DNA of 52,266 nt from a bacterium (lineage in GTDB: Bacteria; Patescibacteriota; Minisyncoccia; Phycocordibacterales; UBA918). Positions 1 through 52,266 of this stretch are shown here, piece by piece. Position numbers and translations under genes: made by a program. The stretch is taken from the NCBI GenBank assembly GCA_038145135.1, contig JAYQPD010000003.1, positions 1 through 52,266 of the forward strand, in the 5' to 3' direction. Positions within the stretch are counted from its first letter, which is position 1. Every line of letters starts with the position of its first letter. Below the pieces are notes generated by a model. The model saw only the letters and a program-made list of their open reading frames with translations. It was not told the DNA's origin and did no database searches.

Positions 1-48
1 CCTTGTCGCCACTTTTCTTGCTGCGCACAAATTAGGGCAGGCAAGGTC

Positions 49-124
49 GTTTTTCGTTTTCCAATGGGCTCCCAGCACATTGGAAAACGAAAAACCCCTC
101 TCGTGGTGGGAGATAGGGTTTTTT
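49..124. terminator. Tandem hairpins forming a probable bidirectional rho-independent terminator below CDS 145..1308
   Basis: A perfect 18-bp stem (49-66/78-95, 11-nt loop) is followed by a GC-rich imperfect hairpin (94-119). That hairpin is flanked by A5 on the left and T6 (119-124) on the right. On the minus strand the second hairpin is followed by TTTTTCGTTTT. Confidence 0.5.
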
Positions 125-144
125 CGTATGCTTCTGTGCACTAC

Positions 145-1308
145 CTAGAATGTAGGCGTTGCGACGTATGTGAGTGTGGTACTGTAATCGTCACCTGCTT
201 CTTGGAGATCAGTGATCTCTACTTGATAGCCGATGCGTGTTGAGCCCACATTCGCTATTGCACCATCTGCCGGACCATTGTTTTCAAAGATCTGACGTGG
301 TGTTGTCGAGGCAGCGACCCACTTGTCGGTGCCAAATTCGTCGGCGTTGAGGTCGTCTTCTGAGGTGAGGCCCCAGTGACCCCATGTGCTTGTTGCGTTG
401 ACGTCACCAGAAGGAGTCTGCCATGTTGATGGCGAATTCGTATACTGGCCGTCAATGAATCCGTCAATGATTGCTCCAGTAGATGACTGAAGATCAGTGG
501 CTTGCTGAACTGTAACCACAAAGCCATTCTTGGCATTTGTCGATACAGTGAGATCCTGCGCCATTACCGTGGTTGTACCTGACACAAGGGTACCAAACGG
601 GATCGATGTCGCCGTAGAGGAACCTGCGGTCGTGGTTGCACCACCATTTACTGTTGAGCTTGTCGCTACACCAGAAATGCTGAAGGTGAATGTCGCATTT
701 ACGTCTGCAGTTACAACGACGTCGTCAATGATGGCAACGATCGTCGAACCGCTATCTTGCATACTTCCGGCGATCAGTATTTCATACGAACCAGCTGCGG
801 TCGGATTAGCAATGAAGCTATTACCTGTTGCACCTGCGGTCGCATTACTACCGATCTCAACGATCACTTCAGTACTTGAAGCGACTGTTGCAGCACCGAG
901 TGTAGTAGAACTCGTGTCGAGTGTGATGGTCGACGAAGTCGTCGCCACACCCCACGAGTCACCCGATCCTGTACCGTCTACAAGAGTGATCTCGACACCG
1001 CCTACCGTTACGTCTAGGTCATTGAAATCAAATCCAGCTGAAGGGAGGGTGAACTCACCTGCTGAAATTGGAAATGTAATGACAATGTTCTCACCATCGA
1101 TCAGTCCGTTAGGGACCGTGAAGGCAATGGTGTGGTTAGCGTTCACTCCAAGATCTGAATCAGAGAGTGTATCGCTGACCGACGTAAGGTTTGCTGCGTC
1201 AGCGTCACGGACAAATGTCGGTAGACCGAGACTCCAGAGGAGTATCGCGATACCAACGACACTTGCAACAACTTGAAGCATTCGCACGGCTTTTACCGTG
1301 TGAATCAT
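145..1308 (-). CDS. Secreted Thr/Ser/Gly-rich beta-type surface protein, family A copy 1 (paralog of 35010..36179); function unknown, tentatively WxL-like
   Basis: 387-aa ORF with an N-terminal hydrophobic signal/anchor (LQVVASVVGIAILLWSLGL...DADA). It shares long identical blocks with the 35010..36179 product (AGEFTLPSAGFDFNDLDVTVGGVEITL; YQVEITDLQEAGDDY). It ends in YSTTLTYVATPTF. A terminator lies just downstream. Confidence 0.8.
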   Translation of the reverse strand: MIHTVKAVRMLQVVASVVGIAILLWSLGLPTFVRDADAANLTSVSDTLSDSDLGVNANHTIAFTVPNGLIDGENIVITFPISAGEFTLPSAGFDFNDLDVTVGGVEITLVDGTGSGDSWGVATTSSTITLDTSSTTLGAATVASSTEVIVEIGSNATAGATGNSFIANPTAAGSYEILIAGSMQDSGSTIVAIIDDVVVTADVNATFTFSISGVATSSTVNGGATTTAGSSTATSIPFGTLVSGTTTVMAQDLTVSTNAKNGFVVTVQQATDLQSSTGAIIDGFIDGQYTNSPSTWQTPSGDVNATSTWGHWGLTSEDDLNADEFGTDKWVAASTTPRQIFENNGPADGAIANVGSTRIGYQVEITDLQEAGDDYSTTLTYVATPTF

Positions 1309-1323
1309 AGCTCTACGTTGTTA

Positions 1324-1581
1324 CTACTTTTTTGTCTTCGGTCGTTTTTTTGTAAAGGTTGTACGCTTCTTCGAGACCGTGCTCTTTCGGTAACGATGAT
1401 TCGTACTACTGTGAACTGAGAAGTCTCCACGGCTTCCTCGTTCTATGATGCGACCGATGACACGTTTGTCACAGTGGTACTCGGCTGCAAGCCCACGCTT
1501 ACTCAATGTGCCGTTCGCACGCACCCACTTCTCGTATATTTCCTTTCGGAGTACCGGAGTGAGCTTAGTGTTACTATGCAT
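1324..1581 (-). CDS. Small stand-alone helix-turn-helix protein resembling the N-terminal DNA-binding region of IS481-type transposases (no catalytic domain)
   Basis: The ORF spans 1324..1608. The ATG at 1581 gives MHSNTKLTPVLRKEIYEKW...GLAAEYHCDKRVIGRIIERG, which is similar to the MHxNxxLTP + HTH pattern at IS481-family N-termini. The tail is basic and Lys/Arg-rich. No DDE/rve ORF is adjacent. Confidence 0.4.
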   Translation of the reverse strand: MHSNTKLTPVLRKEIYEKWVRANGTLSKRGLAAEYHCDKRVIGRIIERGSRGDFSVHSSTNHRYRKSTVSKKRTTFTKKRPKTKK

Positions 1582-1594
1582 GTTTGAGTTTGCT

Positions 1595-1625
1595 AGCGTT
1601 GTCCCCACGCGATGGGGACAACGCT
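1595..1625 (-). promoter_or_regulatory. 13-bp perfect inverted repeat (candidate operator or 5' hairpin) 13 nt upstream of the HTH gene ATG
   Basis: AGCGTTGTCCCCA-cgcga-TGGGGACAACGCT at 1595-1607/1613-1625. Confidence 0.4.
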
Positions 1626-1661
1626 CTGTAGCAAACGCATATACATTGTACTCATGAAAAC

Positions 1662-1693
1662 AAAAAAAATCCTGAGTTATTCACAGGATTTTT
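1662..1693 (-). terminator. Rho-independent terminator of the dockerin-protein gene 1768..2919
   Basis: 7-bp stem AATCCTG/CAGGATT (1668-1674/1684-1690). It is preceded by A8 on the plus strand, which is a T8 tail on the minus strand. Confidence 0.65.
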
Positions 1694-1767
1694 CATAACA
1701 TGATCTTGATCGATGACTATGTGCGTACACTTCCCCCTTTTACACTCGCAGGGGACCAAGCACTCCT

Positions 1768-2919
1768 CTACCCTGTCCAGTTGAAGAGGAGGATCGAGAA
1801 GTCCTCAAGGCCAACGTTACCATTACCATTGATGTCAGCCGGTGGATTAGAGTTGCCTCCTGCCGTGCCCCACCAGAAGATAAGTATCGAGAAGTCGGTC
1901 AAATTGACCTTACCGTCTCGGTTCAGATCAGAACTACCAATGACTGGCTCTGCGTTTACGCCAACGCCAAACGAGAGTGTCGCTGAAAAGTTACTTTCCT
2001 TTTTTGTAGTTGCCGACACACCTTCAGTTATCGTGAACTTTGCTTTGACGGTATGAGACGCCTGCGAAAGACTTGAGCCTTCAAGAGTGTAGGACCACTT
2101 TCCAGACCCATCTGAGGATACCGTCTCTGTGCGAGCAGTGTTGTCAAATTGGAGTATGACTTGAGCACTAGGGATGGTATACCCACTAATGGTAAGCGTT
2201 CCGTTCCTTTCAATGCTCGAGGCAGACACCTTGATCGTTGGTGGAACATAGATTCCATTGACTGTGGTGACTGCCCCCTGGGTAACATCGAAGGTTGAGT
2301 TGAACGTTATGGAACGTGTCCGATCGGGATCGTTGGCCCAGAAACCCAGAGTGGTTGCACCTGGTTCGGCCGCAGTTGAGAATTGGAAGTCTCCCTTTGC
2401 ATTTGCCCGCACTGTACCAATAGTATCTCCGTCTTCAAGGATGCTTACCGTCACGTTAGGAAACGCTTTACCATTCACCGTAATACTAGTATCGCCAAGC
2501 TCTGTACTCCCACCACCTCCACCACCACCTGAAGAACCTGTCGTGTTACCACCACCTCCAGCAAGTGGTTCAATGGTACACGTTGCTGAGCAAAAGTCAC
2601 CTGAGTCATTATTGCCGTCATCACACTCCTCACTATATGTTGTCTGCAGAATACCGTCACCACAATACGGTCCGTATTGACACACTTCATTACACTGTCG
2701 ACCAGCGATCGTCGTTGAATACGTACCGATCTGTCCTGGTACGTCACACTCTTCATTCGAATCTATCAATGAGTCTCCACAAATAGAAATAGTGAGTGTG
2801 GTGGTAGCTATTTGAGTGGTCTCGTCGGCGTACACTACAGGGTTGCTCGAAGCAAGTGCAATGAGAATGAGACAGCTGCCGAATAGAAACGCCAGTGGTG
2901 TTGCGAATGCCCGAATCAT
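1768..2919 (-). CDS. Secreted protein with Cys-rich repeats, Gly-rich linker, Ig-like domain and C-terminal dockerin-type double EF-hand repeat
   Basis: 383-aa ORF with a signal peptide (LAFLFGSCLILIALASS). CGD..NEECD and CGDGILQTTYSEECDDGNNDSGDFCSATC resemble the Myxococcus-type cysteine-rich repeat. A G/S linker follows. The C-terminus DLNRDGKVNLTDFSILIFWWG...ADINGNGNVGLEDFSILLFNWTG is a dockerin type I-like duplicated Ca-binding motif. An ATGA overlap links it to the upstream gene at 2916-2919. Confidence 0.75.
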   Translation of the reverse strand: MIRAFATPLAFLFGSCLILIALASSNPVVYADETTQIATTTLTISICGDSLIDSNEECDVPGQIGTYSTTIAGRQCNEVCQYGPYCGDGILQTTYSEECDDGNNDSGDFCSATCTIEPLAGGGGNTTGSSGGGGGGGSTELGDTSITVNGKAFPNVTVSILEDGDTIGTVRANAKGDFQFSTAAEPGATTLGFWANDPDRTRSITFNSTFDVTQGAVTTVNGIYVPPTIKVSASSIERNGTLTISGYTIPSAQVILQFDNTARTETVSSDGSGKWSYTLEGSSLSQASHTVKAKFTITEGVSATTKKESNFSATLSFGVGVNAEPVIGSSDLNRDGKVNLTDFSILIFWWGTAGGNSNPPADINGNGNVGLEDFSILLFNWTG

Positions 2920-3884
2920 ACCTTACTCGAAGCTCGCGTTCTTCTACGAGCTGGAGCCGGTTTTGAACGTCGTGTAGAGCGCACGAGGATCAGAATGATC
3001 GAGACGAGTACTACGAATACCGGAACGAGTACAGAGAGCTTGTGTGCGAGTGAGAGGCCCATAAAGCCGTACCCAGCAGCTTGTAGGGTGCCATATGGCA
3101 AGATATTCATGTTAAGCTCGCCCTCTTGTTTGATCTCGTCTCCGTTAAAGATCTGATAGCGCGCCAAATACGTGCCTCGTGGAAGATGTGTGGGGAGTTC
3201 AGCAATAACCGTAGCTTGATCGAACGGATTGATCTTAGTGATCCTATTGGTATGTTCTGTTTCCTCAAGAAGTACTTGTCCAGAAGGGTCGTATATCCTA
3301 AAGACAACTTTAGATGGTGCGATCTTAACATTACCAATGTTCTCAAGGAACATTTCAAAATTGATCTTACCCGGGAAGTAGAGCCATCCAAGTTTATGAC
3401 CTTCGTTCAGATCTGAAAGACCGATCTTTCTTACACGGAAATCCTTTATTTGTTTATCGATGACCGTGATCTCAACATCCACCTGAGCACCGAGAGAGAT
3501 CGAAACAGCACCGCCAGCAACTTGTCCATCCGGAGCAGATGTCTTAATACGGAGATTACCAGTATACGTTTTGTAGGGAGCGTTATCAGGTACCTTGACC
3601 ACAACGGTCATGGGGACTTTGTCCTGTCCTGCAGGAAGTAAAAAGGAGTTTCCTTCTTTGATAGTGAACCAATCGTTGATACCAGGAACATCAACAGACA
3701 CATCAGCTTTAAGAGCTGAGGAGGGATCGCTTCGTACCAATAGAATCGTTTGTTCGTACGAGGCATTTCGAATCAAACTAGCATTGCGAACATAAGGAGG
3801 GGTGATACCAAAACCGGCATGTGCCTCAGGTACAAGGAACAAGAACAAAAGTACGGTCAGTAATACTCCGGTGAATTTACTCAT
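2916..3884 (-). CDS. Membrane-anchored two-domain beta-sandwich surface protein (DUF916/DUF3324-like architecture), copy 1
   Basis: 322-aa ORF. It has a signal peptide ending EAHA, two beta-rich domains (..VPMTVVVKVPDNAPYKTYTGNLRIKT..; ..FLENIGNVKIAPSK..), a C-terminal TM helix (VLVPVFVVLVSIILILV) and a basic tail (RSTRRSKPAPARRRTR). The architecture matches 33831..34904. Confidence 0.6.
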   Translation of the reverse strand: MSKFTGVLLTVLLFLFLVPEAHAGFGITPPYVRNASLIRNASYEQTILLVRSDPSSALKADVSVDVPGINDWFTIKEGNSFLLPAGQDKVPMTVVVKVPDNAPYKTYTGNLRIKTSAPDGQVAGGAVSISLGAQVDVEITVIDKQIKDFRVRKIGLSDLNEGHKLGWLYFPGKINFEMFLENIGNVKIAPSKVVFRIYDPSGQVLLEETEHTNRITKINPFDQATVIAELPTHLPRGTYLARYQIFNGDEIKQEGELNMNILPYGTLQAAGYGFMGLSLAHKLSVLVPVFVVLVSIILILVRSTRRSKPAPARRRTRASSKV

Positions 3885-3944
3885 GAACGAAACGCATTTA
3901 GCGCCGTCTTAGTAATTATCGAAGATATCAATGTCAATTGCAAG

Positions 3945-3972
3945 AAAAAACACTGCATAAGCAGTGTTTTTT
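3945..3972 (-). terminator. Rho-independent terminator of CDS 3991..5826
   Basis: CACTGC-ataa-GCAGTG stem (3951-3966) flanked by A6 and T6. Confidence 0.65.
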
Positions 3973-3990
3973 GTGCATAAGTATTTTTGT

Positions 3991-5826
3991 TTACCAATCA
4001 ACAGACTCACCGACAACTGCAATGAATGTGTTCTCACCTTTGTAATCACCTGCAAGTGTGATCGAACCAGGAACGCGGATACCCCAGATAGTATTTCCAG
4101 TTGCCTGTGTAACTGTACTGGTCGACTTCTGAACATTTACTTCCAACTCAGCTGCCGTTGTTGAAGAAAGTGCAGTTGCAAGTGCGTAAGTCGTTGAGGT
4201 GGTTGCGTATACTTGCTCAGATGCAGGAATGGTTGAAGTAGATGAATTAGCACAAGGGAATCCAGTTGCATAGTTGATACACATTGAATGTCCTTGAAGT
4301 GTTTCATCAAGACCTACGTTACCTGTTGCTGCAATAGTAGTTGTTGCTGAGATAGGGTCTGTCTGACTACCTGGTTCGAGAGAACCATACGGGATGGTGA
4401 GTGAGTTAAGTGCGAACGCAAGGAAGGAATTCACTTCAACACCAGTCTGAGATTCAGAAGCAGAGCTTGAGGCAGCGTTGTCATCTCCAACGATCACCTG
4501 TGCAAGCCAGTTTTGTGTTGAGTATTGAGTTGAGGTAGCGGTGCCATCTGTAGGGTCAGCGATGTACCAAAGTGGGAACGTACAGTCGTAGACTTGTGTA
4601 GTATCAGAGGCACCAGTACATGAGGTTGATGAGGCAGTACAACTGAAAGCCCACGTAGATGTTCCAATGGCGGTGTTATAGCAGTTGTTTGGATCGTAGT
4701 CGCCTGCGGTATTTGTTGTGCATGAAGTAGATGCAACACCAGAACGATAGAGTGAGAATTCATAGGTCGTGATCTCGCTGGTCGAAGCAGCATTGATACA
4801 ACTGTTATTATCAGCAGCTATGAACTGGAAGGTAAAACCAGACGTAGTAGCAGCTTCCTGAGTTAACGTGATGTCAGCGCCTCCGTTAATTGAGATGGTC
4901 GAGCTCGCAACTGTTGGTGTGGCATTTGCAACCGTGAGTGTTGAGTCTGTTCCCTGTGAACCACCAGACGCTTCAAAGCCGTGGTTGTCTATAACAAATC
5001 CGTATGCAGTGTAATTTTGGTCCTGTGTTGGAATAGTGACAGTGTATGTAGTGCTTGCATTTGATGAAGCAGGGACCGTTGACGATGCAATATAGCCACC
5101 TGGACCACACTCATTAGTGGAAGTACTGAAATCGTTATCATTACAGACGATAAGACGAACAGTATCAGCAGTACCAGACACGTCAGTATCTGAAGAAGTA
5201 CTCATGAAAGTGACCACCTGACCAGGAAGCGTTGGTGAGTCGTCGATGAACGCAGTGAACGTTGGGCGATGGTTAACCTCAAATGGTGTTGATGTTGTGC
5301 CAGTTCCCTGCTTATAGTCATTTACACAGCGTGGGTTGGTAGCATTATCGTCGCAGATCCATGCATACCAAGCATTCACTTCTGACCATGAGGCTGCAGT
5401 TGTTGTGGCTGCACGCGCTTGGGTAGCGCTAAGGGTAGAAGTTGAGACAGCCCACTGGTTGGTCGGTGAGTCACATTCAGGTGCTGCGCTTGCGTTAGGA
5501 GTTGGTGATGCTGCCGTCGAACAGATAAGGAGGTAGTATGGCTCGTCGTTCGAGTCAGTACCGATAGCAACCCATGATACAACGTCACCTGCATTAGTTG
5601 GGAAGTCTGATGACGATTCAAATTCCTCCTCAGCATCGACAGTCCATTGTGGCGGGGTGTTCAACACGGTTACTGATGTGGTCGCCACACTTTGTGCCTC
5701 CACTTGATTGAACGTTCCCTTGCTGACGTTGATGGTGAAAATGAATGCGAATGACAGAAGACCGAGAATACACGCAAAGACCGACACCTTGCCGGCAGTG
5801 GACACGTTATTTATGTTATACGCCAT
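3991..5826 (-). CDS. Secreted Cys- and Thr/Ser-rich protein whose C-terminal ~310 aa are homologous to the C-terminal module of the giant protein
   Basis: 611-aa ORF with an N-terminal anchor/signal (VSVFACILGLLSFAFIFTI). Its C-terminal region (LNSLTIPYGSLEPGSQTD...GNVGLDETLQG...GENTFIAVVGESVDW) parallels the giant-protein end (LEVTQSIDYGSLETESDTG...GNDAIDILLAG...GVNTFYATAD). Confidence 0.75.
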   Translation of the reverse strand: MAYNINNVSTAGKVSVFACILGLLSFAFIFTINVSKGTFNQVEAQSVATTSVTVLNTPPQWTVDAEEEFESSSDFPTNAGDVVSWVAIGTDSNDEPYYLLICSTAASPTPNASAAPECDSPTNQWAVSTSTLSATQARAATTTAASWSEVNAWYAWICDDNATNPRCVNDYKQGTGTTSTPFEVNHRPTFTAFIDDSPTLPGQVVTFMSTSSDTDVSGTADTVRLIVCNDNDFSTSTNECGPGGYIASSTVPASSNASTTYTVTIPTQDQNYTAYGFVIDNHGFEASGGSQGTDSTLTVANATPTVASSTISINGGADITLTQEAATTSGFTFQFIAADNNSCINAASTSEITTYEFSLYRSGVASTSCTTNTAGDYDPNNCYNTAIGTSTWAFSCTASSTSCTGASDTTQVYDCTFPLWYIADPTDGTATSTQYSTQNWLAQVIVGDDNAASSSASESQTGVEVNSFLAFALNSLTIPYGSLEPGSQTDPISATTTIAATGNVGLDETLQGHSMCINYATGFPCANSSTSTIPASEQVYATTSTTYALATALSSTTAAELEVNVQKSTSTVTQATGNTIWGIRVPGSITLAGDYKGENTFIAVVGESVDW

Positions 5827-6003
5827 ACTAAATAACGAACTTCATTACTTACTCAACAATTATACGCGTATATCAATTACCGTGCGGTGAGTTATACACA
5901 GGCCACAACAGTGGTCCAAAGTTCAATTTTGAATACGCGCTAGTTGGTGTTTGCGACGCTTACCCTACCCTGTTTGTGGCATGGACAGCGGAGATAGTGA
6001 GTG

Positions 6004-7212
6004 CTACTCGTACCTGATCGCATCCAATGGATTGAGTAGTGCAGCGCGACGAGCTGGGAAGATACCGGTCAGGTAGCCAACGATCGCTGAGAACGTCATG
6101 ATGAACATCAAGAACCAGAGCGGGAACGCGAAGAGCTTTACCGCTTGTCCGCCAAAGTGCGTCGCGACCGCGTTAAGGAATGTATTGATGATGACCCCGA
6201 TGCCGACACCCATAACGATACCTGAGACACCCCCAAGAAATCCTACCAGCACTGATTCCGAAACGAACAGAAGTTTAATATCGGTCGGTGATGCCCCGAT
6301 CATACGCATGACACCGATCTCTTTAGTACGTTCGAGAAGAGTCACCGTCATGGTGTTAAACATACCGATAGCAGACACAATAAGGGCTATACCGCCAAAT
6401 GCGGCGAGTACTGCCTGAATTCCTTGGAAGATCTTTGATGCTTGTTCTACAGTCTTTGAGAGTGCGGTCACACGAAACCCTTTCTCAATAAGGCCCTTTT
6501 CAACTGAATCGAGATTTGCGCTGTCATTTACACGTACTTGCGCTCGGTCGTAGATGTCGACACCGACATGACGCTTAAGTTCAGGCAACATGATGAGCGC
6601 ATTCAGCGCACCCTCTTCTTTGGTGATACCTTTGACGCGATACTGCTTGTCGATCACGATCTCATCAACCTGATCAGGGATCTCTTTAGAGGGGATGAGT
6701 AATCTGAATGAAACGGTCTGACCGATCATTTTCTCAGGATCATCTATCGCAAAGAGTTTGAGTACCGCTGGCGAAATAATGACACTAGTATCGTCTCCGG
6801 CGTCCTCATCAGTAAAAACATCGCCCGCGGACGCAGTGATGCCGCTATAGCGAATGTACGGTGGTTCAGCACCCTGGAGGAAGATGTTTCCAGTGAGACC
6901 TTTGTAGGTTATCAGTGCAGGAAATCGTCCAAGTGGTGCGGCGTCGAGTACGTTATCCATACGTTCTATCTCAGTAATGGTTTCGTCAGTGATCTGTATC
7001 GTGCGTGACCCTGTCGAAGAAACGCCGAGAGAGAGAAGCGTCTCACCAAACACGATCTGCTCAAGAATGATCTGTTGGAGACCAAAACCCAAACCTACGA
7101 GCATCACCACAGCGCCGGTACCCACACCCATACCCAAAATAGTAAGCCACGTACGCATTGGATTCGTTTTGAACATGCGGGTAGATAGTGATGCAAGATC
7201 GACAACGCGCAT
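6004..7212 (-). CDS. ABC transporter permease, FtsX/MacB type, with a large extracytoplasmic domain
   Basis: 402 aa. TM1 (WLTILGMGVGTGAVVMLVGLGFG) is followed by a ~230-aa extracytoplasmic loop. The C-terminal three-TM FtsX module carries LLERTKEIGVMRMIGASPTDIKLLF and ends FPARRAALLNPLDAIRYE. Confidence 0.9.
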   Translation of the reverse strand: MRVVDLASLSTRMFKTNPMRTWLTILGMGVGTGAVVMLVGLGFGLQQIILEQIVFGETLLSLGVSSTGSRTIQITDETITEIERMDNVLDAAPLGRFPALITYKGLTGNIFLQGAEPPYIRYSGITASAGDVFTDEDAGDDTSVIISPAVLKLFAIDDPEKMIGQTVSFRLLIPSKEIPDQVDEIVIDKQYRVKGITKEEGALNALIMLPELKRHVGVDIYDRAQVRVNDSANLDSVEKGLIEKGFRVTALSKTVEQASKIFQGIQAVLAAFGGIALIVSAIGMFNTMTVTLLERTKEIGVMRMIGASPTDIKLLFVSESVLVGFLGGVSGIVMGVGIGVIINTFLNAVATHFGGQAVKLFAFPLWFLMFIMTFSAIVGYLTGIFPARRAALLNPLDAIRYE

Positions 7213-7222
7213 ACTTTGTGAG

Positions 7223-8545
7223 TTACTTTTTGTAGTTTACATCAACACCTTGCGCAATAAGCTTCTCAAGGTAACGGGTAATGTCATCAGCCACCGATTT
7301 ATTCAAGCCAAGACCGTGGCCTCTACTTTTCGAGACTAGCAGTTCAGTAAAATCATCATCGTTCGAAACACCGGTGACACGGTCGGCGATCAGCTCAGCG
7401 ATTCGTTCTTGTTGTTTTTCGCTCAAACGCACCCCATGGCCCTCAATTAAATACTCCTTGAGGCGGTCGGCAAACTTGTGCTGTTCGAAAAACGCTGTGT
7501 CGTTCTTATTGTGAGCTCGGTACCTTCTTATGTCATCAGCCTGTTGGACGATCTTGACCGCAAGGTCGGCCATATGCTCCGCTGTTGCACGATCGAGTCC
7601 TACACCGCCTTCATCGTACTTGCGTACCAAGACAGAAATGAAGTTTTTCTTGTGTATCTTACCTTTGATGAGTTGTAATATAGCATGTTCAAGTCGTACG
7701 ATCTGGTCGAATGTGTAGTCTTGCGTCAGGTAGTTGACCAAGCTTTTAACACGTAGCGTGTCGATCGAGTCATAGGGGAAGAGACGTGCAAGCTGCTCGA
7801 GTTCGGTAACGATGGTTTCTCCTTCATGCACTGTTTTTATCTGCTTGCGCTGCGGATTCACCACCTCGCGGACCACAAGCCCATCTTTAAGGTAGTACAC
7901 GCGGTGAGCATACTGAAGATGAGCCGCATTGTGAGAGACCATGATGATCGTTCGTTTATCAAATGTATTGATCTCGTCGATCTTATCCATAACCTGTTGG
8001 GTAGACACGCTATCGAGGTTACCCGTTGGCTCATCGGCAAGAAGGATGCGCGGATCATTGACCATCGACCGTGCAACCGACACACGCTGCTGCTGACCTC
8101 CTGAGAGCATTGAGGGGATCTTATGAGAGACTTGCCCTACTCCAAAACGGTCAAGGAGCGACTGCGCGCGACGATCACGAGAGGCCTTATCACGGTTCGC
8201 AAAGATCATCGGCAGCGCAACGTTGTCCAAGACAGAAAGCGAACCGATCAAGTTGAACGATTGGAAGATGATCCCCATCACGTGACGCTGGAAGAACACA
8301 CGCTCAGAAGGAGGGTACGCGTAGATATCATCACCATCAATAAGCATGGTACCTCCAGATGGTGGGAGTGCCCCCTGGATCGCATACATCAAGGTAGATT
8401 TTCCTGAACCTGACGTGCCGAAAAGAATGATGTACTCACCTTCATAGATGTCAGTATTCACGTTCGTGAGCGCTTTGAACTCATTCGATTTACCGCGATT
8501 GTATGTGATGTCGAGGTTTCGACAGATGATAAGTGGTTTTGCCAT
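7223..8545 (-). CDS. ABC transporter ATP-binding protein (MacB/LolD-like) with a ~215-aa uncharacterised helical C-terminal extension
   Basis: Walker A GTSGSGKST, Q-loop FQSFNL, signature LSGGQQQR, Walker B ILLADEPTGNLD and H-loop VSHN are all present. I placed the start at the ATG at 8545 (MAKPLIICRNL), 15 nt after the upstream stop. The ORF-track start at 8584 would overlap the preceding gene. Confidence 0.9.
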   Translation of the reverse strand: MAKPLIICRNLDITYNRGKSNEFKALTNVNTDIYEGEYIILFGTSGSGKSTLMYAIQGALPPSGGTMLIDGDDIYAYPPSERVFFQRHVMGIIFQSFNLIGSLSVLDNVALPMIFANRDKASRDRRAQSLLDRFGVGQVSHKIPSMLSGGQQQRVSVARSMVNDPRILLADEPTGNLDSVSTQQVMDKIDEINTFDKRTIIMVSHNAAHLQYAHRVYYLKDGLVVREVVNPQRKQIKTVHEGETIVTELEQLARLFPYDSIDTLRVKSLVNYLTQDYTFDQIVRLEHAILQLIKGKIHKKNFISVLVRKYDEGGVGLDRATAEHMADLAVKIVQQADDIRRYRAHNKNDTAFFEQHKFADRLKEYLIEGHGVRLSEKQQERIAELIADRVTGVSNDDDFTELLVSKSRGHGLGLNKSVADDITRYLEKLIAQGVDVNYKK

Positions 8546-8559
8546 ATGTATGTGCCCTG

Positions 8560-10119
8560 CTAGCCGCCGATGTTCTTGACCCAACCGAAGGTGCCCTGGA
8601 AGTTTTCAATGATGATGTCGATGATGTTCTTCTCCTTGATCGGCGTAAAGAGTACGAAGTCTTCTGACTCGACTGAGTTTGTCTGCTCATCTTCACAGAT
8701 AAGTGAGAATTTATACACGGTCGCTGGAGCAAAATCGGTGATCACTTCGACGTGACGCTCAGTGTAGCTCTTGTCCTCTGACTCGAGGATGGTTGGATCG
8801 GTACCCGCCTGAAGACCTTCACGGTACGAGAGTACGCACAGTGCCGGCTCGTCGGTCAGCCACTCAATGATCGTCTGAATGCGGGCCTCACTTCCCGGGA
8901 AGAGTGTAGATTCGTTGGTTACGTTCGAGATGATCGGTGGTGCGGTATCTTTCGCGGTCACAAAGGTGATCGGATTTGACTTTACGCGGTCACCACCGGC
9001 ATTCTCAGCGATCACGAACGCAACGTAGCGCGCACCGAGTACGAGGCCATCGATCTGCATCTGGTTGGATGCAGCGTAGGTTGGCCGACCTTTTGAGTTC
9101 TGCTCCCCATTCGTGAGATTCTGATACTCCACAAGCGCCTTCGCAGGTACGGTGGTATCCCATGCGAGGGTCGCCGAGTTCTCTTCTACCTTAAGCACCC
9201 GCAGGTTTCTGATCTGCGGAAGAGATGCCTTGGTCTTAAAGGTATAGTCACGACTCTCACCAGTGATGTCATAGGTATCGGTCGACTTCACCTTGAAGTG
9301 GTACTCAGTGAATGGTTCGAGACCGATGAGGCGCACTTCATGATCGGTCGTTGCATCGCCGGTTGATGACTGCGAGAGTGCGTACTGACCTTCTATAAAG
9401 CTGTCTGCGGGAGAGAACACCACCTCAGACGTCGCCTCACGGTCGGTCGTCCATTTAACAGTCGCGGAAGTAGTCTCGGCGATAACTGTCGGGGGACCAA
9501 CAATAGTGAGATCCTCTGTGATGCCTTGGATCGCCTTCACCGTCTCGTTCAAGATCTCCTTCAGTTGCTCTGGTGAGGTGATCTGTTGTAACGCCTCTAT
9601 CGCCTGTTGAGTTGCGGTCTGGTTGTTTGTTGCGGTATCGGTACTACTGTTACTTCCCTGTCCGTTCCCGTTGCCATTTCCAGCTTGCGTTGCCTGACCC
9701 TGCCCCTCCGCAGCGCCCTGCCCGGCCGCGGTCCCATTGCCATTTTGCTGTGAATCTCCTTTTGTCTCGATCTGATAGTCTGCAGAGATACCTTGGTTGC
9801 CATCCTCATCGGCTGACACGACACGGAAGTGATACTTTCTTCCAGGTTCGAGGTTCTCAAGCAAGATCTCGTGCTGCTGTTTATCTGCTACTGGTATGCG
9901 CACGATGCCGTAATCCTCCTGTAGACCATAATTCACGAGCGAATCGGAATCCTCATCGGTTTCCCAGGTGATCTTAAGCGAGTTCTCGGTCACATCGGTC
10001 ACTTCAACATTTGAGATATCTGGGGGTGTGGTATCAGCAGCTAGCACAATAGTCGCATTGCTCTCGAGTAGTACGAGATACAAAAGAAGATACGCGAGCG
10101 ATCGCTTCCACGCGTGCAT
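8560..10119 (-). CDS. Secreted protein with four fibronectin type III-like domains and a Gly/Asn/Gln low-complexity linker
   Basis: 519 aa with a signal peptide (LAYLLLYLVLLESNATIVLA). Four repeats follow the pattern PP.ISNV.V....S..I.W.TDE.S.S.V.YG...Y, for example LEPGRKYHFRVVSADEDGN and LEPFTEYHFKVKSTD. The linker is GNGTAAGQGAAEGQGQATQAGNGNGNGQG. Confidence 0.8.
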   Translation of the reverse strand: MHAWKRSLAYLLLYLVLLESNATIVLAADTTPPDISNVEVTDVTENSLKITWETDEDSDSLVNYGLQEDYGIVRIPVADKQQHEILLENLEPGRKYHFRVVSADEDGNQGISADYQIETKGDSQQNGNGTAAGQGAAEGQGQATQAGNGNGNGQGSNSSTDTATNNQTATQQAIEALQQITSPEQLKEILNETVKAIQGITEDLTIVGPPTVIAETTSATVKWTTDREATSEVVFSPADSFIEGQYALSQSSTGDATTDHEVRLIGLEPFTEYHFKVKSTDTYDITGESRDYTFKTKASLPQIRNLRVLKVEENSATLAWDTTVPAKALVEYQNLTNGEQNSKGRPTYAASNQMQIDGLVLGARYVAFVIAENAGGDRVKSNPITFVTAKDTAPPIISNVTNESTLFPGSEARIQTIIEWLTDEPALCVLSYREGLQAGTDPTILESEDKSYTERHVEVITDFAPATVYKFSLICEDEQTNSVESEDFVLFTPIKEKNIIDIIIENFQGTFGWVKNIGG

Positions 10120-10271
10120 AGTATCTCAATTATACACGTGCCAAACGTGTTCGAATTCGTGCCGTGTGGAATTCGACCCCTTAGACTGTGTCGCAGAGTG
10201 GATAGCTACTCATTTATTTTTCACATGAGCTCACTACAGCACTACCATGTGCGAGTGAGTACATACGAGCA

Positions 10272-11045
10272 TTAATCGGCGGTCGCGTAGAAGGTATTTA
10301 CGCCTTCATGTGCATCAGCCGCAGTGCCAAATGGAATGTAGATACCCCAGAAGACAACGTCGGTGACCGGCGTTGGATTGGTCGGCTTCGCAAGATCCAC
10401 TTCGAGTGCCATGGTGGAGGTGCCGAGCAGATTACAGGTCGTACACGAACTATAGGTGAACGAAGAGGTCGCATACTTTTGCTCATTAACGGGGATCACG
10501 GAAGCGCCATTTGTCAGGTTCGTACCTGCAAGGAGGATATCGATCGCATCGTTTCCGATGTTGTCGATGGTGGTCGTCGCATTATATGAGCCAGTATCTG
10601 ACTCCGTCTCAAGTGAACCATAATCGATCGATTGTGTGACCTCTAGTGCGCGGAGTGTGAGAAGCTCCGTTCCACTTGCGACCGTGGCAGTGCCATACCC
10701 TCCCGCAGTATCAACAGATGAAATGTATGCGTACCACGAGTCGCCGCTATAGACACCGATGTCGGTCGCATCAGCAAAGTAATAGATATCCGCACTACAG
10801 GTCACTATACAGCTGTTACCGCTGCAGTTCGAGAATGAACATGACGAGACCGGATAACACTCGTTGTCATTAGCTGTACAGGACGCACCACCGGAGACCG
10901 AGGAACGATAGATCGTTCCAGTTGCTGATACTACATCGCTGTATCCGTTGAGGTCCGTGACAGTTCCGGTCGCACTTACGGTTGTTGTCGCACCCGGAGA
11001 GAGACTGATATCAAAGCCATCATTAAGAGTCACATTTGTTATGTA
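10272..11045 (-). other. Cys-rich C-terminal module of the giant protein, homologous to 3991..4925
   Basis: ITNVTLNDGFDISLSPGATT...CTANDNECYPVSSCSFSNCSGNSCIVTC...IDYGSLETESDTG...GVNTFYATAD aligns by eye with the C-terminal ~310 aa of the 611-aa protein. Confidence 0.6.
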
Positions 11046-14000
11046 GGGATCATACCTGATCTGCATCTCAGCCACCTCAGAGTAGCTGTCAAGATCTGCA
11101 CCATTATCGGTGACGCGGAAACAGTACCCACCCGCTGTCGCATCTTGTGTTGCGATCATGTCGTACTCAACCTCTGTAAACTCATCTTGGTTGATGTTGA
11201 GACTTCCAGTCATATTCGAAGTGTCTTGGACCATCTTACCGTAGGTAAATGTGCCGAGTCCTCCGAGAAGATCAGTGGTCGATGCCTGATCAGCAAAGTT
11301 TGAAGAATCTGTCATACAAAACGCATCAGTGCCACATGAGGTGGAATCAGGGACCGCGCTATACGTTGCGTATGACACTGCTTCACAGGACGGTGAGGCA
11401 CCCTTTTCAGCGTACTCGAGGCGGAACTGTTTACCGGTCACATCGAGTCCGCTGTTCTCAATGACGAAGCGGAGACGCGCGGTCGACGAAGGTATGAGGC
11501 TTGAGGAGAGCGTGTCGAGTGCTGCGATCCATGTCGCGCCGCCAGAGACCTGCTCGACACCTAAGCGCACCGATGGTTCAGTGGTGAGTAGCGGACGAGC
11601 TGAGTAGATATCCCACCCGCCGTGCTGGAACCAGAACGAGAACCCTACTCCTCCGCTTGTGTACGTACTATCCACGACCGTCGTTGAAGCGACCTCACTG
11701 CCGCCACTGTAGAGTGTGGCGGTGATCGAGTCATCAGTACCCCAGCGGATCTCCACTTCATACCAACCGGTCGAGTAGCTTACTGTGGTCGACGAGAGTA
11801 CCGTACCACTTCCGTCGTTATCGTTGCTGACGACATCCTTCGCGATACTCATACGGTCAGTGCCAGCAACCTGCTCAAGACAGACCGCATAGTTGTTGTT
11901 ATTGGAACCTGGCGTCTGGACACCAAAGAGCGTACAGACCTCATCAAAGGTACCTCCGGCGTCGACGTACTCAAAGTAGCGAATCGTTTCACCTTGTGCC
12001 ACTGACACATCGGTGCGGTAGATACCATCCGTCGTCTGACCACTCACATCAGATGCCTTTAGTCCTCTCGTACGCTCATACGCAAACGATGCGTCCACAC
12101 TGAAGAGGCTTGTATCGCCAGAATATTCACTTATGTTGCTGTCTTCAAATTCATCCAGATACGGGAAGGTGGTCGACGCTGAGCCATCTGACGCACCAGC
12201 ATTCTTATAGTACGCGAAGATCGAAGTGTCAGTTGACGTTGCGAGCAGTGGCACCTCGACCCATACGACTGCCTCAGATGACGCAGTGTATGACTCCTTA
12301 AAGAAGTTGAGTGCGGTCGTGCCATCATCAGCTGTGAACCGAAGGTCCGAGAAATCTCCCTGCATATCGCTGTCATACGGGATAGTGACCTTCACGACCG
12401 CATTGGTGTAAGACTGAGGATCATCGTTCGTTAAGACAACACGTACACGCCGTGTCCACGAGAGGTCGTACCACTCACTATTAGGCACTCCTTCTCCCCC
12501 GTCGTCGTTGCGCCACCTGAAGTGCGTCTGCGCGAGAAGGAGACATGAGCTATCGGTCCAGCGGAGTGAGCCACAGTTATCTCCACCATCAACGTCGTAG
12601 TTCTCACCAGCGAGATTACCGGAGTGGGCCGTGAAGGTCCACGCCGATGGTGTGGTGCCGACCAGTGTGATGTTCTTTCCAGAGATAGCAGTGGTCGTGG
12701 AGAAGGTCATAGCTGTGTAGACCGCTGATGCATTTGCATTCAATGTCGTTGATGAGAGGGTGATGAGTGTACCAGTATCAACTGCAAGTTCAAAGTCACC
12801 GTACGACAACGAGGACACAGTGGTAGTGCCTGAAAGCTCAAGTCCGCTGATACCGAGGTTCCTGAATGCATAGTATGACGCATTAAAGGTACCTCCGCTC
12901 GCTTGTACCGAGTACGTCCCGCTTCCCTGATTAGTGATCGTTGTGGTCGCACCTGCCGCGCCAATAATGTTTAGTGTTCCTTGACTCAAGGTCGACGTAG
13001 CAGTATCAGCAAAGCGAACCGTGACCGGACGTGACGCTGCGGCGCCATCGAAATCGGTCGCATAACTCCAGTAATCAACTCCAGTTGTTCTATGGTAGTC
13101 GCCATAGATATAGAGCTCACCATCAGCCGCACCATGATCCATTGAATAAAGTGATCCTGATGGGTCGACCGTGGTAGAAGTAGCATTCGTGTTCCAAGAC
13201 GTGACATCGAGGTCGGGACCGACGTAGAGCACGTTGTAGCGGTCGCCCCCCGCTGACTTGGTGTTGATCGCATACGTAGTGGTGCCGACAAGGCGAAGTG
13301 TTGAACCGTCCCAGTTCGTCGCACTACCACCGACCGAGTTGAGGAATACACCTCCTACTGAAAGCGTGGTTGACGAAGCTTGGCGGTACGAGGTCAGAGT
13401 GGTAAGAGAAAGATTATGTGTAGTGGTCGCACTCGACACGGTCCATCCGCCAGATGCATTCGCAAATGACACGTTGTAGAACGGTGAAGCTCCAGGATCA
13501 ACCGTCTCCCCAGTGTCGCTCGAGTTGAAGAGTACCGTACCCGACGCGTGATCAAAGGTGCCTCCTGTTGCGGTAAGCGAACCTGCGATAGCGAGGGTGT
13601 TGGTTGCAAAGGTTACCGCACCAGACTGGATCGTGAGCGAGCCCGCAAGTGCAAGTGAACCATCGAGCATCGTGTACGCACCACTACCAGCAAAGATGAC
13701 ACTGCCGAGGTCGCTTCCATTTGCCTTGAGTGATTCAGTGGTCGTACCAGTGAGACGGAGTGTACCACTGTTATGCGTAAGTGTGCCGGTACTTGTCGCG
13801 ATAAAGCTTGAGCCGACCGCAAATATTCCACTCGGGAGAGAAAGTGTGCCATGAGATACCGTGACTGAAAGTGTCGTGGTCGCATTGGTGTCTGGCATTG
13901 ACCAGGAGCCTCCCACGCCATCTACGACGAGCCGGTTAAGACTTGAACCATTGAGTCTGAGTGTCTTTCCTCCCGCGGTGCCGTTGAGGGCAAGCGTGCC

Positions 14001-17000
14001 CGTCGCCTGTGTGAACGAACCACCAGTAGTATTGAACGATCCCGCGACGGTTGTAGTGCCCAGAGGCAACGTCACATCACCGGCAGTGATCGTGAAGTTA
14101 TTTTGTGCAGTCGCGGTCTGGTCGGGCATGGTCCAAGAACCGGAGCCATTGAACACCACGTTATAGAATGGATCTTCATTGGTGTTGACCGTACGTAGTA
14201 AGCCAGTCGTCGTAAAGGTGATGGTCGATTGTGCTGCACTAAAGGTAGCACCTGTACCGAGTATCATACTGCCGCCGATCGAGTGCGATTCACTACCGGC
14301 CGCGGTGAAGAGAGCGTTCGTTTGAAGCTCAAGCGTACCGTCGTATGCTTGGCCTGCACCACCACCTGAGAGGGTGACATCGCCGTTTGGTGCAAATTCC
14401 TTACCCGTCCACACCAACAGTTTGTAGTCCGCAGGAAGCGAGAGTGTGTCTGAACCTGCATCAACTGCTGTAAATGGAACATCACCTGGATCATCAGACG
14501 AATCGTACACGGCCATGTCCGCGATAGTGAGTGGATTAGTACCCTCATGACGGACGATCACTCTATTCTCATAGAGTTCCATATCGGCGATAGAAGAAAC
14601 AGGATCTTGAGATACCGTTGCAGCATTCGGTGCCTCGCCATCGATATACACGATGATATTGTCGCTCGTACTATACGACACACCATTGAACGAATAGAGA
14701 CCGTTTGAAGATGCACACGACGTCGTCGTTGCGTTTCCTGCAATGACGAGTTTGACGTTCTGTGTTAGACCATCGTCACAGACGCTTGAGACGATCGTGC
14801 CCTCATCCTGATAGACATGCCCCGAGATAGTGATGGAACCCAAACTATCATCCCACACGATGTAACCCGGATCACCTCCTGGGTCATTATCTTTCGCTTC
14901 GCCGGAGAGATTGCCGATCGCACTTGCAAAACGCCATGACGACACGGTGGTGCCAGTTGCGGTCACGTTGTATGCAGCGATCGCGGTTGTGGTTGCGAAG
15001 CGGTTATTAGAGAACGTGCGCGCTGGGCTCTGGGTGATCGCAGTGCCGCCAACGGTCATACCTGAACCGCCCGCGATGGATACCTCGATGTCACCATTTC
15101 CGAGATTGACCACGTTCGGGGTGCCCGTGTACACCACACCAGACACATCAAGATTTCTGTACGAGTAGTACCTCATCGTGGTGGATGCGGTACCGCCGAC
15201 CATCACACTGTAGGTGCCGCTTCCCTGGTTGGTGATGGTGGTTGTTGCACCAGCTTGACCGACTACAAAGAGTCCCCCGCCGGTGTAATACGCGCTCGCA
15301 CCAGAGGCAAAGTTCACGGTGACCGCGCGCGAACTACCACCAAGCGCACCACCGTCGAAGTCGTAAGCATAGCTCCAGTAATCAGTGCCAGACGACTTAG
15401 GATAACTTCCATATATGTAGAGCGCACCATCACTGTTGCCATGATCCATTGAGTAGAGTGAACCGGATGCGTCGACATTAGTCGTAGCCGCCGAAGAGTT
15501 CCACATGCGCACGTCAGTATTTGGTCCTATAGTGAGCGTACCGTACGTGTCGTTGTACGCTTTACTATTAAGCGAATAGCTCGTTCCAGAATAGAGATAG
15601 AGCGTCGAATTACTCCAGTCGGTCAGTGCTCCTGAGACCGCGTTCGTAAAGGTGCCGCCCACCGAGATGGTCACACCAGGAGAGGTGGTGAGTGCACCCA
15701 CTTGCGTGAGTGTGAACGCTGCAGTTGCTGTTGCATTTTCCGTAAAGCTAAAGCTTCCTGTGCCATTAAGGACAAGGTTCGAGAAGGATGATGCTCCAGC
15801 AGCGATCGTCGGTGATCCAGAACCAGTCATGGTCACCGTACCTCCCGAACCGTTGTAGGTGCCGTTGTTATCCCAGTTGCCGAGTACCGAAAACGACGCG
15901 CTCGCGCTTCCCGTAAGTGTGCCGTTTCCGCGTATCACTACATCGCCAGTCACTGACACAACCGGATCTGAAGCGTCGAAGGTTACTGTGGTGTTCGAAT
16001 CACCACCCACCGCAAGTGTGCCGAGGACATTGATACCGGTGGCTCCAGTGGTGTATGTCGGCGTACCACTCGCTGCGTTCAGATCGAGATTGTAGTAGGT
16101 GTCGCTTAGAACCGTAGCTGACGTTCCGTTTGAGTACCGTACGATACTCGTTCCTTCCGTAAAGGTGCCCGACACCACAAACGGAGAACCCGAACCACGG
16201 AGGTCAAAGTGGCCAGAACTTGCGTTCAAAACGTGTGCAGCACTGACCGTAAGTACACGCGATATCGTCGTGGTCGCAGTGCCACCTGGTGTCGTCGTTC
16301 CTGCGACGGTGCCGTTACCCAAGGTGAGGTTGTAGAACGTCCATGGGGTCGACGAACCAAGTGTATTGGTGCGCTCTAAGGTCACAGTACCACCAGTGAG
16401 GAGAAGTGTGCCGTCACCACCAAACGACCCGTACGAAAGATCGATATTACCCGAACCACCGAAGGTGCCCGACTGCAGGTCGATATCGCCCGCGATAGCT
16501 AAGTTTGCAACGAGGTCCCAAGAACCCGTACCAGAGAATGTAAGGTCGTTGAGGTTGATCGTTCCCGGTGATGAGATCGTCTTTCCGGTCGAGGTCGCCG
16601 TCATAATGACCGTTGAAGACGCAGGGACGAATGCGCCGCCACTATCAACCTGGAACCTGCCTCCGATCGAGTAGGTCTCTGTCCCCTGTGCGGTCGCAGT
16701 TGCATTGTTGTCGATGTGGAAGGTCGCATCAAATGAGTTTCCGCTTCCACCAGGTTCGAGCGTGACGTTACCGTTTGGTGTGAAGGTGGTTGATGCAAAG
16801 ATGAAGAGTTCGTTCTCGCCCCGCACCGTGAGTGTATCCGGTGTGCCAGTAGCTGCATTGAACGCTATGTCTGTGTCGATATCTTCATCGTACAGAGCCA
16901 TATCTGCGATCGATAGCGCAGTCGCTCCTTCATGTCGTGTCATGACACGATTCGCGTAGAGGTCGAGACCGCCAATATCACCGGTCGGGGTCTTCGTCAC

Positions 17001-20000
17001 CGTGACTGCCTTTTCTCCACCGTTAGTATTGAGGAAGACGGTAATGACGGGATCACCGTTAAATGCAATGTTGTTGATGGTGTAGGTGCCATCTGCAGGA
17101 TCACAGGCAGCGTCGTAAAAGGCACCACCATTCACCACTGCCCGTACTGATGTTGCAACATTGTCACAGGTAGGACCACCCATTGGTGTGATACCTGCGT
17201 CTGAATACACCGTTCCTGTCGCAGTGATCAAATACGAACTGTCGTCCCAGCGGATCGAACCTGGATCTCCCGAGTCACTATCGTATGCCTCACCGTCGAG
17301 ATTTCCCGTCGACTCCCTAAACCACCAGTACGAAGTGGGTGTACCACCTGTTTGAGTGACGTTAGAAGCGGTGATCGCGCTTGTTGTAGAGAACTCAACC
17401 CAGAATATCTGCTTCGCAGGATTTGCATCAATAGTTGACGATGCGACCGTAAGGCCAGTGCCTGCGTTCACCCCTGGGACGAAGCGGCCGTGCTGCAGTG
17501 AAGAAACGTAGGTCGAGGTGCCCAAGGTCACTCCAGTAGTACCAAGCGCGTCGAAACTGTAGTACTGCATACTTGTGGTGCCTCCGGACATATTGACCGT
17601 GTACGTACCAGAGATGGATGAGATGGTCGTGGTGCCACTTGAAGTACCCACAACTGAGAGTGTCGCGTTGGTGAGTGTTGCCGAAGCTCCATTTTCGAAA
17701 CGTACGTCTACCTGACGCGGACTAACAAGTGTCGTACCATCGAAGTCAGTTGCTGCACTCCAATACTCTGTACCACTCGTTCGTGCATATGCTCCAAAGA
17801 TATAGAGATCGCCATCAACACCCGCATGATCCTTCGAGTAGAGATACGCTGTCGGATCAACAGTATAGGTCGACGCGGATGAATTCCACATCGAGATCTT
17901 TGTCGAAGACGCTATCTCAAGCGTGTCATAGGTATCGCCATTTGTCGTCGATGCGTTGATCTGGTACGTACCTGCGCCATAGAGTGCCAGTGTTGAGCCG
18001 GTCCAGGTCGTCGATGCGTTCTGGAGTGAGTTGGTGAACGTACTGCCAACCGACATTCGCGCACCAAAGGTAAGCGTACCCGAGGTCAGGGTGAGGTTGT
18101 GTGTCGTCGTAGCATTTGACGCAAGCGTCCATCCTCCAGTCGTGCTCTGGAAGGTGGCGTTGTAGAGTGGTGAACCACCAAGTGTTACGGTCTTCCCGGA
18201 CGCAGTTGCATTGAACAGCACCGTACCTGACGAATGGGTGATCGAGCCAGCGTTCGTAAGCGAACCGCCAAGCGTCAATGTACCTGTCGGGAAGACCACC
18301 GTTCCTGAGTCGATAGTAATGTCCCCCAGTACAGTGAGGTTAGTATTTGAAAGTGTATATGTACCGGTTCCCGTAAATCTAAGGTTATTGAATGATGAGC
18401 TGTTTACGGAGACAGTCTCACTCCCCGACGAGTAGAACTGCACCGTACCACTGTTGTGTTGGAAAGCACCTGAAGTGGTGACGAATGAGCCACCGACCGA
18501 TAGGAGTGTACTTGGTAGTGTTGGCGTTCCCGCAAGGATGCGTACGGTGTGCGAAGTGGTTGCACTTGTGTCAGTGATGTTCCAGGTACCGCCTGAGCCA
18601 TTGAAGACAAGATCGTACGGACCATTGGTGAACTGAGTTGCACCGAAGGTAATGGTCTCGGCACCGGTTGATGTGAAGCGCATCTCGCCATTGCTGTGTC
18701 CAAACGCGCCACCACTATTGATGAACGAGCCAGCGATCGTAGTGGTACCTGTAGGAAGCGTGACCGTACCAGTCGATATGGTAAAGTCGTTCGTTACCGA
18801 AAGTGTTGTCTCGAAGAACGACCACGCGCCAGCGGCACCATTGAAGGTGAGATCATAGAAACTTGATGATCCACGTTTGATGCTTCGTCCCGTTGTTGTT
18901 GCAGTGAATATCACCTCGCCAGCACGCGATGTGAAGACGTTGTTATTGGTCCAGTGGCTCAGCACCGTAAGGTCGTACGGCGTTGGCGTACCCGCGTCGA
19001 GAATATCGTCAGCACCGATAGTGATCGTACGTGCAAGTGCATTCGATGCCAAGGTGAGGGTCTTCACGGCACCATCGACAACCACGTACCCGATATCCTG
19101 TTTGGCCGCATTCGCATCAGACCAGGTAGCAGCAGTCGCACCGTCAAAGGTGGTGGTTCCTACGCCTGTCCAGTACCCCGCAGCACCTGTCACCAGATTT
19201 CCTCCGATCGTGATATCTACTGATCCTCTCGCAAGCGTGCCGTAATCCACTCGGAGGTTATTGTCGACATCAAACGCAGTGACCAACGACCAGGTCGCGG
19301 TACCTGCGGTCTCACCAAACGTTGCCTTGTAGAACGACCCTGATACCGCACCGGTCTGGTCAATCGTCTCCACAACAGTGGTCGAAGCAGTAAAGATCAC
19401 TGTCGAAGTGGCCATGGTCGCGGTCGCGTTATTGTCCCATGAACCAGATACACGGATCGTATTACCATTTGGCTTGAAGGTTCCATTGATCTCAATGTCG
19501 TGCGTCACTACGTTCGCCGATGAACCAGGCTGGTATGTGTTGCCGCTCTTGATAATGATCTCGCCATCCTGACACGCCGTCTCCCCTGACGCACAAAGCG
19601 TAAGTGTGCCGGATGACACATCATCGAAGAGGTCCTCGTCGTTCGATTGGTCGTAGAGACCGATGTCCGCATTGGTCACCGTACCGTTATCGTTTGAACC
19701 TATAGAAAGATGTCGCTCGTACAGATTGATACCTGAGACGTCACCTACACCATCGTATTTAGTGACACCAACTGCCTCACCAGAATCCGCAGCGCCGTCG
19801 ATAAATACGGTAATGATATCTCCCGGAGCTGCGTTCACGTTTGCTATGGACCATGCACCGCCTGAGATGGTGCCTGTCTTCCCTGTTTGTAGGACGCCGT
19901 TAAGTGCCACCGCGACAGTGCCCGAGGTCAAGTTGGTAGACTGATCATACTGTTGTGCGGTGCCAGAGACCGTGATACCTGCCGACCAGGTAAGTGTCCA

Positions 20001-23000
20001 ATCATACAACTCAGGACAGATACCTGTGTTACATGCCATGTTGGCAACTGGTCGAATTATGTTGTATGTGGAAGCAACTGGAAGAAGCCCCGTAAGATCG
20101 ATCGGCTTTGACGTAGTGCCAGACGAGTTACCTGGGATCACAGCGTTTGGAACCAATTCCCACGAATCTCCGTCGTAGTACTCGACCTGAAAGAGTATTG
20201 TGGAGCTGCCAGTGGATGTCGCGTTCCAGGTCATCTCCTTCCAGTACGGACCAGAACCATAATCCCAATCGAGTCCGGGATCGCCTGCCACAGTTCCAGA
20301 GATACCTGGCTGTCGGATACCGATCATGAACGGCTCCTTAAACGGAACGGCTCCTACCGAACCGTCGGTCTCGAGAGTTTGGAACGTGCTCCATGCCGAC
20401 CCATTCCAATAGGAATAATCGTAACGATCGTTCGTGTTGTCGAAGGCGAGCAATTGTAGAAGATCATCACCAGTGCGTCGGAGCTGTACTCTGCGCGAGT
20501 CCTGAATAGTTGATACATCAGCTTCAGCAACCCATGTTGCACCCTCCCAGTACCGATAGCGAACATTGGTCAGATCGCTATAGGTCACCATAATGTATCC
20601 ATCACGCGACCCGCCCACCTCAAACGCACAGTCAACTGGCCGATCATCATCGGCATTATCGGTAGGCACCCACGCGGTTTCGAGCTCGATCTGTCCAGTC
20701 CATGAAGCAGTGGTCCATCTCACGGCACCAATATCACCATCATTGTCAATGTAGCACAGCACCATATTGTCTGATCCGACATCAGAGGCGATCACCCCAC
20801 TTTCAAAATGGTCACCAAGGTTGACGGTTGCTGAAGTGGACCAGACTGAGCCGTTCCATGCACTCCACCTGAAGCGTTTACCCGTACCGTCAGACACTGC
20901 AACTACAGCCTGGTCGCCACTCTCTTCGTACGCCATAGCGATACCTTCATGTCCAACCTCATCCATGGAACCAAAGACATTTGAACTACCTGAGACCCAA
21001 GTAGAACCGTCCCATACCTGAGCTTCATATTGAGAACCTGAAGAATCAAGCGAGACCATAATGATCTCGTCTGAGGTGGGATCTGAGACCAGCTTGATCC
21101 ATCCACAAGTATTTGAAGTTGAGAGTGTGATACTGCCACCGTCTGTCCAAGACGTACCATTCCAGATCCAGTACTCAGGGGTAGTGTCGCTGTCACATGT
21201 CACCACAAGTGCGTCACCTGACACGTTTTCATATGCCACATCAACACCACGGTACGCTGCATTCGGGAGTGCTGTCGTGAGCTCTTGAAGATTACCCCAC
21301 GCGCCATTCTTATACACCTGAACGTTCACATCCTGGTCGGTACCGATAGTTGCCATCACGTACTCCTCACGAGTTTCACCCGGCTTTACCACCACCCAGT
21401 TTATCGTGGCGCCAACTGTGAGCGCGCTTCTCTCACTACTCCAACTAGAACCGTTCCAGGTACGATACTGTGGTGTTTGAATATTGCCTTCCGCGTACGC
21501 TACGAGTGTCTCAACAGCAGTTGTCGCAACTGTTGCGGCTCCGCCGGTCGAAGTGGCTCCTGAGAGGATATCAGTTGCGAACTGCTCAGTTGTGGTCTGG
21601 AACCAGGTCGAAACAGTTACCGAAGTGTCAACAGTAAAACTATACGGGCCTGAGTAATCTGAGTATGAATCGGAGCCCGGCGGCGGATCCTTTGCGCGCA
21701 CGCGCCACCAGTACGTTGTGCCGTTGTTAAATGCATCACCAGACTGCACCGTGAATTGAATAGAGTCACCTGAGGTAAACGGACTGAAATTAAATCCATC
21801 TGTGATATTGACAAACCCTAGGTCAGTATCAGACGTCCTTACTGTTGAAGTTCCAAAATTGTAATCTGATGACCACTCTATCTGGTAGACAAGGTCGTCA
21901 CCTTGCGGATCGTCAGTGGTAAACTCGAACGTTGGTGTGGTCGTACTCGTTTTCTCATTTGGGAAAAGAGACGCGACGGTCGGCGGCGGTATGCGATACC
22001 CCCACGCAAGTGTCCAGTCTTGAAGTGTCGGTGAACCAGTACCGAACGTAAATACCGCTTGAATGCGTATCGAACTATAGGTGTCTGGATCGACACCAAG
22101 GAGACTCACCGGTGTTGTAGTGAAACCAGTCGAGTTGCCAGAAAGGACACTGTCAGGAATATCAGCCCACGTGTCGTCGGTCACTTCATACTGTACGCGA
22201 TACACTATAGTACCAGTCGTTGTAGCGTCGTTCCATGAGAGTGAACCCCACGCATTTCCAGAATCACCCCATGAAAAATTAATACGCGATGACGTCGTGG
22301 TACCGGTCGTTGATCCGCTGATAAGCGACACTTGGTCGCTCCCTGGTGTCTCCACTCCTTCAAGCGCGTCGGTATCGAATTGTTCTTCGGTCGTTTGGTA
22401 CCAGGTCGATGCGGTGACCGTAGTATCGATAGTAAAGCTTCGTATCGTAGACCAACTTCCCCATGTGTTGGAGCCGGTATCACGACTACGGATACGCCAG
22501 TAGTAGGTAGAGGTAGAAAGTGACGTCGCAGGATCGTAAAAGCGGATCGTGGTACCGCTATCGAACTGATATTTATCAGTTGACGCAAGGTCGGTAAAGT
22601 ATGACGGTGCCACCAGATCGCTCTCTTTATCGATCACGGTCGAACCGAATGAATAATCGTTATCAACCTGTATCTGATAGACCACTTGTTCAGACTCTGG
22701 ATCTGCCGAATAGAACTCAAAGTATGGGGTGTTGGTCGCCACCTTTTCGTTATCAAAAGGTGTGACCAGCGTATAACTCGACACTGCACTGTTCGTAGTC
22801 AGGCGAGGATACCTGGTGTACGTGGCAAACTCAGTACTGTCACTTTTCACCATTCTGAAGCAGTAGTCGACGCCAGCTTCTGCACCATTTTGATGTAGCG
22901 AGAAATCCCATTCACCATCTTCACCAGGATTGATATCAGCCGGTGTCGAGGCTGTTGGGTTTGATTCTTCATACGTCTCAAGCTTATCTGTACCACTCAA

Positions 23001-26000
23001 TGTCGACGAAGAAAGTGTTGCTCCGTCGCTCAAAGATGCGTTGTCATACGCCTTCCACACAGCACTTGAGGTTGCACTCCCCACATCAGCCCAATTAGTG
23101 AGTGCGGAACAATTTCCGCCGGAAGTAGTTGAAGCATACTGAAGCTTTAGTACGTCAGTCGTAGAGGTTGCGTTTGTTACTGCCACCCCGATCCTGAGAC
23201 GGATCTTGTCGTCATACCCGACCACCGTCGAGGTTGAGGTGATCGGCTCATTCTCTATAAGATCTGTCGCCCCAGCAGGCCACGGATCTGTCGGTGTAGT
23301 ACTCGTTGATGTGTTGGCATACCACCGGAACGCAGACTGATCGTAGAGAGGAACGAGACCATAATTTTGTGCAAAAATGACCGTTACGTATGGTGGTATG
23401 TTGTAGTCAGTGCTGAAATTCGTGACATCGACCTGGTGCGCATGTGTCCCGCTTGAACCGGCAAGTGTGGCAGACGTACGCGCAAAGGTGGACTGCTGTA
23501 TTGGTCCGGATGAAGTGATGTCGAGTATATCACTCTCTGTATGTGTTTCTGATCCTCCGGTCGACCCATACGATGAAGAGCCCTTTGGGAATTTATTGTA
23601 GAACGGATCTGTTGGCGTTGCCGATCGGTTCACCCACCCAGCCGGAGGAGTATCGGTCCACATGGTGATCGCGCCTACTGGGGTCGATGTTGCACCTGTG
23701 GTCGATGCATAGATAACCTCAATATATGGTGGCTCGTTGTTGACAAACAACGTCGAGGTGCTGATCGTATGGGTATGACCGGCAGCTGCAGGAAGAGGGC
23801 TCACCTGGGTACCTCCGTTGCGTCCATCCTGAGTACCGCCAGTCGCAGTGCCAGTAGTACTAGACACTGTATGGTAGTGTGTGTTTGAGCCTGCTGTTGT
23901 TGTAGCGCCATTTTCACCATATACGTATCGTCCGTTAAGTGATGAGATCTCCGTCCATCCCGCAGGTGGTGTACTTCCAAACGCGATCACTGCTCCAGAA
24001 GGTATAGAAGCAGGCTCTCCCGCACTGTTGTACTGGATAACGCGAAGTTCGCGATACGCAGGAAGCGACGATGTAGCAGTGACTGTTGGAGTAAGTGTGT
24101 GCGCATGCGCCACATCAGCAACCTCAGTACCTGTACGCTGTTCTGAAGATGCATCACTCGACGCGCTCACCACAGCAGATGCAGTGTGGTTATGCGTTGC
24201 AGTCCCCGACGCCACTCCGTATGAAGAAGAACCCATCACGAATTTTTGATAGAAGGTTCCTGACCCACATGAGAGACAAGTCCATCCAGCCGGAACGGTT
24301 GATGTATCCGAGTAGTAGATGATCATGTTGCCTGTTGCGTCAGACGCCACCTGCCACGGCTTATGTTCGATGAACTCAGCAGTATCGGAAGTGAACGCCG
24401 GTGTTGAAGAAGAGGAAGACGTAGTGAGCGCAGACGCACTCAACTGTTCATAGGAGATAGATGCCGGACCAAGCTCATAGAGGTACGGACTGATGTCTGG
24501 TGAATCGAAACGGTACGTGAGCGTAGCTTGTTCACCTGCACGCAGATCAAGATTCCAACTTAACTCCTTATGGGTGCCCAGGTCACGCACTGCTGCCTCA
24601 CTGTCTATGATCTCATAGTCAAATGGTACCCGTTCAGTGAGACTGCCAGTCAGCGAAGTCGATGCCGTCACGGTAAGGCTCATGGTGTATGGTTCGACCG
24701 GATAGATACGTGTGGGCCCATTTCGTACGATCGAGAACGGTGCGTCCTCCACCACCTCGAAGGTAGTGAATGTATGCGCAAGTGCCCGCCCTGTGTCAGG
24801 GTCGATACGCTCTACATAGAGCTCATACGTACCAGTCGCCATGGTTGCATACGACGAAGCGTAGTCTGGAACATCGACGACATTATTTCCATTACAGAGT
24901 CCCGATGTCGTGACCGGAAGTCTCCTAATGAAATTCTCAGGGTTTATGAGGTAGAGTCCAAGCGTTGCATCACAGAGTGTGTTACCGTTTGGTGAAAGTG
25001 CGGCAAGTGAAATAGTGGATAGTTCGCCCTTTACATATTCGGTCTCATCCGTATTGATCGCCAAGAGTCCCCACTGGAAGTTGAAAGTATCCGTGAACTC
25101 AACACCGCCTTCGTTTATCGTGAGTTCAACAGTGTATTCTCCTGGACGAAGTTTTTTGCGCTCTTTCTCAGGTATCTGTATCGACCAGAGTCCATCATTT
25201 GTTTCGTTCACGGTCGGTTTGATCGGTAAACCACCGATATCTCTGTGTATGATCTCCACGTCTTCGATGTATGCAGTCTTATTAGAGAAGACCTTACGTG
25301 CGGTACGCACTACAATATTTCGCTGCTCATGGTACTTGAGCGCAAAATGTGGCAACTGGTCCCGAGTGAAATCGATCTCGGTAGAGAGTAGGTCGTGGAG
25401 TTTTGGTTTTTCGAGATCAGTGAGCGCGTCTGGTGATACACGCGATTGGAGCGCTGCGCGATCAAGGGTCATTGCGTTGATCTCTACCCACAAACTATCA
25501 ATATAGATTCCTTCGATCTCATCTAGATCACCAACATACCGCGCACGGATCTTAAGCGAGCGAAGATCATTCGGGTCAATGATCGGAGGAAGTGCGAAGA
25601 GGAAATAGCCACCGTTTATTGCATTCGAGGCTTCATCCTCAATAACGACATCACCTGCACTGACCCACAGGTCATCACCAAATGAGTAGTCGACGACGAG
25701 CTTTGGAGAGACACCGCTACCACCTGCGCCAGGTGACGACTTAGCTCCAAACGACATACGGATCTGCGCATTCTCAATGGTTTCAGTCTCAGCGAGATAA
25801 GGGAGTGAGAAGCCATTCCACACAATTTGTTGACCCGAGGGACCCTGGTCCGTGAGTGAGGTAGTTGGCGTACTTGAGGAACCAACGACAGTGGTATCTG
25901 ATGATGGTGCGGTTGATGGACCCCGTGAGTTGGGCGCCACTCCTGGTGAAGTACTACCCACACTGTCCGACACTGTCGTAGTAGCAAATGCTTGTTCGAT

Positions 26001-26966
26001 AATATCAGGGGTCGCACTGTCTGAAGTGGTAACAGGCGGCAGCACCTCCCCATCGGTCGAGTCTTCAGGGAGCGGTTCCTCGGCAAGTGGTTCTGATGGT
26101 GCTACATCTTCATCTACCCCTTGTGCTGGTGTCTCAACAGTGGGTTCTGAAGGAGACGGTTCTGGTGCAGGTGGAGTCGGTGCAGGCTCTGATGAGGTTG
26201 TAGTCTCATCTACTGTTGGCGTCACTTCAGAGAGAAGCGCGAGCGACATGCGACCTCGTACTCTTGTGATGAATGAGGAAACAACCCCAGACACAGTCGT
26301 CTCACCACCAGCATCAGCTTCTGGTGCTGTCGGTGAAGGATCTGGCTCTTGCGGAGGAGGATCTGGCTCTGGGTCTGGCGGAGGTGTCACCTCTTCTTCT
26401 GTAGTGGGAGGAGCAGTGTCAACTGACTGATCAATACCATCTTCTGTGGGAGGTGTCTGTGACGAGGTTTCCTCCGCATTGTTTTGTTGAGTATCTGCGG
26501 CACTACTCTCTCCTTCTCCAGGCACCACGGTGTCCGGAGAAGGTATGGCGCCATCACTTGTTGAAGTTGCACTCGGCACTGACGCTTCATCCAGTGTCTG
26601 ATTACTTGCCGGGGTATCGGACGATCCGGCATCAGATTGAGATGTGCCCGAACGGTTCGGTGAGACACTGTCTGGTGGAGCGTTACCACTGCCACTTGCT
26701 GCAGCATCGCTCGTAAGCAAGTATGCAGAATTTATAGTTGTGAAATCTTGATAGAGTGAACTTTCGCTCAGGTCCTGAACGTACAGTGTCTCAGTGTTTG
26801 TCCACCCATCGGTCTCAATAGTAAGTGGAAGGATATGAATGGTCTCTTCTTTGACCAATGTATCAAAATAATTTGCGTATACTGCGTATCCAAAGAGCAT
26901 AAGAAAGAGCAATACGCCGAATAGTGGCGCCTTATGGCGTATCAAGACTCTTCGTATATCATTCAT
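10272..26966 (-). CDS. Giant (~5,564 aa) membrane-anchored multidomain cell-surface protein, putative adhesin
   Basis: A single uninterrupted frame. The ATG at 26966 (MNDIRRVLIRHKAPLFGVLLFLMLFGYAVYA) is preceded by GGAG 3 nt upstream. The ORF-track start at 26993 is an alternative. Domain content is listed in the sub-features below. Confidence 0.9.
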   Translation of the reverse strand: MNDIRRVLIRHKAPLFGVLLFLMLFGYAVYANYFDTLVKEETIHILPLTIETDGWTNTETLYVQDLSESSLYQDFTTINSAYLLTSDAAASGSGNAPPDSVSPNRSGTSQSDAGSSDTPASNQTLDEASVPSATSTSDGAIPSPDTVVPGEGESSAADTQQNNAEETSSQTPPTEDGIDQSVDTAPPTTEEEVTPPPDPEPDPPPQEPDPSPTAPEADAGGETTVSGVVSSFITRVRGRMSLALLSEVTPTVDETTTSSEPAPTPPAPEPSPSEPTVETPAQGVDEDVAPSEPLAEEPLPEDSTDGEVLPPVTTSDSATPDIIEQAFATTTVSDSVGSTSPGVAPNSRGPSTAPSSDTTVVGSSSTPTTSLTDQGPSGQQIVWNGFSLPYLAETETIENAQIRMSFGAKSSPGAGGSGVSPKLVVDYSFGDDLWVSAGDVVIEDEASNAINGGYFLFALPPIIDPNDLRSLKIRARYVGDLDEIEGIYIDSLWVEINAMTLDRAALQSRVSPDALTDLEKPKLHDLLSTEIDFTRDQLPHFALKYHEQRNIVVRTARKVFSNKTAYIEDVEIIHRDIGGLPIKPTVNETNDGLWSIQIPEKERKKLRPGEYTVELTINEGGVEFTDTFNFQWGLLAINTDETEYVKGELSTISLAALSPNGNTLCDATLGLYLINPENFIRRLPVTTSGLCNGNNVVDVPDYASSYATMATGTYELYVERIDPDTGRALAHTFTTFEVVEDAPFSIVRNGPTRIYPVEPYTMSLTVTASTSLTGSLTERVPFDYEIIDSEAAVRDLGTHKELSWNLDLRAGEQATLTYRFDSPDISPYLYELGPASISYEQLSASALTTSSSSSTPAFTSDTAEFIEHKPWQVASDATGNMIIYYSDTSTVPAGWTCLSCGSGTFYQKFVMGSSSYGVASGTATHNHTASAVVSASSDASSEQRTGTEVADVAHAHTLTPTVTATSSLPAYRELRVIQYNSAGEPASIPSGAVIAFGSTPPAGWTEISSLNGRYVYGENGATTTAGSNTHYHTVSSTTGTATGGTQDGRNGGTQVSPLPAAAGHTHTISTSTLFVNNEPPYIEVIYASTTGATSTPVGAITMWTDTPPAGWVNRSATPTDPFYNKFPKGSSSYGSTGGSETHTESDILDITSSGPIQQSTFARTSATLAGSSGTHAHQVDVTNFSTDYNIPPYVTVIFAQNYGLVPLYDQSAFRWYANTSTSTTPTDPWPAGATDLIENEPITSTSTVVGYDDKIRLRIGVAVTNATSTTDVLKLQYASTTSGGNCSALTNWADVGSATSSAVWKAYDNASLSDGATLSSSTLSGTDKLETYEESNPTASTPADINPGEDGEWDFSLHQNGAEAGVDYCFRMVKSDSTEFATYTRYPRLTTNSAVSSYTLVTPFDNEKVATNTPYFEFYSADPESEQVVYQIQVDNDYSFGSTVIDKESDLVAPSYFTDLASTDKYQFDSGTTIRFYDPATSLSTSTYYWRIRSRDTGSNTWGSWSTIRSFTIDTTVTASTWYQTTEEQFDTDALEGVETPGSDQVSLISGSTTGTTTSSRINFSWGDSGNAWGSLSWNDATTTGTIVYRVQYEVTDDTWADIPDSVLSGNSTGFTTTPVSLLGVDPDTYSSIRIQAVFTFGTGSPTLQDWTLAWGYRIPPPTVASLFPNEKTSTTTPTFEFTTDDPQGDDLVYQIEWSSDYNFGTSTVRTSDTDLGFVNITDGFNFSPFTSGDSIQFTVQSGDAFNNGTTYWWRVRAKDPPPGSDSYSDYSGPYSFTVDTSVTVSTWFQTTTEQFATDILSGATSTGGAATVATTAVETLVAYAEGNIQTPQYRTWNGSSWSSERSALTVGATINWVVVKPGETREEYVMATIGTDQDVNVQVYKNGAWGNLQELTTALPNAAYRGVDVAYENVSGDALVVTCDSDTTPEYWIWNGTSWTDGGSITLSTSNTCGWIKLVSDPTSDEIIMVSLDSSGSQYEAQVWDGSTWVSGSSNVFGSMDEVGHEGIAMAYEESGDQAVVAVSDGTGKRFRWSAWNGSVWSTSATVNLGDHFESGVIASDVGSDNMVLCYIDNDGDIGAVRWTTASWTGQIELETAWVPTDNADDDRPVDCAFEVGGSRDGYIMVTYSDLTNVRYRYWEGATWVAEADVSTIQDSRRVQLRRTGDDLLQLLAFDNTNDRYDYSYWNGSAWSTFQTLETDGSVGAVPFKEPFMIGIRQPGISGTVAGDPGLDWDYGSGPYWKEMTWNATSTGSSTILFQVEYYDGDSWELVPNAVIPGNSSGTTSKPIDLTGLLPVASTYNIIRPVANMACNTGICPELYDWTLTWSAGITVSGTAQQYDQSTNLTSGTVAVALNGVLQTGKTGTISGGAWSIANVNAAPGDIITVFIDGAADSGEAVGVTKYDGVGDVSGINLYERHLSIGSNDNGTVTNADIGLYDQSNDEDLFDDVSSGTLTLCASGETACQDGEIIIKSGNTYQPGSSANVVTHDIEINGTFKPNGNTIRVSGSWDNNATATMATSTVIFTASTTVVETIDQTGAVSGSFYKATFGETAGTATWSLVTAFDVDNNLRVDYGTLARGSVDITIGGNLVTGAAGYWTGVGTTTFDGATAATWSDANAAKQDIGYVVVDGAVKTLTLASNALARTITIGADDILDAGTPTPYDLTVLSHWTNNNVFTSRAGEVIFTATTTGRSIKRGSSSFYDLTFNGAAGAWSFFETTLSVTNDFTISTGTVTLPTGTTTIAGSFINSGGAFGHSNGEMRFTSTGAETITFGATQFTNGPYDLVFNGSGGTWNITDTSATTSHTVRILAGTPTLPSTLLSVGGSFVTTSGAFQHNSGTVQFYSSGSETVSVNSSSFNNLRFTGTGTYTLSNTNLTVLGDITIDSGTVVFPTGTLTLGGSLTNAGSITHSSGTVLFNATASGKTVTLGGSPLYNATFQSTTGGWTLASNATTTHNLTLTSGTLTFGARMSVGSTFTNSLQNASTTWTGSTLALYGAGTYQINASTTNGDTYDTLEIASSTKISMWNSSASTYTVDPTAYLYSKDHAGVDGDLYIFGAYARTSGTEYWSAATDFDGTTLVSPRQVDVRFENGASATLTNATLSVVGTSSGTTTISSISGTYTVNMSGGTTSMQYYSFDALGTTGVTLGTSTYVSSLQHGRFVPGVNAGTGLTVASSTIDANPAKQIFWVEFSTTSAITASNVTQTGGTPTSYWWFRESTGNLDGEAYDSDSGDPGSIRWDDSSYLITATGTVYSDAGITPMGGPTCDNVATSVRAVVNGGAFYDAACDPADGTYTINNIAFNGDPVITVFLNTNGGEKAVTVTKTPTGDIGGLDLYANRVMTRHEGATALSIADMALYDEDIDTDIAFNAATGTPDTLTVRGENELFIFASTTFTPNGNVTLEPGGSGNSFDATFHIDNNATATAQGTETYSIGGRFQVDSGGAFVPASSTVIMTATSTGKTISSPGTINLNDLTFSGTGSWDLVANLAIAGDIDLQSGTFGGSGNIDLSYGSFGGDGTLLLTGGTVTLERTNTLGSSTPWTFYNLTLGNGTVAGTTTPGGTATTTISRVLTVSAAHVLNASSGHFDLRGSGSPFVVSGTFTEGTSIVRYSNGTSATVLSDTYYNLDLNAASGTPTYTTGATGINVLGTLAVGGDSNTTVTFDASDPVVSVTGDVVIRGNGTLTGSASASFSVLGNWDNNGTYNGSGGTVTMTGSGSPTIAAGASSFSNLVLNGTGSFSFTENATATAAFTLTQVGALTTSPGVTISVGGTFTNAVSGALTDWSNSTLYLYSGTSYSLNSKAYNDTYGTLTIGPNTDVRMWNSSAATTNVDASGSLYSMDHGNSDGALYIYGSYPKSSGTDYWSYAYDFDGGALGGSSRAVTVNFASGASAYYTGGGLFVVGQAGATTTITNQGSGTYSVMVGGTASTTMRYYSYRNLDVSGVVYTGTPNVVNLGNGDIEVSIAGGSGMTVGGTAITQSPARTFSNNRFATTTAIAAYNVTATGTTVSSWRFASAIGNLSGEAKDNDPGGDPGYIVWDDSLGSITISGHVYQDEGTIVSSVCDDGLTQNVKLVIAGNATTTSCASSNGLYSFNGVSYSTSDNIIVYIDGEAPNAATVSQDPVSSIADMELYENRVIVRHEGTNPLTIADMAVYDSSDDPGDVPFTAVDAGSDTLSLPADYKLLVWTGKEFAPNGDVTLSGGGAGQAYDGTLELQTNALFTAAGSESHSIGGSMILGTGATFSAAQSTITFTTTGLLRTVNTNEDPFYNVVFNGSGSWTMPDQTATAQNNFTITAGDVTLPLGTTTVAGSFNTTGGSFTQATGTLALNGTAGGKTLRLNGSSLNRLVVDGVGGSWSMPDTNATTTLSVTVSHGTLSLPSGIFAVGSSFIATSTGTLTHNSGTLRLTGTTTESLKANGSDLGSVIFAGSGAYTMLDGSLALAGSLTIQSGAVTFATNTLAIAGSLTATGGTFDHASGTVLFNSSDTGETVDPGASPFYNVSFANASGGWTVSSATTTHNLSLTTLTSYRQASSTTLSVGGVFLNSVGGSATNWDGSTLRLVGTTTYAINTKSAGGDRYNVLYVGPDLDVTSWNTNATSTTVDPSGSLYSMDHGAADGELYIYGDYHRTTGVDYWSYATDFDGAAASRPVTVRFADTATSTLSQGTLNIIGAAGATTTITNQGSGTYSVQASGGTFNASYYAFRNLGISGLELSGTTTVSSLSYGDFELAVDTGTLITLSSTTLNANASAVYTAMTFSTTTAISGKNITLVGTTPSAWTFTAHSGNLAGENYDVDGGDNCGSLRWTDSSCLLLAQTHFRWRNDDGGEGVPNSEWYDLSWTRRVRVVLTNDDPQSYTNAVVKVTIPYDSDMQGDFSDLRFTADDGTTALNFFKESYTASSEAVVWVEVPLLATSTDTSIFAYYKNAGASDGSASTTFPYLDEFEDSNISEYSGDTSLFSVDASFAYERTRGLKASDVSGQTTDGIYRTDVSVAQGETIRYFEYVDAGGTFDEVCTLFGVQTPGSNNNNYAVCLEQVAGTDRMSIAKDVVSNDNDGSGTVLSSTTVSYSTGWYEVEIRWGTDDSITATLYSGGSEVASTTVVDSTYTSGGVGFSFWFQHGGWDIYSARPLLTTEPSVRLGVEQVSGGATWIAALDTLSSSLIPSSTARLRFVIENSGLDVTGKQFRLEYAEKGASPSCEAVSYATYSAVPDSTSCGTDAFCMTDSSNFADQASTTDLLGGLGTFTYGKMVQDTSNMTGSLNINQDEFTEVEYDMIATQDATAGGYCFRVTDNGADLDSYSEVAEMQIRYDPYITNVTLNDGFDISLSPGATTTVSATGTVTDLNGYSDVVSATGTIYRSSVSGGASCTANDNECYPVSSCSFSNCSGNSCIVTCSADIYYFADATDIGVYSGDSWYAYISSVDTAGGYGTATVASGTELLTLRALEVTQSIDYGSLETESDTGSYNATTTIDNIGNDAIDILLAGTNLTNGASVIPVNEQKYATSSFTYSSCTTCNLLGTSTMALEVDLAKPTNPTPVTDVVFWGIYIPFGTAADAHEGVNTFYATAD
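11590..12458 (-). other. DUF2341-like domain followed by a LamG/concanavalin-like domain in the giant protein
   Basis: WTRRVRVVLTNDDPQSYTNAVVKVTIPYDSDMQGDFSDLRFTADDGTTALNFFKESY...VVWVEVPLL..TSIFAYYKN is the typical DUF2341 pattern. It is followed by a ~200-aa beta-sandwich region ending GVGFSFWFQHGGWDIYSARP. Confidence 0.55.
12540..19975 (-). repeat. Three divergent tandem macro-repeats (about 910, 800 and 765 aa) of the giant protein: 17241..19975, 14836..17240 and 12540..14835
   Basis: Each unit starts I(T)xxG(T/H)VYxDxG...C...GD.I.V(F/Y)...LYxNR(V)xxRHEG..L.I.DMA.YD. It continues with many beta-helix-like ~25-aa strands (F.N..F.G.G.W......T....LTI.SGT...P.GT..(V/I).GS). It ends WNS.A.T..VD..G.LYS.DH...DG.LYI.G.Y....G.(D/E)YWS.A.DFDG (around 17730-17890, 15350-15510 and 13050-13210) ...GNL.GE..D.D.GD.G.I.WDDS. 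Confidence 0.7.
20340..21490 (-). repeat. Eight ~48-aa WNGxxW repeats, probable beta-propeller, in the giant protein
   Basis: YRTWNGSSW, VYKNGAWG, WIWNGTSW, AQVWDGSTW, SAWNGSVW, VRWTTASW, RYWEGATW and YSYWNGSAW occur at regular spacing. Confidence 0.6.
21610..22780 (-). repeat. Two FN3-like modules (each followed by a ~200-aa beta region) in the giant protein
   Basis: TLVTPFDNEKVATNTPYFEFYSADPESEQVVYQIQVDNDYSFG...TYYWRIRSRDTGSNTWGSWS..FTIDT aligns with VASLFPNEKTSTTTPTFEFTTDDPQGDDLVYQIEWSSDYNFG...TYWWRVRAKD...YSGPYSFTVDT. Confidence 0.6.
23365..24330 (-). repeat. Three tandem phage-tail-collar-like repeats inside the giant protein
   Basis: Each unit has P(P)AGW(T/V)...YGxxxG(G)xxTHxH ... 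HxH and then a terminal motif. The terminal motifs are LPAYRELRVIQY, NEPPYIEVIYA and NIPPYVTVIFAQ. This is comparable to the PxGW...YGG...H.H...N.QPY..L.YII logic of the tail collar/MdpB family. Confidence 0.4.
25850..26710 (-). other. Pro/Thr/Ser/Glu-rich low-complexity spacer of the giant protein
   Basis: The translation contains TPPPDPEPDPPPQEPDPSPTAPEA, EPAPTPPAPEPSPSEPTVETP and long S/T/P runs. The spacer ends just before GQQIVWNGFSLPYL (about 25800-25850). Confidence 0.8.
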
Positions 26967-27029
26967 TGTCTCCACAACAATGGGCCCACACACAAATTAT
27001 GTGGCTAGAGTGAGGGCCAGTTTAAAGTA

Positions 27030-33830: not shown

Positions 33831-34904
33831 TCAGGCTACCAAGAATAGGAGCGCTATCAGGAAGAGTGCGGTGACAGTGAGAAGGGTTACCGCAACGATA
33901 GAGAGGCGTGTCACTCCCCTGCCGCGACTTCGGTACGATGATCCGCGGCGAGTCGGTACCTGGTATCGCTCGAGAGTGCGCCTAATATGGAGTCGTACAC
34001 CGAAGTACACAACAACAACAATAAGTACGAGGATGCCAAGGATCGGTAGGATCACATTAAGTGGTAACACCCAGAATGAGATCGTTGAAGCGATCGTGGT
34101 GTCGTGCCCGTCCTCGCCATAGATAAGTGCGACTATGCCTTGGTAACGTCCAATAGCAAAATCCTTACTGTCCCAGGTCACATCAAATGCGCGAATACTT
34201 CCAGGGAATACACCACCAAGGGTGTCATTGACCACAAGGGTCTCCACCTTCTTTCCGAACATGTTACGGATCTCGAGTGGACCGCGTGGACGAACTAGAA
34301 CATTACCCCCGTTCTCAACCCGAGTACTGAAGGTGACCTTGGGTGAACTATAGACGAGTTTATCAGTTGAAAATGAACGGATCGATGCAACCTCGTTCGC
34401 CTCCCCAGCAATGCGGATCGAGATAATGGTCCCTACCTCGTAACCTACAGCCGCACCAGTAGCACGAAGGCGAGGTGGTGTCATGGTCACGAAGAGACCG
34501 GCGAAGTGACTCCCTGGTGTTGCAGTATCAGGCACGCGGATGGTGACCGGAACATCTGCCGCAGCACCAGGCTGAAGCACGATCGGTTCTTCAGATACCT
34601 CGATCCATGACGACATCTCGTATCCGGTCTGTTCAGCACCCTCTTCAGCAAAAACAGGTTGGTTGTTCGAGGCAACACCAGTGATATCACGATGGAGGAG
34701 GTAATAGGTCTGTTCAGAAGAACTGATGTTGCGAATGGTGAGTGTCTCTTCAAGTATCGCACCAGGCGCCAATCCCTCCTCTATGATGGCAGGTTGTATC
34801 TGCACACCAGCAGATTGCTGAGCGTGTACTGTAGATGGAGAAAGCGGAGCGAGTAGAAGGACAGAAAGAAAAGCAAAAACGAACGTTTTAAAAAATGAAC
34901 GCAT
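33831..34904 (-). CDS. Membrane-anchored two-domain beta-sandwich surface protein (DUF916/DUF3324-like architecture), copy 2
   Basis: 357 aa with a signal peptide ending VHA. Key motifs are SSWIEVSEEPIVLQPGAAADVPVTIRVPDTATPGSHFAGLFVT and STRVENGGNVLVRPRG. C-terminal TM helices follow (ILPILGILVLIVVVVYFGV plus a second). It is comparable to 2916..3884. Confidence 0.6.
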   Translation of the reverse strand: MRSFFKTFVFAFLSVLLLAPLSPSTVHAQQSAGVQIQPAIIEEGLAPGAILEETLTIRNISSSEQTYYLLHRDITGVASNNQPVFAEEGAEQTGYEMSSWIEVSEEPIVLQPGAAADVPVTIRVPDTATPGSHFAGLFVTMTPPRLRATGAAVGYEVGTIISIRIAGEANEVASIRSFSTDKLVYSSPKVTFSTRVENGGNVLVRPRGPLEIRNMFGKKVETLVVNDTLGGVFPGSIRAFDVTWDSKDFAIGRYQGIVALIYGEDGHDTTIASTISFWVLPLNVILPILGILVLIVVVVYFGVRLHIRRTLERYQVPTRRGSSYRSRGRGVTRLSIVAVTLLTVTALFLIALLFLVA

Positions 34905-34965
34905 GTGCGAATTGATTACTACACTATAGTAACATGAGGCAAATCCTACTCAATCGACATATACA

Positions 34966-34992
34966 CAAAAACCGCTCGTAAGAGCGGTTTTT
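34966..34992 (-). terminator. Rho-independent terminator of CDS 35010..36179
   Basis: ACCGCTC-gtaa-GAGCGGT flanked by A5 and T5. Confidence 0.7.
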
Positions 34993-35009
34993 GTAACGTT
35001 TCATCGTCG

Positions 35010-36179
35010 TTAGAAGGTCGGTGTTGCGATATACGTAAGTGTAGTAGTGTAGTCGTCGCCTGCTTCCTGGAGATCAGTGATCTCAACCTGGTAGCCAACT
35101 CGTGTGTACCCTACGTTTGCTGTTGTGCCATCTGCTGGTCCACTGTTCTCGAATACCTGACGTGGTGTGGTCGATGCTGCGACCCACAGGTCAGCTCCGA
35201 ACTCATCAGTGTTGAGGTCGTCTTCTGAAGTGAGACCCCAGTGACCGTACGTGCTTTCAACGCCTACCTGATTAGATGGTGTTTGCCAACTGCCAGGTGT
35301 GTTAAGGTACGTGCCGTCATAGAATCCATCGATGTCTGCACCAGTTGATGACTTCAAGTTATCGCTTTGCTCAACGGTGACCACGAAACCGTGGGTCGCG
35401 TTGGTGCTGACACGAAGGTCTTGTGCCATCATCGTGGTTGTGCCTGAGACAAGCGTACCGAATGGTATCGATGTTGCGGTTGATGACGCTGCGGTTGTCG
35501 TTGGACTTCCGTTCACTGTTGAGGTTGTTGCAACTCCTTCGATCGTAAAGGTGAACGTTGCATCAATGTTTGCAGTGACAACGACATCATCGATGATCGC
35601 TACCATGGCTGTACCTGAATCGTTTGTTGAAACGATCTCTATCTGTCGCGACCCAGCACTTGTTGGGTTGACGATAAAGCTGTTACCGGTTGCGCCTGCT
35701 GTGGCATTGTTACCGATCTCAACAACAACTGCAGTACTTGAACCGACGGTTGCTGCACCAAGTGTTGTGGAGCTCGTGGTCAACGTGATCGTTGACGTTG
35801 TAGTTGAGACTCCCCATGTATCACCTGAAGGTGATGTGCCCAATGTGATCTCTACTCCACCTACAGTGACGTCAAGGTCGTTGAAGTCGAAGCCTGCCGA
35901 TGGAAGTGTGAACTCGCCGGCCGTTATTGGGAATGTGATCACGATCGTTTCGCCATCCACTAATCCTGTTGGAGTAGTGAATCCGATCGTGTGGTTTGAA
36001 TTCACACCCAAGTCGGAATCTGAAAGCGTATCACTCACATACGTGAGGTTTGCGGCGTCTGCCCTATTTTGGAAGGGCGTGATGCCGAGCGTCCAGAGTA
36101 CGAGTGCCATCACAATGAGCGTCGCGATCGCCCGAAGCGGACGAGCCGCTTCTCTGTGAAGAATGTACATGTACTTCAT
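35010..36179 (-). CDS. Secreted Thr/Ser/Gly-rich beta-type surface protein, family A copy 2 (paralog of 145..1308)
   Basis: The ORF runs to 36272, but the ATG at 36179 (MKYMYILHREAARPLRAIATLIVMALVLWTLG) gives a length (389 aa) and signal position matching the paralog. The ATG at 36170 is also possible. It ends in YTTTLTYIATPTF. Confidence 0.8.
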   Translation of the reverse strand: MKYMYILHREAARPLRAIATLIVMALVLWTLGITPFQNRADAANLTYVSDTLSDSDLGVNSNHTIGFTTPTGLVDGETIVITFPITAGEFTLPSAGFDFNDLDVTVGGVEITLGTSPSGDTWGVSTTTSTITLTTSSTTLGAATVGSSTAVVVEIGNNATAGATGNSFIVNPTSAGSRQIEIVSTNDSGTAMVAIIDDVVVTANIDATFTFTIEGVATTSTVNGSPTTTAASSTATSIPFGTLVSGTTTMMAQDLRVSTNATHGFVVTVEQSDNLKSSTGADIDGFYDGTYLNTPGSWQTPSNQVGVESTYGHWGLTSEDDLNTDEFGADLWVAASTTPRQVFENSGPADGTTANVGYTRVGYQVEITDLQEAGDDYTTTLTYIATPTF

Positions 36180-36464
36180 ATTTATAATTTGTAAATAACT
36201 CTTACGTGCGCCTGCACGTTCTCGATCCGCGAAAGCGTGTGGAGAAGTGATTTCGCTCGAGCTGTGCATCAAAAACGATGCAGCCGATCTTGCTCAAGTT
36301 CCGTCACCCTTGCCTTCTACGGTCGACCTACATACTATTGTACAGACCTTTTAGCGACAGCATACGACATGAGTGTTGATAACTATTCTCAATGTCTTTA
36401 AGTTGCATTCGTCTCATACTGTGAAAGAAAAGATGATCAGCATACGGACATAAGGACAGGCTAG

Positions 36465-37718
36465 CTACAGCTCGTTACGGACATGAGGAATACTTCCCCA
36501 CGATGTCGTATAGGACGGTGAGCGGTACTGTTCTTTAGAGCGCCACACTTGTCCCATACCCTCAGTACCCAACCTGACCGCCCCCCTCCCATACCGCTGT
36601 GAGATCCGGTCGATAGTGTCCATGAGTACTGGTCGTTCCTGTGTGTGTGGGTCGCTGAAAAGTGATCCTGTACTCTGTGCAGATGGCACAATGCCACCAA
36701 ACGTCACCCCCACCTTCTTATAGCGAACATCAGAACGATACAGTTCTTTAGCTGCCTTGATGACCCGCGAGGTAAGGACCCGCGTATCCGAAGTGGGTTC
36801 TGAGAGTGGAGCGTCCGCCCCCACCCCGAATCCTCTCCCCTGAGCAGCTTGATAAAGGACAACGTTCACATGAGCGGTCTGTACCTCGTTGCGCCGCAGC
36901 CGCTCTGCGAGATGAGCGACATGATACGAAAGCGCACTCTCAAGTACCGAAAAGGACGTGGTGGCTGTACCAAACGAGCGCGAGCTGGTCATACTTGAAC
37001 TGAGCCCATGCTCGCCGCTTATCGAGGGAACACCAGAGAGTTCAAAGTAGAGCTGTTCTCCATGGAGTCCGAGGAGCGCCCGGGCCCTACTCGGACCAGC
37101 ACTCAGTAGATCAGCTATCGTAACGATACCTGCTCTAGTGAGGCGCTCCGAGGTCGCGCGACCCACCCCCCACAGTTCATTGAGCGACGTACTATGATAC
37201 TTCACCTCTTCTTCTGACATGATGACATGCACACCCTGCTGTGACCCTTTAGCAAACGATGCTGCCAGCTTAGCAAGCGTCTTCGTTCGCGCAATACCGA
37301 CTGAAACGGGGATACCAACATCGGTCAAGATGCGTTGCCGGAGCACCACACCCACGCTATCACTCTTAGTTTCTGAGACGCTAAAGAACGATTCATCGAT
37401 CGAGTACACCTCACACTCATCCACTACATCACTGACCACTGACATTACTCTCCCCGATATGTCACGATACAGTGGGAAGTTTGAGGAAAAGACCGCTATT
37501 TTGTGCTTGCGTACGTGCTCCCGTATCTGAAACAGCGGTATACCCATGGGTATACCGAGTTCTTTCACCTCTTTTGACCTCGATATCGCACATCCATCGT
37601 TTGAGGAGAGTACGAGGACCGGCCTCTTAGCAAGATCTGGTCTAAAGAGTCGTTCACAGGACACGAAGAAATTGTTGCAGTCGACGAGACCGATATATCC
37701 ACTGCCTTCCTTCATCAT
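36465..37718 (-). CDS. umuC: Y-family translesion DNA polymerase, UmuC-like
   Basis: GLVDCNNFFVSCERLFRPDLAKRPVLVLSSNDGCAISRSKEVKELGIPMG closely follows the UmuC N-terminal consensus. The catalytic SIDESFF motif is present. I placed the start at the ATG at 37718, which overlaps the umuD stop (ATGA). Confidence 0.85.
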   Translation of the reverse strand: MMKEGSGYIGLVDCNNFFVSCERLFRPDLAKRPVLVLSSNDGCAISRSKEVKELGIPMGIPLFQIREHVRKHKIAVFSSNFPLYRDISGRVMSVVSDVVDECEVYSIDESFFSVSETKSDSVGVVLRQRILTDVGIPVSVGIARTKTLAKLAASFAKGSQQGVHVIMSEEEVKYHSTSLNELWGVGRATSERLTRAGIVTIADLLSAGPSRARALLGLHGEQLYFELSGVPSISGEHGLSSSMTSSRSFGTATTSFSVLESALSYHVAHLAERLRRNEVQTAHVNVVLYQAAQGRGFGVGADAPLSEPTSDTRVLTSRVIKAAKELYRSDVRYKKVGVTFGGIVPSAQSTGSLFSDPHTQERPVLMDTIDRISQRYGRGAVRLGTEGMGQVWRSKEQYRSPSYTTSWGSIPHVRNEL

Positions 37719-38176
37719 ACGACGAGTTTTCGAACTACCCCGGTGACCACCCCCCATATCAGGCAGTCATCCTCGCCAGTAATGGAGATCGGCTCATATG
37801 TCGGGTTCTCTGAGACAAGCTCAATACGGTTCTTATACTTTTTTAGCCGTTTGACCACAAGTTCTCCGTACACGGAAGCTACTACGATCGCGCCATTCAC
37901 GGCTTCGCGTGACCGATCCACCACCAGTACATCGCCCGAAAGTATCCCGGTCCCAATAAGCGAATCCCCTTCAACCCGTACAAAAAAGGTACTGACGGGG
38001 TGGTCAATAAGGAGTTCATCAATACTGAGCTGCGACTCTATGAGATCATCGCCAGGTGCGGGGAATCCTGCCGCAGGACGCGATGCGTACAGAACCGGAC
38101 GCACACCTGCTGTGGTATGTGTTTTAGAGGTCTTTTTTTGAGTTTTGGTCGTTTTACCAACGGGTCGCTTTGGCAT
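37715..38176 (-). CDS. umuD: S24-peptidase self-cleaving protein without a DNA-binding domain, UmuD-like
   Basis: 153 aa with a basic N-terminal tail. It has a candidate Ala-Gly cleavage site (PAAGFPAPG), catalytic Ser in VEGDSL and Lys in LVVKRL. It lies directly upstream of umuC and overlaps it. Confidence 0.8.
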   Translation of the reverse strand: MPKRPVGKTTKTQKKTSKTHTTAGVRPVLYASRPAAGFPAPGDDLIESQLSIDELLIDHPVSTFFVRVEGDSLIGTGILSGDVLVVDRSREAVNGAIVVASVYGELVVKRLKKYKNRIELVSENPTYEPISITGEDDCLIWGVVTGVVRKLVV

Positions 38177-38389
38177 GGCAACCCTATTATAAACCTACAG
38201 CAGATAGTTCCTAGTTTTCGGAATGCGTCTTGGTCCAAACCCTCACTAATTTCGGCAACGAGCAGAAAATCAATGATTTGGAGTGACATTTTGGGGGATG
38301 ATTATTAAATGCCTGAGAGGGTTGGGATTGTGTATACTTAACCGATCAAGACAAAAATATTTTTCACGTGTGCATTTATATACACGTTA

Positions 38390-38701
38390 GTGTACTCCTT
38401 CTTTATTTTCTTCATGTCTTGTCAGTATTTCACCTGTTTCTATTTTGCTCCCCCAACGAGTTATGTGGGTTATGAAGCGATTGGCAGGTACACCTCTACT
38501 TCCGTAGCTCACCTAATCTTCTATGTGGTGGTCAGTATGCCGATCTTAGGTTTTACATCACTACTTATGAGACCATTGCAGAAATACCAAAAGCTATTAA
38601 TTGGTTTAACAGTTCTCTCTTTGATAGTCATGCACGCAGTATTCTTAGTGCATATGGATGGTAAGCTCAGCGTGCCGTCTGTGCCAGATTTTCCATTATG
38701 A
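38390..38701 (+). CDS. Possible small hydrophobic membrane protein (weak call)
   Basis: 103-aa GTG-start ORF in an AT-rich stretch, with Phe/Tyr/Leu-rich hydrophobic segments. It has no recognisable motif and no clear RBS or terminator. This may be non-coding spacer. Confidence 0.25.
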   Translation: MYSFFIFFMSCQYFTCFYFAPPTSYVGYEAIGRYTSTSVAHLIFYVVVSMPILGFTSLLMRPLQKYQKLLIGLTVLSLIVMHAVFLVHMDGKLSVPSVPDFPL

Positions 38702-38781
38702 TCATTTGTGGATGACGCCATTAGTTTGAATCCGATACAGTTTTGTTCTAATACTTATCAACGAGTTCACATACTCATCAC

Positions 38782-40029
38782 TTAAGTAATGAGTATGCCG
38801 GTAGTAAGTGCCATATGGATGCGGAACACCAGGAGCATCACCGCAACAAGTCCGACCGCGTACGCCACCTGCAGAGGGTGCTGCCGTCGCCACTCTACCA
38901 CCACTGAAAAGGCGAGCATAAAGGCGACCACGCTTGAGAGTATCAAATAGGATACTGAGATGACCGTATGCGGAGAGGTAACAAGTCGAGCAAGGAAGTT
39001 CATCATCTTCGTGATCGGTGAGAGCGGTTCAGTTGATACGATCTGGTCAGGCCTCAGTGAACCGATATATGGACTTGCAGTGGTCGCCATCGGCGATACC
39101 AACGCGACCACACCGTGCTCAACCACCACCTCCTCAGGATGTGCTTCCGGCGCCGGTTCATTCTGGATCGTCATCAGTGACTCCTCTCTGTCAGTCTCAT
39201 CTATATCCTGCAACTGCTCCCTGTCTTCGTCTACCTCTAGAGTAGGCGTTTCAGTGACCATAGGTGACGGTTCTATGGAAGTGAGTGGAGCGGTGTCTAT
39301 GGGCACAGGCTCTGCGACCGACGCAGGTACTGGTGGCTGAGTGCTGACCTCGGGAGCGGTCTGCTCTGGAGTACTATCGTTTGCCGCAAGGACAACCGGT
39401 GTGGTTCTGAGTGCTGGTGTCTCGACCACATCGTTCGCTATACGCTCTGTGAGTAGATCTGGAGGTAATGGTGCACCAAAGAGTTGGACCACAAACACGG
39501 TCGGGGTGCCTTTGTAGGTCCCTTTTGCGGTTCCGATCCCTATCTCAGTGTAGTGATTATTAAGAATGTTCGCACGGTGGCCCGGCGAATCCATCCAGGC
39601 ATTGACCACATCCTCGGAATCAGAGAAATGTACGGCAAGGTTCTCACCTGCGTACGCATACTGATACCCCACTTTCTTAAACCAGTACCATGGTGTCACT
39701 CCTTCAGGGCTATCATGCGAGAAATATCCTTCCTGAGCCATATCTTCTGCCTTCTGACGAGCTGCCTCATCAAGGAGCGGGCTTCGCGTGAGATCCGGGA
39801 GCTCGTTGTCGCTTCGACTCACGTTTGTAAGATCGACGAGTGCTGCAGGAAGGATGCTTGATGCGAACCAATCAGAGGAAATGAGGAGGATAGACTGAAG
39901 GTTGGCGATCGTGAACGTGAGGACGATGAGCACGAGCATGATCCCCGCCGCTGTATTCTCAAGCGAGGTTGGCCGGTAGCCATTTTTTTCTGACGGCACC
40001 AAAAACCGATGAAGCCAGTCCATCATCAA
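38782..40029 (-). CDS. Membrane protein with an extracytoplasmic CAP/SCP/PR-1-like (YkwD-type) domain
   Basis: 415 aa with an N-terminal TM helix (AAGIMLVLIVLTFTI). The CAP motifs are LLDEAARQKAEDMAQEGYFSHDSPEGVTPWYWF, YAGENLA and AWMDSPGHRANILNNHYTEIGIG. A Pro/Glu/Thr-rich linker and C-terminal TM helices follow. Confidence 0.75.
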   Translation of the reverse strand: MMMDWLHRFLVPSEKNGYRPTSLENTAAGIMLVLIVLTFTIANLQSILLISSDWFASSILPAALVDLTNVSRSDNELPDLTRSPLLDEAARQKAEDMAQEGYFSHDSPEGVTPWYWFKKVGYQYAYAGENLAVHFSDSEDVVNAWMDSPGHRANILNNHYTEIGIGTAKGTYKGTPTVFVVQLFGAPLPPDLLTERIANDVVETPALRTTPVVLAANDSTPEQTAPEVSTQPPVPASVAEPVPIDTAPLTSIEPSPMVTETPTLEVDEDREQLQDIDETDREESLMTIQNEPAPEAHPEEVVVEHGVVALVSPMATTASPYIGSLRPDQIVSTEPLSPITKMMNFLARLVTSPHTVISVSYLILSSVVAFMLAFSVVVEWRRQHPLQVAYAVGLVAVMLLVFRIHMALTTGILIT

Positions 40030-40099
40030 CTCTAGTATACCTGCAAGTGGTCTATACCTCTACACGAGTGTGTGAAATCAACATAAACATCACTGAGCG

Positions 40100-40119
40100 C
40101 ACTATGATATATCATAGTG
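40100..40119. promoter_or_regulatory. 20-bp perfect palindrome upstream of the CAP-domain gene (candidate operator)
   Basis: CACTATGATATATCATAGTG lies between the sortase terminator and the CAP gene start at 40029. Confidence 0.35.
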
Positions 40120-40155
40120 AAAAAACATCCCCAAGGATAACCCTTGGGGATGTTT
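40119..40155 (-). terminator. Rho-independent terminator of the sortase gene
   Basis: 13-bp stem AACATCCCCAAGG/CCTTGGGGATGTT (40124-40136/40142-40154) with a 5-nt loop. The A6 on the plus strand is a T-tail on the minus strand. Confidence 0.75.
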
Positions 40156-40180
40156 CGAACAACCAACAGGACGGACCTGT

Positions 40181-40867
40181 TTATTCTCCACTCTGTGAGG
40201 TGGAAGCCGTTTGGTCTCGAGGGTCGACAAGTCTTCCGTAGACCACCAAGTTGTGGCTGTAGCGGAGTGAACCATGGTCATACGTACCCGAGCACGTGAT
40301 CAGCCGAATACCGGCGTATCCGATCGGTCCATAGACCAGGTCGGTAGGAAAATCGCTCTGTGGGTAGCGTTCGAGCTTCTCAACAACAAATATCGGCTTC
40401 GAGCCATCTGCACGCCCGATCTGGAATTCATCTCCAGGTTCAAGTTGACCAAGGTGGTAAAAGACCGCTGCGCCCTGGTACGAGTCGACATGGCCAAGCA
40501 CGATCGAAGGGCCGAGTTCACCAGGCGTTGGGCTCCCATCGTACCACCCCACCGTATCGTACGCCTTTGGAATACCGACGGTCTTATCAGCATTAAGAGA
40601 GAGAGGTGCCTCAAACGGAACGTCAAGGTTGATTTTCGGGATGACGAGCCGCATCGGTTCTGAAGGCTTCAAAAGATAGCGGTCGTCCTTAGTGGCACTC
40701 TCAATGCTGTCAGCTGGCAACTCGCTGGGTGCCAGAACAACATTATGTTTGCCAGGTATGGTAAGCAAAACGAGTGCTGCGAGTACAATAAGCGCGAAAA
40801 CAGCATACGCCGCCACAAACCTGTGGCGGCGATATGCGTTCTTTAGTTGTTGGATCAAACGATCCAT
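40181..40867 (-). CDS. Sortase (class E/F-like transpeptidase)
   Basis: 228 aa with an N-terminal TM helix (FVAAYAVFALIVLAALVLL). It contains LVIPKINLDVPF, VGWYDGSPTPGELGPSIVLGHVD, LEPGDEF, the catalytic LITCSG and SHNLVVYG. Its start is 4 nt after the stop of the sorted substrate gene. Confidence 0.85.
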   Translation of the reverse strand: MDRLIQQLKNAYRRHRFVAAYAVFALIVLAALVLLTIPGKHNVVLAPSELPADSIESATKDDRYLLKPSEPMRLVIPKINLDVPFEAPLSLNADKTVGIPKAYDTVGWYDGSPTPGELGPSIVLGHVDSYQGAAVFYHLGQLEPGDEFQIGRADGSKPIFVVEKLERYPQSDFPTDLVYGPIGYAGIRLITCSGTYDHGSLRYSHNLVVYGRLVDPRDQTASTSQSGE

Positions 40868-40871
40868 GAGA

Positions 40872-43800
40872 TTAATTGCGGCGTCCTACGCCGATAAGCG
40901 CAAGGAGCATTCCGAGAAGCGGCATTGCGAGTGGAAGCGCAGTCGCACCTGCAGCGCCACCCATACCAGTGTTAGGTGCACCAACTGGAGCTACTGCTCC
41001 CTTTACCTCAGGAGCGACATCGGTATCACCGAGGACCTCGCCTTCAGGATCGTTGTCAGAAGTACCGCCTCCAAGTGAGATGCGGATACCGTTACCGCCT
41101 CCACCGCAGTTCACGGTACAGCCAGTTTGTGGAATGACGTGGTTACCGAAGTCGTACGAGCCGTATGCGTTCACATTCACCGCTGCGTGTGCAGTTGGGA
41201 TGATGTACGCAAGGATAGTGTCGAAGAGACCAAGCGTCTGCTCTTCAGCAGGGACAGTCACGATGTGTTGGAAGTCATCTGGGTAGTTCTCCGCCCAACC
41301 AGACTGCACGTCCTCAGTGATGGTCCAGGTACCGCGAGGTACATAGAAGCGGTAATTTCCATCTGCATCCGTGGTGGTTGAGTAGTTCTTCTCACCATCA
41401 GTGATGCGTACGGTCCACCCTTCGAGGAAACCTTCCTCCTCATCGATCGCATCGTTCTCGTTGCCATCATTCCATACGCGGCCGTAGATCTCGAAGAGTT
41501 CCTGATCGTTGGTGTACACACAGGTGACCGTCTCACCGTCGCGGAGCTCAATAGCTGACGCGCTGATGTCGGTGTGGGTCTCGTCGGTCGATGTACAACT
41601 TACGCTATCAAGTGACCAACCGAGTGGGAGACTGTCTTCAGAGATGCTGTACGTATGTCCTGCCGTAAGATCGCCACTATCGTACTCGAGTCCAGATGAG
41701 AGTTGTGCTGCAAGAGTAGCTTGGGTGTCAGTGTCAGTAAGCGTAAAGTCGAAGAGCGTGCTGGTATCGCTACCATCAGTCACCTCCTTACGAATGACGA
41801 TATTCTCATCGTTTCCGTTTGAATCGCGAGGTGTATAGGTGTTAGTGAACGTACAGGAGACCGAGCCATCAAGTGGAAGGTCGATCACCACATTATCACT
41901 ATTCGTGGTGATGTGTCCCTCAGAGACTCCTGAACATACGATACCTACCGTCTGACCGAGATTCCAGCGATCGTGTGAGAACGCATCAAGCTCGGTGATG
42001 GTATAGGTACCTGGCTCAAGATCACCGTTGCCGATCTGTTCTGGGGTGCTACTTCCTGAAAGGAGGAAGTTGTAGTCGTAGGTCGTACTACCAGTAAGTG
42101 ATACATCGAAGCTAAAGGCAAGGTCGTTATTCGCACCCTCTCCTTCTACCACCTTATCGATAGTGATCGTGCCTGTTGGTGTTTCAGAATTGTCATCACC
42201 ATCGCTACAGCCAGTGTCGTTTGGATAGTCGATCTGACCATCGCCATCGTTATCGATACCATCTGAACATGCTGGAAGCTGGGTGTTGGTGATCGTACAG
42301 CTATATGATGCGCCAAGCTCAACATCAAATGAACACTGGTCGTAACTGACAGAGTAGCCAGGGACGGACACCTCAGTGATATCCATAGCGCCAGCAGAGG
42401 TAACGATCACTTCGTTTGAACCATCTTGTTCAAACTGGGTTGTATCGGCGCCGTTGAGTTCAAATGAGAAGTCAGAGACGGTCTTGGTACCCCCAAAGTC
42501 CTGGACGAGTACCTTATTCACCGTAATGACAGCCTCCGTTGGAGGAATATCGTTGTTGGTGACGGTACAGGTCTTTTCCTCACCTACACCAATGGTTCCT
42601 GAACAGTCAGCCGAGTAGGTTACGTTGTAACCAGCATGATCACCTTCTGTAACAGAATACTGTCCTGCGTCAAGGGTAACGGTGACACCGGTATCACTAC
42701 CTGCAAAGGAAGCATTGCTTACGTTAGTGCCCGAGACGTTCATAGTGAAGTCCGCTGGAGTCTTGGTACCTACGTTGTAGGTATTGTCATTCTCTACTAC
42801 CTTGATCACCGTGAGTTGTGGTGCAATGTCGTCGTTCGTGATCGTACACGTTGCTGACTCACCTTCGCCAAGTGTGACTGTTCCGTCTTCCGCACAGTCA
42901 CCGCCCCATACGCTCGGTGTATAGCCCTCGGTATTTGTTTCAGTGAGCGTAAAGAGTGTTGGAGTGACCGCATCGAACATCGACGCCACTCCACTGAAGA
43001 TCTCAGTGACACTGTTCACGAAATACTGGAAGGTACCTGGTGTTGCAGTACCACCGTTGTCGTTGATGACGGTCTTTTCTACTGTGATAGATGCTTTTGC
43101 AGGTGGTACGTAGGTGTTAGTGATCGTACAGGTTGCGATGTCGCCGTTTTGGAGCGTGATCGTAGAACCGAGTACTGGTGCATCAGTGTTGACCACACAA
43201 CTCCACTCACTTGGTGAGTAGCGATCTGGACCGGTCGACTCAGAGAGTGTGTACTGCCCAGGCGTTACTACTGCTGCGGTCACATCGCCACTACCCGTGG
43301 TGCCGGAAATGTTTGTTGGTCCACTTGCTGAAAGTGTCCAGTCAGTTACTACCGCAGTGCCACCTGCTCCATTATCAACCTCTTTAACGAGAGTGAGTGT
43401 TGCAGTTGGGGGTACGTAGGTATTCGTAACAGTACATACCTTCTGCTCGAGCGCAGCTACTGTACCGGTACAATCTGCAGAGTACGATACAGCGTATTCA
43501 GGATCGGTCTGCTCAGTTACGGTATATGCTGTCGTGCCGTTATTCGGAGTATCGATGGTCACGAAGGTGCCAGCCTCATCACCCGCAAACTGTGCAGGAT
43601 TAGCGGTGCTGCTTGCATTCACATTCAAGGTGAAGTCAGACGCTGACTTACTACCACCTACCACATGCTTCACCACAATGAGATTGCCAGGGAAATTCAC
43701 CGCTGAGGCGCTGAGTGCCATATCCTGGTTTCCACCCTTACCATCAATAGAAATCAGTCGGGTGTGGTAAGGAGACCCAGAGATGGTCACTGCAGACTCA

Positions 43801-44501
43801 CCTGGGTAGTCAGCACTTGATGAGATGTGACCGCCCCATGAGAGTACTGCCTGCGTACTTGCTGGAGTGAAGGTGACGGTGACACGCGCTTCCTGACTAT
43901 TCGAGAGATTTGGATTTGTGGTGTATGAAACTGAATTGATGGTACCGCCCCACATCTTCATGTACTGGGTGCCCTCAGAGCCAACAAGAGTGTTAAAGCT
44001 ATCGAGAACATCTGCTGCGCCATAGCCATTGATACTTCCTGTGTAGTTTGGTGGAGGCACAGGATAGGTACTGCTTGGGGCACCAGAACAAGAGGCGACG
44101 TTGCTACAAGGATCAACTGTCTCGCCAATACGATCGTTCGAAGTAATGTAGTCGATCGCAAATTTTGAGGTCTGACCCTGAGACTTTATGACATCGAAAC
44201 CAATGATGAGTGTGCTCTGCTGATTGGCAGTAAGTCCGCTCACTACCATCTGATAAGGGATTGATTCACCCTCAGTGTAGTGACCTTTCTGTTCATTAAC
44301 GGCACCCGATACCCAAGTGACTGGATCGATAACAGCGCTATTGACGCCACCGTTTTGAGCTTGACTGAGATCAGCACTCGGTCCGGCAGCAGCAACAGCT
44401 GTTGAGACAAGGCTCGCAAACGGTGCAAGGACCATGCTAAAACCGAGGAAGAAAGCACTCATTTTGTGTGCAAACCCTCGTGTGTAAATAAATGACATCA
44501 T
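40872..44501 (-). CDS. Cell-wall-sorted adhesin with prealbumin/SpaA-like repeats, an SdrD-B/Cna-B-like domain and a C-terminal sorting signal (APNTG)
   Basis: I placed the start at the ATG at 44501 (MMSFIYTRGFAHKMSAFFLGFSMVLAPFASLVSTAVAAA); 44516 (GTG) and 44462 are alternatives. There are repeated ~95-aa units of the form TLTLVKEV.N..GGTA...DW/F.L...G......C.ITNTYVPP. The Cna-B-like segment is GRVWNDGNENDAIDEEEGFLEGWTVRITDG..NYSTTTDADGNYRFYVPRGTWTI. The C-terminus is GAPNTG + a hydrophobic stretch + GRRN. Confidence 0.8.
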   Translation of the reverse strand: MMSFIYTRGFAHKMSAFFLGFSMVLAPFASLVSTAVAAAGPSADLSQAQNGGVNSAVIDPVTWVSGAVNEQKGHYTEGESIPYQMVVSGLTANQQSTLIIGFDVIKSQGQTSKFAIDYITSNDRIGETVDPCSNVASCSGAPSSTYPVPPPNYTGSINGYGAADVLDSFNTLVGSEGTQYMKMWGGTINSVSYTTNPNLSNSQEARVTVTFTPASTQAVLSWGGHISSSADYPGESAVTISGSPYHTRLISIDGKGGNQDMALSASAVNFPGNLIVVKHVVGGSKSASDFTLNVNASSTANPAQFAGDEAGTFVTIDTPNNGTTAYTVTEQTDPEYAVSYSADCTGTVAALEQKVCTVTNTYVPPTATLTLVKEVDNGAGGTAVVTDWTLSASGPTNISGTTGSGDVTAAVVTPGQYTLSESTGPDRYSPSEWSCVVNTDAPVLGSTITLQNGDIATCTITNTYVPPAKASITVEKTVINDNGGTATPGTFQYFVNSVTEIFSGVASMFDAVTPTLFTLTETNTEGYTPSVWGGDCAEDGTVTLGEGESATCTITNDDIAPQLTVIKVVENDNTYNVGTKTPADFTMNVSGTNVSNASFAGSDTGVTVTLDAGQYSVTEGDHAGYNVTYSADCSGTIGVGEEKTCTVTNNDIPPTEAVITVNKVLVQDFGGTKTVSDFSFELNGADTTQFEQDGSNEVIVTSAGAMDITEVSVPGYSVSYDQCSFDVELGASYSCTITNTQLPACSDGIDNDGDGQIDYPNDTGCSDGDDNSETPTGTITIDKVVEGEGANNDLAFSFDVSLTGSTTYDYNFLLSGSSTPEQIGNGDLEPGTYTITELDAFSHDRWNLGQTVGIVCSGVSEGHITTNSDNVVIDLPLDGSVSCTFTNTYTPRDSNGNDENIVIRKEVTDGSDTSTLFDFTLTDTDTQATLAAQLSSGLEYDSGDLTAGHTYSISEDSLPLGWSLDSVSCTSTDETHTDISASAIELRDGETVTCVYTNDQELFEIYGRVWNDGNENDAIDEEEGFLEGWTVRITDGEKNYSTTTDADGNYRFYVPRGTWTITEDVQSGWAENYPDDFQHIVTVPAEEQTLGLFDTILAYIIPTAHAAVNVNAYGSYDFGNHVIPQTGCTVNCGGGGNGIRISLGGGTSDNDPEGEVLGDTDVAPEVKGAVAPVGAPNTGMGGAAGATALPLAMPLLGMLLALIGVGRRN

Positions 44502-44662
44502 AATCGTAATTCCCACTTAGTAACTTTTTATAATCTTTCCACCAAAAGACCTAATATTCATACACACCCGAAAGCCAAGCATACGCTTAGCGCTCAGTTG
44601 TCATATATTATGACGGCAAAGCTCCCCTTTGCCTACAGCTAATCGCTAGTATATAGCGCTAT

Positions 44663-44677
44663 TTGACATATTGTCAA
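44663..44677. promoter_or_regulatory. TTGACA-tat-TGTCAA palindrome in the divergent promoter region between 44501(-) and 44796(+)
   Basis: A perfect 6-3-6 inverted repeat whose left half is a consensus -35 hexamer. An ATAGCGCTAT palindrome lies immediately upstream (44652-44661). Confidence 0.3.
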
Positions 44678-44795
44678 TATACTTGTATTGGTCGGAAACA
44701 TGGTAAGAAATTGGGTACTATAACGTATAGTGTATACAGAACATACTCTCTTGAGTGTGGGATTTAAAAGTCACGTATTTGAACAACTTTTAACT

Positions 44796-45974
44796 ATGAA
44801 AAACTCGATCCGCACTGGCGTCATTGCCTGTGCACTCGTAGCACTGGTGATGATGCCAGGTGCTGCACACGCTGCGACCAACGACACTGCGTCGAAGATC
44901 GCAGAATTACTCAAACAGATCATGGCGCTCCAAGAGCAGCTCGCAAAGCTCAAGGGTGAGGTCAGGGACGCTATCCAAGATGGTCTCCGTGAAGGTATGG
45001 AGAACGATGACGTCCGCGAGATCCAGGAGCTTCTCGCAAGCGACCCGTCCATTTATCCGTTTGGGCGTGCAACCGGCTACTTCGGTCCACTTACTAGAGA
45101 GGCGGTCAAGCGCTTCCAGGAGCGAGCCGGAATCGGTGCAACAGGTATTGTCGACAGTGAGACCCATGATCTTATGGAGGAAATGCTCAAAGATCGCTTT
45201 AATGGCCATGTGCCACCAGGCCTTCTGAGGGCACCAGGCATCTTCAAAAAGTACCAAGAGCGCCTAATGGAAGGTAAATGCTTCTCTTCAGGGAAAGGAA
45301 GCGGTACTGGGCCATTCTGTAAGATAAAGAAGGATGATGATGATGATGATGACGATGATGACTCGGATGATGACGACGATTCAGATACTGATGGTGTAGA
45401 TTCAATCCGTGTATACTTTGAAGATGGTGACTCGGACGTAAAGATCAAATACGAGAACGGGGACACAGAGAACTTCACTATAGAGAACGAAACTGATGAG
45501 GAGGATGTTATCGACGAGATCGTCGACCGCACTGATCTAACAGAAGAACAAGTGCGTAAGGTGATTGATTTCAAGGATAGCAACTGGGGTGATCCACTCG
45601 ATAAGATTGAGACCACCATCGGTGAAGACTATTCAACCTCCTCGATCAGATATGAAAATGGTGATAAAGAAACGATCGTCCTAGATGAGACTGATAAGGA
45701 CGACATCGTGAGCGACCTTGCTCAAGAACTCGGCCTCTCAGAAAGCGAGATCGAGGATGTCATTGAGTGGGAGTACGACTTCGATACCGACCTAAAGAGC
45801 ATTAAGGTTGAATTCGTAGACGGTGACGCTGACATTACCATCAAGTATGACAACGGTACGACCGTTCATAAAACGTATGCAAATGAGGATGATGAAGACG
45901 ATGTGATCTCTCGTCTTGCTGATGACCTCGATGTAGATGAGGTTGTGATAGAGAGCGTTATTGAGTTTATCTAA
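44796..45974 (+). CDS. Secreted protein: coiled coil, peptidoglycan-binding-like domain, poly-Asp tract and three acidic ~60-aa repeats
   Basis: I placed the start at the ATG at 44796 (MKNSIRTGVIACALVALVMMPGAAHA). VREIQELLASDPSIYPFGRATGYFGPLTREAVKRFQERAGIGATGIVD fits the PG_binding_1 pattern. The repeats include IRVYFEDGDSDVKIKYENGDTENFTI..DEEDVIDEIVDRTDLTEEQVRKVIDF. Confidence 0.75.
   Translation: MKNSIRTGVIACALVALVMMPGAAHAATNDTASKIAELLKQIMALQEQLAKLKGEVRDAIQDGLREGMENDDVREIQELLASDPSIYPFGRATGYFGPLTREAVKRFQERAGIGATGIVDSETHDLMEEMLKDRFNGHVPPGLLRAPGIFKKYQERLMEGKCFSSGKGSGTGPFCKIKKDDDDDDDDDDSDDDDDSDTDGVDSIRVYFEDGDSDVKIKYENGDTENFTIENETDEEDVIDEIVDRTDLTEEQVRKVIDFKDSNWGDPLDKIETTIGEDYSTSSIRYENGDKETIVLDETDKDDIVSDLAQELGLSESEIEDVIEWEYDFDTDLKSIKVEFVDGDADITIKYDNGTTVHKTYANEDDEDDVISRLADDLDVDEVVIESVIEFI
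45333..45362 (+). repeat. In-frame (GAT/GAC)10 trinucleotide tract encoding poly-Asp
   Basis: gatgatgatgatgatgatgacgatgatgac, continuing in degenerate form to about 45395. Confidence 0.9.
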
Positions 45975-45993
45975 GACATACCGCTAAATATAC

Positions 45994-46021
45994 AAAAAAC
46001 CGCTTTACAAAGCGGTTTTTT
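45994..46021 (+). terminator. Rho-independent terminator of CDS 44796..45974
   Basis: AACCGCT-ttacaa-AGCGGTT with flanking A6 and T6. Confidence 0.7.
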
Positions 46022-46115
46022 GTATATTACTGCAACTGGACCCTCTAGTTGCAGAAACAGTTTAAAAAGCGTACTGTACAAGGAGGGATTATCAAGGAAA
46101 TTAAGCCGTTTTACC

Positions 46116-47036
46116 ATGAAAAAGACACTATTTGTGGGTGTCGCAGCGCTTGCATTCATGCTACTTCCAGGAGGCAGTGCTGACGCAGCAACCTACTACT
46201 ATCCAAACTACTACTCGACCAGCTACACGGTAAGTCACCAGGCACAGATCCAGGCACTCATGGAGCAGGTCAAGCAACTTCAGGCGATCCTTACGAAGTT
46301 GCAGCAAGAACAAGCGCGAGTCAGACTTGAGCAGCCCTGCTATATCTCAGGCAACGTACAGTACTGCATACAAGACCAGTACCGACACGGATACCAGAAC
46401 ACCCGCGACGAGGCGACCGCTATCTACGTGGAGTACCGCAATAATGCTGCGTACGTAGATATTGAGTATCGTGATCGCCGTGATGAAAGCTTCGTGATCG
46501 CCGCAGACAATGACAATGAAGTGATCAACTACTTGCTCACCCTCACCCACCTTTCCCTTCAGAACATTCTTGATGTCATTGAGTTTGATGGAGATCATTA
46601 CGACTCACACCATTATAGTGACCATCACCACGACAACGATGTCCGTGATATCGACGTCTACATTGACCGGGATGACAATGAGTCAAAGGCTATCGTACGG
46701 TACGACAGTGGCGACACCGAGACCTTCTACTACACCACTGATAGCAAGAGCCGCATCGTCGATAAGCTCGCTAACGATCTCGATATTGACGACAGTGACG
46801 TAGAAGATCTGGTTGACTGGCACTACAGCAACTTCTCCGATACTTCGCTCGACGATATTACGGAGATTCGCATCGATATCTCTGGCGGCAAGGCATATGT
46901 TAAGGTCGAGTACGATGACGGCGACACTGATCGCTATACGTACAACACCACCAACAAATCAACGATCATAAGCCGACTCGCAGATGACCTCGATGTTGAT
47001 CGGGATGACCTGGAGAATTTCATCGAGTGGGATTAA
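46116..47036 (+). CDS. Secreted protein: coiled coil plus three acidic ~60-aa repeats (paralogous repeat family to 44796..45974)
   Basis: I placed the start at the ATG at 46116 (MKKTLFVGVAALAFMLLPGGSADA). The coiled coil is QIQALMEQVKQLQAILTKLQQEQ. The repeats include ITEIRIDISGGKAYVKVEYDDGDTDRYTYNTTNKSTIISRLADDLDVDRDDLENFIEWD. Confidence 0.75.
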   Translation: MKKTLFVGVAALAFMLLPGGSADAATYYYPNYYSTSYTVSHQAQIQALMEQVKQLQAILTKLQQEQARVRLEQPCYISGNVQYCIQDQYRHGYQNTRDEATAIYVEYRNNAAYVDIEYRDRRDESFVIAADNDNEVINYLLTLTHLSLQNILDVIEFDGDHYDSHHYSDHHHDNDVRDIDVYIDRDDNESKAIVRYDSGDTETFYYTTDSKSRIVDKLANDLDIDDSDVEDLVDWHYSNFSDTSLDDITEIRIDISGGKAYVKVEYDDGDTDRYTYNTTNKSTIISRLADDLDVDRDDLENFIEWD

Positions 47037-47054
47037 CATCTATTCACAGACCAG

Positions 47055-47087
47055 AAAACGCCCCGGCATCCGGCCGGGGCGTTTTTT
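47055..47087 (+). terminator. Rho-independent terminator of CDS 46116..47036
   Basis: CGCCCCGG-catccgg-CCGGGGCG followed by T6. Confidence 0.8.
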
Positions 47088-47148
47088 GTTCCCCTACCCA
47101 ACATACATTCCCAAACTCTATTTGACCGGTGATATTCCTTTTCAACAT

Positions 47149-47204
47149 GTTCCTTGTGCGTACTTATTTTATGCGACCGCATAAAATAAGTACGCACAAG
47201 GAAC
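47149..47204. repeat. 56-bp perfect palindrome (27-bp arms, 2-nt centre) in the convergent intergenic region
   Basis: GTTCCTTGTGCGTACTTATTTTATGCG-ac-CGCATAAAATAAGTACGCACAAGGAAC. There is no flanking U-tract. Confidence 0.9.
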
Positions 47205-47267
47205 GAATCATGTGTAGCTCCAAATTCGAACTAATATCTTTTTAGAGGAAATGAGGTCTGGGATGTG

Positions 47268-48305
47268 TTACTCATTGAACACTACCGGTATCTCCACCGC
47301 ATCATCATTCTCACTGATGCCTGAGGGATTATCTTTCCTCAGTATCACCGCGCCACGCATATAGGGCGTCCCCGCAGGAACTGAATATGAAACAGACGCA
47401 GTGAATGGCACAAAATCAGTGGTCATCCAGTCGCCATTCGCGCTCGCAAACCCTTCCCCGATGATCCTCCCATCCCAGTCCACTACCGAAATGGGAAAAG
47501 ATGCCTCAAAGAACCAGCTACCGCGCGCTTCACCCGTCACCGTGACGGGTGAAGCAATCGTGCTTCCCTCCATAGGAGAAGTCACTCGTATCAGGTCTCG
47601 GTGGGTGACACTCGAACCCTCTGTGTCGGTAGGTGTACCGACGGTTCCAAATGCATCGCCGTACACAGGTATCTCAATTCGCCGTGGGATGTGAGGCGTC
47701 ACGGCCATCGCCTCGTTCGCTTCACGATCGAGATATTCGATGACTGCGGCTGTCGAAGAGCCAACACGGTCAAACGAAAGCTTGGTAACCTCTACACGGT
47801 CGCCAATGAGGAGTGAGTCCTTATGTATCGGCACGCCGTTCTCTGGCACAAAGAGACCGACATAGACGAACGATCCTGTACCTCCGTAGTTCACGACAAA
47901 TGGGATGAGCGACACATCGCTCCGTGTGTCCGACACAGCTCGATCAATGAATGCCTCAGCGAATCCTTGCATCACCTGACCATTCTCAGAGAGTGTCGTC
48001 ATGAGGTGTGAGAATGAATCATCGGTCATATTGAGGGTAGCGGTCTCACCGTGCATGTCTGGCAGGAGGAGCTGAAGTTTCTTGAGTTCAGAGAAATTGA
48101 TGCGCTCCTTTACCTCATTTTTCACATTATCCATACTCGGGAGCGAATTCATGCTTGGAAATTCGAACGTTCCCATATCACAGACCTGACCACCCCATTT
48201 CCATGCACCGCCGTCTTGCCAACACACGATCTGGGGTACGATGAAATACCGTGCCACAACGTAGATGAGCGCGATGAGGATGAGATTGATGAGAAGTCGT
48301 TTCAT
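47268..48305 (-). CDS. Membrane-anchored protein with a C-terminal Gmad2-type immunoglobulin-like domain
   Basis: 345 aa with an N-terminal TM helix (LLINLILIALIYVVARYFIV). The C-terminal region is IRVTSPMEGSTIASPVTVTGEARGSWFFEASFPISVVDWDGRIIGEGFA...W..FVPFTASVSY......GAVILRKDNPSG....DAVEIPVVF. Confidence 0.65.
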   Translation of the reverse strand: MKRLLINLILIALIYVVARYFIVPQIVCWQDGGAWKWGGQVCDMGTFEFPSMNSLPSMDNVKNEVKERINFSELKKLQLLLPDMHGETATLNMTDDSFSHLMTTLSENGQVMQGFAEAFIDRAVSDTRSDVSLIPFVVNYGGTGSFVYVGLFVPENGVPIHKDSLLIGDRVEVTKLSFDRVGSSTAAVIEYLDREANEAMAVTPHIPRRIEIPVYGDAFGTVGTPTDTEGSSVTHRDLIRVTSPMEGSTIASPVTVTGEARGSWFFEASFPISVVDWDGRIIGEGFASANGDWMTTDFVPFTASVSYSVPAGTPYMRGAVILRKDNPSGISENDDAVEIPVVFNE

Positions 48306-48344
48306 ATTGAGCAGTCGCTACTCAGTAGGATATACTGTAGGCGT

Positions 48345-48896
48345 ATGAATTACATTCGCTATATCCTCATTCTAGCACTCTTTATACTTCCGGGAGTCAG
48401 TAACGCAGCGCCGGTCGAACAAAAGAACCCTATCTTCCCCTACCGAGAGCTCGAAAGCCGCTTCGCCTCTACTGCAAATGAGAATACCGGGGTGTTTGGT
48501 ATCACGTTTACCTTAAACGCGACCGGTGAGGATGTATACTTGCGCACCGGTACTGAGCGAGTGGGCGATCTGCTCGACATCATGGGTAAAGGTATTGAGT
48601 ACGGCATCTACAATGGTGACAACGTACGCGTCGGAAATGGCACTGCGCTCGGTATGATAACAAGTGCACTCACTCCGACAAACGGCTACTACGTCATTAA
48701 GGCAAACACGAGCTCAACATTCACTCTGTTGGTCGCCTATGTTGCTCCGAAGAGCACACGCATGACCGATGAGGGGTACCACCTCAAACTCGAGGGATTC
48801 CGCTACAGTCTCCGCTCGCCAGGAAACCAATCGATCCTCGAATCTGCGGGACTCAAAGCATGGAAGACCAAAGAGCTCACCTTAAAGACAGAGTAG
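48345..48896 (+). CDS. Small secreted protein of unknown function
   Basis: The ATG at 48345 gives MNYIRYILILALFILPGVSNA (a signal peptide) and a 183-aa product. The longer ORF-track version (from 48051) would overlap the divergent gene. A terminator follows directly. Confidence 0.6.
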   Translation: MNYIRYILILALFILPGVSNAAPVEQKNPIFPYRELESRFASTANENTGVFGITFTLNATGEDVYLRTGTERVGDLLDIMGKGIEYGIYNGDNVRVGNGTALGMITSALTPTNGYYVIKANTSSTFTLLVAYVAPKSTRMTDEGYHLKLEGFRYSLRSPGNQSILESAGLKAWKTKELTLKTE

Positions 48897-48904
48897 CGAA
48901 ATAC

Positions 48905-48930
48905 AAAAAAGCCCCTTACGGGGCTTTTTT
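48905..48930. terminator. Bidirectional rho-independent terminator between convergent genes
   Basis: A6-GCCCC-ttac-GGGGC-T6. Confidence 0.8.
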
Positions 48931-48944
48931 ATTTCAAACCTCTC

Positions 48945-50189
48945 TTACCAAAGAGGTATCCACTTGTCTTCAATAACATCAACCATGATCGAGCCGGTGT
49001 TATCACCGTAGCTACTGTCGTAGATGGTGAAACTCACCGGTGCGCCTGTTCCAGTGTAGTTACGTGAGTAATTATGTCCCTCACTGAAACTTCCCCAATC
49101 AACACAGCTACCGTCCACCTGCACGTCGAGACCGCACTCAGACGCATAGTACCCCTCTCCTTTCACCCAACCAGCTGTCTCGCCAAGGTCTGGGTATACT
49201 TCGGTCAAACCTGGACCTGGGTAGTGCGCAGCGTCACGACTTGCCCACTCTGCGTCAGCAATACCGTAGTCACCCCAGTTCGCGAACCGATACGTACCGG
49301 ACGCCTCCAAGAAGTAGTCGGTATCAAGCGCAAGATCATTCACACTCGATACAACACCACCTGTTCCAGGTACTTCGACGGTCTCTACATAGGTAGGACC
49401 AATGTGCCAGCGCCCTTCATGCCATGCCTCAAGATCGCCCTTGGTAAGACCATGTTTCCAGTGACCCTCCATAGCGTCACCAGTTGCTGCGGTGATCGCG
49501 TCGAGGATCTGTCTTCCGGTGCAGCCGTACGTGTACTCGAGTCCTTCTGCTTCGAGCATTGCAAGGAATTTCTTGTCACCCTTACCTGATGACTCCCATC
49601 CAATGTAACCATCAGGGTTATTCGAGTCGATCCAACGATATCGTCCATTCGCATCACCCCAGTTATCGAAGAGATCGACATCATCGAGGTTGCCATCTCC
49701 CGGAGTTGGGCCGTCTGGACACTTATCCATACTATCGAGGACACCGTCGCCATCAGGATCGTGGTCGATCATCGTTGCTACGCCGCTCGAAGTGTGCCAC
49801 GTACCCTCTCGCGAACCGCCGTTGTAATTGTCGTCCCAGTCACCGGACATAGTGCCATCACCCGCGATGGTACCGGTCATGTGCATGGTCGTCCCTACTG
49901 CACCCACTGTGTAATCCATGGTCATCGAGATGGTATCTCCATCTACGACACCACTGGTTATGGTCCAAGCAAACGAATACGGAGGATTGCCTGCAAGATA
50001 CCCACCGCTTCCGGTCAGGTTGCCTGACCCGTCCTGTGTGAGCATCATGTCATGCGGATAACTACCACCATACTCGAACACTACCACCCACGAACCGGTC
50101 GTGTCCCAATCAGGTACTGCGGCGTCCGCATGTACCATAGGTATCATGACCATCGCAAGCATAAGAACGAGCGAATAGATCTTTTTCAT
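48945..50189 (-). CDS. Secreted protein with a thrombospondin-type-3-like Ca-binding motif; unknown function
   Basis: 414 aa with a signal peptide (LVLMLAMVMIPMVHADA). DHDPDGDGVLDSMDKCPD is a TSP3-like Asp-rich loop. The remainder is Trp/Gly/Tyr-rich and has no recognised motif. Confidence 0.6.
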   Translation of the reverse strand: MKKIYSLVLMLAMVMIPMVHADAAVPDWDTTGSWVVVFEYGGSYPHDMMLTQDGSGNLTGSGGYLAGNPPYSFAWTITSGVVDGDTISMTMDYTVGAVGTTMHMTGTIAGDGTMSGDWDDNYNGGSREGTWHTSSGVATMIDHDPDGDGVLDSMDKCPDGPTPGDGNLDDVDLFDNWGDANGRYRWIDSNNPDGYIGWESSGKGDKKFLAMLEAEGLEYTYGCTGRQILDAITAATGDAMEGHWKHGLTKGDLEAWHEGRWHIGPTYVETVEVPGTGGVVSSVNDLALDTDYFLEASGTYRFANWGDYGIADAEWASRDAAHYPGPGLTEVYPDLGETAGWVKGEGYYASECGLDVQVDGSCVDWGSFSEGHNYSRNYTGTGAPVSFTIYDSSYGDNTGSIMVDVIEDKWIPLW

Positions 50190-50275
50190 ATTCCATTATT
50201 ACCCTGCTAACAAAAATAGCGTACACCTAAAACGCTTTTTTGCGCTTGTGTATAACTCTGAAGTTATACACATAC

Positions 50276-50305
50276 AAAAATCGCCTGCAATTGCAGGCGA
50301 TTTTT
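50276..50305 (-). terminator. Rho-independent terminator of CDS 50335..52266
   Basis: A5-TCGCCTGCAA/TTGCAGGCGA-T5, a perfect 10-bp stem. Confidence 0.8.
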
Positions 50306-50334
50306 GTGGTTCCTTACTTAATACGCCACACGTT

Positions 50335-52266
50335 TTATGGATTGTCCCAGAACTTGAGGTCTGCGTACATCTGTGAATCCTTCGGTGTTGCCTTCCCTGG
50401 TGTCGCGTTGATGATAATGGTGTCACCAGAATTGTTGTAGGCATCGAGCTCACCCATAAGCGTATTCATCGCACTCTTATCGCCATCTTTGTAGGCTTGA
50501 TCAGCATCTGCGATCAAGTCTTTGATCGCCTGAGCACACCCGAACGCTGCGCAGTTGAGCTTCGCCGCCATGAGCTGCTGGAGGAGTTGCATGCGCGCTT
50601 TATCTGTAGCGTCTCGCTGCGCCGCCTTACCCTTTCCGACACTCTTCTTGGCGATATTCGAGTAGAACGCACCGAAGAGCTCGCTCGCGCCACTTGAGAG
50701 CACGTTGGTGATGGTTCCCTTATGGGTTGCGTTTGTAGCGGCTCCAATAAAGCCGACGTACTGCTGCATGCTTGTAAGAGCGAAGATCTGTGATGTGTAC
50801 GCGGTGTGCGTCTGCCAGAAGCCCTGGGTGCGTGTTGGACCGAGCTTGTTGTTGTGGAAGGTACACTCTACGGTCTGCCCGAGTGACAGCTCAAGTGATA
50901 CCCCGGTCGCACTCAGTGTGGCAGGTACTGTTTGTTGCGTATCGGTATCCACACAGCTCACACTTCCGAGTTCCCAGTAGTCCATCGGGGTCTCATTCAC
51001 CGTGTAGGTCATGTTCGCTCCGAGATCGTCGAAGGTCTTTGATTGTGGCTGATCGATGTCACCACCTTCGCCGATACCCTGGACGCCCTCATCGTCATCG
51101 AGGAGGAAGTTGCTGCTGAAGTTGGTCGAGAAGGTAAAGTCCTTGAGGTCATTTGGTGCAGCATCCTTAGTGATGATGAGTGTTGCTGGCTGGTCATCGT
51201 TCTTGATGGTACAGGTCACTTCCTCACCTTCGTCCAAGGTAACGTTGCCGCCAAGTACGTCGGGACACTTTGCACTATCCCCCACTCCGTCACCGATAGA
51301 AACAAAGTCGTAACCATCGAGAAGTGTTTCATCGAGTGCAAACGGTGTATTTGCATCGACTTCATTCGCCGCACCAGAGAGCACACCATTGCCGCCAACC
51401 GTGAGATTGAAGTCGTCAGGAAGCGCAGTGCCCCCGTTATCATTCACTACATCTTTGATAAGCGTGATCTTTGCTGGAAGCGCGGTATTCGTGATGGTGC
51501 AAACTGCTTCTTCAGCGAGGGCAAGCGAGATCGAAGCACCGTTTTGTGTGCCGTCACCAGTACAGACCCAGTCTGATGCGCTGTAACCATCTGTGCCAGC
51601 ATCACCGAGTTCTGAGAGGTCATAGGTGCCAGCCTTGAAGCCGGCGCCCGAGACCACATCAATGTCACCTACTGCACCCTTACCGCTTAAAGTACCAGCA
51701 GAGCCACCATCTGCAGTGAGCGTCCAATCTGATTCGACATTGTTTCCGTTGTAGCTGTTAACCACTACCTTATTGAGGGTGAGCTTTGGTGCAATGTCGT
51801 TGTTGGTGATGGTACAGGTTGCTTCTTCGTTGATACCAAGGGTGATAGAAGCGCCGTTTTGTGTGCCGTCACCAGTACAGACCCAATTAGAGGCACTGTA
51901 TCCAGCTGGGCCGCTCTCAGAGAGTGCGAAGGTGTCTGCGAGGAGACCAGAGCCAGAATCCACTGGTGACGTGCCGGAGAGGTCATTTGAATTTGTTCCG
52001 TCTGCAGAGAGCGTGAAGTCGGCGACGGTAGCGGTACCGCCGTTGTCATTAGTGACGACCTTGCGGAGGTGAAGCTTTGGTGCGATATCATCGTTCGTAA
52101 TAGTACACGTTGCTTCCTCTGCAAGTCCGAGGGTGATGGAAGCGCCGTTTTGTGTACCGCCGACACAGACCCAGTCTGATCCAGAGTATCCTGATGGACC
52201 ACTCTCAGAGAGTGCAAAGGTGTCAGCTTTGAGTCCTGCACCAGAGTCGACTGGCGTTGCACCAGA
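50335..52266 (-). CDS. Prealbumin/SpaA-like repeat surface protein with a distinct helical C-terminal domain; 5' end lies outside the window
   Basis: The frame is open from 51963 to the window edge. My translation of 51964..52266 is SGATPVDSGAGLKADTFALSESGPSGYSGSDWVCVGGTQNGASITLGLAEEATCTITNDDIAPKLHLRKVVTNDNGGTATVADF. The repeat type matches 40872..44501. The C-terminal region is TRTQGFWQTH...AAKLNCAAFGC...FWDNP, with no sorting signal. Confidence 0.8.
   Translation of the reverse strand, partial: SGATPVDSGAGLKADTFALSESGPSGYSGSDWVCVGGTQNGASITLGLAEEATCTITNDDIAPKLHLRKVVTNDNGGTATVADFTLSADGTNSNDLSGTSPVDSGSGLLADTFALSESGPAGYSASNWVCTGDGTQNGASITLGINEEATCTITNNDIAPKLTLNKVVVNSYNGNNVESDWTLTADGGSAGTLSGKGAVGDIDVVSGAGFKAGTYDLSELGDAGTDGYSASDWVCTGDGTQNGASISLALAEEAVCTITNTALPAKITLIKDVVNDNGGTALPDDFNLTVGGNGVLSGAANEVDANTPFALDETLLDGYDFVSIGDGVGDSAKCPDVLGGNVTLDEGEEVTCTIKNDDQPATLIITKDAAPNDLKDFTFSTNFSSNFLLDDDEGVQGIGEGGDIDQPQSKTFDDLGANMTYTVNETPMDYWELGSVSCVDTDTQQTVPATLSATGVSLELSLGQTVECTFHNNKLGPTRTQGFWQTHTAYTSQIFALTSMQQYVGFIGAATNATHKGTITNVLSSGASELFGAFYSNIAKKSVGKGKAAQRDATDKARMQLLQQLMAAKLNCAAFGCAQAIKDLIADADQAYKDGDKSAMNTLMGELDAYNNSGDTIIINATPGKATPKDSQMYADLKFWDNP

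What the first reader, a model, noticed from the sequence alone, without database searches (positions are those of the whole stretch)
145..36179. 36-kb single-strand surface-protein island bracketed by direct paralogous gene pairs: candidate new cell-surface assembly system
Seventeen consecutive minus-strand genes encode almost only exported proteins. Both ends carry the same pair: a family-A secreted protein (145..1308; 35010..36179) and a signal + two beta-sandwich + TM protein (2916..3884; 33831..34904). This resembles the Firmicutes Csc/WxL clusters, which contain WxL proteins, a DUF916/DUF3324 membrane protein and an LPXTG protein. Here the set is expanded with a giant adhesin, cohesin/dockerin parts and a MacB-type ABC transporter, and a sortase plus sorted adhesin lie 4 kb away. 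The directly repeated paralogs retain long stretches of DNA similarity, so they could also mediate deletion or inversion-free recombination of the whole island.
Basis: inference. Interest (0 to 1): 0.7.

Follow-up and report, generated by a model that had tools for sequence, protein, structure and literature searches.

The report
Pam-like pilus/adhesin locus of Paceibacteria
This 36-kb gene block from an uncultured ultra-small (CPR/Paceibacteria) bacterium most likely builds a cell-surface fibre and adhesin apparatus, assembled by membrane-anchored chaperones related to the WxL-interacting proteins of Gram-positive bacteria and probably related to the recently described CPR "Pam" pili.

Summary
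The gene layout is real. The two family-A genes are 75% identical in protein. The two "signal + two beta-sandwich + TM" genes are only about 25% identical. The claimed long DNA similarity is absent: 68.5% identity, longest exact run 18 nt.

The DUF916 guess holds. 33 of 35 homologues of the 33831-34904 protein hit Pfam WxLIP_PGBD. Its family profile matches Firmicute WxLIP (hhalign 97.5%, E 5.5e-12). Its AlphaFold model's best PDB matches are E. faecium WxLIP, then chaperone-usher pilus chaperones.

Family A is not a detectable WxL protein. It is a two-domain protein with a conserved inter-domain strand. Its C-terminal domain weakly but consistently matches NCBIfam "CPR Pam pilus pilin" (17/31 members). 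A bridging subfamily at the C-terminus of large proteins matches it 24/24.

Gene order is conserved across Paceibacteria species genomes, and family-A copies lie 34-42 kb apart in at least 8 genomes.

Best reading: a divergent, enlarged Pam-type donor-strand fibre and adhesin locus, with a cohesin-dockerin module, a 5,573-aa adhesin and a MacB ABC transporter. It is a new variant of a known kind. Filament formation is inferred, not shown.

The parts
145..1308 (-). Family-A protein 1 (387 aa), the candidate major fibre subunit. It has a signal peptide (AxA), an N-terminal beta-sandwich (about residues 39-193), a conserved linker strand (194-206, IIDDVVVTAxVxT) and a C-terminal domain (207-387).
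   Evidence: AF2 model with pLDDT 81 shows two beta domains and a coil linker. NCBIfam CPR_Pam_pilin_C matches residues 233-387 at E 0.0043 and covers the whole model. The family has at least 1,969 homologues and no Pfam match. Linker and CTD are more conserved than the NTD.
1324..1608 (-). Small basic ORF (85-94 aa) that looks HTH-like by eye. A possible regulator just upstream of family-A gene 1.
   Evidence: ORF listed. An 81-aa gene sits at the same position in L001 and L003. No Pfam or NCBIfam hit.
1768..2919 (-). Secreted protein with Cys-rich DUF4215 repeats, Ig-like domains and a C-terminal dockerin.
   Evidence: Pfam DUF4215 6.5e-10, Big_6, Dockerin_1 2.4e-6. Its C-terminal 240 aa are 42% identical to 29339-31195. 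Present in 20/20 g1-type loci.
2916..3884 (-). WxLIP-like membrane-anchored chaperone candidate 2 (322 aa). It has a signal peptide, two beta-sandwich domains, one C-terminal TM helix and a basic tail.
   Evidence: Its family aligns to the g15 family by hhalign at 98.6%, E 5.9e-16. The direct match to Firmicute WxLIP is weak, E 0.0035. It always lies directly after the 611-aa gene, in 20/20 loci.
3991..5826 (-). 611-aa exported protein whose C-terminal ~340 aa (a Cys-rich module plus a terminal ~160-aa domain, 'B-type CTD') is shared with the giant protein.
   Evidence: BLASTP to the giant protein's C-terminus gives 30%/342 aa, E 1e-18. The B-type CTD occurs in 806 representative clusters, always at the extreme C-terminus. 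No Pfam or NCBIfam family matches.
6004..7212 (-). MacB/LolCE/FtsX-type ABC permease with an extracytoplasmic domain.
   Evidence: MacB_PCD 3e-18 and FtsX 7e-16. NCBIfam MacB and LolCE hits. Syntenic in 20/20 loci.
7223..8584 (-). ABC ATPase (cytoplasmic) with a ~220-aa C-terminal extension.
   Evidence: ABC_tran 4.4e-32 over residues 39-187 of 453. LolD-, FtsE- and MacB-like.
8560..10119 (-). Secreted protein with several fibronectin type III domains. Its 3' end overlaps the ABC ATPase start.
   Evidence: fn3 1.4e-22 in 3 stretches and Pur_ac_phosph_N. Syntenic in 18/20 loci.
10272..26993 (-). Giant 5,573-aa surface protein with an N-terminal TM/signal, a Pro/Thr/Ser-rich stalk, DUF2341 and Ig-like domains, and a B-type CTD at its C-terminus. 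A candidate adhesin.
   Evidence: ORF. DUF2341 2.2e-12 and Ig_Rha78A_N. Orthologues of 5,488-5,649 aa sit at the same position in L001, L003/L004 and L006.
27102..28634 (-). Membrane-anchored cohesin protein. It has a signal peptide, a cohesin domain, a Pro/Thr linker, fn3/Ig domains, a TM helix and a cytoplasmic coiled-coil tail. The likely receptor for the two dockerin proteins.
   Evidence: Cohesin 2.9e-6 (27.9 bits, cut-off 24.1) and fn3 3.2e-5. Syntenic.
28638..29105 (-). Hsp20/alpha-crystallin small heat-shock protein (cytoplasmic). Its stop lies 3 nt from the cohesin gene start.
   Evidence: HSP20 7e-10. Present in 21 of 23 g16-type loci.
29339..31195 (-). 618-aa protein with a family-A-type N-terminal domain but no family-A CTD, followed by Ig-like domains, a Gly-rich linker and a C-terminal dockerin.
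   Evidence: hhalign to family A residues 8-200 gives 98.4%, E 7.4e-15. Dockerin_1 2.9e-8. Syntenic.
31416..33112 (-). Two tandem membrane-anchored FGE-sulfatase-fold proteins (275 and 290 aa, 52% identical). An accessory component: copy number is 0-3 in relatives.
   Evidence: PF03781 9.9e-16 and 1e-11. 52% identity. Variable presence.
33235..33639 (-). Small protein (134 aa) with two TM segments flanking a coiled coil.
   Evidence: Sequence. Follows the WxLIP-like gene in 22 of 23 loci. No family match.
33831..34904 (-). WxLIP-like membrane-anchored chaperone candidate 1 (357 aa). It has a signal peptide, two Ig-like beta-sandwich domains and two C-terminal helices.
   Evidence: Its own Pfam WxLIP_PGBD hit is E 0.0035, below cut-off, but 33/35 homologues hit, best 3.9e-9. 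AF2 pLDDT 85.6. Foldseek top hits are 9i1y and 9i25_C (E. faecium WxLIP, E 6.6e-12), then CfaA, Caf1M, PapD, FimC and CsuC. The profile hits EfmWxLIP1 at E 1.3e-4. hhalign to Firmicute WxLIP gives 97.5%.
35010..36179 (-). Family-A protein 2 (389 aa), the second candidate fibre subunit. Its signal peptide belongs to a different orthologous lineage from gene 1.
   Evidence: 75% identical to 145-1308. CPR_Pam_pilin_C matches residues 235-389 at E 1.4e-4. Signal-peptide lineages.

Best explanation
The island is a conserved Paceibacteria (CPR) locus for a chaperone-assisted, usher-less cell-surface fibre and adhesin apparatus. It is a divergent and enlarged relative of the Pam pilus of Ca. Mycosynbacter amalyticus. 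Its chaperones are homologues of the Firmicute WxL-interacting proteins (DUF916/DUF3324).

Proposed mechanism; the steps below are inferred unless marked as shown:
1. All structural parts are exported by Sec. Signal peptides are visible in the sequences.
2. The two membrane-anchored two-Ig-domain proteins (33831-34904 and 2916-3884) cap the incomplete C-terminal domains of their neighbouring client proteins by inserting a beta-strand. WxLIP is predicted to do this with WxL, and PapD/FimC/PamC/D are reported or proposed to do it with pilins.
3. The two family-A proteins polymerise head to tail. The conserved linker strand between their two domains has hydrophobic residues at every second position (V197, V199, A201, V203, F207, F209). 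It replaces the chaperone strand in the C-terminal domain of the preceding subunit.
4. Large proteins that carry an acceptor-type C-terminal domain but no linker act as distal adhesins or as separately held surface adhesins. Here these are the 611-aa and 5,573-aa proteins, served by the second chaperone.
5. The membrane-anchored cohesin protein holds the two dockerin proteins at the surface. One of them carries a family-A-type N-terminal domain and may connect the fibre base to the membrane.
6. The MacB-type ABC transporter, the fn3 protein, the FGE-fold proteins, Hsp20 and the small TM protein are conserved accessories whose roles are unresolved.

Shown: the homologies, domain architectures and synteny. 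Inferred: polymerisation, client-chaperone pairing and anchoring.
For: Chaperone side:
- Pfam WxLIP_PGBD hits in 33/35 family members.
- The PDB sequence hit is to EfmWxLIP1 only.
- hhalign to 7 Firmicute WxLIP gives 97.5%, E 5.5e-12 over both domains. The second copy joins the family at 98.6%.
- The AF2 model (pLDDT 85.6) best matches WxLIP, then chaperone-usher chaperones and RbmA.

Subunit side:
- The AF2 two-domain model has an unstructured linker. This matches the published Pam pilin plan of NTD sandwich, single linker strand and CTD (paper read).
- NCBIfam CPR_Pam_pilin_C is the only family hit repeatedly: 17/31 members, best 4.2e-6, whole model covered.
- The same CTD occurs at the C-terminus of 1,155- and 1,880-aa proteins in related genomes, without the linker.
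- That subfamily is homologous to the family-A CTD (hhalign 99.8%, E 1.3e-28). It hits CPR_Pam_pilin_C 24/24 (best 1.7e-8) and PamT 3/24.
- Linker and CTD are more conserved than the NTD, as reported for Pam pilins.
- In L011 and L015 the linker+CTD halves of the two paralogues are homogenised (100% and 89-98% DNA identity) while the NTD halves are 53-68% identical. This fits a shared polymerisation module.

Locus side:
- The client gene lies directly upstream of its WxLIP-like gene in all loci, the same order as WxL then WxLIP in 7 Firmicute loci.
- Gene order is conserved in 42 of 44 fully flanked loci from species-representative genomes.
- Two pilin and two chaperone genes in one locus mirrors the pam operon.
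Against: - Every hit to the Pam pilin model is far below NCBI's cut-off (17-32 bits against 55).
- No direct comparison with the PamA-D sequences or structures was possible. They were not retrievable, and no Pam chain is in the PDB copy.
- The C-terminal domain of the window's own large proteins (B-type) shows no significant similarity to the family-A CTD, the Pam models or WxL.
- The family-A-like dockerin protein keeps only the start of the linker (VAIVDQVTVGPAD), so its role as a donor or terminator is doubtful.
- Family A has no cysteines, whereas PamA/B have disulfide pairs (paper).
- No ATP-synthase neighbourhood is present, unlike the reported Pam loci.
- The flanking UmuDC and CAP genes are as syntenic as the island itself, so part of the co-conservation is shared ancestry rather than functional coupling.
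- No multimer prediction could be run, and filaments have never been observed for this lineage here.
Confidence: 0.55

Rival explanations
1. A non-polymerising WxL/Csc-type surface display complex. The WxLIP-like membrane proteins simply hold family-A and the large adhesins on the cell surface by strand insertion, one to one. No filament forms, as currently proposed for Firmicute WxL clusters.
For: - WxLIP homology is the strongest single result.
- The cluster logic matches the WxL cluster definition read: a small and a large client sharing a C-terminal domain, plus a TM-anchored two-Ig protein.
- The C-terminal strand motif is alike. Family A ends DYSTTLTYVATPTF; E. faecalis WxL ends EYSTTITWNLVEGP; pXO1 WxL ends YESKLTYSIVTGP.
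- The best local hhalign matches fall on the two WxL motifs.
Against: - WxL similarity is not significant: 0/31 Pfam hits and hhalign E 0.03-0.05.
- Family A has an extra N-terminal domain and a highly conserved linker with an alternating hydrophobic pattern. A monomeric anchor would not need these.
- The consistent hits go to Pam pilin models.
- Large proteins with the same CTD lack the linker, as tip subunits do.
Confidence: 0.25
2. Family A is an S-layer or other sheet-forming envelope protein. The island is a general envelope and adhesin gene neighbourhood kept together by ancestry rather than by one assembly pathway.
For: - Family A is very widespread and highly conserved in Paceibacteria: at least 1,969 hits and 244 stretches in species genomes.
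- It is usually present in two copies.
- The flanking unrelated genes (UmuDC, CAP) are equally syntenic.
- The 2916-3884 protein has a weak hit to a putative S-layer family (E 3.4e-4).
Against: - No similarity to any S-layer family was found for family A.
- The tight pairing of client and WxLIP-like genes, the Pam pilin hits and the modular homogenisation of linker+CTD point to a strand-exchange module.
Confidence: 0.1
3. The directly repeated paralogous pairs are recombination substrates that delete or reshuffle the whole 35-kb island.
For: Gene conversion between the two family-A paralogues clearly occurs in other genomes. In the L011 tandem pair the 3' ~600 nt are 100% identical. NTD identity within this genome (80%) exceeds that to orthologues (~60%).
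Against: - In this window the copies share 68.5% DNA identity and at most 18 identical bases in a row. Synonymous sites are largely randomised: 41% identical codons at identical residues.
- The second pair has no DNA similarity.
- The two-copy, 34-42 kb arrangement is stably conserved in at least 8 species genomes.
- No inverted or long direct repeats are present.
Confidence: 0.03

Closest known systems
Pam pilus system of Candidatus Mycosynbacter amalyticus (CPR, Saccharimonadia). Source: Troman et al., bioRxiv 10.64898/2026.03.03.709456.
   Same: - Sec-exported two-domain subunits: beta-sandwich NTD, single linker strand, C-terminal Ig-like acceptor domain.
- Two paralogous major subunits in one locus.
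- Two signal-peptide + two-Ig-domain + C-terminal-TM chaperone-like proteins.
- No usher or other trans-envelope machine.
- Relatives with a CTD but no linker, as in PamT.
- Restricted to CPR.
- The NCBIfam Pam pilin C model is the only family consistently hit.
   Different: - Hits are far below the family cut-off.
- This locus is in Paceibacteria, whereas the paper reports mainly Saccharimonadia and Microgenomatia.
- No cysteines in the subunits.
- The locus is about 36 kb or more.
- It adds a 5,573-aa protein and a 611-aa protein with a different C-terminal domain, a cohesin-dockerin module, a MacB ABC transporter, an fn3 protein, FGE-fold proteins and Hsp20.
- No RbmA-like PamR was recognised as such.
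- No ATP-synthase neighbourhood.
Firmicute WxL / Csc clusters: small WxL, large WxL and WxLIP (DUF916-DUF3324-TM). Sources: PMC10599100, PMC9772566, PDB 9i1y/9i25.
   Same: - The WxLIP-like proteins are true homologues by sequence profile and by fold.
- Clients carry the shared domain at the extreme C-terminus, in small and large versions.
- The client gene immediately precedes the WxLIP gene.
- A sortase substrate lies nearby.
   Different: - The client domains are not detectably WxL: no W-x-L pair and no Pfam hit.
- The subunit has an extra N-terminal domain and a conserved linker.
- The PF11797 (DUF3324) model is not hit, although hhalign and Foldseek cover the second domain.
- The phylum and the scale of the locus are different.
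Classical and archaic chaperone-usher pili of Gram-negative bacteria (Pap, Fim, Caf1, CFA/I, Csu).
   Same: - The chaperone-like fold: Foldseek hits to CfaA, Caf1M, PapD, FimC and CsuC at E 1e-10 to 1e-7.
- The proposed donor-strand logic.
- Tip adhesins with a C-terminal pilin domain, as in FimH and PapG.
   Different: - No outer membrane and no usher.
- The chaperones are membrane-anchored.
- The donor strand is an internal linker rather than an N-terminal extension.
- The subunits have two domains.
Cellulosome-type cohesin-dockerin anchoring.
   Same: One membrane-anchored cohesin protein and two dockerin-bearing secreted proteins in the same locus, above Pfam cut-offs.
   Different: No carbohydrate-active enzymes. 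The module is embedded in an adhesin/fibre locus and probably serves only as a tether.

Membership tests
WxL / Csc cluster (definition of Hassan et al., PMC10599100) | At least one WxLIP: signal peptide, DUF916 (PGBD) domain, DUF3324 (HBD) domain and a C-terminal TM helix. | tested here: met
   For 33831-34904: 33/35 homologues hit PF06030. hhalign against Firmicute WxLIP gives 97.5% over 223 columns spanning both domains. Top Foldseek hits are 9i1y/9i25_C. TM helices appear in the AF2 model. The protein itself is below the Pfam cut-off (17.8 against 27.3 bits), and PF11797 is not hit.
WxL / Csc cluster | At least two WxL-domain proteins (dual Trp-x-Leu motifs, C-terminal domain) within four genes of the WxLIP. 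| tested here: not met
   0/31 family-A members and 0/28 members of the 611-aa family hit Pfam WxL, even at permissive E-values. hhalign against 8 real WxL domains gives E 0.03-0.33, with only motif-length matches. No WxL chain is among the 50 best PDB fold matches of the family-A model.
WxL / Csc cluster | Small and large client proteins share the C-terminal domain. | tested here: inconclusive
   The pattern exists, but with other domains. The B-type CTD is shared by the 611-aa and 5,573-aa proteins. The family-A CTD is found on 1,155- and 1,880-aa proteins in related genomes.
CPR Pam pilus (bioRxiv 10.64898/2026.03.03.709456; NCBIfam NF058581, NF058579) | Pilin C-terminal domain belongs to the Pam pilin family. 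| tested here: inconclusive
   NF058581 covers its whole length on both window proteins, but at 17-22 bits against a cut-off of 55. 17/31 homologues hit, best 4.2e-6. The bridging large-protein CTD subfamily hits 24/24, best 1.7e-8, and is homologous to the family-A CTD at 99.8%.
CPR Pam pilus | Two-domain pilin: nine-strand beta-sandwich NTD, single linker (donor) strand, and an open Ig-like CTD. | tested here: met
   The AF2 model (pLDDT 81) has the NTD at 40-193, a coil linker at 194-206 and the CTD at 207-387. This is a prediction only. The conserved alternating hydrophobic linker is seen. CTD confidence is lower than NTD confidence, as might be expected if a strand is missing.
CPR Pam pilus | Membrane-anchored PapD/FimC-like chaperones (PamC, PamD) encoded in the locus. 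| tested here: met
   Two such genes are present. Fold matches to CfaA, Caf1M, PapD, FimC and CsuC, plus C-terminal TM helices. Direct homology to PamC/PamD sequences could not be tested.
CPR Pam pilus | Tip pilin PamT (CTD without linker) and RbmA-like terminator/anchor PamR (2 FnIII + TM). | tested here: inconclusive
   No PamT-like gene is in the window. Related genomes have CTD-only-type large proteins, and 3/24 hit NF058579 weakly. The cohesin+fn3+TM protein (27102-28634) is a possible functional analogue of PamR, but it matches no Pam model.
CPR Pam pilus | Assembly into helical filaments by donor-strand exchange. | not testable with these tools
   No multimer prediction or experiment was available.
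CPR Pam pilus | Conserved neighbourhood with ATP synthase genes. | tested here: not met
   None of the 27 ORFs of the 52-kb window has an ATP-synthase domain.
Chaperone-usher pili | Outer-membrane usher and periplasmic soluble chaperone. | tested here: not met
   No usher domain in any ORF. The chaperone-like proteins are membrane-anchored.
Sortase-assembled Gram-positive pili | Pilin subunits with a sorting signal, polymerised by a pilus-specific sortase inside the locus. | tested here: not met
   Family A ends in ...ATPTF with no sorting signal or C-terminal TM. The sortase and SpaA-type protein lie 4 kb outside the island and form their own conserved unit.

The most novel reading that the evidence does not exclude
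The locus may reveal one ancient, membrane-anchored-chaperone pathway for strand-complemented surface structures in bacteria without an outer membrane. On this reading, Firmicute WxL clusters, CPR Pam pili and this Paceibacteria locus are homologous systems, and WxLIP = PamC/D-type chaperone. In the largest CPR class the pathway would have been elaborated into a fibre that carries a 5,573-aa adhesin, is tethered through a cohesin-dockerin joint, and is serviced by a MacB-type mechanotransmission ABC transporter. WxL proteins would then be degenerate or short-polymer relatives of pilins.
Probability: 0.3. Interest if true: 0.8.

Novelty: new variant of a known kind. Interest (0 to 1): 0.6.

Why it matters
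Paceibacteria (Parcubacteria) are among the most abundant and least understood bacteria. Almost nothing is known about how they attach to hosts.

If this reading is right, three things follow:
- One of their most conserved gene blocks encodes the attachment apparatus.
- Pam-type fibres extend well beyond the lineages in which they were reported.
- The apparatus has an unexpected set of add-ons: a giant adhesin, a cohesin-dockerin tether and a MacB transporter.

The reading also gives a testable link between two literatures that the papers searched here do not connect. The WxL/WxLIP virulence clusters of enterococci, listeriae and lactobacilli may be relatives of donor-strand pili, with WxLIP acting as a membrane-anchored chaperone.

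If the reading is wrong, the locus is still a large, conserved and wholly unannotated surface-protein system, with two new C-terminal domain families that can be used to find CPR adhesins.

Tried and rejected
1. Direct WxL membership of family A and of the 611-aa/giant C-terminal domain: Pfam and NCBIfam scans of whole families were negative. I fetched real WxL clusters from Enterococcus, Bacillus, Listeria, Pediococcus, Lactiplantibacillus and Melissococcus plasmids. I built WxL and WxLIP alignments from them and ran hhalign. Only the WxLIP side was significant.
2. Homology between the family-A CTD and the B-type CTD of the window's large proteins was not significant: E 0.015-0.27, with only the IP[FY]G motif aligned.
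3. PDB sequence searches with the family-A, large-CTD and B-CTD profiles found nothing. A WxL-like query written from memory also found nothing and was discarded.
4. Foldseek of the whole family-A model gave generic two-Ig-domain adhesins with low TM-scores. It was not decisive.
5. The search meant to bridge to annotated Pam pilins with the divergent large-protein CTD returned only 30 unnamed fragments. These did prove useful for the NCBIfam scan.
6. Promoter and terminator consensus scans gave no more sites than shuffled sequence, so the operon structure is unresolved.
7. The recombination/deletion idea was rejected for this window on DNA identity.
8. The Ca. M. amalyticus pam operon could not be retrieved with the scans available, so no direct Pam comparison was made.
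9. The idea that the family-A-like dockerin protein is a chain terminator was weakened. Only the first residues of the linker are retained.

Full report
**1. What is in the sequence**

The window carries an unbroken run of minus-strand ORFs from 145 to 44516. Family searches give the following:
- 1768-2919: DUF4215 Cys-rich repeats, Ig-like domains and a dockerin.
- 6004-7212: MacB_PCD + FtsX permease.
- 7223-8584: ABC ATPase.
- 8560-10119: several fn3 domains.
- 10272-26993: a 5,573-aa protein with DUF2341 and an Ig-like domain.
- 27102-28634: cohesin + fn3 + TM.
- 28638-29105: Hsp20.
- 29339-31195: Ig-like domains and a dockerin.
- 31416-33112: two FGE-sulfatase-fold proteins.
- Outside the island: UmuC, UmuD, a CAP protein, a sortase and a SpaA-type adhesin.

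Homologue names place the contig in Candidatus Parcubacteria/Paceibacteria (CPR).

**2. The observation**

The two family-A proteins are 74.7% identical. The two "signal + two beta-sandwich + TM" proteins are distant paralogues: 24.6% identity by BLASTP and a family-family hhalign of 98.6%.

The stated DNA similarity does not hold. The family-A genes share 68.5% DNA identity with a longest exact run of 18 nt. Only 41% of identical residues use the same codon. The other pair is 49% identical. No long repeats were found. Three products are cytoplasmic.

**3. The two-sandwich membrane proteins are WxLIP-like chaperone candidates**

- The 33831-34904 protein alone hits Pfam WxLIP_PGBD (DUF916) below threshold. 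However, 33 of 35 homologues hit it, best 3.9e-9. NCBI already names some of them DUF916 proteins.
- The family profile finds only E. faecium EfmWxLIP1 in the PDB (E 1.3e-4).
- I retrieved genuine WxL clusters from Firmicute plasmids. The CPR family aligns to their WxLIP proteins over both domains (hhalign 97.5%, E 5.5e-12).
- The AlphaFold model (pLDDT 85.6) shows a signal peptide, two beta-sandwiches and C-terminal helices.
- Its best PDB fold matches are WxLIP (9i1y, and 9i25 bound to a long WxL). Next come the chaperone-usher chaperones CfaA, Caf1M, PapD, FimC and CsuC, and RbmA.
- The second copy (2916-3884) joins through the first.

**4. Family A is not WxL but looks like a Pam-type pilin**

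Family A has no Pfam match. It is very large and conserved: at least 1,969 hits, and 244 stretches in species genomes.

The AlphaFold model (pLDDT 81) has an N-terminal beta-sandwich, an unstructured segment at 194-206 and a C-terminal beta domain. The segment IIDDVVVTAxVxTxFTF carries conserved hydrophobic residues at every second position. Together with the C-terminal domain it is more conserved than the N-terminal domain.

NCBIfam returns one recurring family, CPR_Pam_pilin_C. It covers its full length on both window proteins (E 0.0043 and 1.4e-4) and on 17/31 homologues (best 4.2e-6). All hits are below the curated cut-off.

The 2026 preprint on Pam pili describes this plan:
- two-domain pilins joined by a single donated linker strand;
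- two paralogous major pilins;
- membrane-anchored PapD/FimC-like chaperones PamC and PamD;
- a linker-less tip pilin PamT;
- a membrane-anchored terminator PamR;
- no dedicated trans-envelope machine.

It reports the system mainly in Saccharimonadia and Microgenomatia. It does not mention WxL, DUF916 or Paceibacteria.

**5. A bridging subfamily**

An HMM of the family-A C-terminal domain finds the same domain at the extreme C-terminus of 1,155-aa and 1,880-aa proteins in related genomes. These proteins align from the first CTD strand to the C-terminal Y..TYI..P.F motif but lack the conserved linker. Tip subunits behave this way.

This subfamily is clearly homologous to the family-A CTD (hhalign 99.8%, E 1.3e-28). 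All 24 of its members hit CPR_Pam_pilin_C (best 1.7e-8), and 3 hit the PamT model. This is the best evidence tying family A to Pam pilins. It remains sub-threshold and indirect.

**6. WxL tested directly**

Real WxL domains end in ...YSTTITWNLVEGP, and the one on pXO1 ends in ...YESKLTYSIVTGP. Family A ends in ...DYSTTLTYVATPTF.

hhalign places its best local matches on the two WxL motifs, but the scores are not significant (E 0.03-0.05). Membership of the WxL domain family is therefore not met. A deep relationship is possible but unproven.

**7. The large proteins**

The 611-aa and 5,573-aa proteins share a C-terminal ~340-aa region. Its last ~160 aa define a domain found in 806 representative clusters, always at the extreme C-terminus of ~600-aa or giant proteins. 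It matches no known family. It is not significantly similar to the family-A CTD, the Pam models or WxL.

The 611-aa gene is always followed directly by the second WxLIP-like gene, in 20/20 loci. Family A is always followed by the first WxLIP-like gene. WxL genes precede WxLIP in the Firmicute loci in the same way. I infer client-chaperone pairs.

**8. Cohesin-dockerin module**

The 29339-31195 protein begins with a family-A-type N-terminal domain (hhalign 98.4%) and ends in a dockerin. 1768-2919 also ends in a dockerin. 27102-28634 is a membrane-anchored cohesin.

A tether to the membrane is the simplest reading. A terminator role for the family-A-like dockerin protein is doubtful, because only the start of the linker is kept.

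**9. Conservation**

Three metagenomic contigs and one MAG show the same order. Forty-four species-genome loci have full 10-kb flanks. They divide as follows:
- 20 show giant - fn3 - ABC - MacB - 611-aa - WxLIP-like - dockerin - family A - cohesin.
- About 22 show (sortase) - CAP - UmuD - UmuC - family A - WxLIP-like - small TM - FGE (0-3 copies) - dockerin - Hsp20 - cohesin - giant.

Two family-A copies lie 34-42 kb apart on one contig in at least 8 genomes. They are tandem in others. The flanking UmuDC and CAP genes are equally syntenic, so synteny alone does not prove functional coupling.

**10. Paralogue evolution**

Signal peptides define two old lineages. Linker+CTD halves are nevertheless homogenised within genomes: 100% DNA identity over ~600 nt in L011 and 89-98% in L015, against 53-68% in the 5' halves. 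In this genome the N-terminal domains are 80% identical, against ~60% to orthologues.

This supports a shared polymerisation module and shows gene conversion. It does not show island deletion.

**11. Verdict**

The most likely function is a chaperone-assisted, usher-less fibre and adhesin apparatus of the Pam type (confidence about 0.55).

Rivals:
- A non-polymerising WxL-like display complex (0.25).
- An S-layer or merely ancestral neighbourhood (0.1).
- A recombination cassette (0.03).

It is a new variant of a known kind. The system is extended to Paceibacteria, much enlarged, and links Pam-type chaperones to WxLIP.

Filament formation, pairing and anchoring are inferences. Multimer prediction and direct comparison with the Pam proteins would decide them.

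Noticed in passing
L011 8605-11131 and L015 9989-12533 (related genomes); window 145-1308 vs 35010-36179: The two family-A paralogues show mosaic concerted evolution with a sharp breakpoint at the NTD/linker boundary. The 3' ~600 nt (linker+CTD) are 100% (L011) or 89-98% (L015) identical in DNA, while the 5' halves are 53-68% identical. Signal peptides define two ancient lineages. In the window the NTDs are 80% identical, against ~60% to orthologues.
   Followed up: partly
window 31209-31252, 31321-31364, 33089-33132: A 44-nt motif (TACCCCGTAGTGAGAG... on the + strand) occurs three times. One copy is just 5' of the start of 29339-31195, one lies in the preceding intergenic region, and one overlaps the annotated GTG start of 32240-33112, whose true start is probably a downstream ATG. 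It may be a shared 5'-UTR or regulatory element.
   Followed up: no
window 28638-29105: A cytoplasmic Hsp20 gene is embedded in the surface-protein locus, 3 nt upstream of the cohesin gene. It is kept there in 21 of 23 related loci. It may be a holdase for the very large secreted precursors.
   Followed up: no
window 7223-8584: The ABC ATPase has a ~220-aa C-terminal extension beyond the nucleotide-binding domain. Its gene overlaps the end of the fn3 protein gene. The fn3-ABC-MacB trio is conserved in 18-20 of 20 loci.
   Followed up: no
window 1324-1608 (-): A small basic ORF (85-94 aa) with an HTH-like stretch lies directly upstream of family-A gene 1. An 81-aa gene occupies the same place in L001 and L003. 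It matches no known family.
   Followed up: partly
L001 11437-15679, L003 12052-16368, L005 12178-16364: In relatives the locus continues past the family-A gene at the window's left edge. The extra genes encode a 336-374-aa protein, a second cohesin protein (581-596 aa), a 196-221-aa protein and a 252-aa dockerin protein. The window therefore probably cuts the island.
   Followed up: partly
window 36465-44516 and 50335-52262: UmuC, UmuD-like S24 peptidase, a CAP-domain membrane protein, a sortase and a 1,214-aa SpaA-repeat protein lie on the same strand, and their position relative to the island is conserved. The SpaA-repeat protein ends in a PNTG-like motif followed by a hydrophobic tail. A second SpaA-repeat protein lies at 50335-51963.
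   Followed up: partly
window 44730-47036 (+): Two paralogous, very acidic repeat proteins lie on the opposite strand. The first has a peptidoglycan-binding PG_binding_1 domain. Their Asp/Glu-rich ~60-aa repeats match no known family.
   Followed up: no
L011-L085, record titles: Many species genomes carrying family A are titled 'uncultured Candidatus Saccharibacteria' in bulk TPA assemblies. Others are titled Kaiserbacteria, Nomurabacteria or Paceibacteria. The titles may be generic labels, so the true class-level spread of family A was not settled.
   Followed up: no
L094 (B. anthracis pXO1) 5313-7074: pXO1 carries a WxL + WxLIP pair whose WxL domain ends in LTY rather than LTW, so the second 'WxL' tryptophan is not invariant even in annotated WxL proteins. 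Flp-pilus-type genes (CpaB and an AAA family ATPase) lie about 4 kb upstream of the pair in the same stretch.
   Followed up: no

Follow-up and report, generated by a model that had tools for sequence, protein, structure and literature searches.

Results

Organization of the locus

The window, that is, the whole stretch of 52,266 nucleotides of DNA from an ultra-small bacterium (CPR/Patescibacteria) that was analysed (GCA_038145135.1, JAYQPD010000003.1:1-52266), carries the genes for a giant protein, a 611-aa protein, two membrane-anchored chaperone-like proteins and two proteins that are here called family A (Table 1). The 611-aa protein consists, in order, of a signal peptide, a conserved N-terminal strand, two Ig-like domains and a C-terminal module, and its full-length orthologues, which show 58-75% identity, are found in more than 120 clusters. 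It matches nothing in Pfam, NCBIfam or PDB sequence searches, and its AF2 model is a string of beta-sandwiches with a mean pLDDT of 76. The giant protein starts with a hydrophobic signal or anchor segment, which might stay uncleaved and thereby change the geometry of assembly, and continues through a spacer rich in Pro, Thr, Ser and Glu and Ig-like and DUF2341 domains (Pfam matches to DUF2341 and Ig_Rha78A_N) to a C-terminal module. Orthologous giants of 5,587 and 6,296 aa are encoded in the same gene order elsewhere. The 322-aa chaperone-like protein consists of a signal peptide and two beta domains followed by a TM helix and a basic tail at the C-terminus; the translation of the 357-aa protein likewise shows a TM helix at its C-terminal end. 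The two family-A copies are 75% identical, and AF2 models family A as two beta domains joined by a highly conserved, unpaired linker (residues 194-206).

Table 1. Features of the locus and the evidence by which they were placed
Feature	Position	Strand	Basis
Family-A protein, 387 aa, putative divergent Pam-type pilin	145..1308	-	NF058581 sub-cut-off, hhalign
387-aa protein, NTD			
387-aa protein, conserved linker IIDDVVVTADVNAT	691-732		
387-aa protein, CTD	148-690		
322-aa membrane-anchored chaperone-like protein	2916..3884	-	downstream of 611-type gene, paralogy
322-aa protein, TM helix	2982-3038		
322-aa protein, conserved alternating strand GGAVSISLGAQVDVEITVIDK	3453-3515		
611-aa "611-type" subunit	3991..5826	-	ORF
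611-aa protein, candidate donor strand, residues 45-59, QSVATTSVTVLNTPP	5650..5694	-	conservation, AF2
611-aa protein, module N-half, residues 297-462, Cys-rich Ig-like beta-sandwich	4441..4938	-	alignment with giant, five Cys, AF2
611-aa protein, module C-half, residues 463-611, probable divergent Pam-pilin-type CTD, putative strand acceptor	3994..4440	-	hhalign
Giant payload protein, 5,573 aa	10272..26993	-	ORF
Giant, module, residues 5312-5573	10275..11060	-	BLASTP E=1e-18, module HMM E=1e-94
Giant, module N-half	~10671-11060	-	
Giant, module C-half	~10275-10670	-	
357-aa membrane-anchored chaperone-like protein	33831..34904	-	adjoins family-A pilin gene
Second family-A protein, putative Pam-type pilin, 420-aa ORF	35010..36272	-	NF058581 E=1.6e-4 and 1e-5
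Second family-A protein, linker	35556-35597		
Second family-A protein, CTD	35013-35555		

At the predicted mature N-terminus of the 611-aa protein, residues 45-59 appear to form an orphan beta-strand, which we regard as a candidate donor. The segment is nearly invariant among close 611-type orthologues and is the sole conserved block within the first ~60 aa of distant ones, where T.VT..N...P is retained in at least 80% of the 12 orthologues aligned. AF2 leaves the strand unpaired (pLDDT 40-66), and its phi-x-V-x-N-x-x-P signature recurs in FEVNHRP (182-188) and LTVANATP (297-304), the strands at two internal domain boundaries of the same protein. The strand is absent from the giant and the other payload proteins that were read.

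A C-terminal module shared by the giant and the 611-aa protein

The first-pass annotation of this DNA had proposed, from an alignment by eye, that the giant and the 611-aa protein end in a common Cys-rich module, and a BLASTP comparison between the 611-aa protein and the C-terminal 599 aa of the giant agrees with it in both position and motifs. A single co-linear alignment (75.9 bits, E=1e-18, 102 of 342 positions identical) begins at the Ig-like start and extends as far as the G.NTF.A strand at the end, and the homologous tails amount to ~260 aa of the giant and ~315 aa of the 611-aa protein. In a MAFFT alignment the two modules are 36% identical, with IxYGSLE, GN..D..L.G, WGI..P and G.NTF.A invariant. 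Judged from sequence, the homology of the two modules is confirmed far beyond chance. The module HMM detects the giant (E=1e-94, open-frame residues 5314-5574) and the 611-aa protein (E=6e-86) and no third carrier in this genome, the next-best ORF scoring E=0.39.

When the two-module profile was searched against 1.84 billion cluster representatives (50% identity), 1,075 were matched at E<=1e-3 and 333 at E<=1e-30. The family carries no annotation in the databases searched. The proteins of 150 representatives range from 174 to 4,137 aa, and in 145 of them fewer than about 15 aa lie between the end of the module and the C-terminus; the N-terminal parts of the module-bearing proteins are unrelated to one another. 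The proposed Cys cluster was borne out as well: among 55 members, C369 and C382 are conserved in 100%, and C396, C403 and C415 in 93-96%. Of 301 genomes sampled from the phylum, 12 carry the module, and the named relatives are labelled Parcubacteria, Paceibacterota, Kaiserbacteria, Minisyncoccia or "Patescibacteria group", which agrees with the restriction to CPR/Patescibacteria that characterizes the Pam system described below. One 8-kb contig with a relative carries a Planctomycetes label.

Searches of the module proteins against Pfam, NCBIfam and PDB sequences assigned the module to no family, enzymatic or other, and Foldseek returned generic multi-Ig matches only. In the AF2 model, the strands of the module N-half (E333-448) are mostly predicted with pLDDT of 80-90, and the C-half has pLDDT of 60-70, which would fit an incomplete fold and equally a shallow alignment.

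Relationship of family A and the module to Pam pilins

The Pam pilus of Ca. Mycosynbacter amalyticus is composed of the pilins PamA/B/E and the tip protein PamT, with the chaperones PamC/D and with PamR, and has been reported mainly from Saccharimonadia and Microgenomatia (Troman et al., bioRxiv 2026, PMC13278184). NF058581 (CPR_Pam_pilin_C) covers its full profile on the 387-aa family-A protein and ends at the C-terminus, below the cut-off; it matches 16 of 29 family-A members (best 4e-6), with scores of 17-25 bits against a cut-off of 55 bits. With hhalign, the family-A CTD matched canonical Pam CTDs at P=1e-16 to 5e-19 and 99% probability. By these profile comparisons, the family-A proteins appear to be divergent Pam pilins.

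The relationship of the module itself is far more remote. NF058581 does not match the module here at E<=1, and in one other genome (G085) it weakly touches the module C-half at the site matched by the module profile (E=0.047). When the module C-half (149 sequences) was aligned by hhalign with 41 canonical Pam CTDs, the alignment ran end to end over 131 columns, with a local P of 3e-4 and a global P of 4.6e-5, but with an HH probability of only 41%. Control comparisons of the module N-half and of the chaperone with the Pam CTD profile gave P=0.29-0.85. The native match-column scores of 25.2 (local) and 21.3 (global) stand against 12.9 +/- 1.9 and 4.3 +/- 2.3 for the block-shuffled null, in which 0 of 100 shuffles reached the native score. 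Profiles dominated by family A reached only P=0.02-0.08 against the module, no better than one control, and the module N-half showed no similarity to the Pam NTD (P=0.36). Neither sequence search nor Foldseek (the latter with entries up to April 2026) found a Pam or WxL pilin in the PDB.

These results suggest that the last domain of the module is a remote relative of the strand-exchange pilin domain of Pam. The family-A C-termini, ..TTLTY(V/I)ATPTF, had been counted as the same module, which hmmsearch and jackhmmer do not support, as neither connects the module with the Pam or family-A CTDs; profile-profile comparison with canonical Pam pilin CTDs does, with the last strands of the module, WGIxIP..aG.YtG.NTF.A, aligned to Y.anI...aGsYsttLTYiAT. 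The idea of one module on four proteins thus appears to be right for no more than the terminal ~145-aa domain, in which the relationship is remote. Giants with canonical Pam CTDs are also encoded in other CPR genomes, their open frames measuring 5,528, 6,452 and 3,829 aa.

WxL identity and the chaperone-like proteins

The module had been likened to the WxL domains of Firmicutes. The WxL profile PF13731 finds no match in the whole genome in six frames at E<=10, and a permissive hmmscan returned no family, WxL included, at E<=0.1 for the two module proteins and at E<=1 for the two family-A proteins. Instead of the two Trp-x-Leu motifs of WxL domains, the module has a single conserved W-G-(I/L), located in its penultimate strand; the 611-aa protein and the giant have WGI there (W581-G-I in the former), and some relatives have WGL. 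The analogy is apt in function but fails as family membership, and non-covalent binding to the wall finds no support, the evidence pointing only to the chaperone-like protein as a partner. A recent preprint describes the WxL domain itself as a pilin domain with an incomplete Ig-like fold, which is primed by a membrane chaperone of the DUF916/DUF3324 type and is C-terminal in 2,867 of 2,871 tip adhesins, and it reinterprets the wall-binding role of WxL as one in pilin assembly (Sleutel et al., bioRxiv 2026, 10.64898/2026.10.17.759780).

The 322-aa and 357-aa proteins are paralogous (BLASTP 9e-9), and jackhmmer converges on five such paralogues in the genome, three of which show sub-threshold matches to DUF916 (PF06030; best 3.6e-5). 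Against a cut-off of 27.3 bits, the 357-aa protein scores 17.8-19.9 bits and two paralogues on other contigs score 23 bits. The earlier label "DUF916-like" thus stands as a sub-threshold resemblance, directly for the 357-aa protein alone of the two proteins to which it was given (PF06030 E=4e-4 to 4e-3; 4.4e-4 in the genome-wide search; in Pfam, fn3_5 at 1.7e-5 and WxLIP_PGBD (DUF916) at 0.0035, both sub-cut-off). The 322-aa protein has no direct PF06030 match and is linked via paralogy; its paralogy and topology suggest a chaperone fold. The best match of PF11797 (DUF3324), at E=0.12, is to an ORF on another contig (C31), outside the five paralogues.

At this locus and at 11 others, the 611-type gene is directly followed by the gene for the 322-aa protein. 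Ten other module-positive genomes from across the phylum were compared, and in nine of them a module gene is followed after 3-110 bp (0-50 bp if ORF calls are used) by the start of a chaperone-like gene; two metagenome loci show the same order. Four of these genomes, which are 97-100% complete, have no NF058581 match even at E<=10, so that the module is the only candidate chaperone partner there. Several module genes usually share one chaperone gene, and of the five paralogues in the present genome, four adjoin proteins with a Pam-type CTD and the fifth adjoins the module. The pairing points to the 322-aa protein as the cognate partner of the module.

Discussion

We think it rather probable that the module is a two-domain unit, in which a disulfide-braced Ig-like beta-sandwich precedes a ~145-aa divergent relative of the Pam CTD, and that it acts as a docking (strand-acceptor) unit mounting proteins on a surface fibre. 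The kinship with the Pam pilin domain and the chaperone-like gene that almost always follows make such a handle probable, and the first-pass proposal of a shared anchoring or assembly handle is, in this sense, supported by the C-terminal position, the gene pairing and the remote similarity to the Pam acceptor domain. As far as sequence comparison can tell, the locus represents a Paceibacteria form of those pili that rely on chaperones and donor-strand exchange and are known as Pam in CPR and as WxL/Elr in Bacillota. Module-bearing proteins would be exported via Sec and then held at the membrane by the dedicated, TM-tethered PapD/DUF916-like chaperone of 322 aa that is encoded just downstream, before beta-strand complementation joins them to other subunits. 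The 611-type protein with its orphan N-terminal strand would be the recurrent subunit or adaptor of the fibre. Payloads of variable size, such as the 5,573-aa giant, carry the acceptor module and lack the N-terminal strand, and would for that reason sit distally as adhesins. The strand exchange itself, the identity of the donated strand and the order of the subunits are what we infer.

A bolder version, which we put forward tentatively and consider rather doubtful, is that the 611-type protein makes up, together with its dedicated chaperone, a self-sufficient donor-strand fibre system anchored by cohesin and dockerin, which would be a sister of the Pam and WxL pili and not an accessory to them. 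The 611-type subunits would polymerise head to tail, the N-terminal strand of one entering the module of the next, and giant module-tailed adhesins would cap the fibre. A 383-aa DUF4215/Ig/dockerin protein, which has a donor-like N-terminal strand and no acceptor domain, would close the fibre and tie it to a membrane cohesin protein. If true, this would represent a pilus anchored by a cohesin-dockerin pair, and the CPR and Bacillota systems would be joined as one ancient membrane-chaperone pilus family.

Among other explanations, the one to be taken most seriously, although we regard it as unlikely, is a stable surface anchor, in which the module is permanently bound to the tethered 322-aa protein and the giant and the 611-aa protein are displayed singly without forming a polymer. 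The pairing of the module with a membrane-anchored partner is the only interaction to which the data point directly, that partner ends in a TM helix with a basic cytoplasmic tail, and DUF916/DUF3324 proteins were formerly viewed as such linkers (PMC10599100). The homologous systems that have been studied, however, build fibres in which the tethered protein is a transient chaperone (Pam, PMC13278184; Elr/WxL, 10.64898/2026.10.17.759780), and a permanent anchor leaves the conserved orphan strand of the 611-type protein without a role and is difficult to reconcile with one chaperone gene usually serving several module genes. A true WxL domain, or another non-covalent wall-binding domain that sticks the proteins to peptidoglycan, seems very improbable: the conserved W-G-(I/L) of the penultimate strand and the weak DUF916 similarity of the neighbouring proteins are in its favour, but PF13731 is unmatched at E<=10, only one W-x-L-like motif is present, no known wall-binding family is matched and the wall role of WxL has itself been recast as pilin assembly (10.64898/2026.10.17.759780).

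The module might also have no docking role and be just the stalk or membrane-distal end that two paralogous surface proteins have in common through duplication. Both proteins are strings of Ig-like domains, and domain shuffling is common among CPR surface proteins, but it would then be left unexplained that the module sits strictly at the C-terminus of hundreds of proteins that are otherwise unrelated, that it is linked to a chaperone-like gene within 3-110 bp and that it resembles Pam CTDs, and we give this idea little credence. Least credible of all is a C-terminal export or sorting signal that would serve a MacB-type ABC transporter (6004-8584) in the manner of the T9SS CTD or of the C-terminal signals in type I secretion. 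An ABC ATPase and a MacB/FtsX permease are indeed encoded between the two module genes, in an order kept in close relatives; yet both module proteins have N-terminal Sec-type signal sequences, ABC and MacB homologues occur in none of nine distant loci with module and chaperone, and with its 260-315 aa, its two folded domains and its conserved disulfides the module does not resemble a secretion signal.

The proposed docking unit shares several features with Pam. The phylum is the same, and the predicted layout of family A, in which a conserved linker joins an NTD to a CTD, is that of Pam pilins. Pam CTDs can be aligned with the module C-half over its whole length, and the chaperone-like proteins fit PamC/D in topology, with an N-terminal signal, a ~260-aa beta ectodomain of two domains and a C-terminal TM helix. 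A protein that has an acceptor domain and lacks a donor strand would take the tip position, which is also the one proposed for PamT. Unlike Pam pilins, the module scores below every NF058581 threshold and constitutes its own family, with a Cys-rich Ig domain in addition. The payloads to which it is fused reach several thousand residues, and such fusions are absent from the description in the preprint (PMC13278184). It also occurs with its own chaperone in genomes where no canonical Pam pilin is detectable. In the 611-type protein the candidate donor strand is N-terminal, in contrast with the inter-domain linker of Pam, and the present genome is Paceibacteria-like, outside the classes mainly reported in the preprint.

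The WxL/Elr pilus is built from the WxL pilins ElrD/ElrC, the tip adhesin ElrA and the LPxTG base subunit ElrB with the DUF916/DUF3324 chaperone ElrE, and is reported as confined to Bacillota (10.64898/2026.10.17.759780). It resembles the present locus in the invariant C-terminal attachment domain with variable payloads, in the small protein with the same domain encoded alongside, and in the adjacent gene for a membrane-anchored two-domain chaperone. It differs in phylum, and the proteins studied here lack a WxL HMM match and the dual motif, with DUF3324 at E=0.12; the operon encodes no LPxTG base subunit and has dockerin and cohesin genes instead. The chaperone-usher tip adhesins FimH and PapG, in which a receptor-binding domain precedes a C-terminal pilin domain with an incomplete Ig fold, follow the logic that is proposed here: the payload ends in an acceptor domain and brings no donor strand, and its groove is complemented by the chaperone and later by the strand of a neighbouring subunit. 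In contrast with FimH and PapG, the present system has no usher and no outer membrane, its chaperone is tethered to the membrane, sequence similarity is absent, and the payload is 10-20 times larger.

Results

The C-termini of the 611-aa protein and the giant 5,573-aa protein, which the first-pass annotation had aligned by eye, form one co-linear segment in a BLASTP comparison (75.9 bits, E = 1e-18, 102 of 342 positions identical), and the two modules share 36% identity in a MAFFT alignment. These values confirm that the C-termini are homologous, and the motifs named at the time hold. The Ig-like start, IxYGSLE, GN..D..L.G, WGI..P, and G.NTF.A are invariant between the two proteins. The module is a unit of two domains, a Cys-rich, Ig-like N-terminal half and a C-terminal half that is a putative acceptor. 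All five conserved Cys lie in the N-terminal half, C369 and C382 occurring in 100% and C396, C403, and C415 in 93 to 96% of a 55-member alignment. When 1.84 billion cluster representatives were searched with the two-module profile, 1,075 proteins were retrieved at E ≤ 1e-3, 333 of them also passing E ≤ 1e-30. The module-bearing matches range from 174 to 4,137 aa in length, and the module ends at most 15 residues from the C-terminus in 145 of the 150 best. No third ORF of its own genome (946 kb, 99.9% complete) has it, the next best E value being 0.39, and all genes relevant to the module locus are on the minus strand. One member of the family, P0188 (566 aa), comes from an 8-kb contig labeled "Planctomycetes bacterium" by NCBI; either this contig is of CPR origin and was mis-binned, or the family also occurs outside the phylum.

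Features of the locus and of related loci. Positions without a prefix refer to contig JAYQPD010000003.1; C4 and C25 are other contigs of the same genome, and G020 and G175 are genomes of the 301-genome Patescibacteria sample.
Feature	Position	Strand	Remarks
Family-A pilin-like protein	145-1308	minus	NF058581 match below cut-off
383-aa protein	1768-2919	minus	DUF4215/Big_6/dockerin; directly after the 322-aa chaperone-like gene
Mature N-terminus of the 383-aa protein	2782-2820	minus	TTQIATTTLTISI
322-aa chaperone-like protein	2916-3884	minus	Signal peptide, beta-rich ectodomain, C-terminal TM helix, basic tail
611-aa protein	3991-5826	minus	Module at C-terminus
MacB/FtsX-type permease and ABC ATPase	6004-8584	minus	Between the two module genes
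Giant 5,573-aa protein	10272-26993	minus	Module at C-terminus
Cohesin, fn3, and TM protein	27102-28634	minus	Two genes from the 618-aa protein
618-aa protein	29339-31195	minus	Family-A-like pilin NTD, Ig domains, C-terminal dockerin
Tandem paralogues, 275 and 290 aa	31416-33112	minus	Each with N-terminal TM segment
357-aa chaperone-like protein	33831-34904	minus	Signal peptide, beta-rich ectodomain, C-terminal TM helix, basic tail
Family-A pilin-like protein	35010-36272	minus	NF058581 match below cut-off
Class F sortase and 1,214-aa protein	40181-44516	minus	SpaA-type prealbumin-fold repeats and C-terminal hydrophobic tail in the latter
Acidic proteins, 414 and 338 aa	44730-47036	plus	Secreted
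Repetitive Thr-rich protein	50335-52266	minus	Continues past the window end
2,093-aa protein and two chaperone-like genes (L001, L036)	C4:7885-16850		Terminal Pam-type CTD
261-aa protein and 351-aa chaperone-like gene (L035)	C25:7723-9530		Pam-CTD-like domain
Pam CTD, example (L024)	G175:C1:60162-60548
Pam CTD, example	G020:C9:273709-274149

No family was found for either module protein by hmmscan against Pfam and NCBIfam at E ≤ 0.1 to 1, and PDB sequences gave no match at E ≤ 10 to the 611-aa protein or to one protein of family A, the two related pilin-like proteins of the locus. The profile of the WxL domain (PF13731), with which the module had been compared, drew no match at E ≤ 10 when the entire genome was searched in all six frames. 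AF2 modeled the 611-aa protein (mean pLDDT 76, 44-sequence alignment) as an N-terminal helix followed by a chain of beta-sandwich domains. Foldseek comparison of both whole AF2 models with the PDB returned only generic multi-Ig, adhesin, and integrin matches, with TM values of 0.1 to 0.25 because the models are multi-domain, and neither a Pam nor a WxL structure was among them, PDB releases being covered up to April 2026. Given the beta-sandwich chain and the generic nature of the matches, no unrelated enzymatic family, the alternative raised in the first-pass annotation, is assignable from Pfam, NCBIfam, the PDB, or Foldseek.

The 322-aa and 357-aa chaperone-like proteins are paralogues (BLASTP, 9e-9), and jackhmmer started from the former against all ORFs of the genome converged on exactly five proteins. 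Four of them adjoin proteins with a Pam-type C-terminal domain (CTD), and the fifth, the 322-aa protein itself, adjoins the module. The 357-aa protein lies next to family A; on contig C4, two chaperone-like genes follow that of a 2,093-aa protein whose terminal Pam-type CTD matches NF058581 (NCBIfam CPR_Pam_pilin_C) at E = 2.6e-8; and on contig C25, a 351-aa chaperone-like gene stands beside that of a 261-aa protein, one domain of which is Pam-CTD-like. Three of the five paralogues have sub-threshold matches to PF06030 (DUF916), the best at 3.6e-5 and 23.4 bits against a cut-off of 27.3.

The pairing of module and chaperone recurs across the phylum. Twelve genomes of the 301-genome Patescibacteria sample carry the module, and in nine of the 10 other module-positive genomes tested a chaperone-like gene starts 3 to 110 bp downstream of a module gene (0 to 50 bp when ORF calls are used). 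The sole exception is 79% complete and has its module near a contig end. Two metagenome and MAG loci have the same arrangement. The recurring unit comprises an orthologue of the 611-aa protein (611-type; ~560 to 615 aa), composed of a conserved N-terminal region and the module, then the chaperone gene, and often further module genes, the products of which are either paralogues of the 611 type or proteins of 280, 748, 1,063, 1,247, and 2,893 aa whose N-terminal parts are unrelated. In four genomes of 97 to 100% completeness that hold both module and chaperone, NF058581 found no match even at E ≤ 10, and the module is therefore the only candidate for the client of the chaperone there. Two other candidate partners were rejected. 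The ABC/MacB transporter, whose ATPase has a C-terminal extension of ~215 aa, was found in none of nine distant loci, its arrangement being kept in close relatives only, and the family-A pilins, considered as obligatory partners, were found in only one of five module-positive genomes tested.

The closest known system to this locus is the Pam pilus, described in 2026, in which each pilin is composed of a beta-sandwich N-terminal domain (NTD) and a linker strand that is passed to the next subunit's open CTD, and the chaperones PamC/D are membrane-anchored and PapD-like (PMC13278184). Matches to NF058581 were found in 16 of 29 family-A members (best E = 4e-6), and those in the two family-A proteins of the locus are sub-threshold, cover the profile from end to end, and stop precisely at the C-terminus. 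Comparison of the family-A CTD by hhalign with 41 canonical Pam CTDs, collected from NF058581-matching loci (most above the cut-off) in the 301-genome sample, gave P = 1e-16 to 5e-19 and a probability of 99%. The most conserved family-A segment is the inter-domain stretch IIDDVVVTAxV, which is unpaired in the AF2 model. Family A fits the description of Pam pilins. A Pam-type CTD profile also matches inside the family-A NTDs (residues 101-185 and 140-228, E = 1e-9 to 8e-12), a hint that the two domains of these pilins might have originated by duplication. In other CPR genomes, canonical Pam CTDs are found at the C-terminus of huge open frames, one of 5,528 aa (above cut-off) and further ones of 6,452, 3,829, 3,748, and 3,044 aa; the Pam preprint makes no mention of giant cargo on Pam pili (PMC13278184).

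A likeness between the terminal strands of the module and of family A had also been noticed by eye. Neither the module HMM, run against the ORFs of its own genome, nor jackhmmer started from a Pam-type CTD linked the two families, and in hhalign, Pam-CTD alignments made up mostly of family-A sequences yielded P = 0.02 to 0.08, which is no better than one control. A convincing score was obtained only with the canonical Pam CTD alignment, with which the C-halves of 149 modules aligned end to end (module 1-142 of 146, CTD 28-178 of 178) at a local P of 3e-4 (score 29.9) and a probability of 41%; the best P, 4.6e-5 in global mode (score 26.8), becomes ~2e-3 after correction for the total of about 38 profile comparisons. 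As controls, the chaperone family and the N-half of the module were compared with this Pam profile, with P = 0.29 to 0.85. The native scores on the match columns used for shuffling, 25.2 local and 21.3 global, compare with 12.9 ± 1.9 (maximum 18.2) and 4.3 ± 2.3 (maximum 12.0) for 100 block-shuffled module profiles and with 19.5 and 11.3 for the reversed profile. The alignment pairs I.YGsL of the module with the Pam FG.l motif, tGN.glD..l.G with TNA..GY.it, and, in the last two strands, WGI.IP...aG.YtG.NTF.A with Y.anI...aGsYsttLTYiAT. This agrees with the likeness noticed by eye. NF058581 itself has one weak match (E = 0.047) in genome G085, located on the C-half of the module there. Judged from these profiles, remote homology between the module C-half and the Pam CTD is likely, though short of proof.

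Residues 45-59 of the 611-aa protein (QSVATTSVTVLNTPP), the N-terminus predicted for its mature form, are nearly invariant among close 611-type orthologues. In distant ones, this stretch is the sole conserved block within the first 60 residues, at least 80% of the 12 sequences aligned having retained T.VT..N...P, and AF2 assigns the segment no secondary structure, with low confidence. Its signature, phi-x-V-x-N-x-x-P, is shared with FEVNHRP (182-188) and LTVANATP (297-304), both situated at internal domain boundaries, and because of this agreement the segment may be a spare closing strand that lacks a domain of its own. The giant and the other payload proteins read (module-bearing proteins not of the 611 type) have no such N-terminal segment. 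A strict regular expression for the strand matched 13 of 57 611-type representatives, some of which are not full length, and the pattern is perhaps too strict.

A segment that resembles this orphan strand, conserved in both orthologues read, forms the N-terminus of the mature 383-aa dockerin protein. The order of the 322-aa chaperone-like and 383-aa dockerin genes is also found in two other genomes, where cohesin genes then follow. In the 618-aa protein, the NTD runs through a conserved linker, VAIVDQVTV (BLASTP, 2e-12 to family A), and no CTD follows; this protein could be a chain-terminating subunit, by which the pilus base is tied to the membrane via a cohesin-dockerin pair.

Discussion

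Attachment to host cells is the way of life of CPR bacteria (Patescibacteria), and their genomes contain many genes for giant surface proteins. To our knowledge, their cells have no outer membrane and few recognizable anchors on which giant proteins might be mounted. For one widespread lineage, the module offers a concrete and testable answer to how this is accomplished. The membrane-tethered chaperone would recognize the C-terminal handle, and payloads of thousands of residues would be loaded onto a strand-exchange fiber in which 611-type subunits act as both donors and acceptors and payload proteins as acceptors only. The lack of the N-terminal segment in payload proteins is what such a division of roles would lead us to expect. 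What we infer here is that strands are exchanged, which segment acts as the donor, and how the subunits follow one another. The module also defines a domain family, so far without annotation and exceeding 1,000 clusters, with which candidate host-contact adhesins can be picked from metagenomes.

In its logic, the proposed system is closest to the WxL/Elr pilus of Bacillota (10.64898/2026.10.17.759780). This likeness makes the WxL analogy drawn in the first-pass annotation a good description of how the module probably works, but membership in the WxL family failed the tests run, and wall binding found no support. Because the module and chaperone occur in genomes without detectable Pam pilins and the chaperone paralogues are weakly DUF916-like, these sequence relationships suggest that the Pam ("CPR-only") and WxL/Elr ("Bacillota-only") pili, both published in 2026, are branches of a broader family. 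The module, giant payloads on such pili, and a link between Pam and WxL are described in neither preprint (PMC13278184; 10.64898/2026.10.17.759780).

The window holds several other genes. Of the tandem paralogues, which lie inside the surface-protein island, the first matches Pfam FGE-sulfatase (SUMF1-like) and the second has only weak matches to EgtB/SenA-type NCBIfam families. The class F sortase adjoining the 1,214-aa repeat protein, together with the similarly repetitive Thr-rich protein, may form a surface system of its own in this neighborhood, one that depends on the sortase. The two secreted proteins of 414 and 338 aa are extremely acidic, one having a poly-Asp tract, and consist of repeated units of ~45 aa containing Y(E/D)(N/S)GD(T/K)E..(F/I).

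What the first reader, a model, noticed from the sequence alone, without database searches (positions are those of the whole stretch)
10272..26966. Single 16.7-kb gene for a ~5,564-aa mosaic, membrane-anchored surface protein
One uninterrupted minus-strand frame fills a third of the window. The modules, from N- to C-terminus:
1. one TM/signal-anchor helix;
2. a ~290-aa Pro/Thr/Ser/Glu spacer;
3. an Ig-like region;
4. three tail-collar-like repeats;
5. a ~180-aa module ending YCFRMV;
6. two FN3-like modules;
7. eight WNGxxW propeller-like blades;
8. three 765-910-aa macro-repeats rich in beta-helix-like strands;
9. a DUF2341-like + LamG-like pair;
10. a second YCFRV module;
11. a Cys-rich C-terminal module.
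I cannot place this domain order in any characterised adhesin family. Giant surface proteins are known in small-genome, host-attached bacteria but are functionally unexplored.
Basis: partly seen in the sequence, partly recalled or inferred. Interest (0 to 1): 0.7.

Follow-up and report, generated by a model that had tools for sequence, protein, structure and literature searches.

The report
Conserved giant surface-fibre protein of Paceibacteria
The 16.7-kb reading frame is a real, intact gene for a 5,564-residue secreted, all-beta surface protein, and it belongs to a conserved but uncharacterised family of 5,400-7,700-residue proteins found across ultra-small Paceibacteria (CPR) bacteria, most likely a long cell-surface fibre used to bind sugars on a partner cell.

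Summary
In detail: one uninterrupted minus-strand ORF, 10272..26966 from the ATG (5,564 aa, 583 kDa, pI 4.1).

Misassembly is very unlikely. The internal repeats are only 30-47% identical in protein and share no long DNA repeat. An independent assembly reproduces the 5' part. 15 full-length orthologues align end to end.

The main new result is that this is a conserved orthologous family, not a one-off mosaic. 205 relatives were confirmed in species-representative genomes, almost all Paceibacteria. At least 25 loci hold complete ORFs of 5,441-6,783 aa, some collinear with ours over aa 3-5568.

Gene order is conserved: dockerin protein, HSP20, cohesin/TM protein, giant gene, FN3x4 protein, ABC/MacB transporter.

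At deep divergence the giant keeps 44-48% identity, against 41-49% for HSP20.

DUF2341 passes Pfam's threshold. A ConA/LamG-like lectin fold is supported by structure search. The FN3-like modules, the 8-blade WxGxxW propeller and the beta-solenoid periodicity are supported. "Tail-collar-like" is only a weak resemblance. The macro-repeats (45% of the protein) match no Pfam family or PDB sequence.

Best reading: an N-terminally anchored or retained surface fibre with a lectin-like, Cys-rich distal tip. Function is inferred, not shown. Interest is moderate.

The parts
10272..26966 (-). Giant gene, ATG to stop: 5,564 aa, 583 kDa, pI 4.1
   Evidence: ORF list and translation. GGAG lies 3 nt before the ATG. 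Mass and pI. Collinear orthologues.
26871..26966 (-). N-terminal basic stretch plus the single hydrophobic helix (aa 10-41): a Sec signal anchor or a cleavable signal peptide (AVYA|NY)
   Evidence: Hydropathy. An N-terminal hydrophobic segment is present in almost all complete orthologues. V-x-A motif.
26802..26840 (-). Conserved motif just after the helix, IHILPLTIETDGW (consensus hhhhPxxVxxxGW)
   Evidence: Found in 40 of 67 N-terminally intact family members by pattern search.
25842..26711 (-). Low-complexity Pro/Thr/Ser/Glu spacer (aa ~95-384), probably wall-spanning or flexible
   Evidence: Composition. Identity to orthologues is only 0.14 at occupancy 0.68.
24324..25841 (-). 'Base' module (aa 385-890). 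It is also the N-terminal body of many shorter CPR and archaeal-MAG proteins
   Evidence: Mapping of database hits. Conservation 0.42. Only sub-threshold Pfam hits.
23364..24323 (-). Three tandem ~107-aa PxGW...HxH...HxH...PPY repeats (aa 891-1210), resembling phage tail-collar domains
   Evidence: Motifs. Invariant His in orthologues. PHROG tail protein E 1.6e-5. BFVD 'tail collar domain' protein E 1.2e-4. Not matched by Pfam Collar.
22779..23363 (-). First YCFR beta-sandwich module (aa 1211-1405, YCFRMV at 1377)
   Evidence: AF2 pLDDT mostly 65-92 with beta strands. Homologous to the second YCFR module.
21549..22778 (-). FN3-like 1 (aa 1406-1512), module X-1 (aa 1513-1668) and FN3-like 2 (aa 1669-1815)
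   Evidence: Self-comparison. Ig_Rha78A_N in 15/15 orthologues, best E 5.5e-15. Weak gp130 FN3 hit.
20319..21548 (-). Eight-blade WxGxxW beta-propeller-like region (aa 1816-2225), an uncharacterised domain family
   Evidence: Blade register. No propeller Pfam family in 15 orthologues. Distinct from the FG-GAP repeats in the hit proteins.
19866..20318 (-). Module X-2 (aa 2226-2376), homologous to module X-1
   Evidence: 35% identity, E 9e-15.
17097..19865 (-). Macro-repeat A (aa 2377-3299): an opening segment (read by eye as Ig-like), 77-aa sub-repeats, then a conserved terminal region
   Evidence: No Pfam or PDB match for the macro-repeat profile.
14709..17096 (-). Macro-repeat B (aa 3300-4095)
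   Evidence: Orthologous B copies are 43-55% identical, against 33-39% for paralogous A and C copies.
12414..14708 (-). Macro-repeat C (aa 4096-4860). Its second half was modelled: short strands every 6-8 residues, as in a beta-solenoid, then a larger beta region
   Evidence: AF2 model m9e20be841bd9, mean pLDDT 86.9, DSSP pattern.
11484..12413 (-). DUF2341 (aa 4880-4954) followed by a ConA/LamG-like lectin-fold domain (aa ~4960-5150; position inferred)
   Evidence: Pfam DUF2341 at 51.2 bits against cut-off 23.4, in 16/16 orthologues. Foldseek CBM66 TM 0.65-0.68 prob 1.0, and calreticulin lectin domain.
11049..11483 (-). Second YCFR beta-sandwich module (aa 5171-5315, YCFRVT at 5290)
   Evidence: High pLDDT.
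10275..11048 (-). C-terminal 'tip' (aa 5316-5573): invariant Cys cluster C5372/79/85/90/95/99 plus CxxC 5517/5520. It also ends shorter proteins of the family
   Evidence: Invariant columns. Same module at the C-terminus of P0019, P0020, P0061 and P0063 and of the neighbour at 3991-5826.
27102..28634 (-). Conserved upstream neighbour: signal, cohesin, Pro/Thr linker, FN3, then a C-terminal TM helix with a charged tail
   Evidence: Pfam. Immediately upstream of the giant gene in 63 of 78 loci.
28638..29105 (-). Conserved neighbour: HSP20 small heat-shock protein
   Evidence: Pfam. Syntenic in 58 loci.
29339..31195 (-). Conserved neighbour: secreted Big_6 plus dockerin protein
   Evidence: Pfam. 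Matches in 40 loci, which may include cross-matches to a second dockerin protein.
8560..10119 (-). Conserved downstream neighbour: secreted FN3x4 protein. Its gene overlaps the next (ABC ATPase) gene
   Evidence: Pfam. Immediately downstream in 16 loci, most of those where the downstream DNA is visible.
6004..8584 (-). ABC ATPase (7223-8584) plus MacB/FtsX-type permease (6004-7212)
   Evidence: Pfam. The ATPase follows the FN3x4 gene in L007 as well.
3991..5826 (-). 611-aa secreted protein carrying a paralogue of the giant's C-terminal tip region
   Evidence: BLASTP 30% identity over 342 columns, E 2e-19.

Best explanation
What it is. This is an intact gene for a 583-kDa, acidic, essentially all-beta extracellular protein of a Paceibacteria (Parcubacteria, CPR) bacterium. 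The closest relatives are MAGs labelled Kaiserbacteria. It is the local orthologue of a conserved family of 5,400-7,700-aa proteins.

Proposed mechanism.
1. The N-terminal basic and hydrophobic segment sends the chain through Sec.
2. It then holds the N-terminus at the membrane. Alternatively it is cleaved at V-x-A, and the conserved hhhhPxxVxxxGW motif retains the protein.
3. The variable Pro/Thr/Ser/Glu spacer crosses the wall.
4. The base module, His-rich collar-like repeats, Ig/FN3-type sandwiches, 8-blade propeller and three beta-solenoid-containing macro-repeats form a long, fairly stiff stalk. By rough domain counting it is on the order of 100 nm.
5. The C-terminal DUF2341, ConA-like lectin domain, Ig-like module and Cys-rich tip form the distal binding end. 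This end recognises a conserved ligand, most likely a glycan, on a partner or host cell or on a surface.
6. The neighbouring cohesin-anchor and dockerin proteins probably form a co-expressed surface complex.

Shown: the gene is real and intact, the family and its gene order are conserved, the module anatomy holds, DUF2341 is present, a lectin-like fold is present, and the modelled parts are all-beta.

Inferred: surface location, orientation with the tip outward, extended shape, glycan or partner binding, and any link to the cohesin/dockerin and ABC genes.
For: - Intact ORF. Chance probability about 1e-114.
- Independent assembly of the 5' part at 99.95% identity.
- No long DNA repeats; protein repeats only 30-47% identical.
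- 205 relatives in species genomes. Complete ORFs of 5,441-6,783 aa in at least 25 loci. End-to-end single-HSP collinearity, e.g. L056 covers aa 3-5568 at 48.9%.
- Giant representatives of 5,300-7,732 aa in the exhaustive search.
- Uniform conservation of 0.42-0.59 at about 99% occupancy from aa 385 to the end.
- N-terminal hydrophobic segment in nearly all complete orthologues.
- Short proteins with the same anchor/base and the same tip (P0061, P0063) indicate that the two ends are the functional core and the middle is a spacer.
- The tip module is re-used in the neighbour at 3991-5826.
- DUF2341 is above Pfam's threshold.
- AF2 model of the last 1200 aa: pLDDT 86.9, all-beta, solenoid-like periodicity.
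- CBM66 and calreticulin lectin-fold matches.
- The surroundings are dominated by secreted and surface proteins and the gene order is conserved.
- Literature: giant membrane proteins of CPR bacteria are proposed to be attachment factors (PMC8080830), and more than 4000-aa DUF2341/FhaB proteins are noted in Patescibacteria (PMC11809585).
Against: - There is no experimental or expression evidence of any kind.
- Conservation is uniform and the tip is not hypervariable. At deep divergence the protein is as conserved as HSP20 and more conserved than the cohesin protein. Host-specific adhesins usually behave differently; this pattern fits a structural role or a very conserved ligand better.
- Apart from DUF2341, no adhesion or lectin family reaches a sequence threshold.
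- The lectin-fold match is for one domain of a 1200-aa model, and its position is inferred.
- The V-x-A motif suggests the N-terminal helix may be removed, which would leave the mode of retention unknown.
- There is no LPXTG, dockerin or other known wall-attachment signal.
Confidence: 0.55

Rival explanations
1. It is a structural envelope component rather than an adhesin. On this reading it is a conserved scaffold, spacer or S-layer-like fibre that organises the cell surface, for example by holding the cohesin/dockerin proteins or setting envelope spacing. The lectin-like domains would then bind the cell's own wall polymers.
For: - Conservation is uniform with almost no length variation over the C-terminal ~4,360 aa.
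- At deep divergence it is as conserved as HSP20 (44-48% against 41-49%) and more conserved than the cohesin protein (31-39%).
- Each of the three macro-repeats is conserved orthologously.
- Gene order with the cohesin-anchor protein and HSP20 is fixed.
Against: - No S-layer (SLH or similar) or wall-binding domain was detected.
- Short forms with only base plus tip exist, which fits a 'reach' function better than a lattice.
- There is no evidence of self-assembly.
Confidence: 0.2
2. It is a surface-tethered glycan-degrading or cell-wall-attacking protein. On this reading the beta-solenoid macro-repeats are tailspike- or pectate-lyase-like depolymerases that open the host envelope, and the collar-like and lectin modules provide targeting.
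For: - Solenoid-like strand periodicity in the modelled part of macro-repeat C.
- Weak similarity of the collar-like block to phage tail proteins.
- Giant genes of Omnitrophota have been linked to cell-wall degradation (bioRxiv 10.1101/2023.11.21.568195).
Against: - No glycoside hydrolase, lyase, peptidase or Beta_helix family is hit in 26 macro-repeat copies.
- The macro-repeat profile has no meaningful PDB relative (best E 0.32).
- Foldseek on the model listed no depolymerase or beta-helix enzyme among its top 50 matches.
Confidence: 0.1
3. It is an assembly artefact or pseudogene. On this reading the long frame comes from collapsed or expanded repeats or from chimeric joining and is not translated as one protein.
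For: - The gene contains internal repeats.
- One relative (L001) is split by frame changes.
- Many database homologues are fragments on short contigs.
Against: - The repeats are too diverged to collapse: 30-47% identical in protein, with no DNA repeat of 25 nt or more apart from one weak 4-copy family at 72-100% identity.
- Every 100-aa window from 401 to 5573 aligns to 15 orthologues at 0.33-0.63 identity and 0.92 or higher occupancy, so no hidden frameshift is present.
- At least 25 independent genomes hold complete collinear ORFs.
- An independent Logan assembly matches at 99.95%.
Confidence: 0.01

Closest known systems
Giant membrane/surface proteins of CPR bacteria: Vampirococcus lugosii 1,392-4,163-aa proteins (PMC8080830), and the more than 4000-aa FhaB/DUF2341 proteins counted in Patescibacteria (PMC11809585)
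   Same: - Ultra-small, reduced-genome, presumably host-dependent bacteria.
- Very large secreted or membrane proteins built from interaction-type beta domains (FN3, propeller, DUF2341).
- Proposed role in recognising and attaching to a host.
- Members of this family are named 'DUF2341 domain-containing protein' in NCBI, so some were probably in that census.
   Different: - No sequence relationship to the Vampirococcus proteins was tested or shown.
- The P. danicum paper found no full-length homologues of its own proteins and suggested rapid domain shuffling. This family is the opposite: collinear end to end and strongly conserved across many species.
- No FhaB domain was detected here.
Fibrillar adhesins of monoderm bacteria (anchor + repeated-domain stalk + adhesive tip) and other giant surface proteins in small genomes, e.g. 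Apilactobacillus kunkeei Giant1-5 (PMC12863079)
   Same: - The logic of anchor, long stalk and distal binding end.
- Size range of 3,000-8,000 aa.
- A large share of a small genome is spent on one surface protein.
   Different: - Anchoring, if any, is by an N-terminal helix, with the binding end at the C-terminus. There is no LPXTG, although a sortase and a SpaA pilin lie in the same window.
- The stalk is not a run of near-identical tandem domains. It is a fixed series of different modules plus three old, diverged macro-repeats.
Phage tail fibre / tail-collar receptor-binding modules (Pfam Collar PF07484; T4 gp12 and gp37 with HxH metal sites, recalled from memory)
   Same: - PxGW...HxH...PPY-type motifs with invariant histidines.
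- PHROG tail-protein hit, E 1.6e-5.
- The single significant BFVD fold hit is a 'Phage tail collar domain containing protein'.
- Beta-solenoid segments, as in tailspikes.
   Different: - Three tandem copies in one chain rather than a homotrimer.
- The Pfam Collar model is not matched even at E<=10.
- No tblastn match in 50,697 phage genomes.
- No PDB fold match.
- The His-rich loops are modelled with pLDDT below 50.
DUF2341-containing proteins: predicted pilus-tip (PilY-like) adhesins of archaeal type IV pili (PMC4858521) and ExbB/MotA-associated appendages (PMC12505986)
   Same: A DUF2341 domain above Pfam's threshold, followed by a ConA/LamG-like domain. DUF2341 is taken in the literature as an extracellular adhesion-type domain.
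   Different: - No pilin signal, no type IV pilus genes next to it, and no MotA/ExbB domain.
- DUF2341 makes up 75 of 5,564 residues.
Cellulosome-type cohesin-dockerin surface assemblies
   Same: The gene is flanked, in conserved order, by a membrane-anchored cohesin protein and dockerin-bearing secreted proteins.
   Different: The giant protein itself carries neither a cohesin nor a dockerin. Any physical link is speculation.

Membership tests
DUF2341 (PF10102) | Match to the Pfam model above its gathering score | tested here: met
   51.2 bits against a cut-off of 23.4, aa 4880-4954. Matched in 16/16 orthologues, best E 2.2e-24.
FN3 / Ig_Rha78A_N-type Ig-like domains | Match to fn3 or Ig_Rha78A_N Pfam models | tested here: inconclusive
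   The window copy scores 22-26 bits, just under the 27.4 cut-off. However, 15/15 orthologues match (best E 5.5e-15), and the second copy is 42% identical to the first. The fold assignment is reasonable; formal membership is borderline.
Phage tail collar domain (PF07484) | Match to the Pfam Collar model | tested here: not met
   No match at E<=10 for each repeat or for the whole block, and none in 13 orthologues.
Phage tail collar domain (PF07484) | Structural or sequence similarity to phage tail-fibre proteins | tested here: inconclusive
   For: PHROG 5795 tail protein E 1.6e-5, and a BFVD tail-collar protein at E 1.2e-4 but TM only 0.22-0.27. Against: PDB fold search negative, tblastn against phage genomes negative, and model pLDDT of 60.
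LamG / concanavalin-A-like lectin domains | Sequence match to Laminin_G family models | tested here: not met
   No LamG family in the window protein or in 16 orthologues.
LamG / concanavalin-A-like lectin domains | ConA-like beta-sandwich fold | tested here: met
   Foldseek matches CBM66 (4b1m, 4azz) at TM_target 0.60-0.68, prob 1.0, and the calreticulin lectin domain at TM 0.54-0.56, using a model with pLDDT 86.9.
Right-handed beta-helix / beta-solenoid proteins | Sequence match to beta-helix families | tested here: not met
   0 Pfam families in 26 macro-repeat copies. No meaningful PDB sequence match (best E 0.32).
Right-handed beta-helix / beta-solenoid proteins | Regular coils of three short strands | tested here: inconclusive
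   DSSP on model residues 1-180 shows 3-5-residue strands every 6-8 residues, fitting ~25-aa coils and 77-aa sub-repeats. Coordinates could not be inspected, and no beta-helix protein was among the top Foldseek hits.
FG-GAP / integrin-alpha-type propellers | FG-GAP or VCBS repeat match in the propeller region | tested here: not met
   None in 15 orthologues. In the hit proteins that carry FG-GAP repeats, those repeats lie C-terminal to the segment that aligns with our propeller.
Sortase-anchored (LPXTG) surface proteins | C-terminal LPXTG motif, hydrophobic segment and basic tail | tested here: not met
   No LPxT[GAS] anywhere. The C-terminus is ...GVNTFYATAD.
Cellulosomal components | Cohesin or dockerin domain in the protein | tested here: not met
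   No Pfam hit and no dockerin-type Ca-binding motif. The neighbours do have them.
RTX / type I secreted adhesins, FhaB-TPS exoproteins and autotransporters | RTX nonapeptide repeats, a TPS/haemagglutinin domain or a beta-barrel translocator | tested here: not met
   No such family in Pfam or NCBIfam scans of the whole protein.
Conserved Paceibacteria giant-protein family (defined here) | End-to-end collinearity with orthologues | tested here: met
   Single HSPs cover aa 3-5568 (L056), 50-5568 (L063) and 272-5573 (L010) at 49-50% identity. Occupancy is 0.95-1.0 from aa 385 onward.
Conserved Paceibacteria giant-protein family (defined here) | Gene order HSP20, cohesin/TM protein, giant gene, FN3x4 | tested here: met
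   63, 58 and 16 of 78 loci respectively. The counts are limited by the DNA available on each side. L001 shows the same order.

The most novel reading that the evidence does not exclude
The protein is the core of a conserved, lineage-wide attachment apparatus of Paceibacteria rather than an ordinary adhesin. On this reading it is built around a single-chain pseudo-trimer of phage-tail-collar-like, metal-binding HxH repeats, that is, a tail-fibre-type receptor-binding device taken over by a cellular lineage. It would work together with the syntenic cohesin anchor, dockerin proteins, small heat-shock protein and MacB-type ABC transporter. Its near-housekeeping level of conservation would reflect an essential role in the episymbiotic lifestyle.
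Probability: 0.12. Interest if true: 0.8.

Novelty: new variant of a known kind. Interest (0 to 1): 0.5.

Why it matters
How Paceibacteria/Parcubacteria, one of the largest and least understood groups of ultra-small bacteria, make contact with other cells is unknown, and none is well studied in culture.

A single gene here takes a substantial share of a genome that is probably small. A related Kaiserbacteria contig of 1.05 Mb gives the scale, so roughly 1-3% by my estimate. The gene is kept intact and collinear across many species and evolves about as slowly as a chaperone. That makes it a strong candidate for a central surface function.

The work gives concrete handles for experiments:
- a defined orthologous family;
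- a conserved gene cluster;
- a well-modelled C-terminal lectin-like and Cys-rich tip that could be expressed and tested on glycan arrays;
- an antigen for locating these cells and their partners by microscopy.

It also marks about 2,500 residues of macro-repeat, and several smaller modules, as protein families with no Pfam or PDB relative.

Tried and rejected
Searches that failed or found nothing
A 5000-aa query timed out. I used three ~1000-1200-aa pieces instead.
- Direct self-BLAST returned only the identity hit. I replaced it with a masked sliding-chunk comparison.
- PDB by sequence: nothing at E<=1 for either half. Orthologue profiles gave nothing significant.
- NCBIfam: no hit anywhere in the protein.
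- tRNA and Rfam scans of the window: nothing.
- Promoter and terminator scans around the gene ends: uninformative.

Tests of specific ideas
- Pfam Collar on single repeats at E<=10 and tblastn of the collar-like block against phage genomes were both negative. I therefore reject membership of the tail-collar family and keep only a resemblance.
- FG-GAP identity of the propeller is rejected. The FG-GAP repeats of the hit proteins lie outside the aligned region.
- Dockerin or LPXTG in the giant protein is rejected.
- Assembly collapse or expansion is rejected.

Limits of the structure work
- Foldseek with the 1200-aa multi-domain model gave mostly meaningless global matches to strings of beta-sandwich domains (alpha-2-macroglobulin, mastigoneme, integrin legs; TM about 0.1). 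Only the single-domain lectin-fold hits were used.
- The collar-region model was of low confidence (pLDDT 60), so the negative PDB fold search is weak evidence.

Literature
- Searches found no description of this specific family.
- The Omnitrophota giant-gene papers do not cover CPR proteins of this size.
Full report
NUMBERING. Residues count from the first in-frame start (GTG at 26993 = aa 1).

The ORF list shows one minus-strand frame, 10272..26993, of 5,573 codons without a stop. At the window's base composition, the chance of 5,573 stop-free codons is about 1e-114. G+C is 0.50-0.53 across the gene and 0.46-0.52 in the flanks, so nothing marks it as foreign. The product is 583 kDa with pI 4.1 and is rich in Thr, Ser and Gly.

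2. IT IS NOT AN ASSEMBLY ARTEFACT

Four results argue against that.
- A masked sliding self-comparison shows the repeats are old and diverged. The three macro-repeats are 30-47% identical in protein, the FN3-like pair 42%, and module X 35%.
- At the DNA level, the only direct repeat of 25 nt or more is one weak 4-copy family at 72-100% identity.
- A Logan assembly of run SRR26337511 reproduces window 25102-29220 at 99.95% identity. That stretch covers HSP20, the cohesin gene and the first ~620 codons of the giant gene.
- In an alignment with 15 full-length orthologues, every 100-residue window from aa 401 to 5573 aligns at 0.33-0.63 identity with occupancy of 0.92 or more. No hidden frameshift or foreign insert is present.

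3. THE MAIN NEW FINDING: A CONSERVED FAMILY OF GIANT GENES

Pieces of the protein find database homologues from Paceibacterota/Parcubacteria MAGs.

Scanning one genome per species with an alignment of the FN3-propeller block gave 205 confirmed relatives. The best 78 loci are almost all Patescibacteria, labelled Kaiserbacteria (closest, 61% identity), Sungbacteria, Lloydbacteria, Paceibacteria and so on. Nearly all of them cover the full 1001-aa query.

In these loci the ORF containing the match is complete at 5,441-6,783 aa in at least 25 cases. In many others it runs off the fetched DNA at more than 6,700 aa.

Several orthologues are collinear with ours in a single alignment:
- L056 (Ca. Elulimicrobium): aa 3-5568, 48.9%.
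- L063: aa 50-5568, 48.9%.
- L010: aa 272-5573, 50%.
- L078: aa 279-5573, 52.6%.
- L003: aa 874-5573, 56.5%.

Length differences lie in the N-terminal third. The C-terminal ~4,360 aa are nearly constant in length.

An exhaustive profile search with the window's three macro-repeats found 2,020 cluster representatives at E<=1e-3 and 487 at E<=1e-30. Dozens of these are 5,300-7,732 aa. Public records name such proteins only 'DUF2341 domain-containing protein' (for example MEX0931679.1, 5,649 aa) or 'hypothetical protein'.

4. CONSERVATION PATTERN

Identity to the 15 orthologues is 0.12-0.14 in the N-terminal 384 residues. It then stays at 0.42-0.59 in every module to the C-terminus.

The three macro-repeats are each conserved with their own orthologous copies. 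B against orthologous B is 43-55%, while B against any A or C copy is 33-39%. The triplication therefore predates the divergence of these species.

Across 26 genomes the giant stays at 44-56% identity, while HSP20 falls from 80% to 41% and the cohesin protein from 63% to 31%. In the distant group the giant (44-48%) is as conserved as HSP20 (41-49%) and more conserved than the cohesin protein (31-39%). This is not how fast-evolving, host-specific adhesins usually behave.

5. GENOMIC CONTEXT

Nearly all large ORFs from 145 to 44516 lie on the minus strand, and most encode secreted or surface proteins.

Upstream of the giant gene lie:
- a cohesin, FN3 and C-terminal TM protein (27102-28634);
- HSP20 (28638-29105);
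- a Big_6 plus dockerin protein (29339-31195);
- two FGE-sulfatase-like genes (31416-33112).

Downstream lie:
- an FN3x4 protein (8560-10119) whose gene overlaps an ABC ATPase gene (7223-8584);
- a MacB/FtsX permease (6004-7212);
- a 611-aa secreted protein (3991-5826);
- a second dockerin protein (1768-2919).

The order is conserved. The cohesin protein is immediately upstream of the giant gene in 63 of 78 loci, and HSP20 is syntenic in 58. A dockerin protein matches in 40 loci, although the two window dockerin proteins may cross-match. The FN3x4 protein is immediately downstream in 16 loci, which is most of those where that DNA is visible. The ABC ATPase follows it in L007. A further metagenomic relative (L001) has the same order; there the giant gene is split by frame changes and runs off the contig.

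The 611-aa neighbour carries a paralogue of the giant's last ~340 residues (30% identity, E 2e-19).

6. ANATOMY, MODULE BY MODULE

(a) aa 10-41. Basic residues are followed by the only hydrophobic segment. Almost all complete orthologues have the same arrangement. Most end the hydrophobic stretch with V-x-A, then have 6-14 charged residues, then a conserved hhhhPxxVxxxGW motif. V-x-A is a typical signal-peptidase I site (general knowledge), so signal anchor versus cleaved signal peptide stays open.

(b) aa ~95-384. A Pro/Thr/Ser/Glu-rich spacer, variable in sequence and length among orthologues.

(c) aa 385-890, the 'base'. It is conserved and is also the N-terminal body, after a similar anchor, of many shorter proteins from CPR MAGs and from MAGs labelled Heimdallarchaeota, Nanoarchaeia and Altiarchaeota. 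Only sub-threshold Pfam hits were seen (MG2, Y_Y_Y, Chlam_OMP6 and Top6b_C, each in 1 of 13 sequences).

(d) aa 891-1210. Three ~107-aa repeats carry PxGW, two HxH motifs and PPY. The histidines are invariant or nearly so in 13 orthologues.
- Evidence for a phage tail link: PHROG 5795 'tail protein', E 1.6e-5, on repeat 1. The only significant match of the AF2 model in the viral library is a 'Phage tail collar domain containing protein', E 1.2e-4, prob 1.0, but TM only 0.22-0.27. A marginal PDB profile hit to a chain annotated 'Putative structural protein' (7z47, which I recall as a phage SU10 entry), E 0.16.
- Evidence against: no Pfam Collar match at E<=10, no tblastn match in 50,697 phage genomes and no PDB fold match. 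The model is confident only for the PxGW cores, and the His-rich loops have pLDDT below 50.
- Verdict: a resemblance, not membership. HxH motifs bind metal on the threefold axis of T4 gp12 and gp37 fibres (recalled from memory). Three tandem copies could imitate a trimer. That is a lead, not a result.

(e) aa 1211-1405 and 5171-5315. Two homologous beta-sandwich modules end in YCFR(M)V. Both are modelled as beta strands with good confidence.

(f) aa 1406-1815. FN3-like 1, module X-1 and FN3-like 2. aa 2226-2376 is module X-2. Ig_Rha78A_N is matched in 15/15 orthologues.

(g) aa 1816-2225. Eight ~50-aa blades each start with WxGxxW or a variant. No Pfam propeller family matches. Similar propellers occur N-terminal to FG-GAP repeats in other proteins, and in one protein with a weak prepilin motif, so it is a separate, unnamed domain.

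(h) aa 2377-4860. Three macro-repeats of 923, 796 and 765 aa. By my reading of the sequence and the self-comparison, each consists of an Ig-like opening, a variable number of 77-aa sub-repeats and a well conserved ~300-aa end (...WNSSA...LYSxDHxxxDGxLYIxG...YWSxAxDFDG...). The Ig-like label for the opening was not tested. A profile of 26 copies hits no Pfam family, and its best PDB hits (E 0.32-0.84) are chance-level. The modelled second half of repeat C has short strands every 6-8 residues. That fits ~25-residue solenoid coils with three coils per 77-aa unit. A larger beta region follows.

(i) aa 4861-5170. DUF2341 is above threshold. The domain after it matches CBM66 (TM_target up to 0.68, prob 1.0) and the calreticulin lectin domain, that is, a ConA/LamG-like lectin fold. 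Its position in the chain is inferred, because the search does not report query coordinates.

(j) aa 5316-5573, the tip. It has six invariant Cys within 28 residues plus an invariant CxxC. The same module ends P0019, P0020, P0061 and P0063 and the 611-aa neighbour. P0061 and P0063 (~1,250-1,325 aa) combine the anchor, base and tip with little in between. They look like short forms of the same design.

7. HOW IT MOST LIKELY WORKS

The two ends are the parts shared with the short forms, so the ~4,400 residues between them read as a spacer that sets reach and adds side-binding modules.

My model has four steps:
- Sec export through the N-terminal segment.
- The N-terminus is kept at the membrane, either by the helix or, if the helix is cleaved, through the conserved motif.
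- The low-complexity spacer passes the wall.
- A chain of beta modules and solenoids projects the C-terminal DUF2341, lectin-like domain and Cys-rich tip away from the cell.

Counting about 4 nm per sandwich domain and 0.48 nm per solenoid coil gives very roughly 100 nm. This is my estimate, not a measurement.

The lectin-type fold, and the literature's use of DUF2341 as a pilus-tip adhesin domain (PMC4858521), point to a glycan ligand. The high conservation of the tip suggests that the ligand is itself conserved. All of this is inference; nothing here shows location, shape or binding. I put it at 0.55.

Rivals:
- A structural envelope element (0.2). It is favoured by the near-housekeeping conservation.
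- A tailspike-like glycan-degrading protein (0.1). It is disfavoured by the absence of any enzyme family.
- An artefact or pseudogene (0.01).

8. COMPARISON WITH WHAT IS KNOWN

Giant membrane proteins are described for the CPR bacterium Vampirococcus lugosii and proposed to mediate attachment (PMC8080830).

A census of Patescibacteria proteins found 149 longer than 4000 aa, 82 of them with FhaB and/or DUF2341 domains. It suggested adhesion and rapid domain reshuffling, because no full-length homologues of the P. danicum proteins were found (PMC11809585). The present family probably contributes to that count, but it behaves in the opposite way: it has a fixed order and is strongly conserved.

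Work on giant genes in Omnitrophota concerns proteins above 30,000 aa and does not treat CPR.

I found no paper describing this family, its gene cluster or the cohesin-dockerin pair in Parcubacteria. The library is limited to open-access papers and preprints.

The protein works like a fibrillar adhesin. It fails the defining features of LPXTG, RTX, TPS, autotransporter and cellulosomal proteins.

9. VERDICT

The added value is that the protein is a member of a widespread, collinear, slowly evolving family with conserved gene neighbours, and that most of it is without any known relative.

It is a new variant of a known kind (giant surface proteins of reduced-genome bacteria), not a new kind of system. 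Interest is moderate at 0.5. It is a good experimental entry point into Paceibacteria cell-cell contact, but the general idea is already in the literature and the function remains inferred.

Noticed in passing
window 27102-28634, 29339-31195, 1768-2919: A membrane-anchored cohesin protein and two secreted dockerin proteins (Big_6 plus Dockerin_1; one also has DUF4215). This is a cohesin-dockerin pair in a CPR genome, kept next to the giant gene in many species. I found no paper on it for Parcubacteria.
   Followed up: partly
window 3991-5826: A 611-aa secreted protein whose last ~340 residues are a paralogue of the giant's C-terminal YCFR-end, Cys-rich and tip region (30% identity, E 2e-19). 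The tip module is therefore used at least twice in this gene cluster.
   Followed up: yes
window 145-1308 and 35010-36272: Two Pfam-dark paralogues (387 and 420 aa) share an N-terminal '...SDTLSDSDLGVN.NHTI.FT...' domain. A similar opening is seen in the dockerin protein at 29339-31195. They may be abundant surface proteins.
   Followed up: no
window 40181-40867 and 40872-44516: A sortase lies next to a 1,214-aa SpaA-type (prealbumin-fold) pilin-like protein. The organism therefore has a sortase system, yet the giant protein has no LPXTG.
   Followed up: partly
window 6004-10119: The FN3x4 gene overlaps the gene for an ABC ATPase with a ~220-aa C-terminal extension, followed by a MacB/FtsX-type permease. 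The layout is operon-like, directly downstream of the giant gene. The FN3x4 position is conserved, and the ATPase follows it in L007 as well.
   Followed up: partly
window 28638-29105: An HSP20 small heat-shock gene keeps its place two genes upstream of the giant gene in 58 of 78 loci, down to 35% identity. Whether this is a functional link or just conserved gene order is unknown.
   Followed up: partly
window 31416-33112: Two tandem FGE-sulfatase-like (SUMF1-type) genes, each with an N-terminal hydrophobic segment. They are also present upstream of the cluster in 13 loci.
   Followed up: no
window 36465-38176: Overlapping genes for a UmuC/DinB-type polymerase (IMS domains) and an S24 LexA/UmuD-like peptidase.
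   Followed up: no
L001 5882-15437 (ENA ERZ25039527 contig_85770): The homologous giant gene in this relative is split by frame changes and an in-frame stop. It has a DUF2341-containing insert after the anchor in place of the Pro/Thr spacer. The cause is either sequencing indels or a decaying copy.
   Followed up: partly
proteins P0065, P0071, P0074: The 'base' module (aa 385-890) also occurs in proteins from MAGs labelled Heimdallarchaeota, Nanoarchaeia and Altiarchaeota at 26-35% identity. This suggests either module sharing between CPR bacteria and archaea or mis-binning.
   Followed up: no
protein P0037; window 20319-21548: The WxGxxW propeller also occurs in a 558-aa protein named 'PilV' that has a weak prepilin N-methylation motif, and N-terminal to FG-GAP repeats in Planctomycete-type proteins. 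It appears to be an unnamed, mobile propeller domain.
   Followed up: partly
window ~27035-27062 (minus strand): By eye, a G+C-rich hairpin (ACCCCCGACC...GGTAGGGGGT) lies between the cohesin gene and the giant gene and may be a terminator or attenuator. The consensus terminator scan did not report it.
   Followed up: no
loci L025 and proteins P0087, P0133, P0139: A few family members sit in bins labelled Acidimicrobiales, Burkholderiaceae or Gammaproteobacteria. Given the otherwise strict Patescibacteria distribution, these look like binning errors.
   Followed up: no
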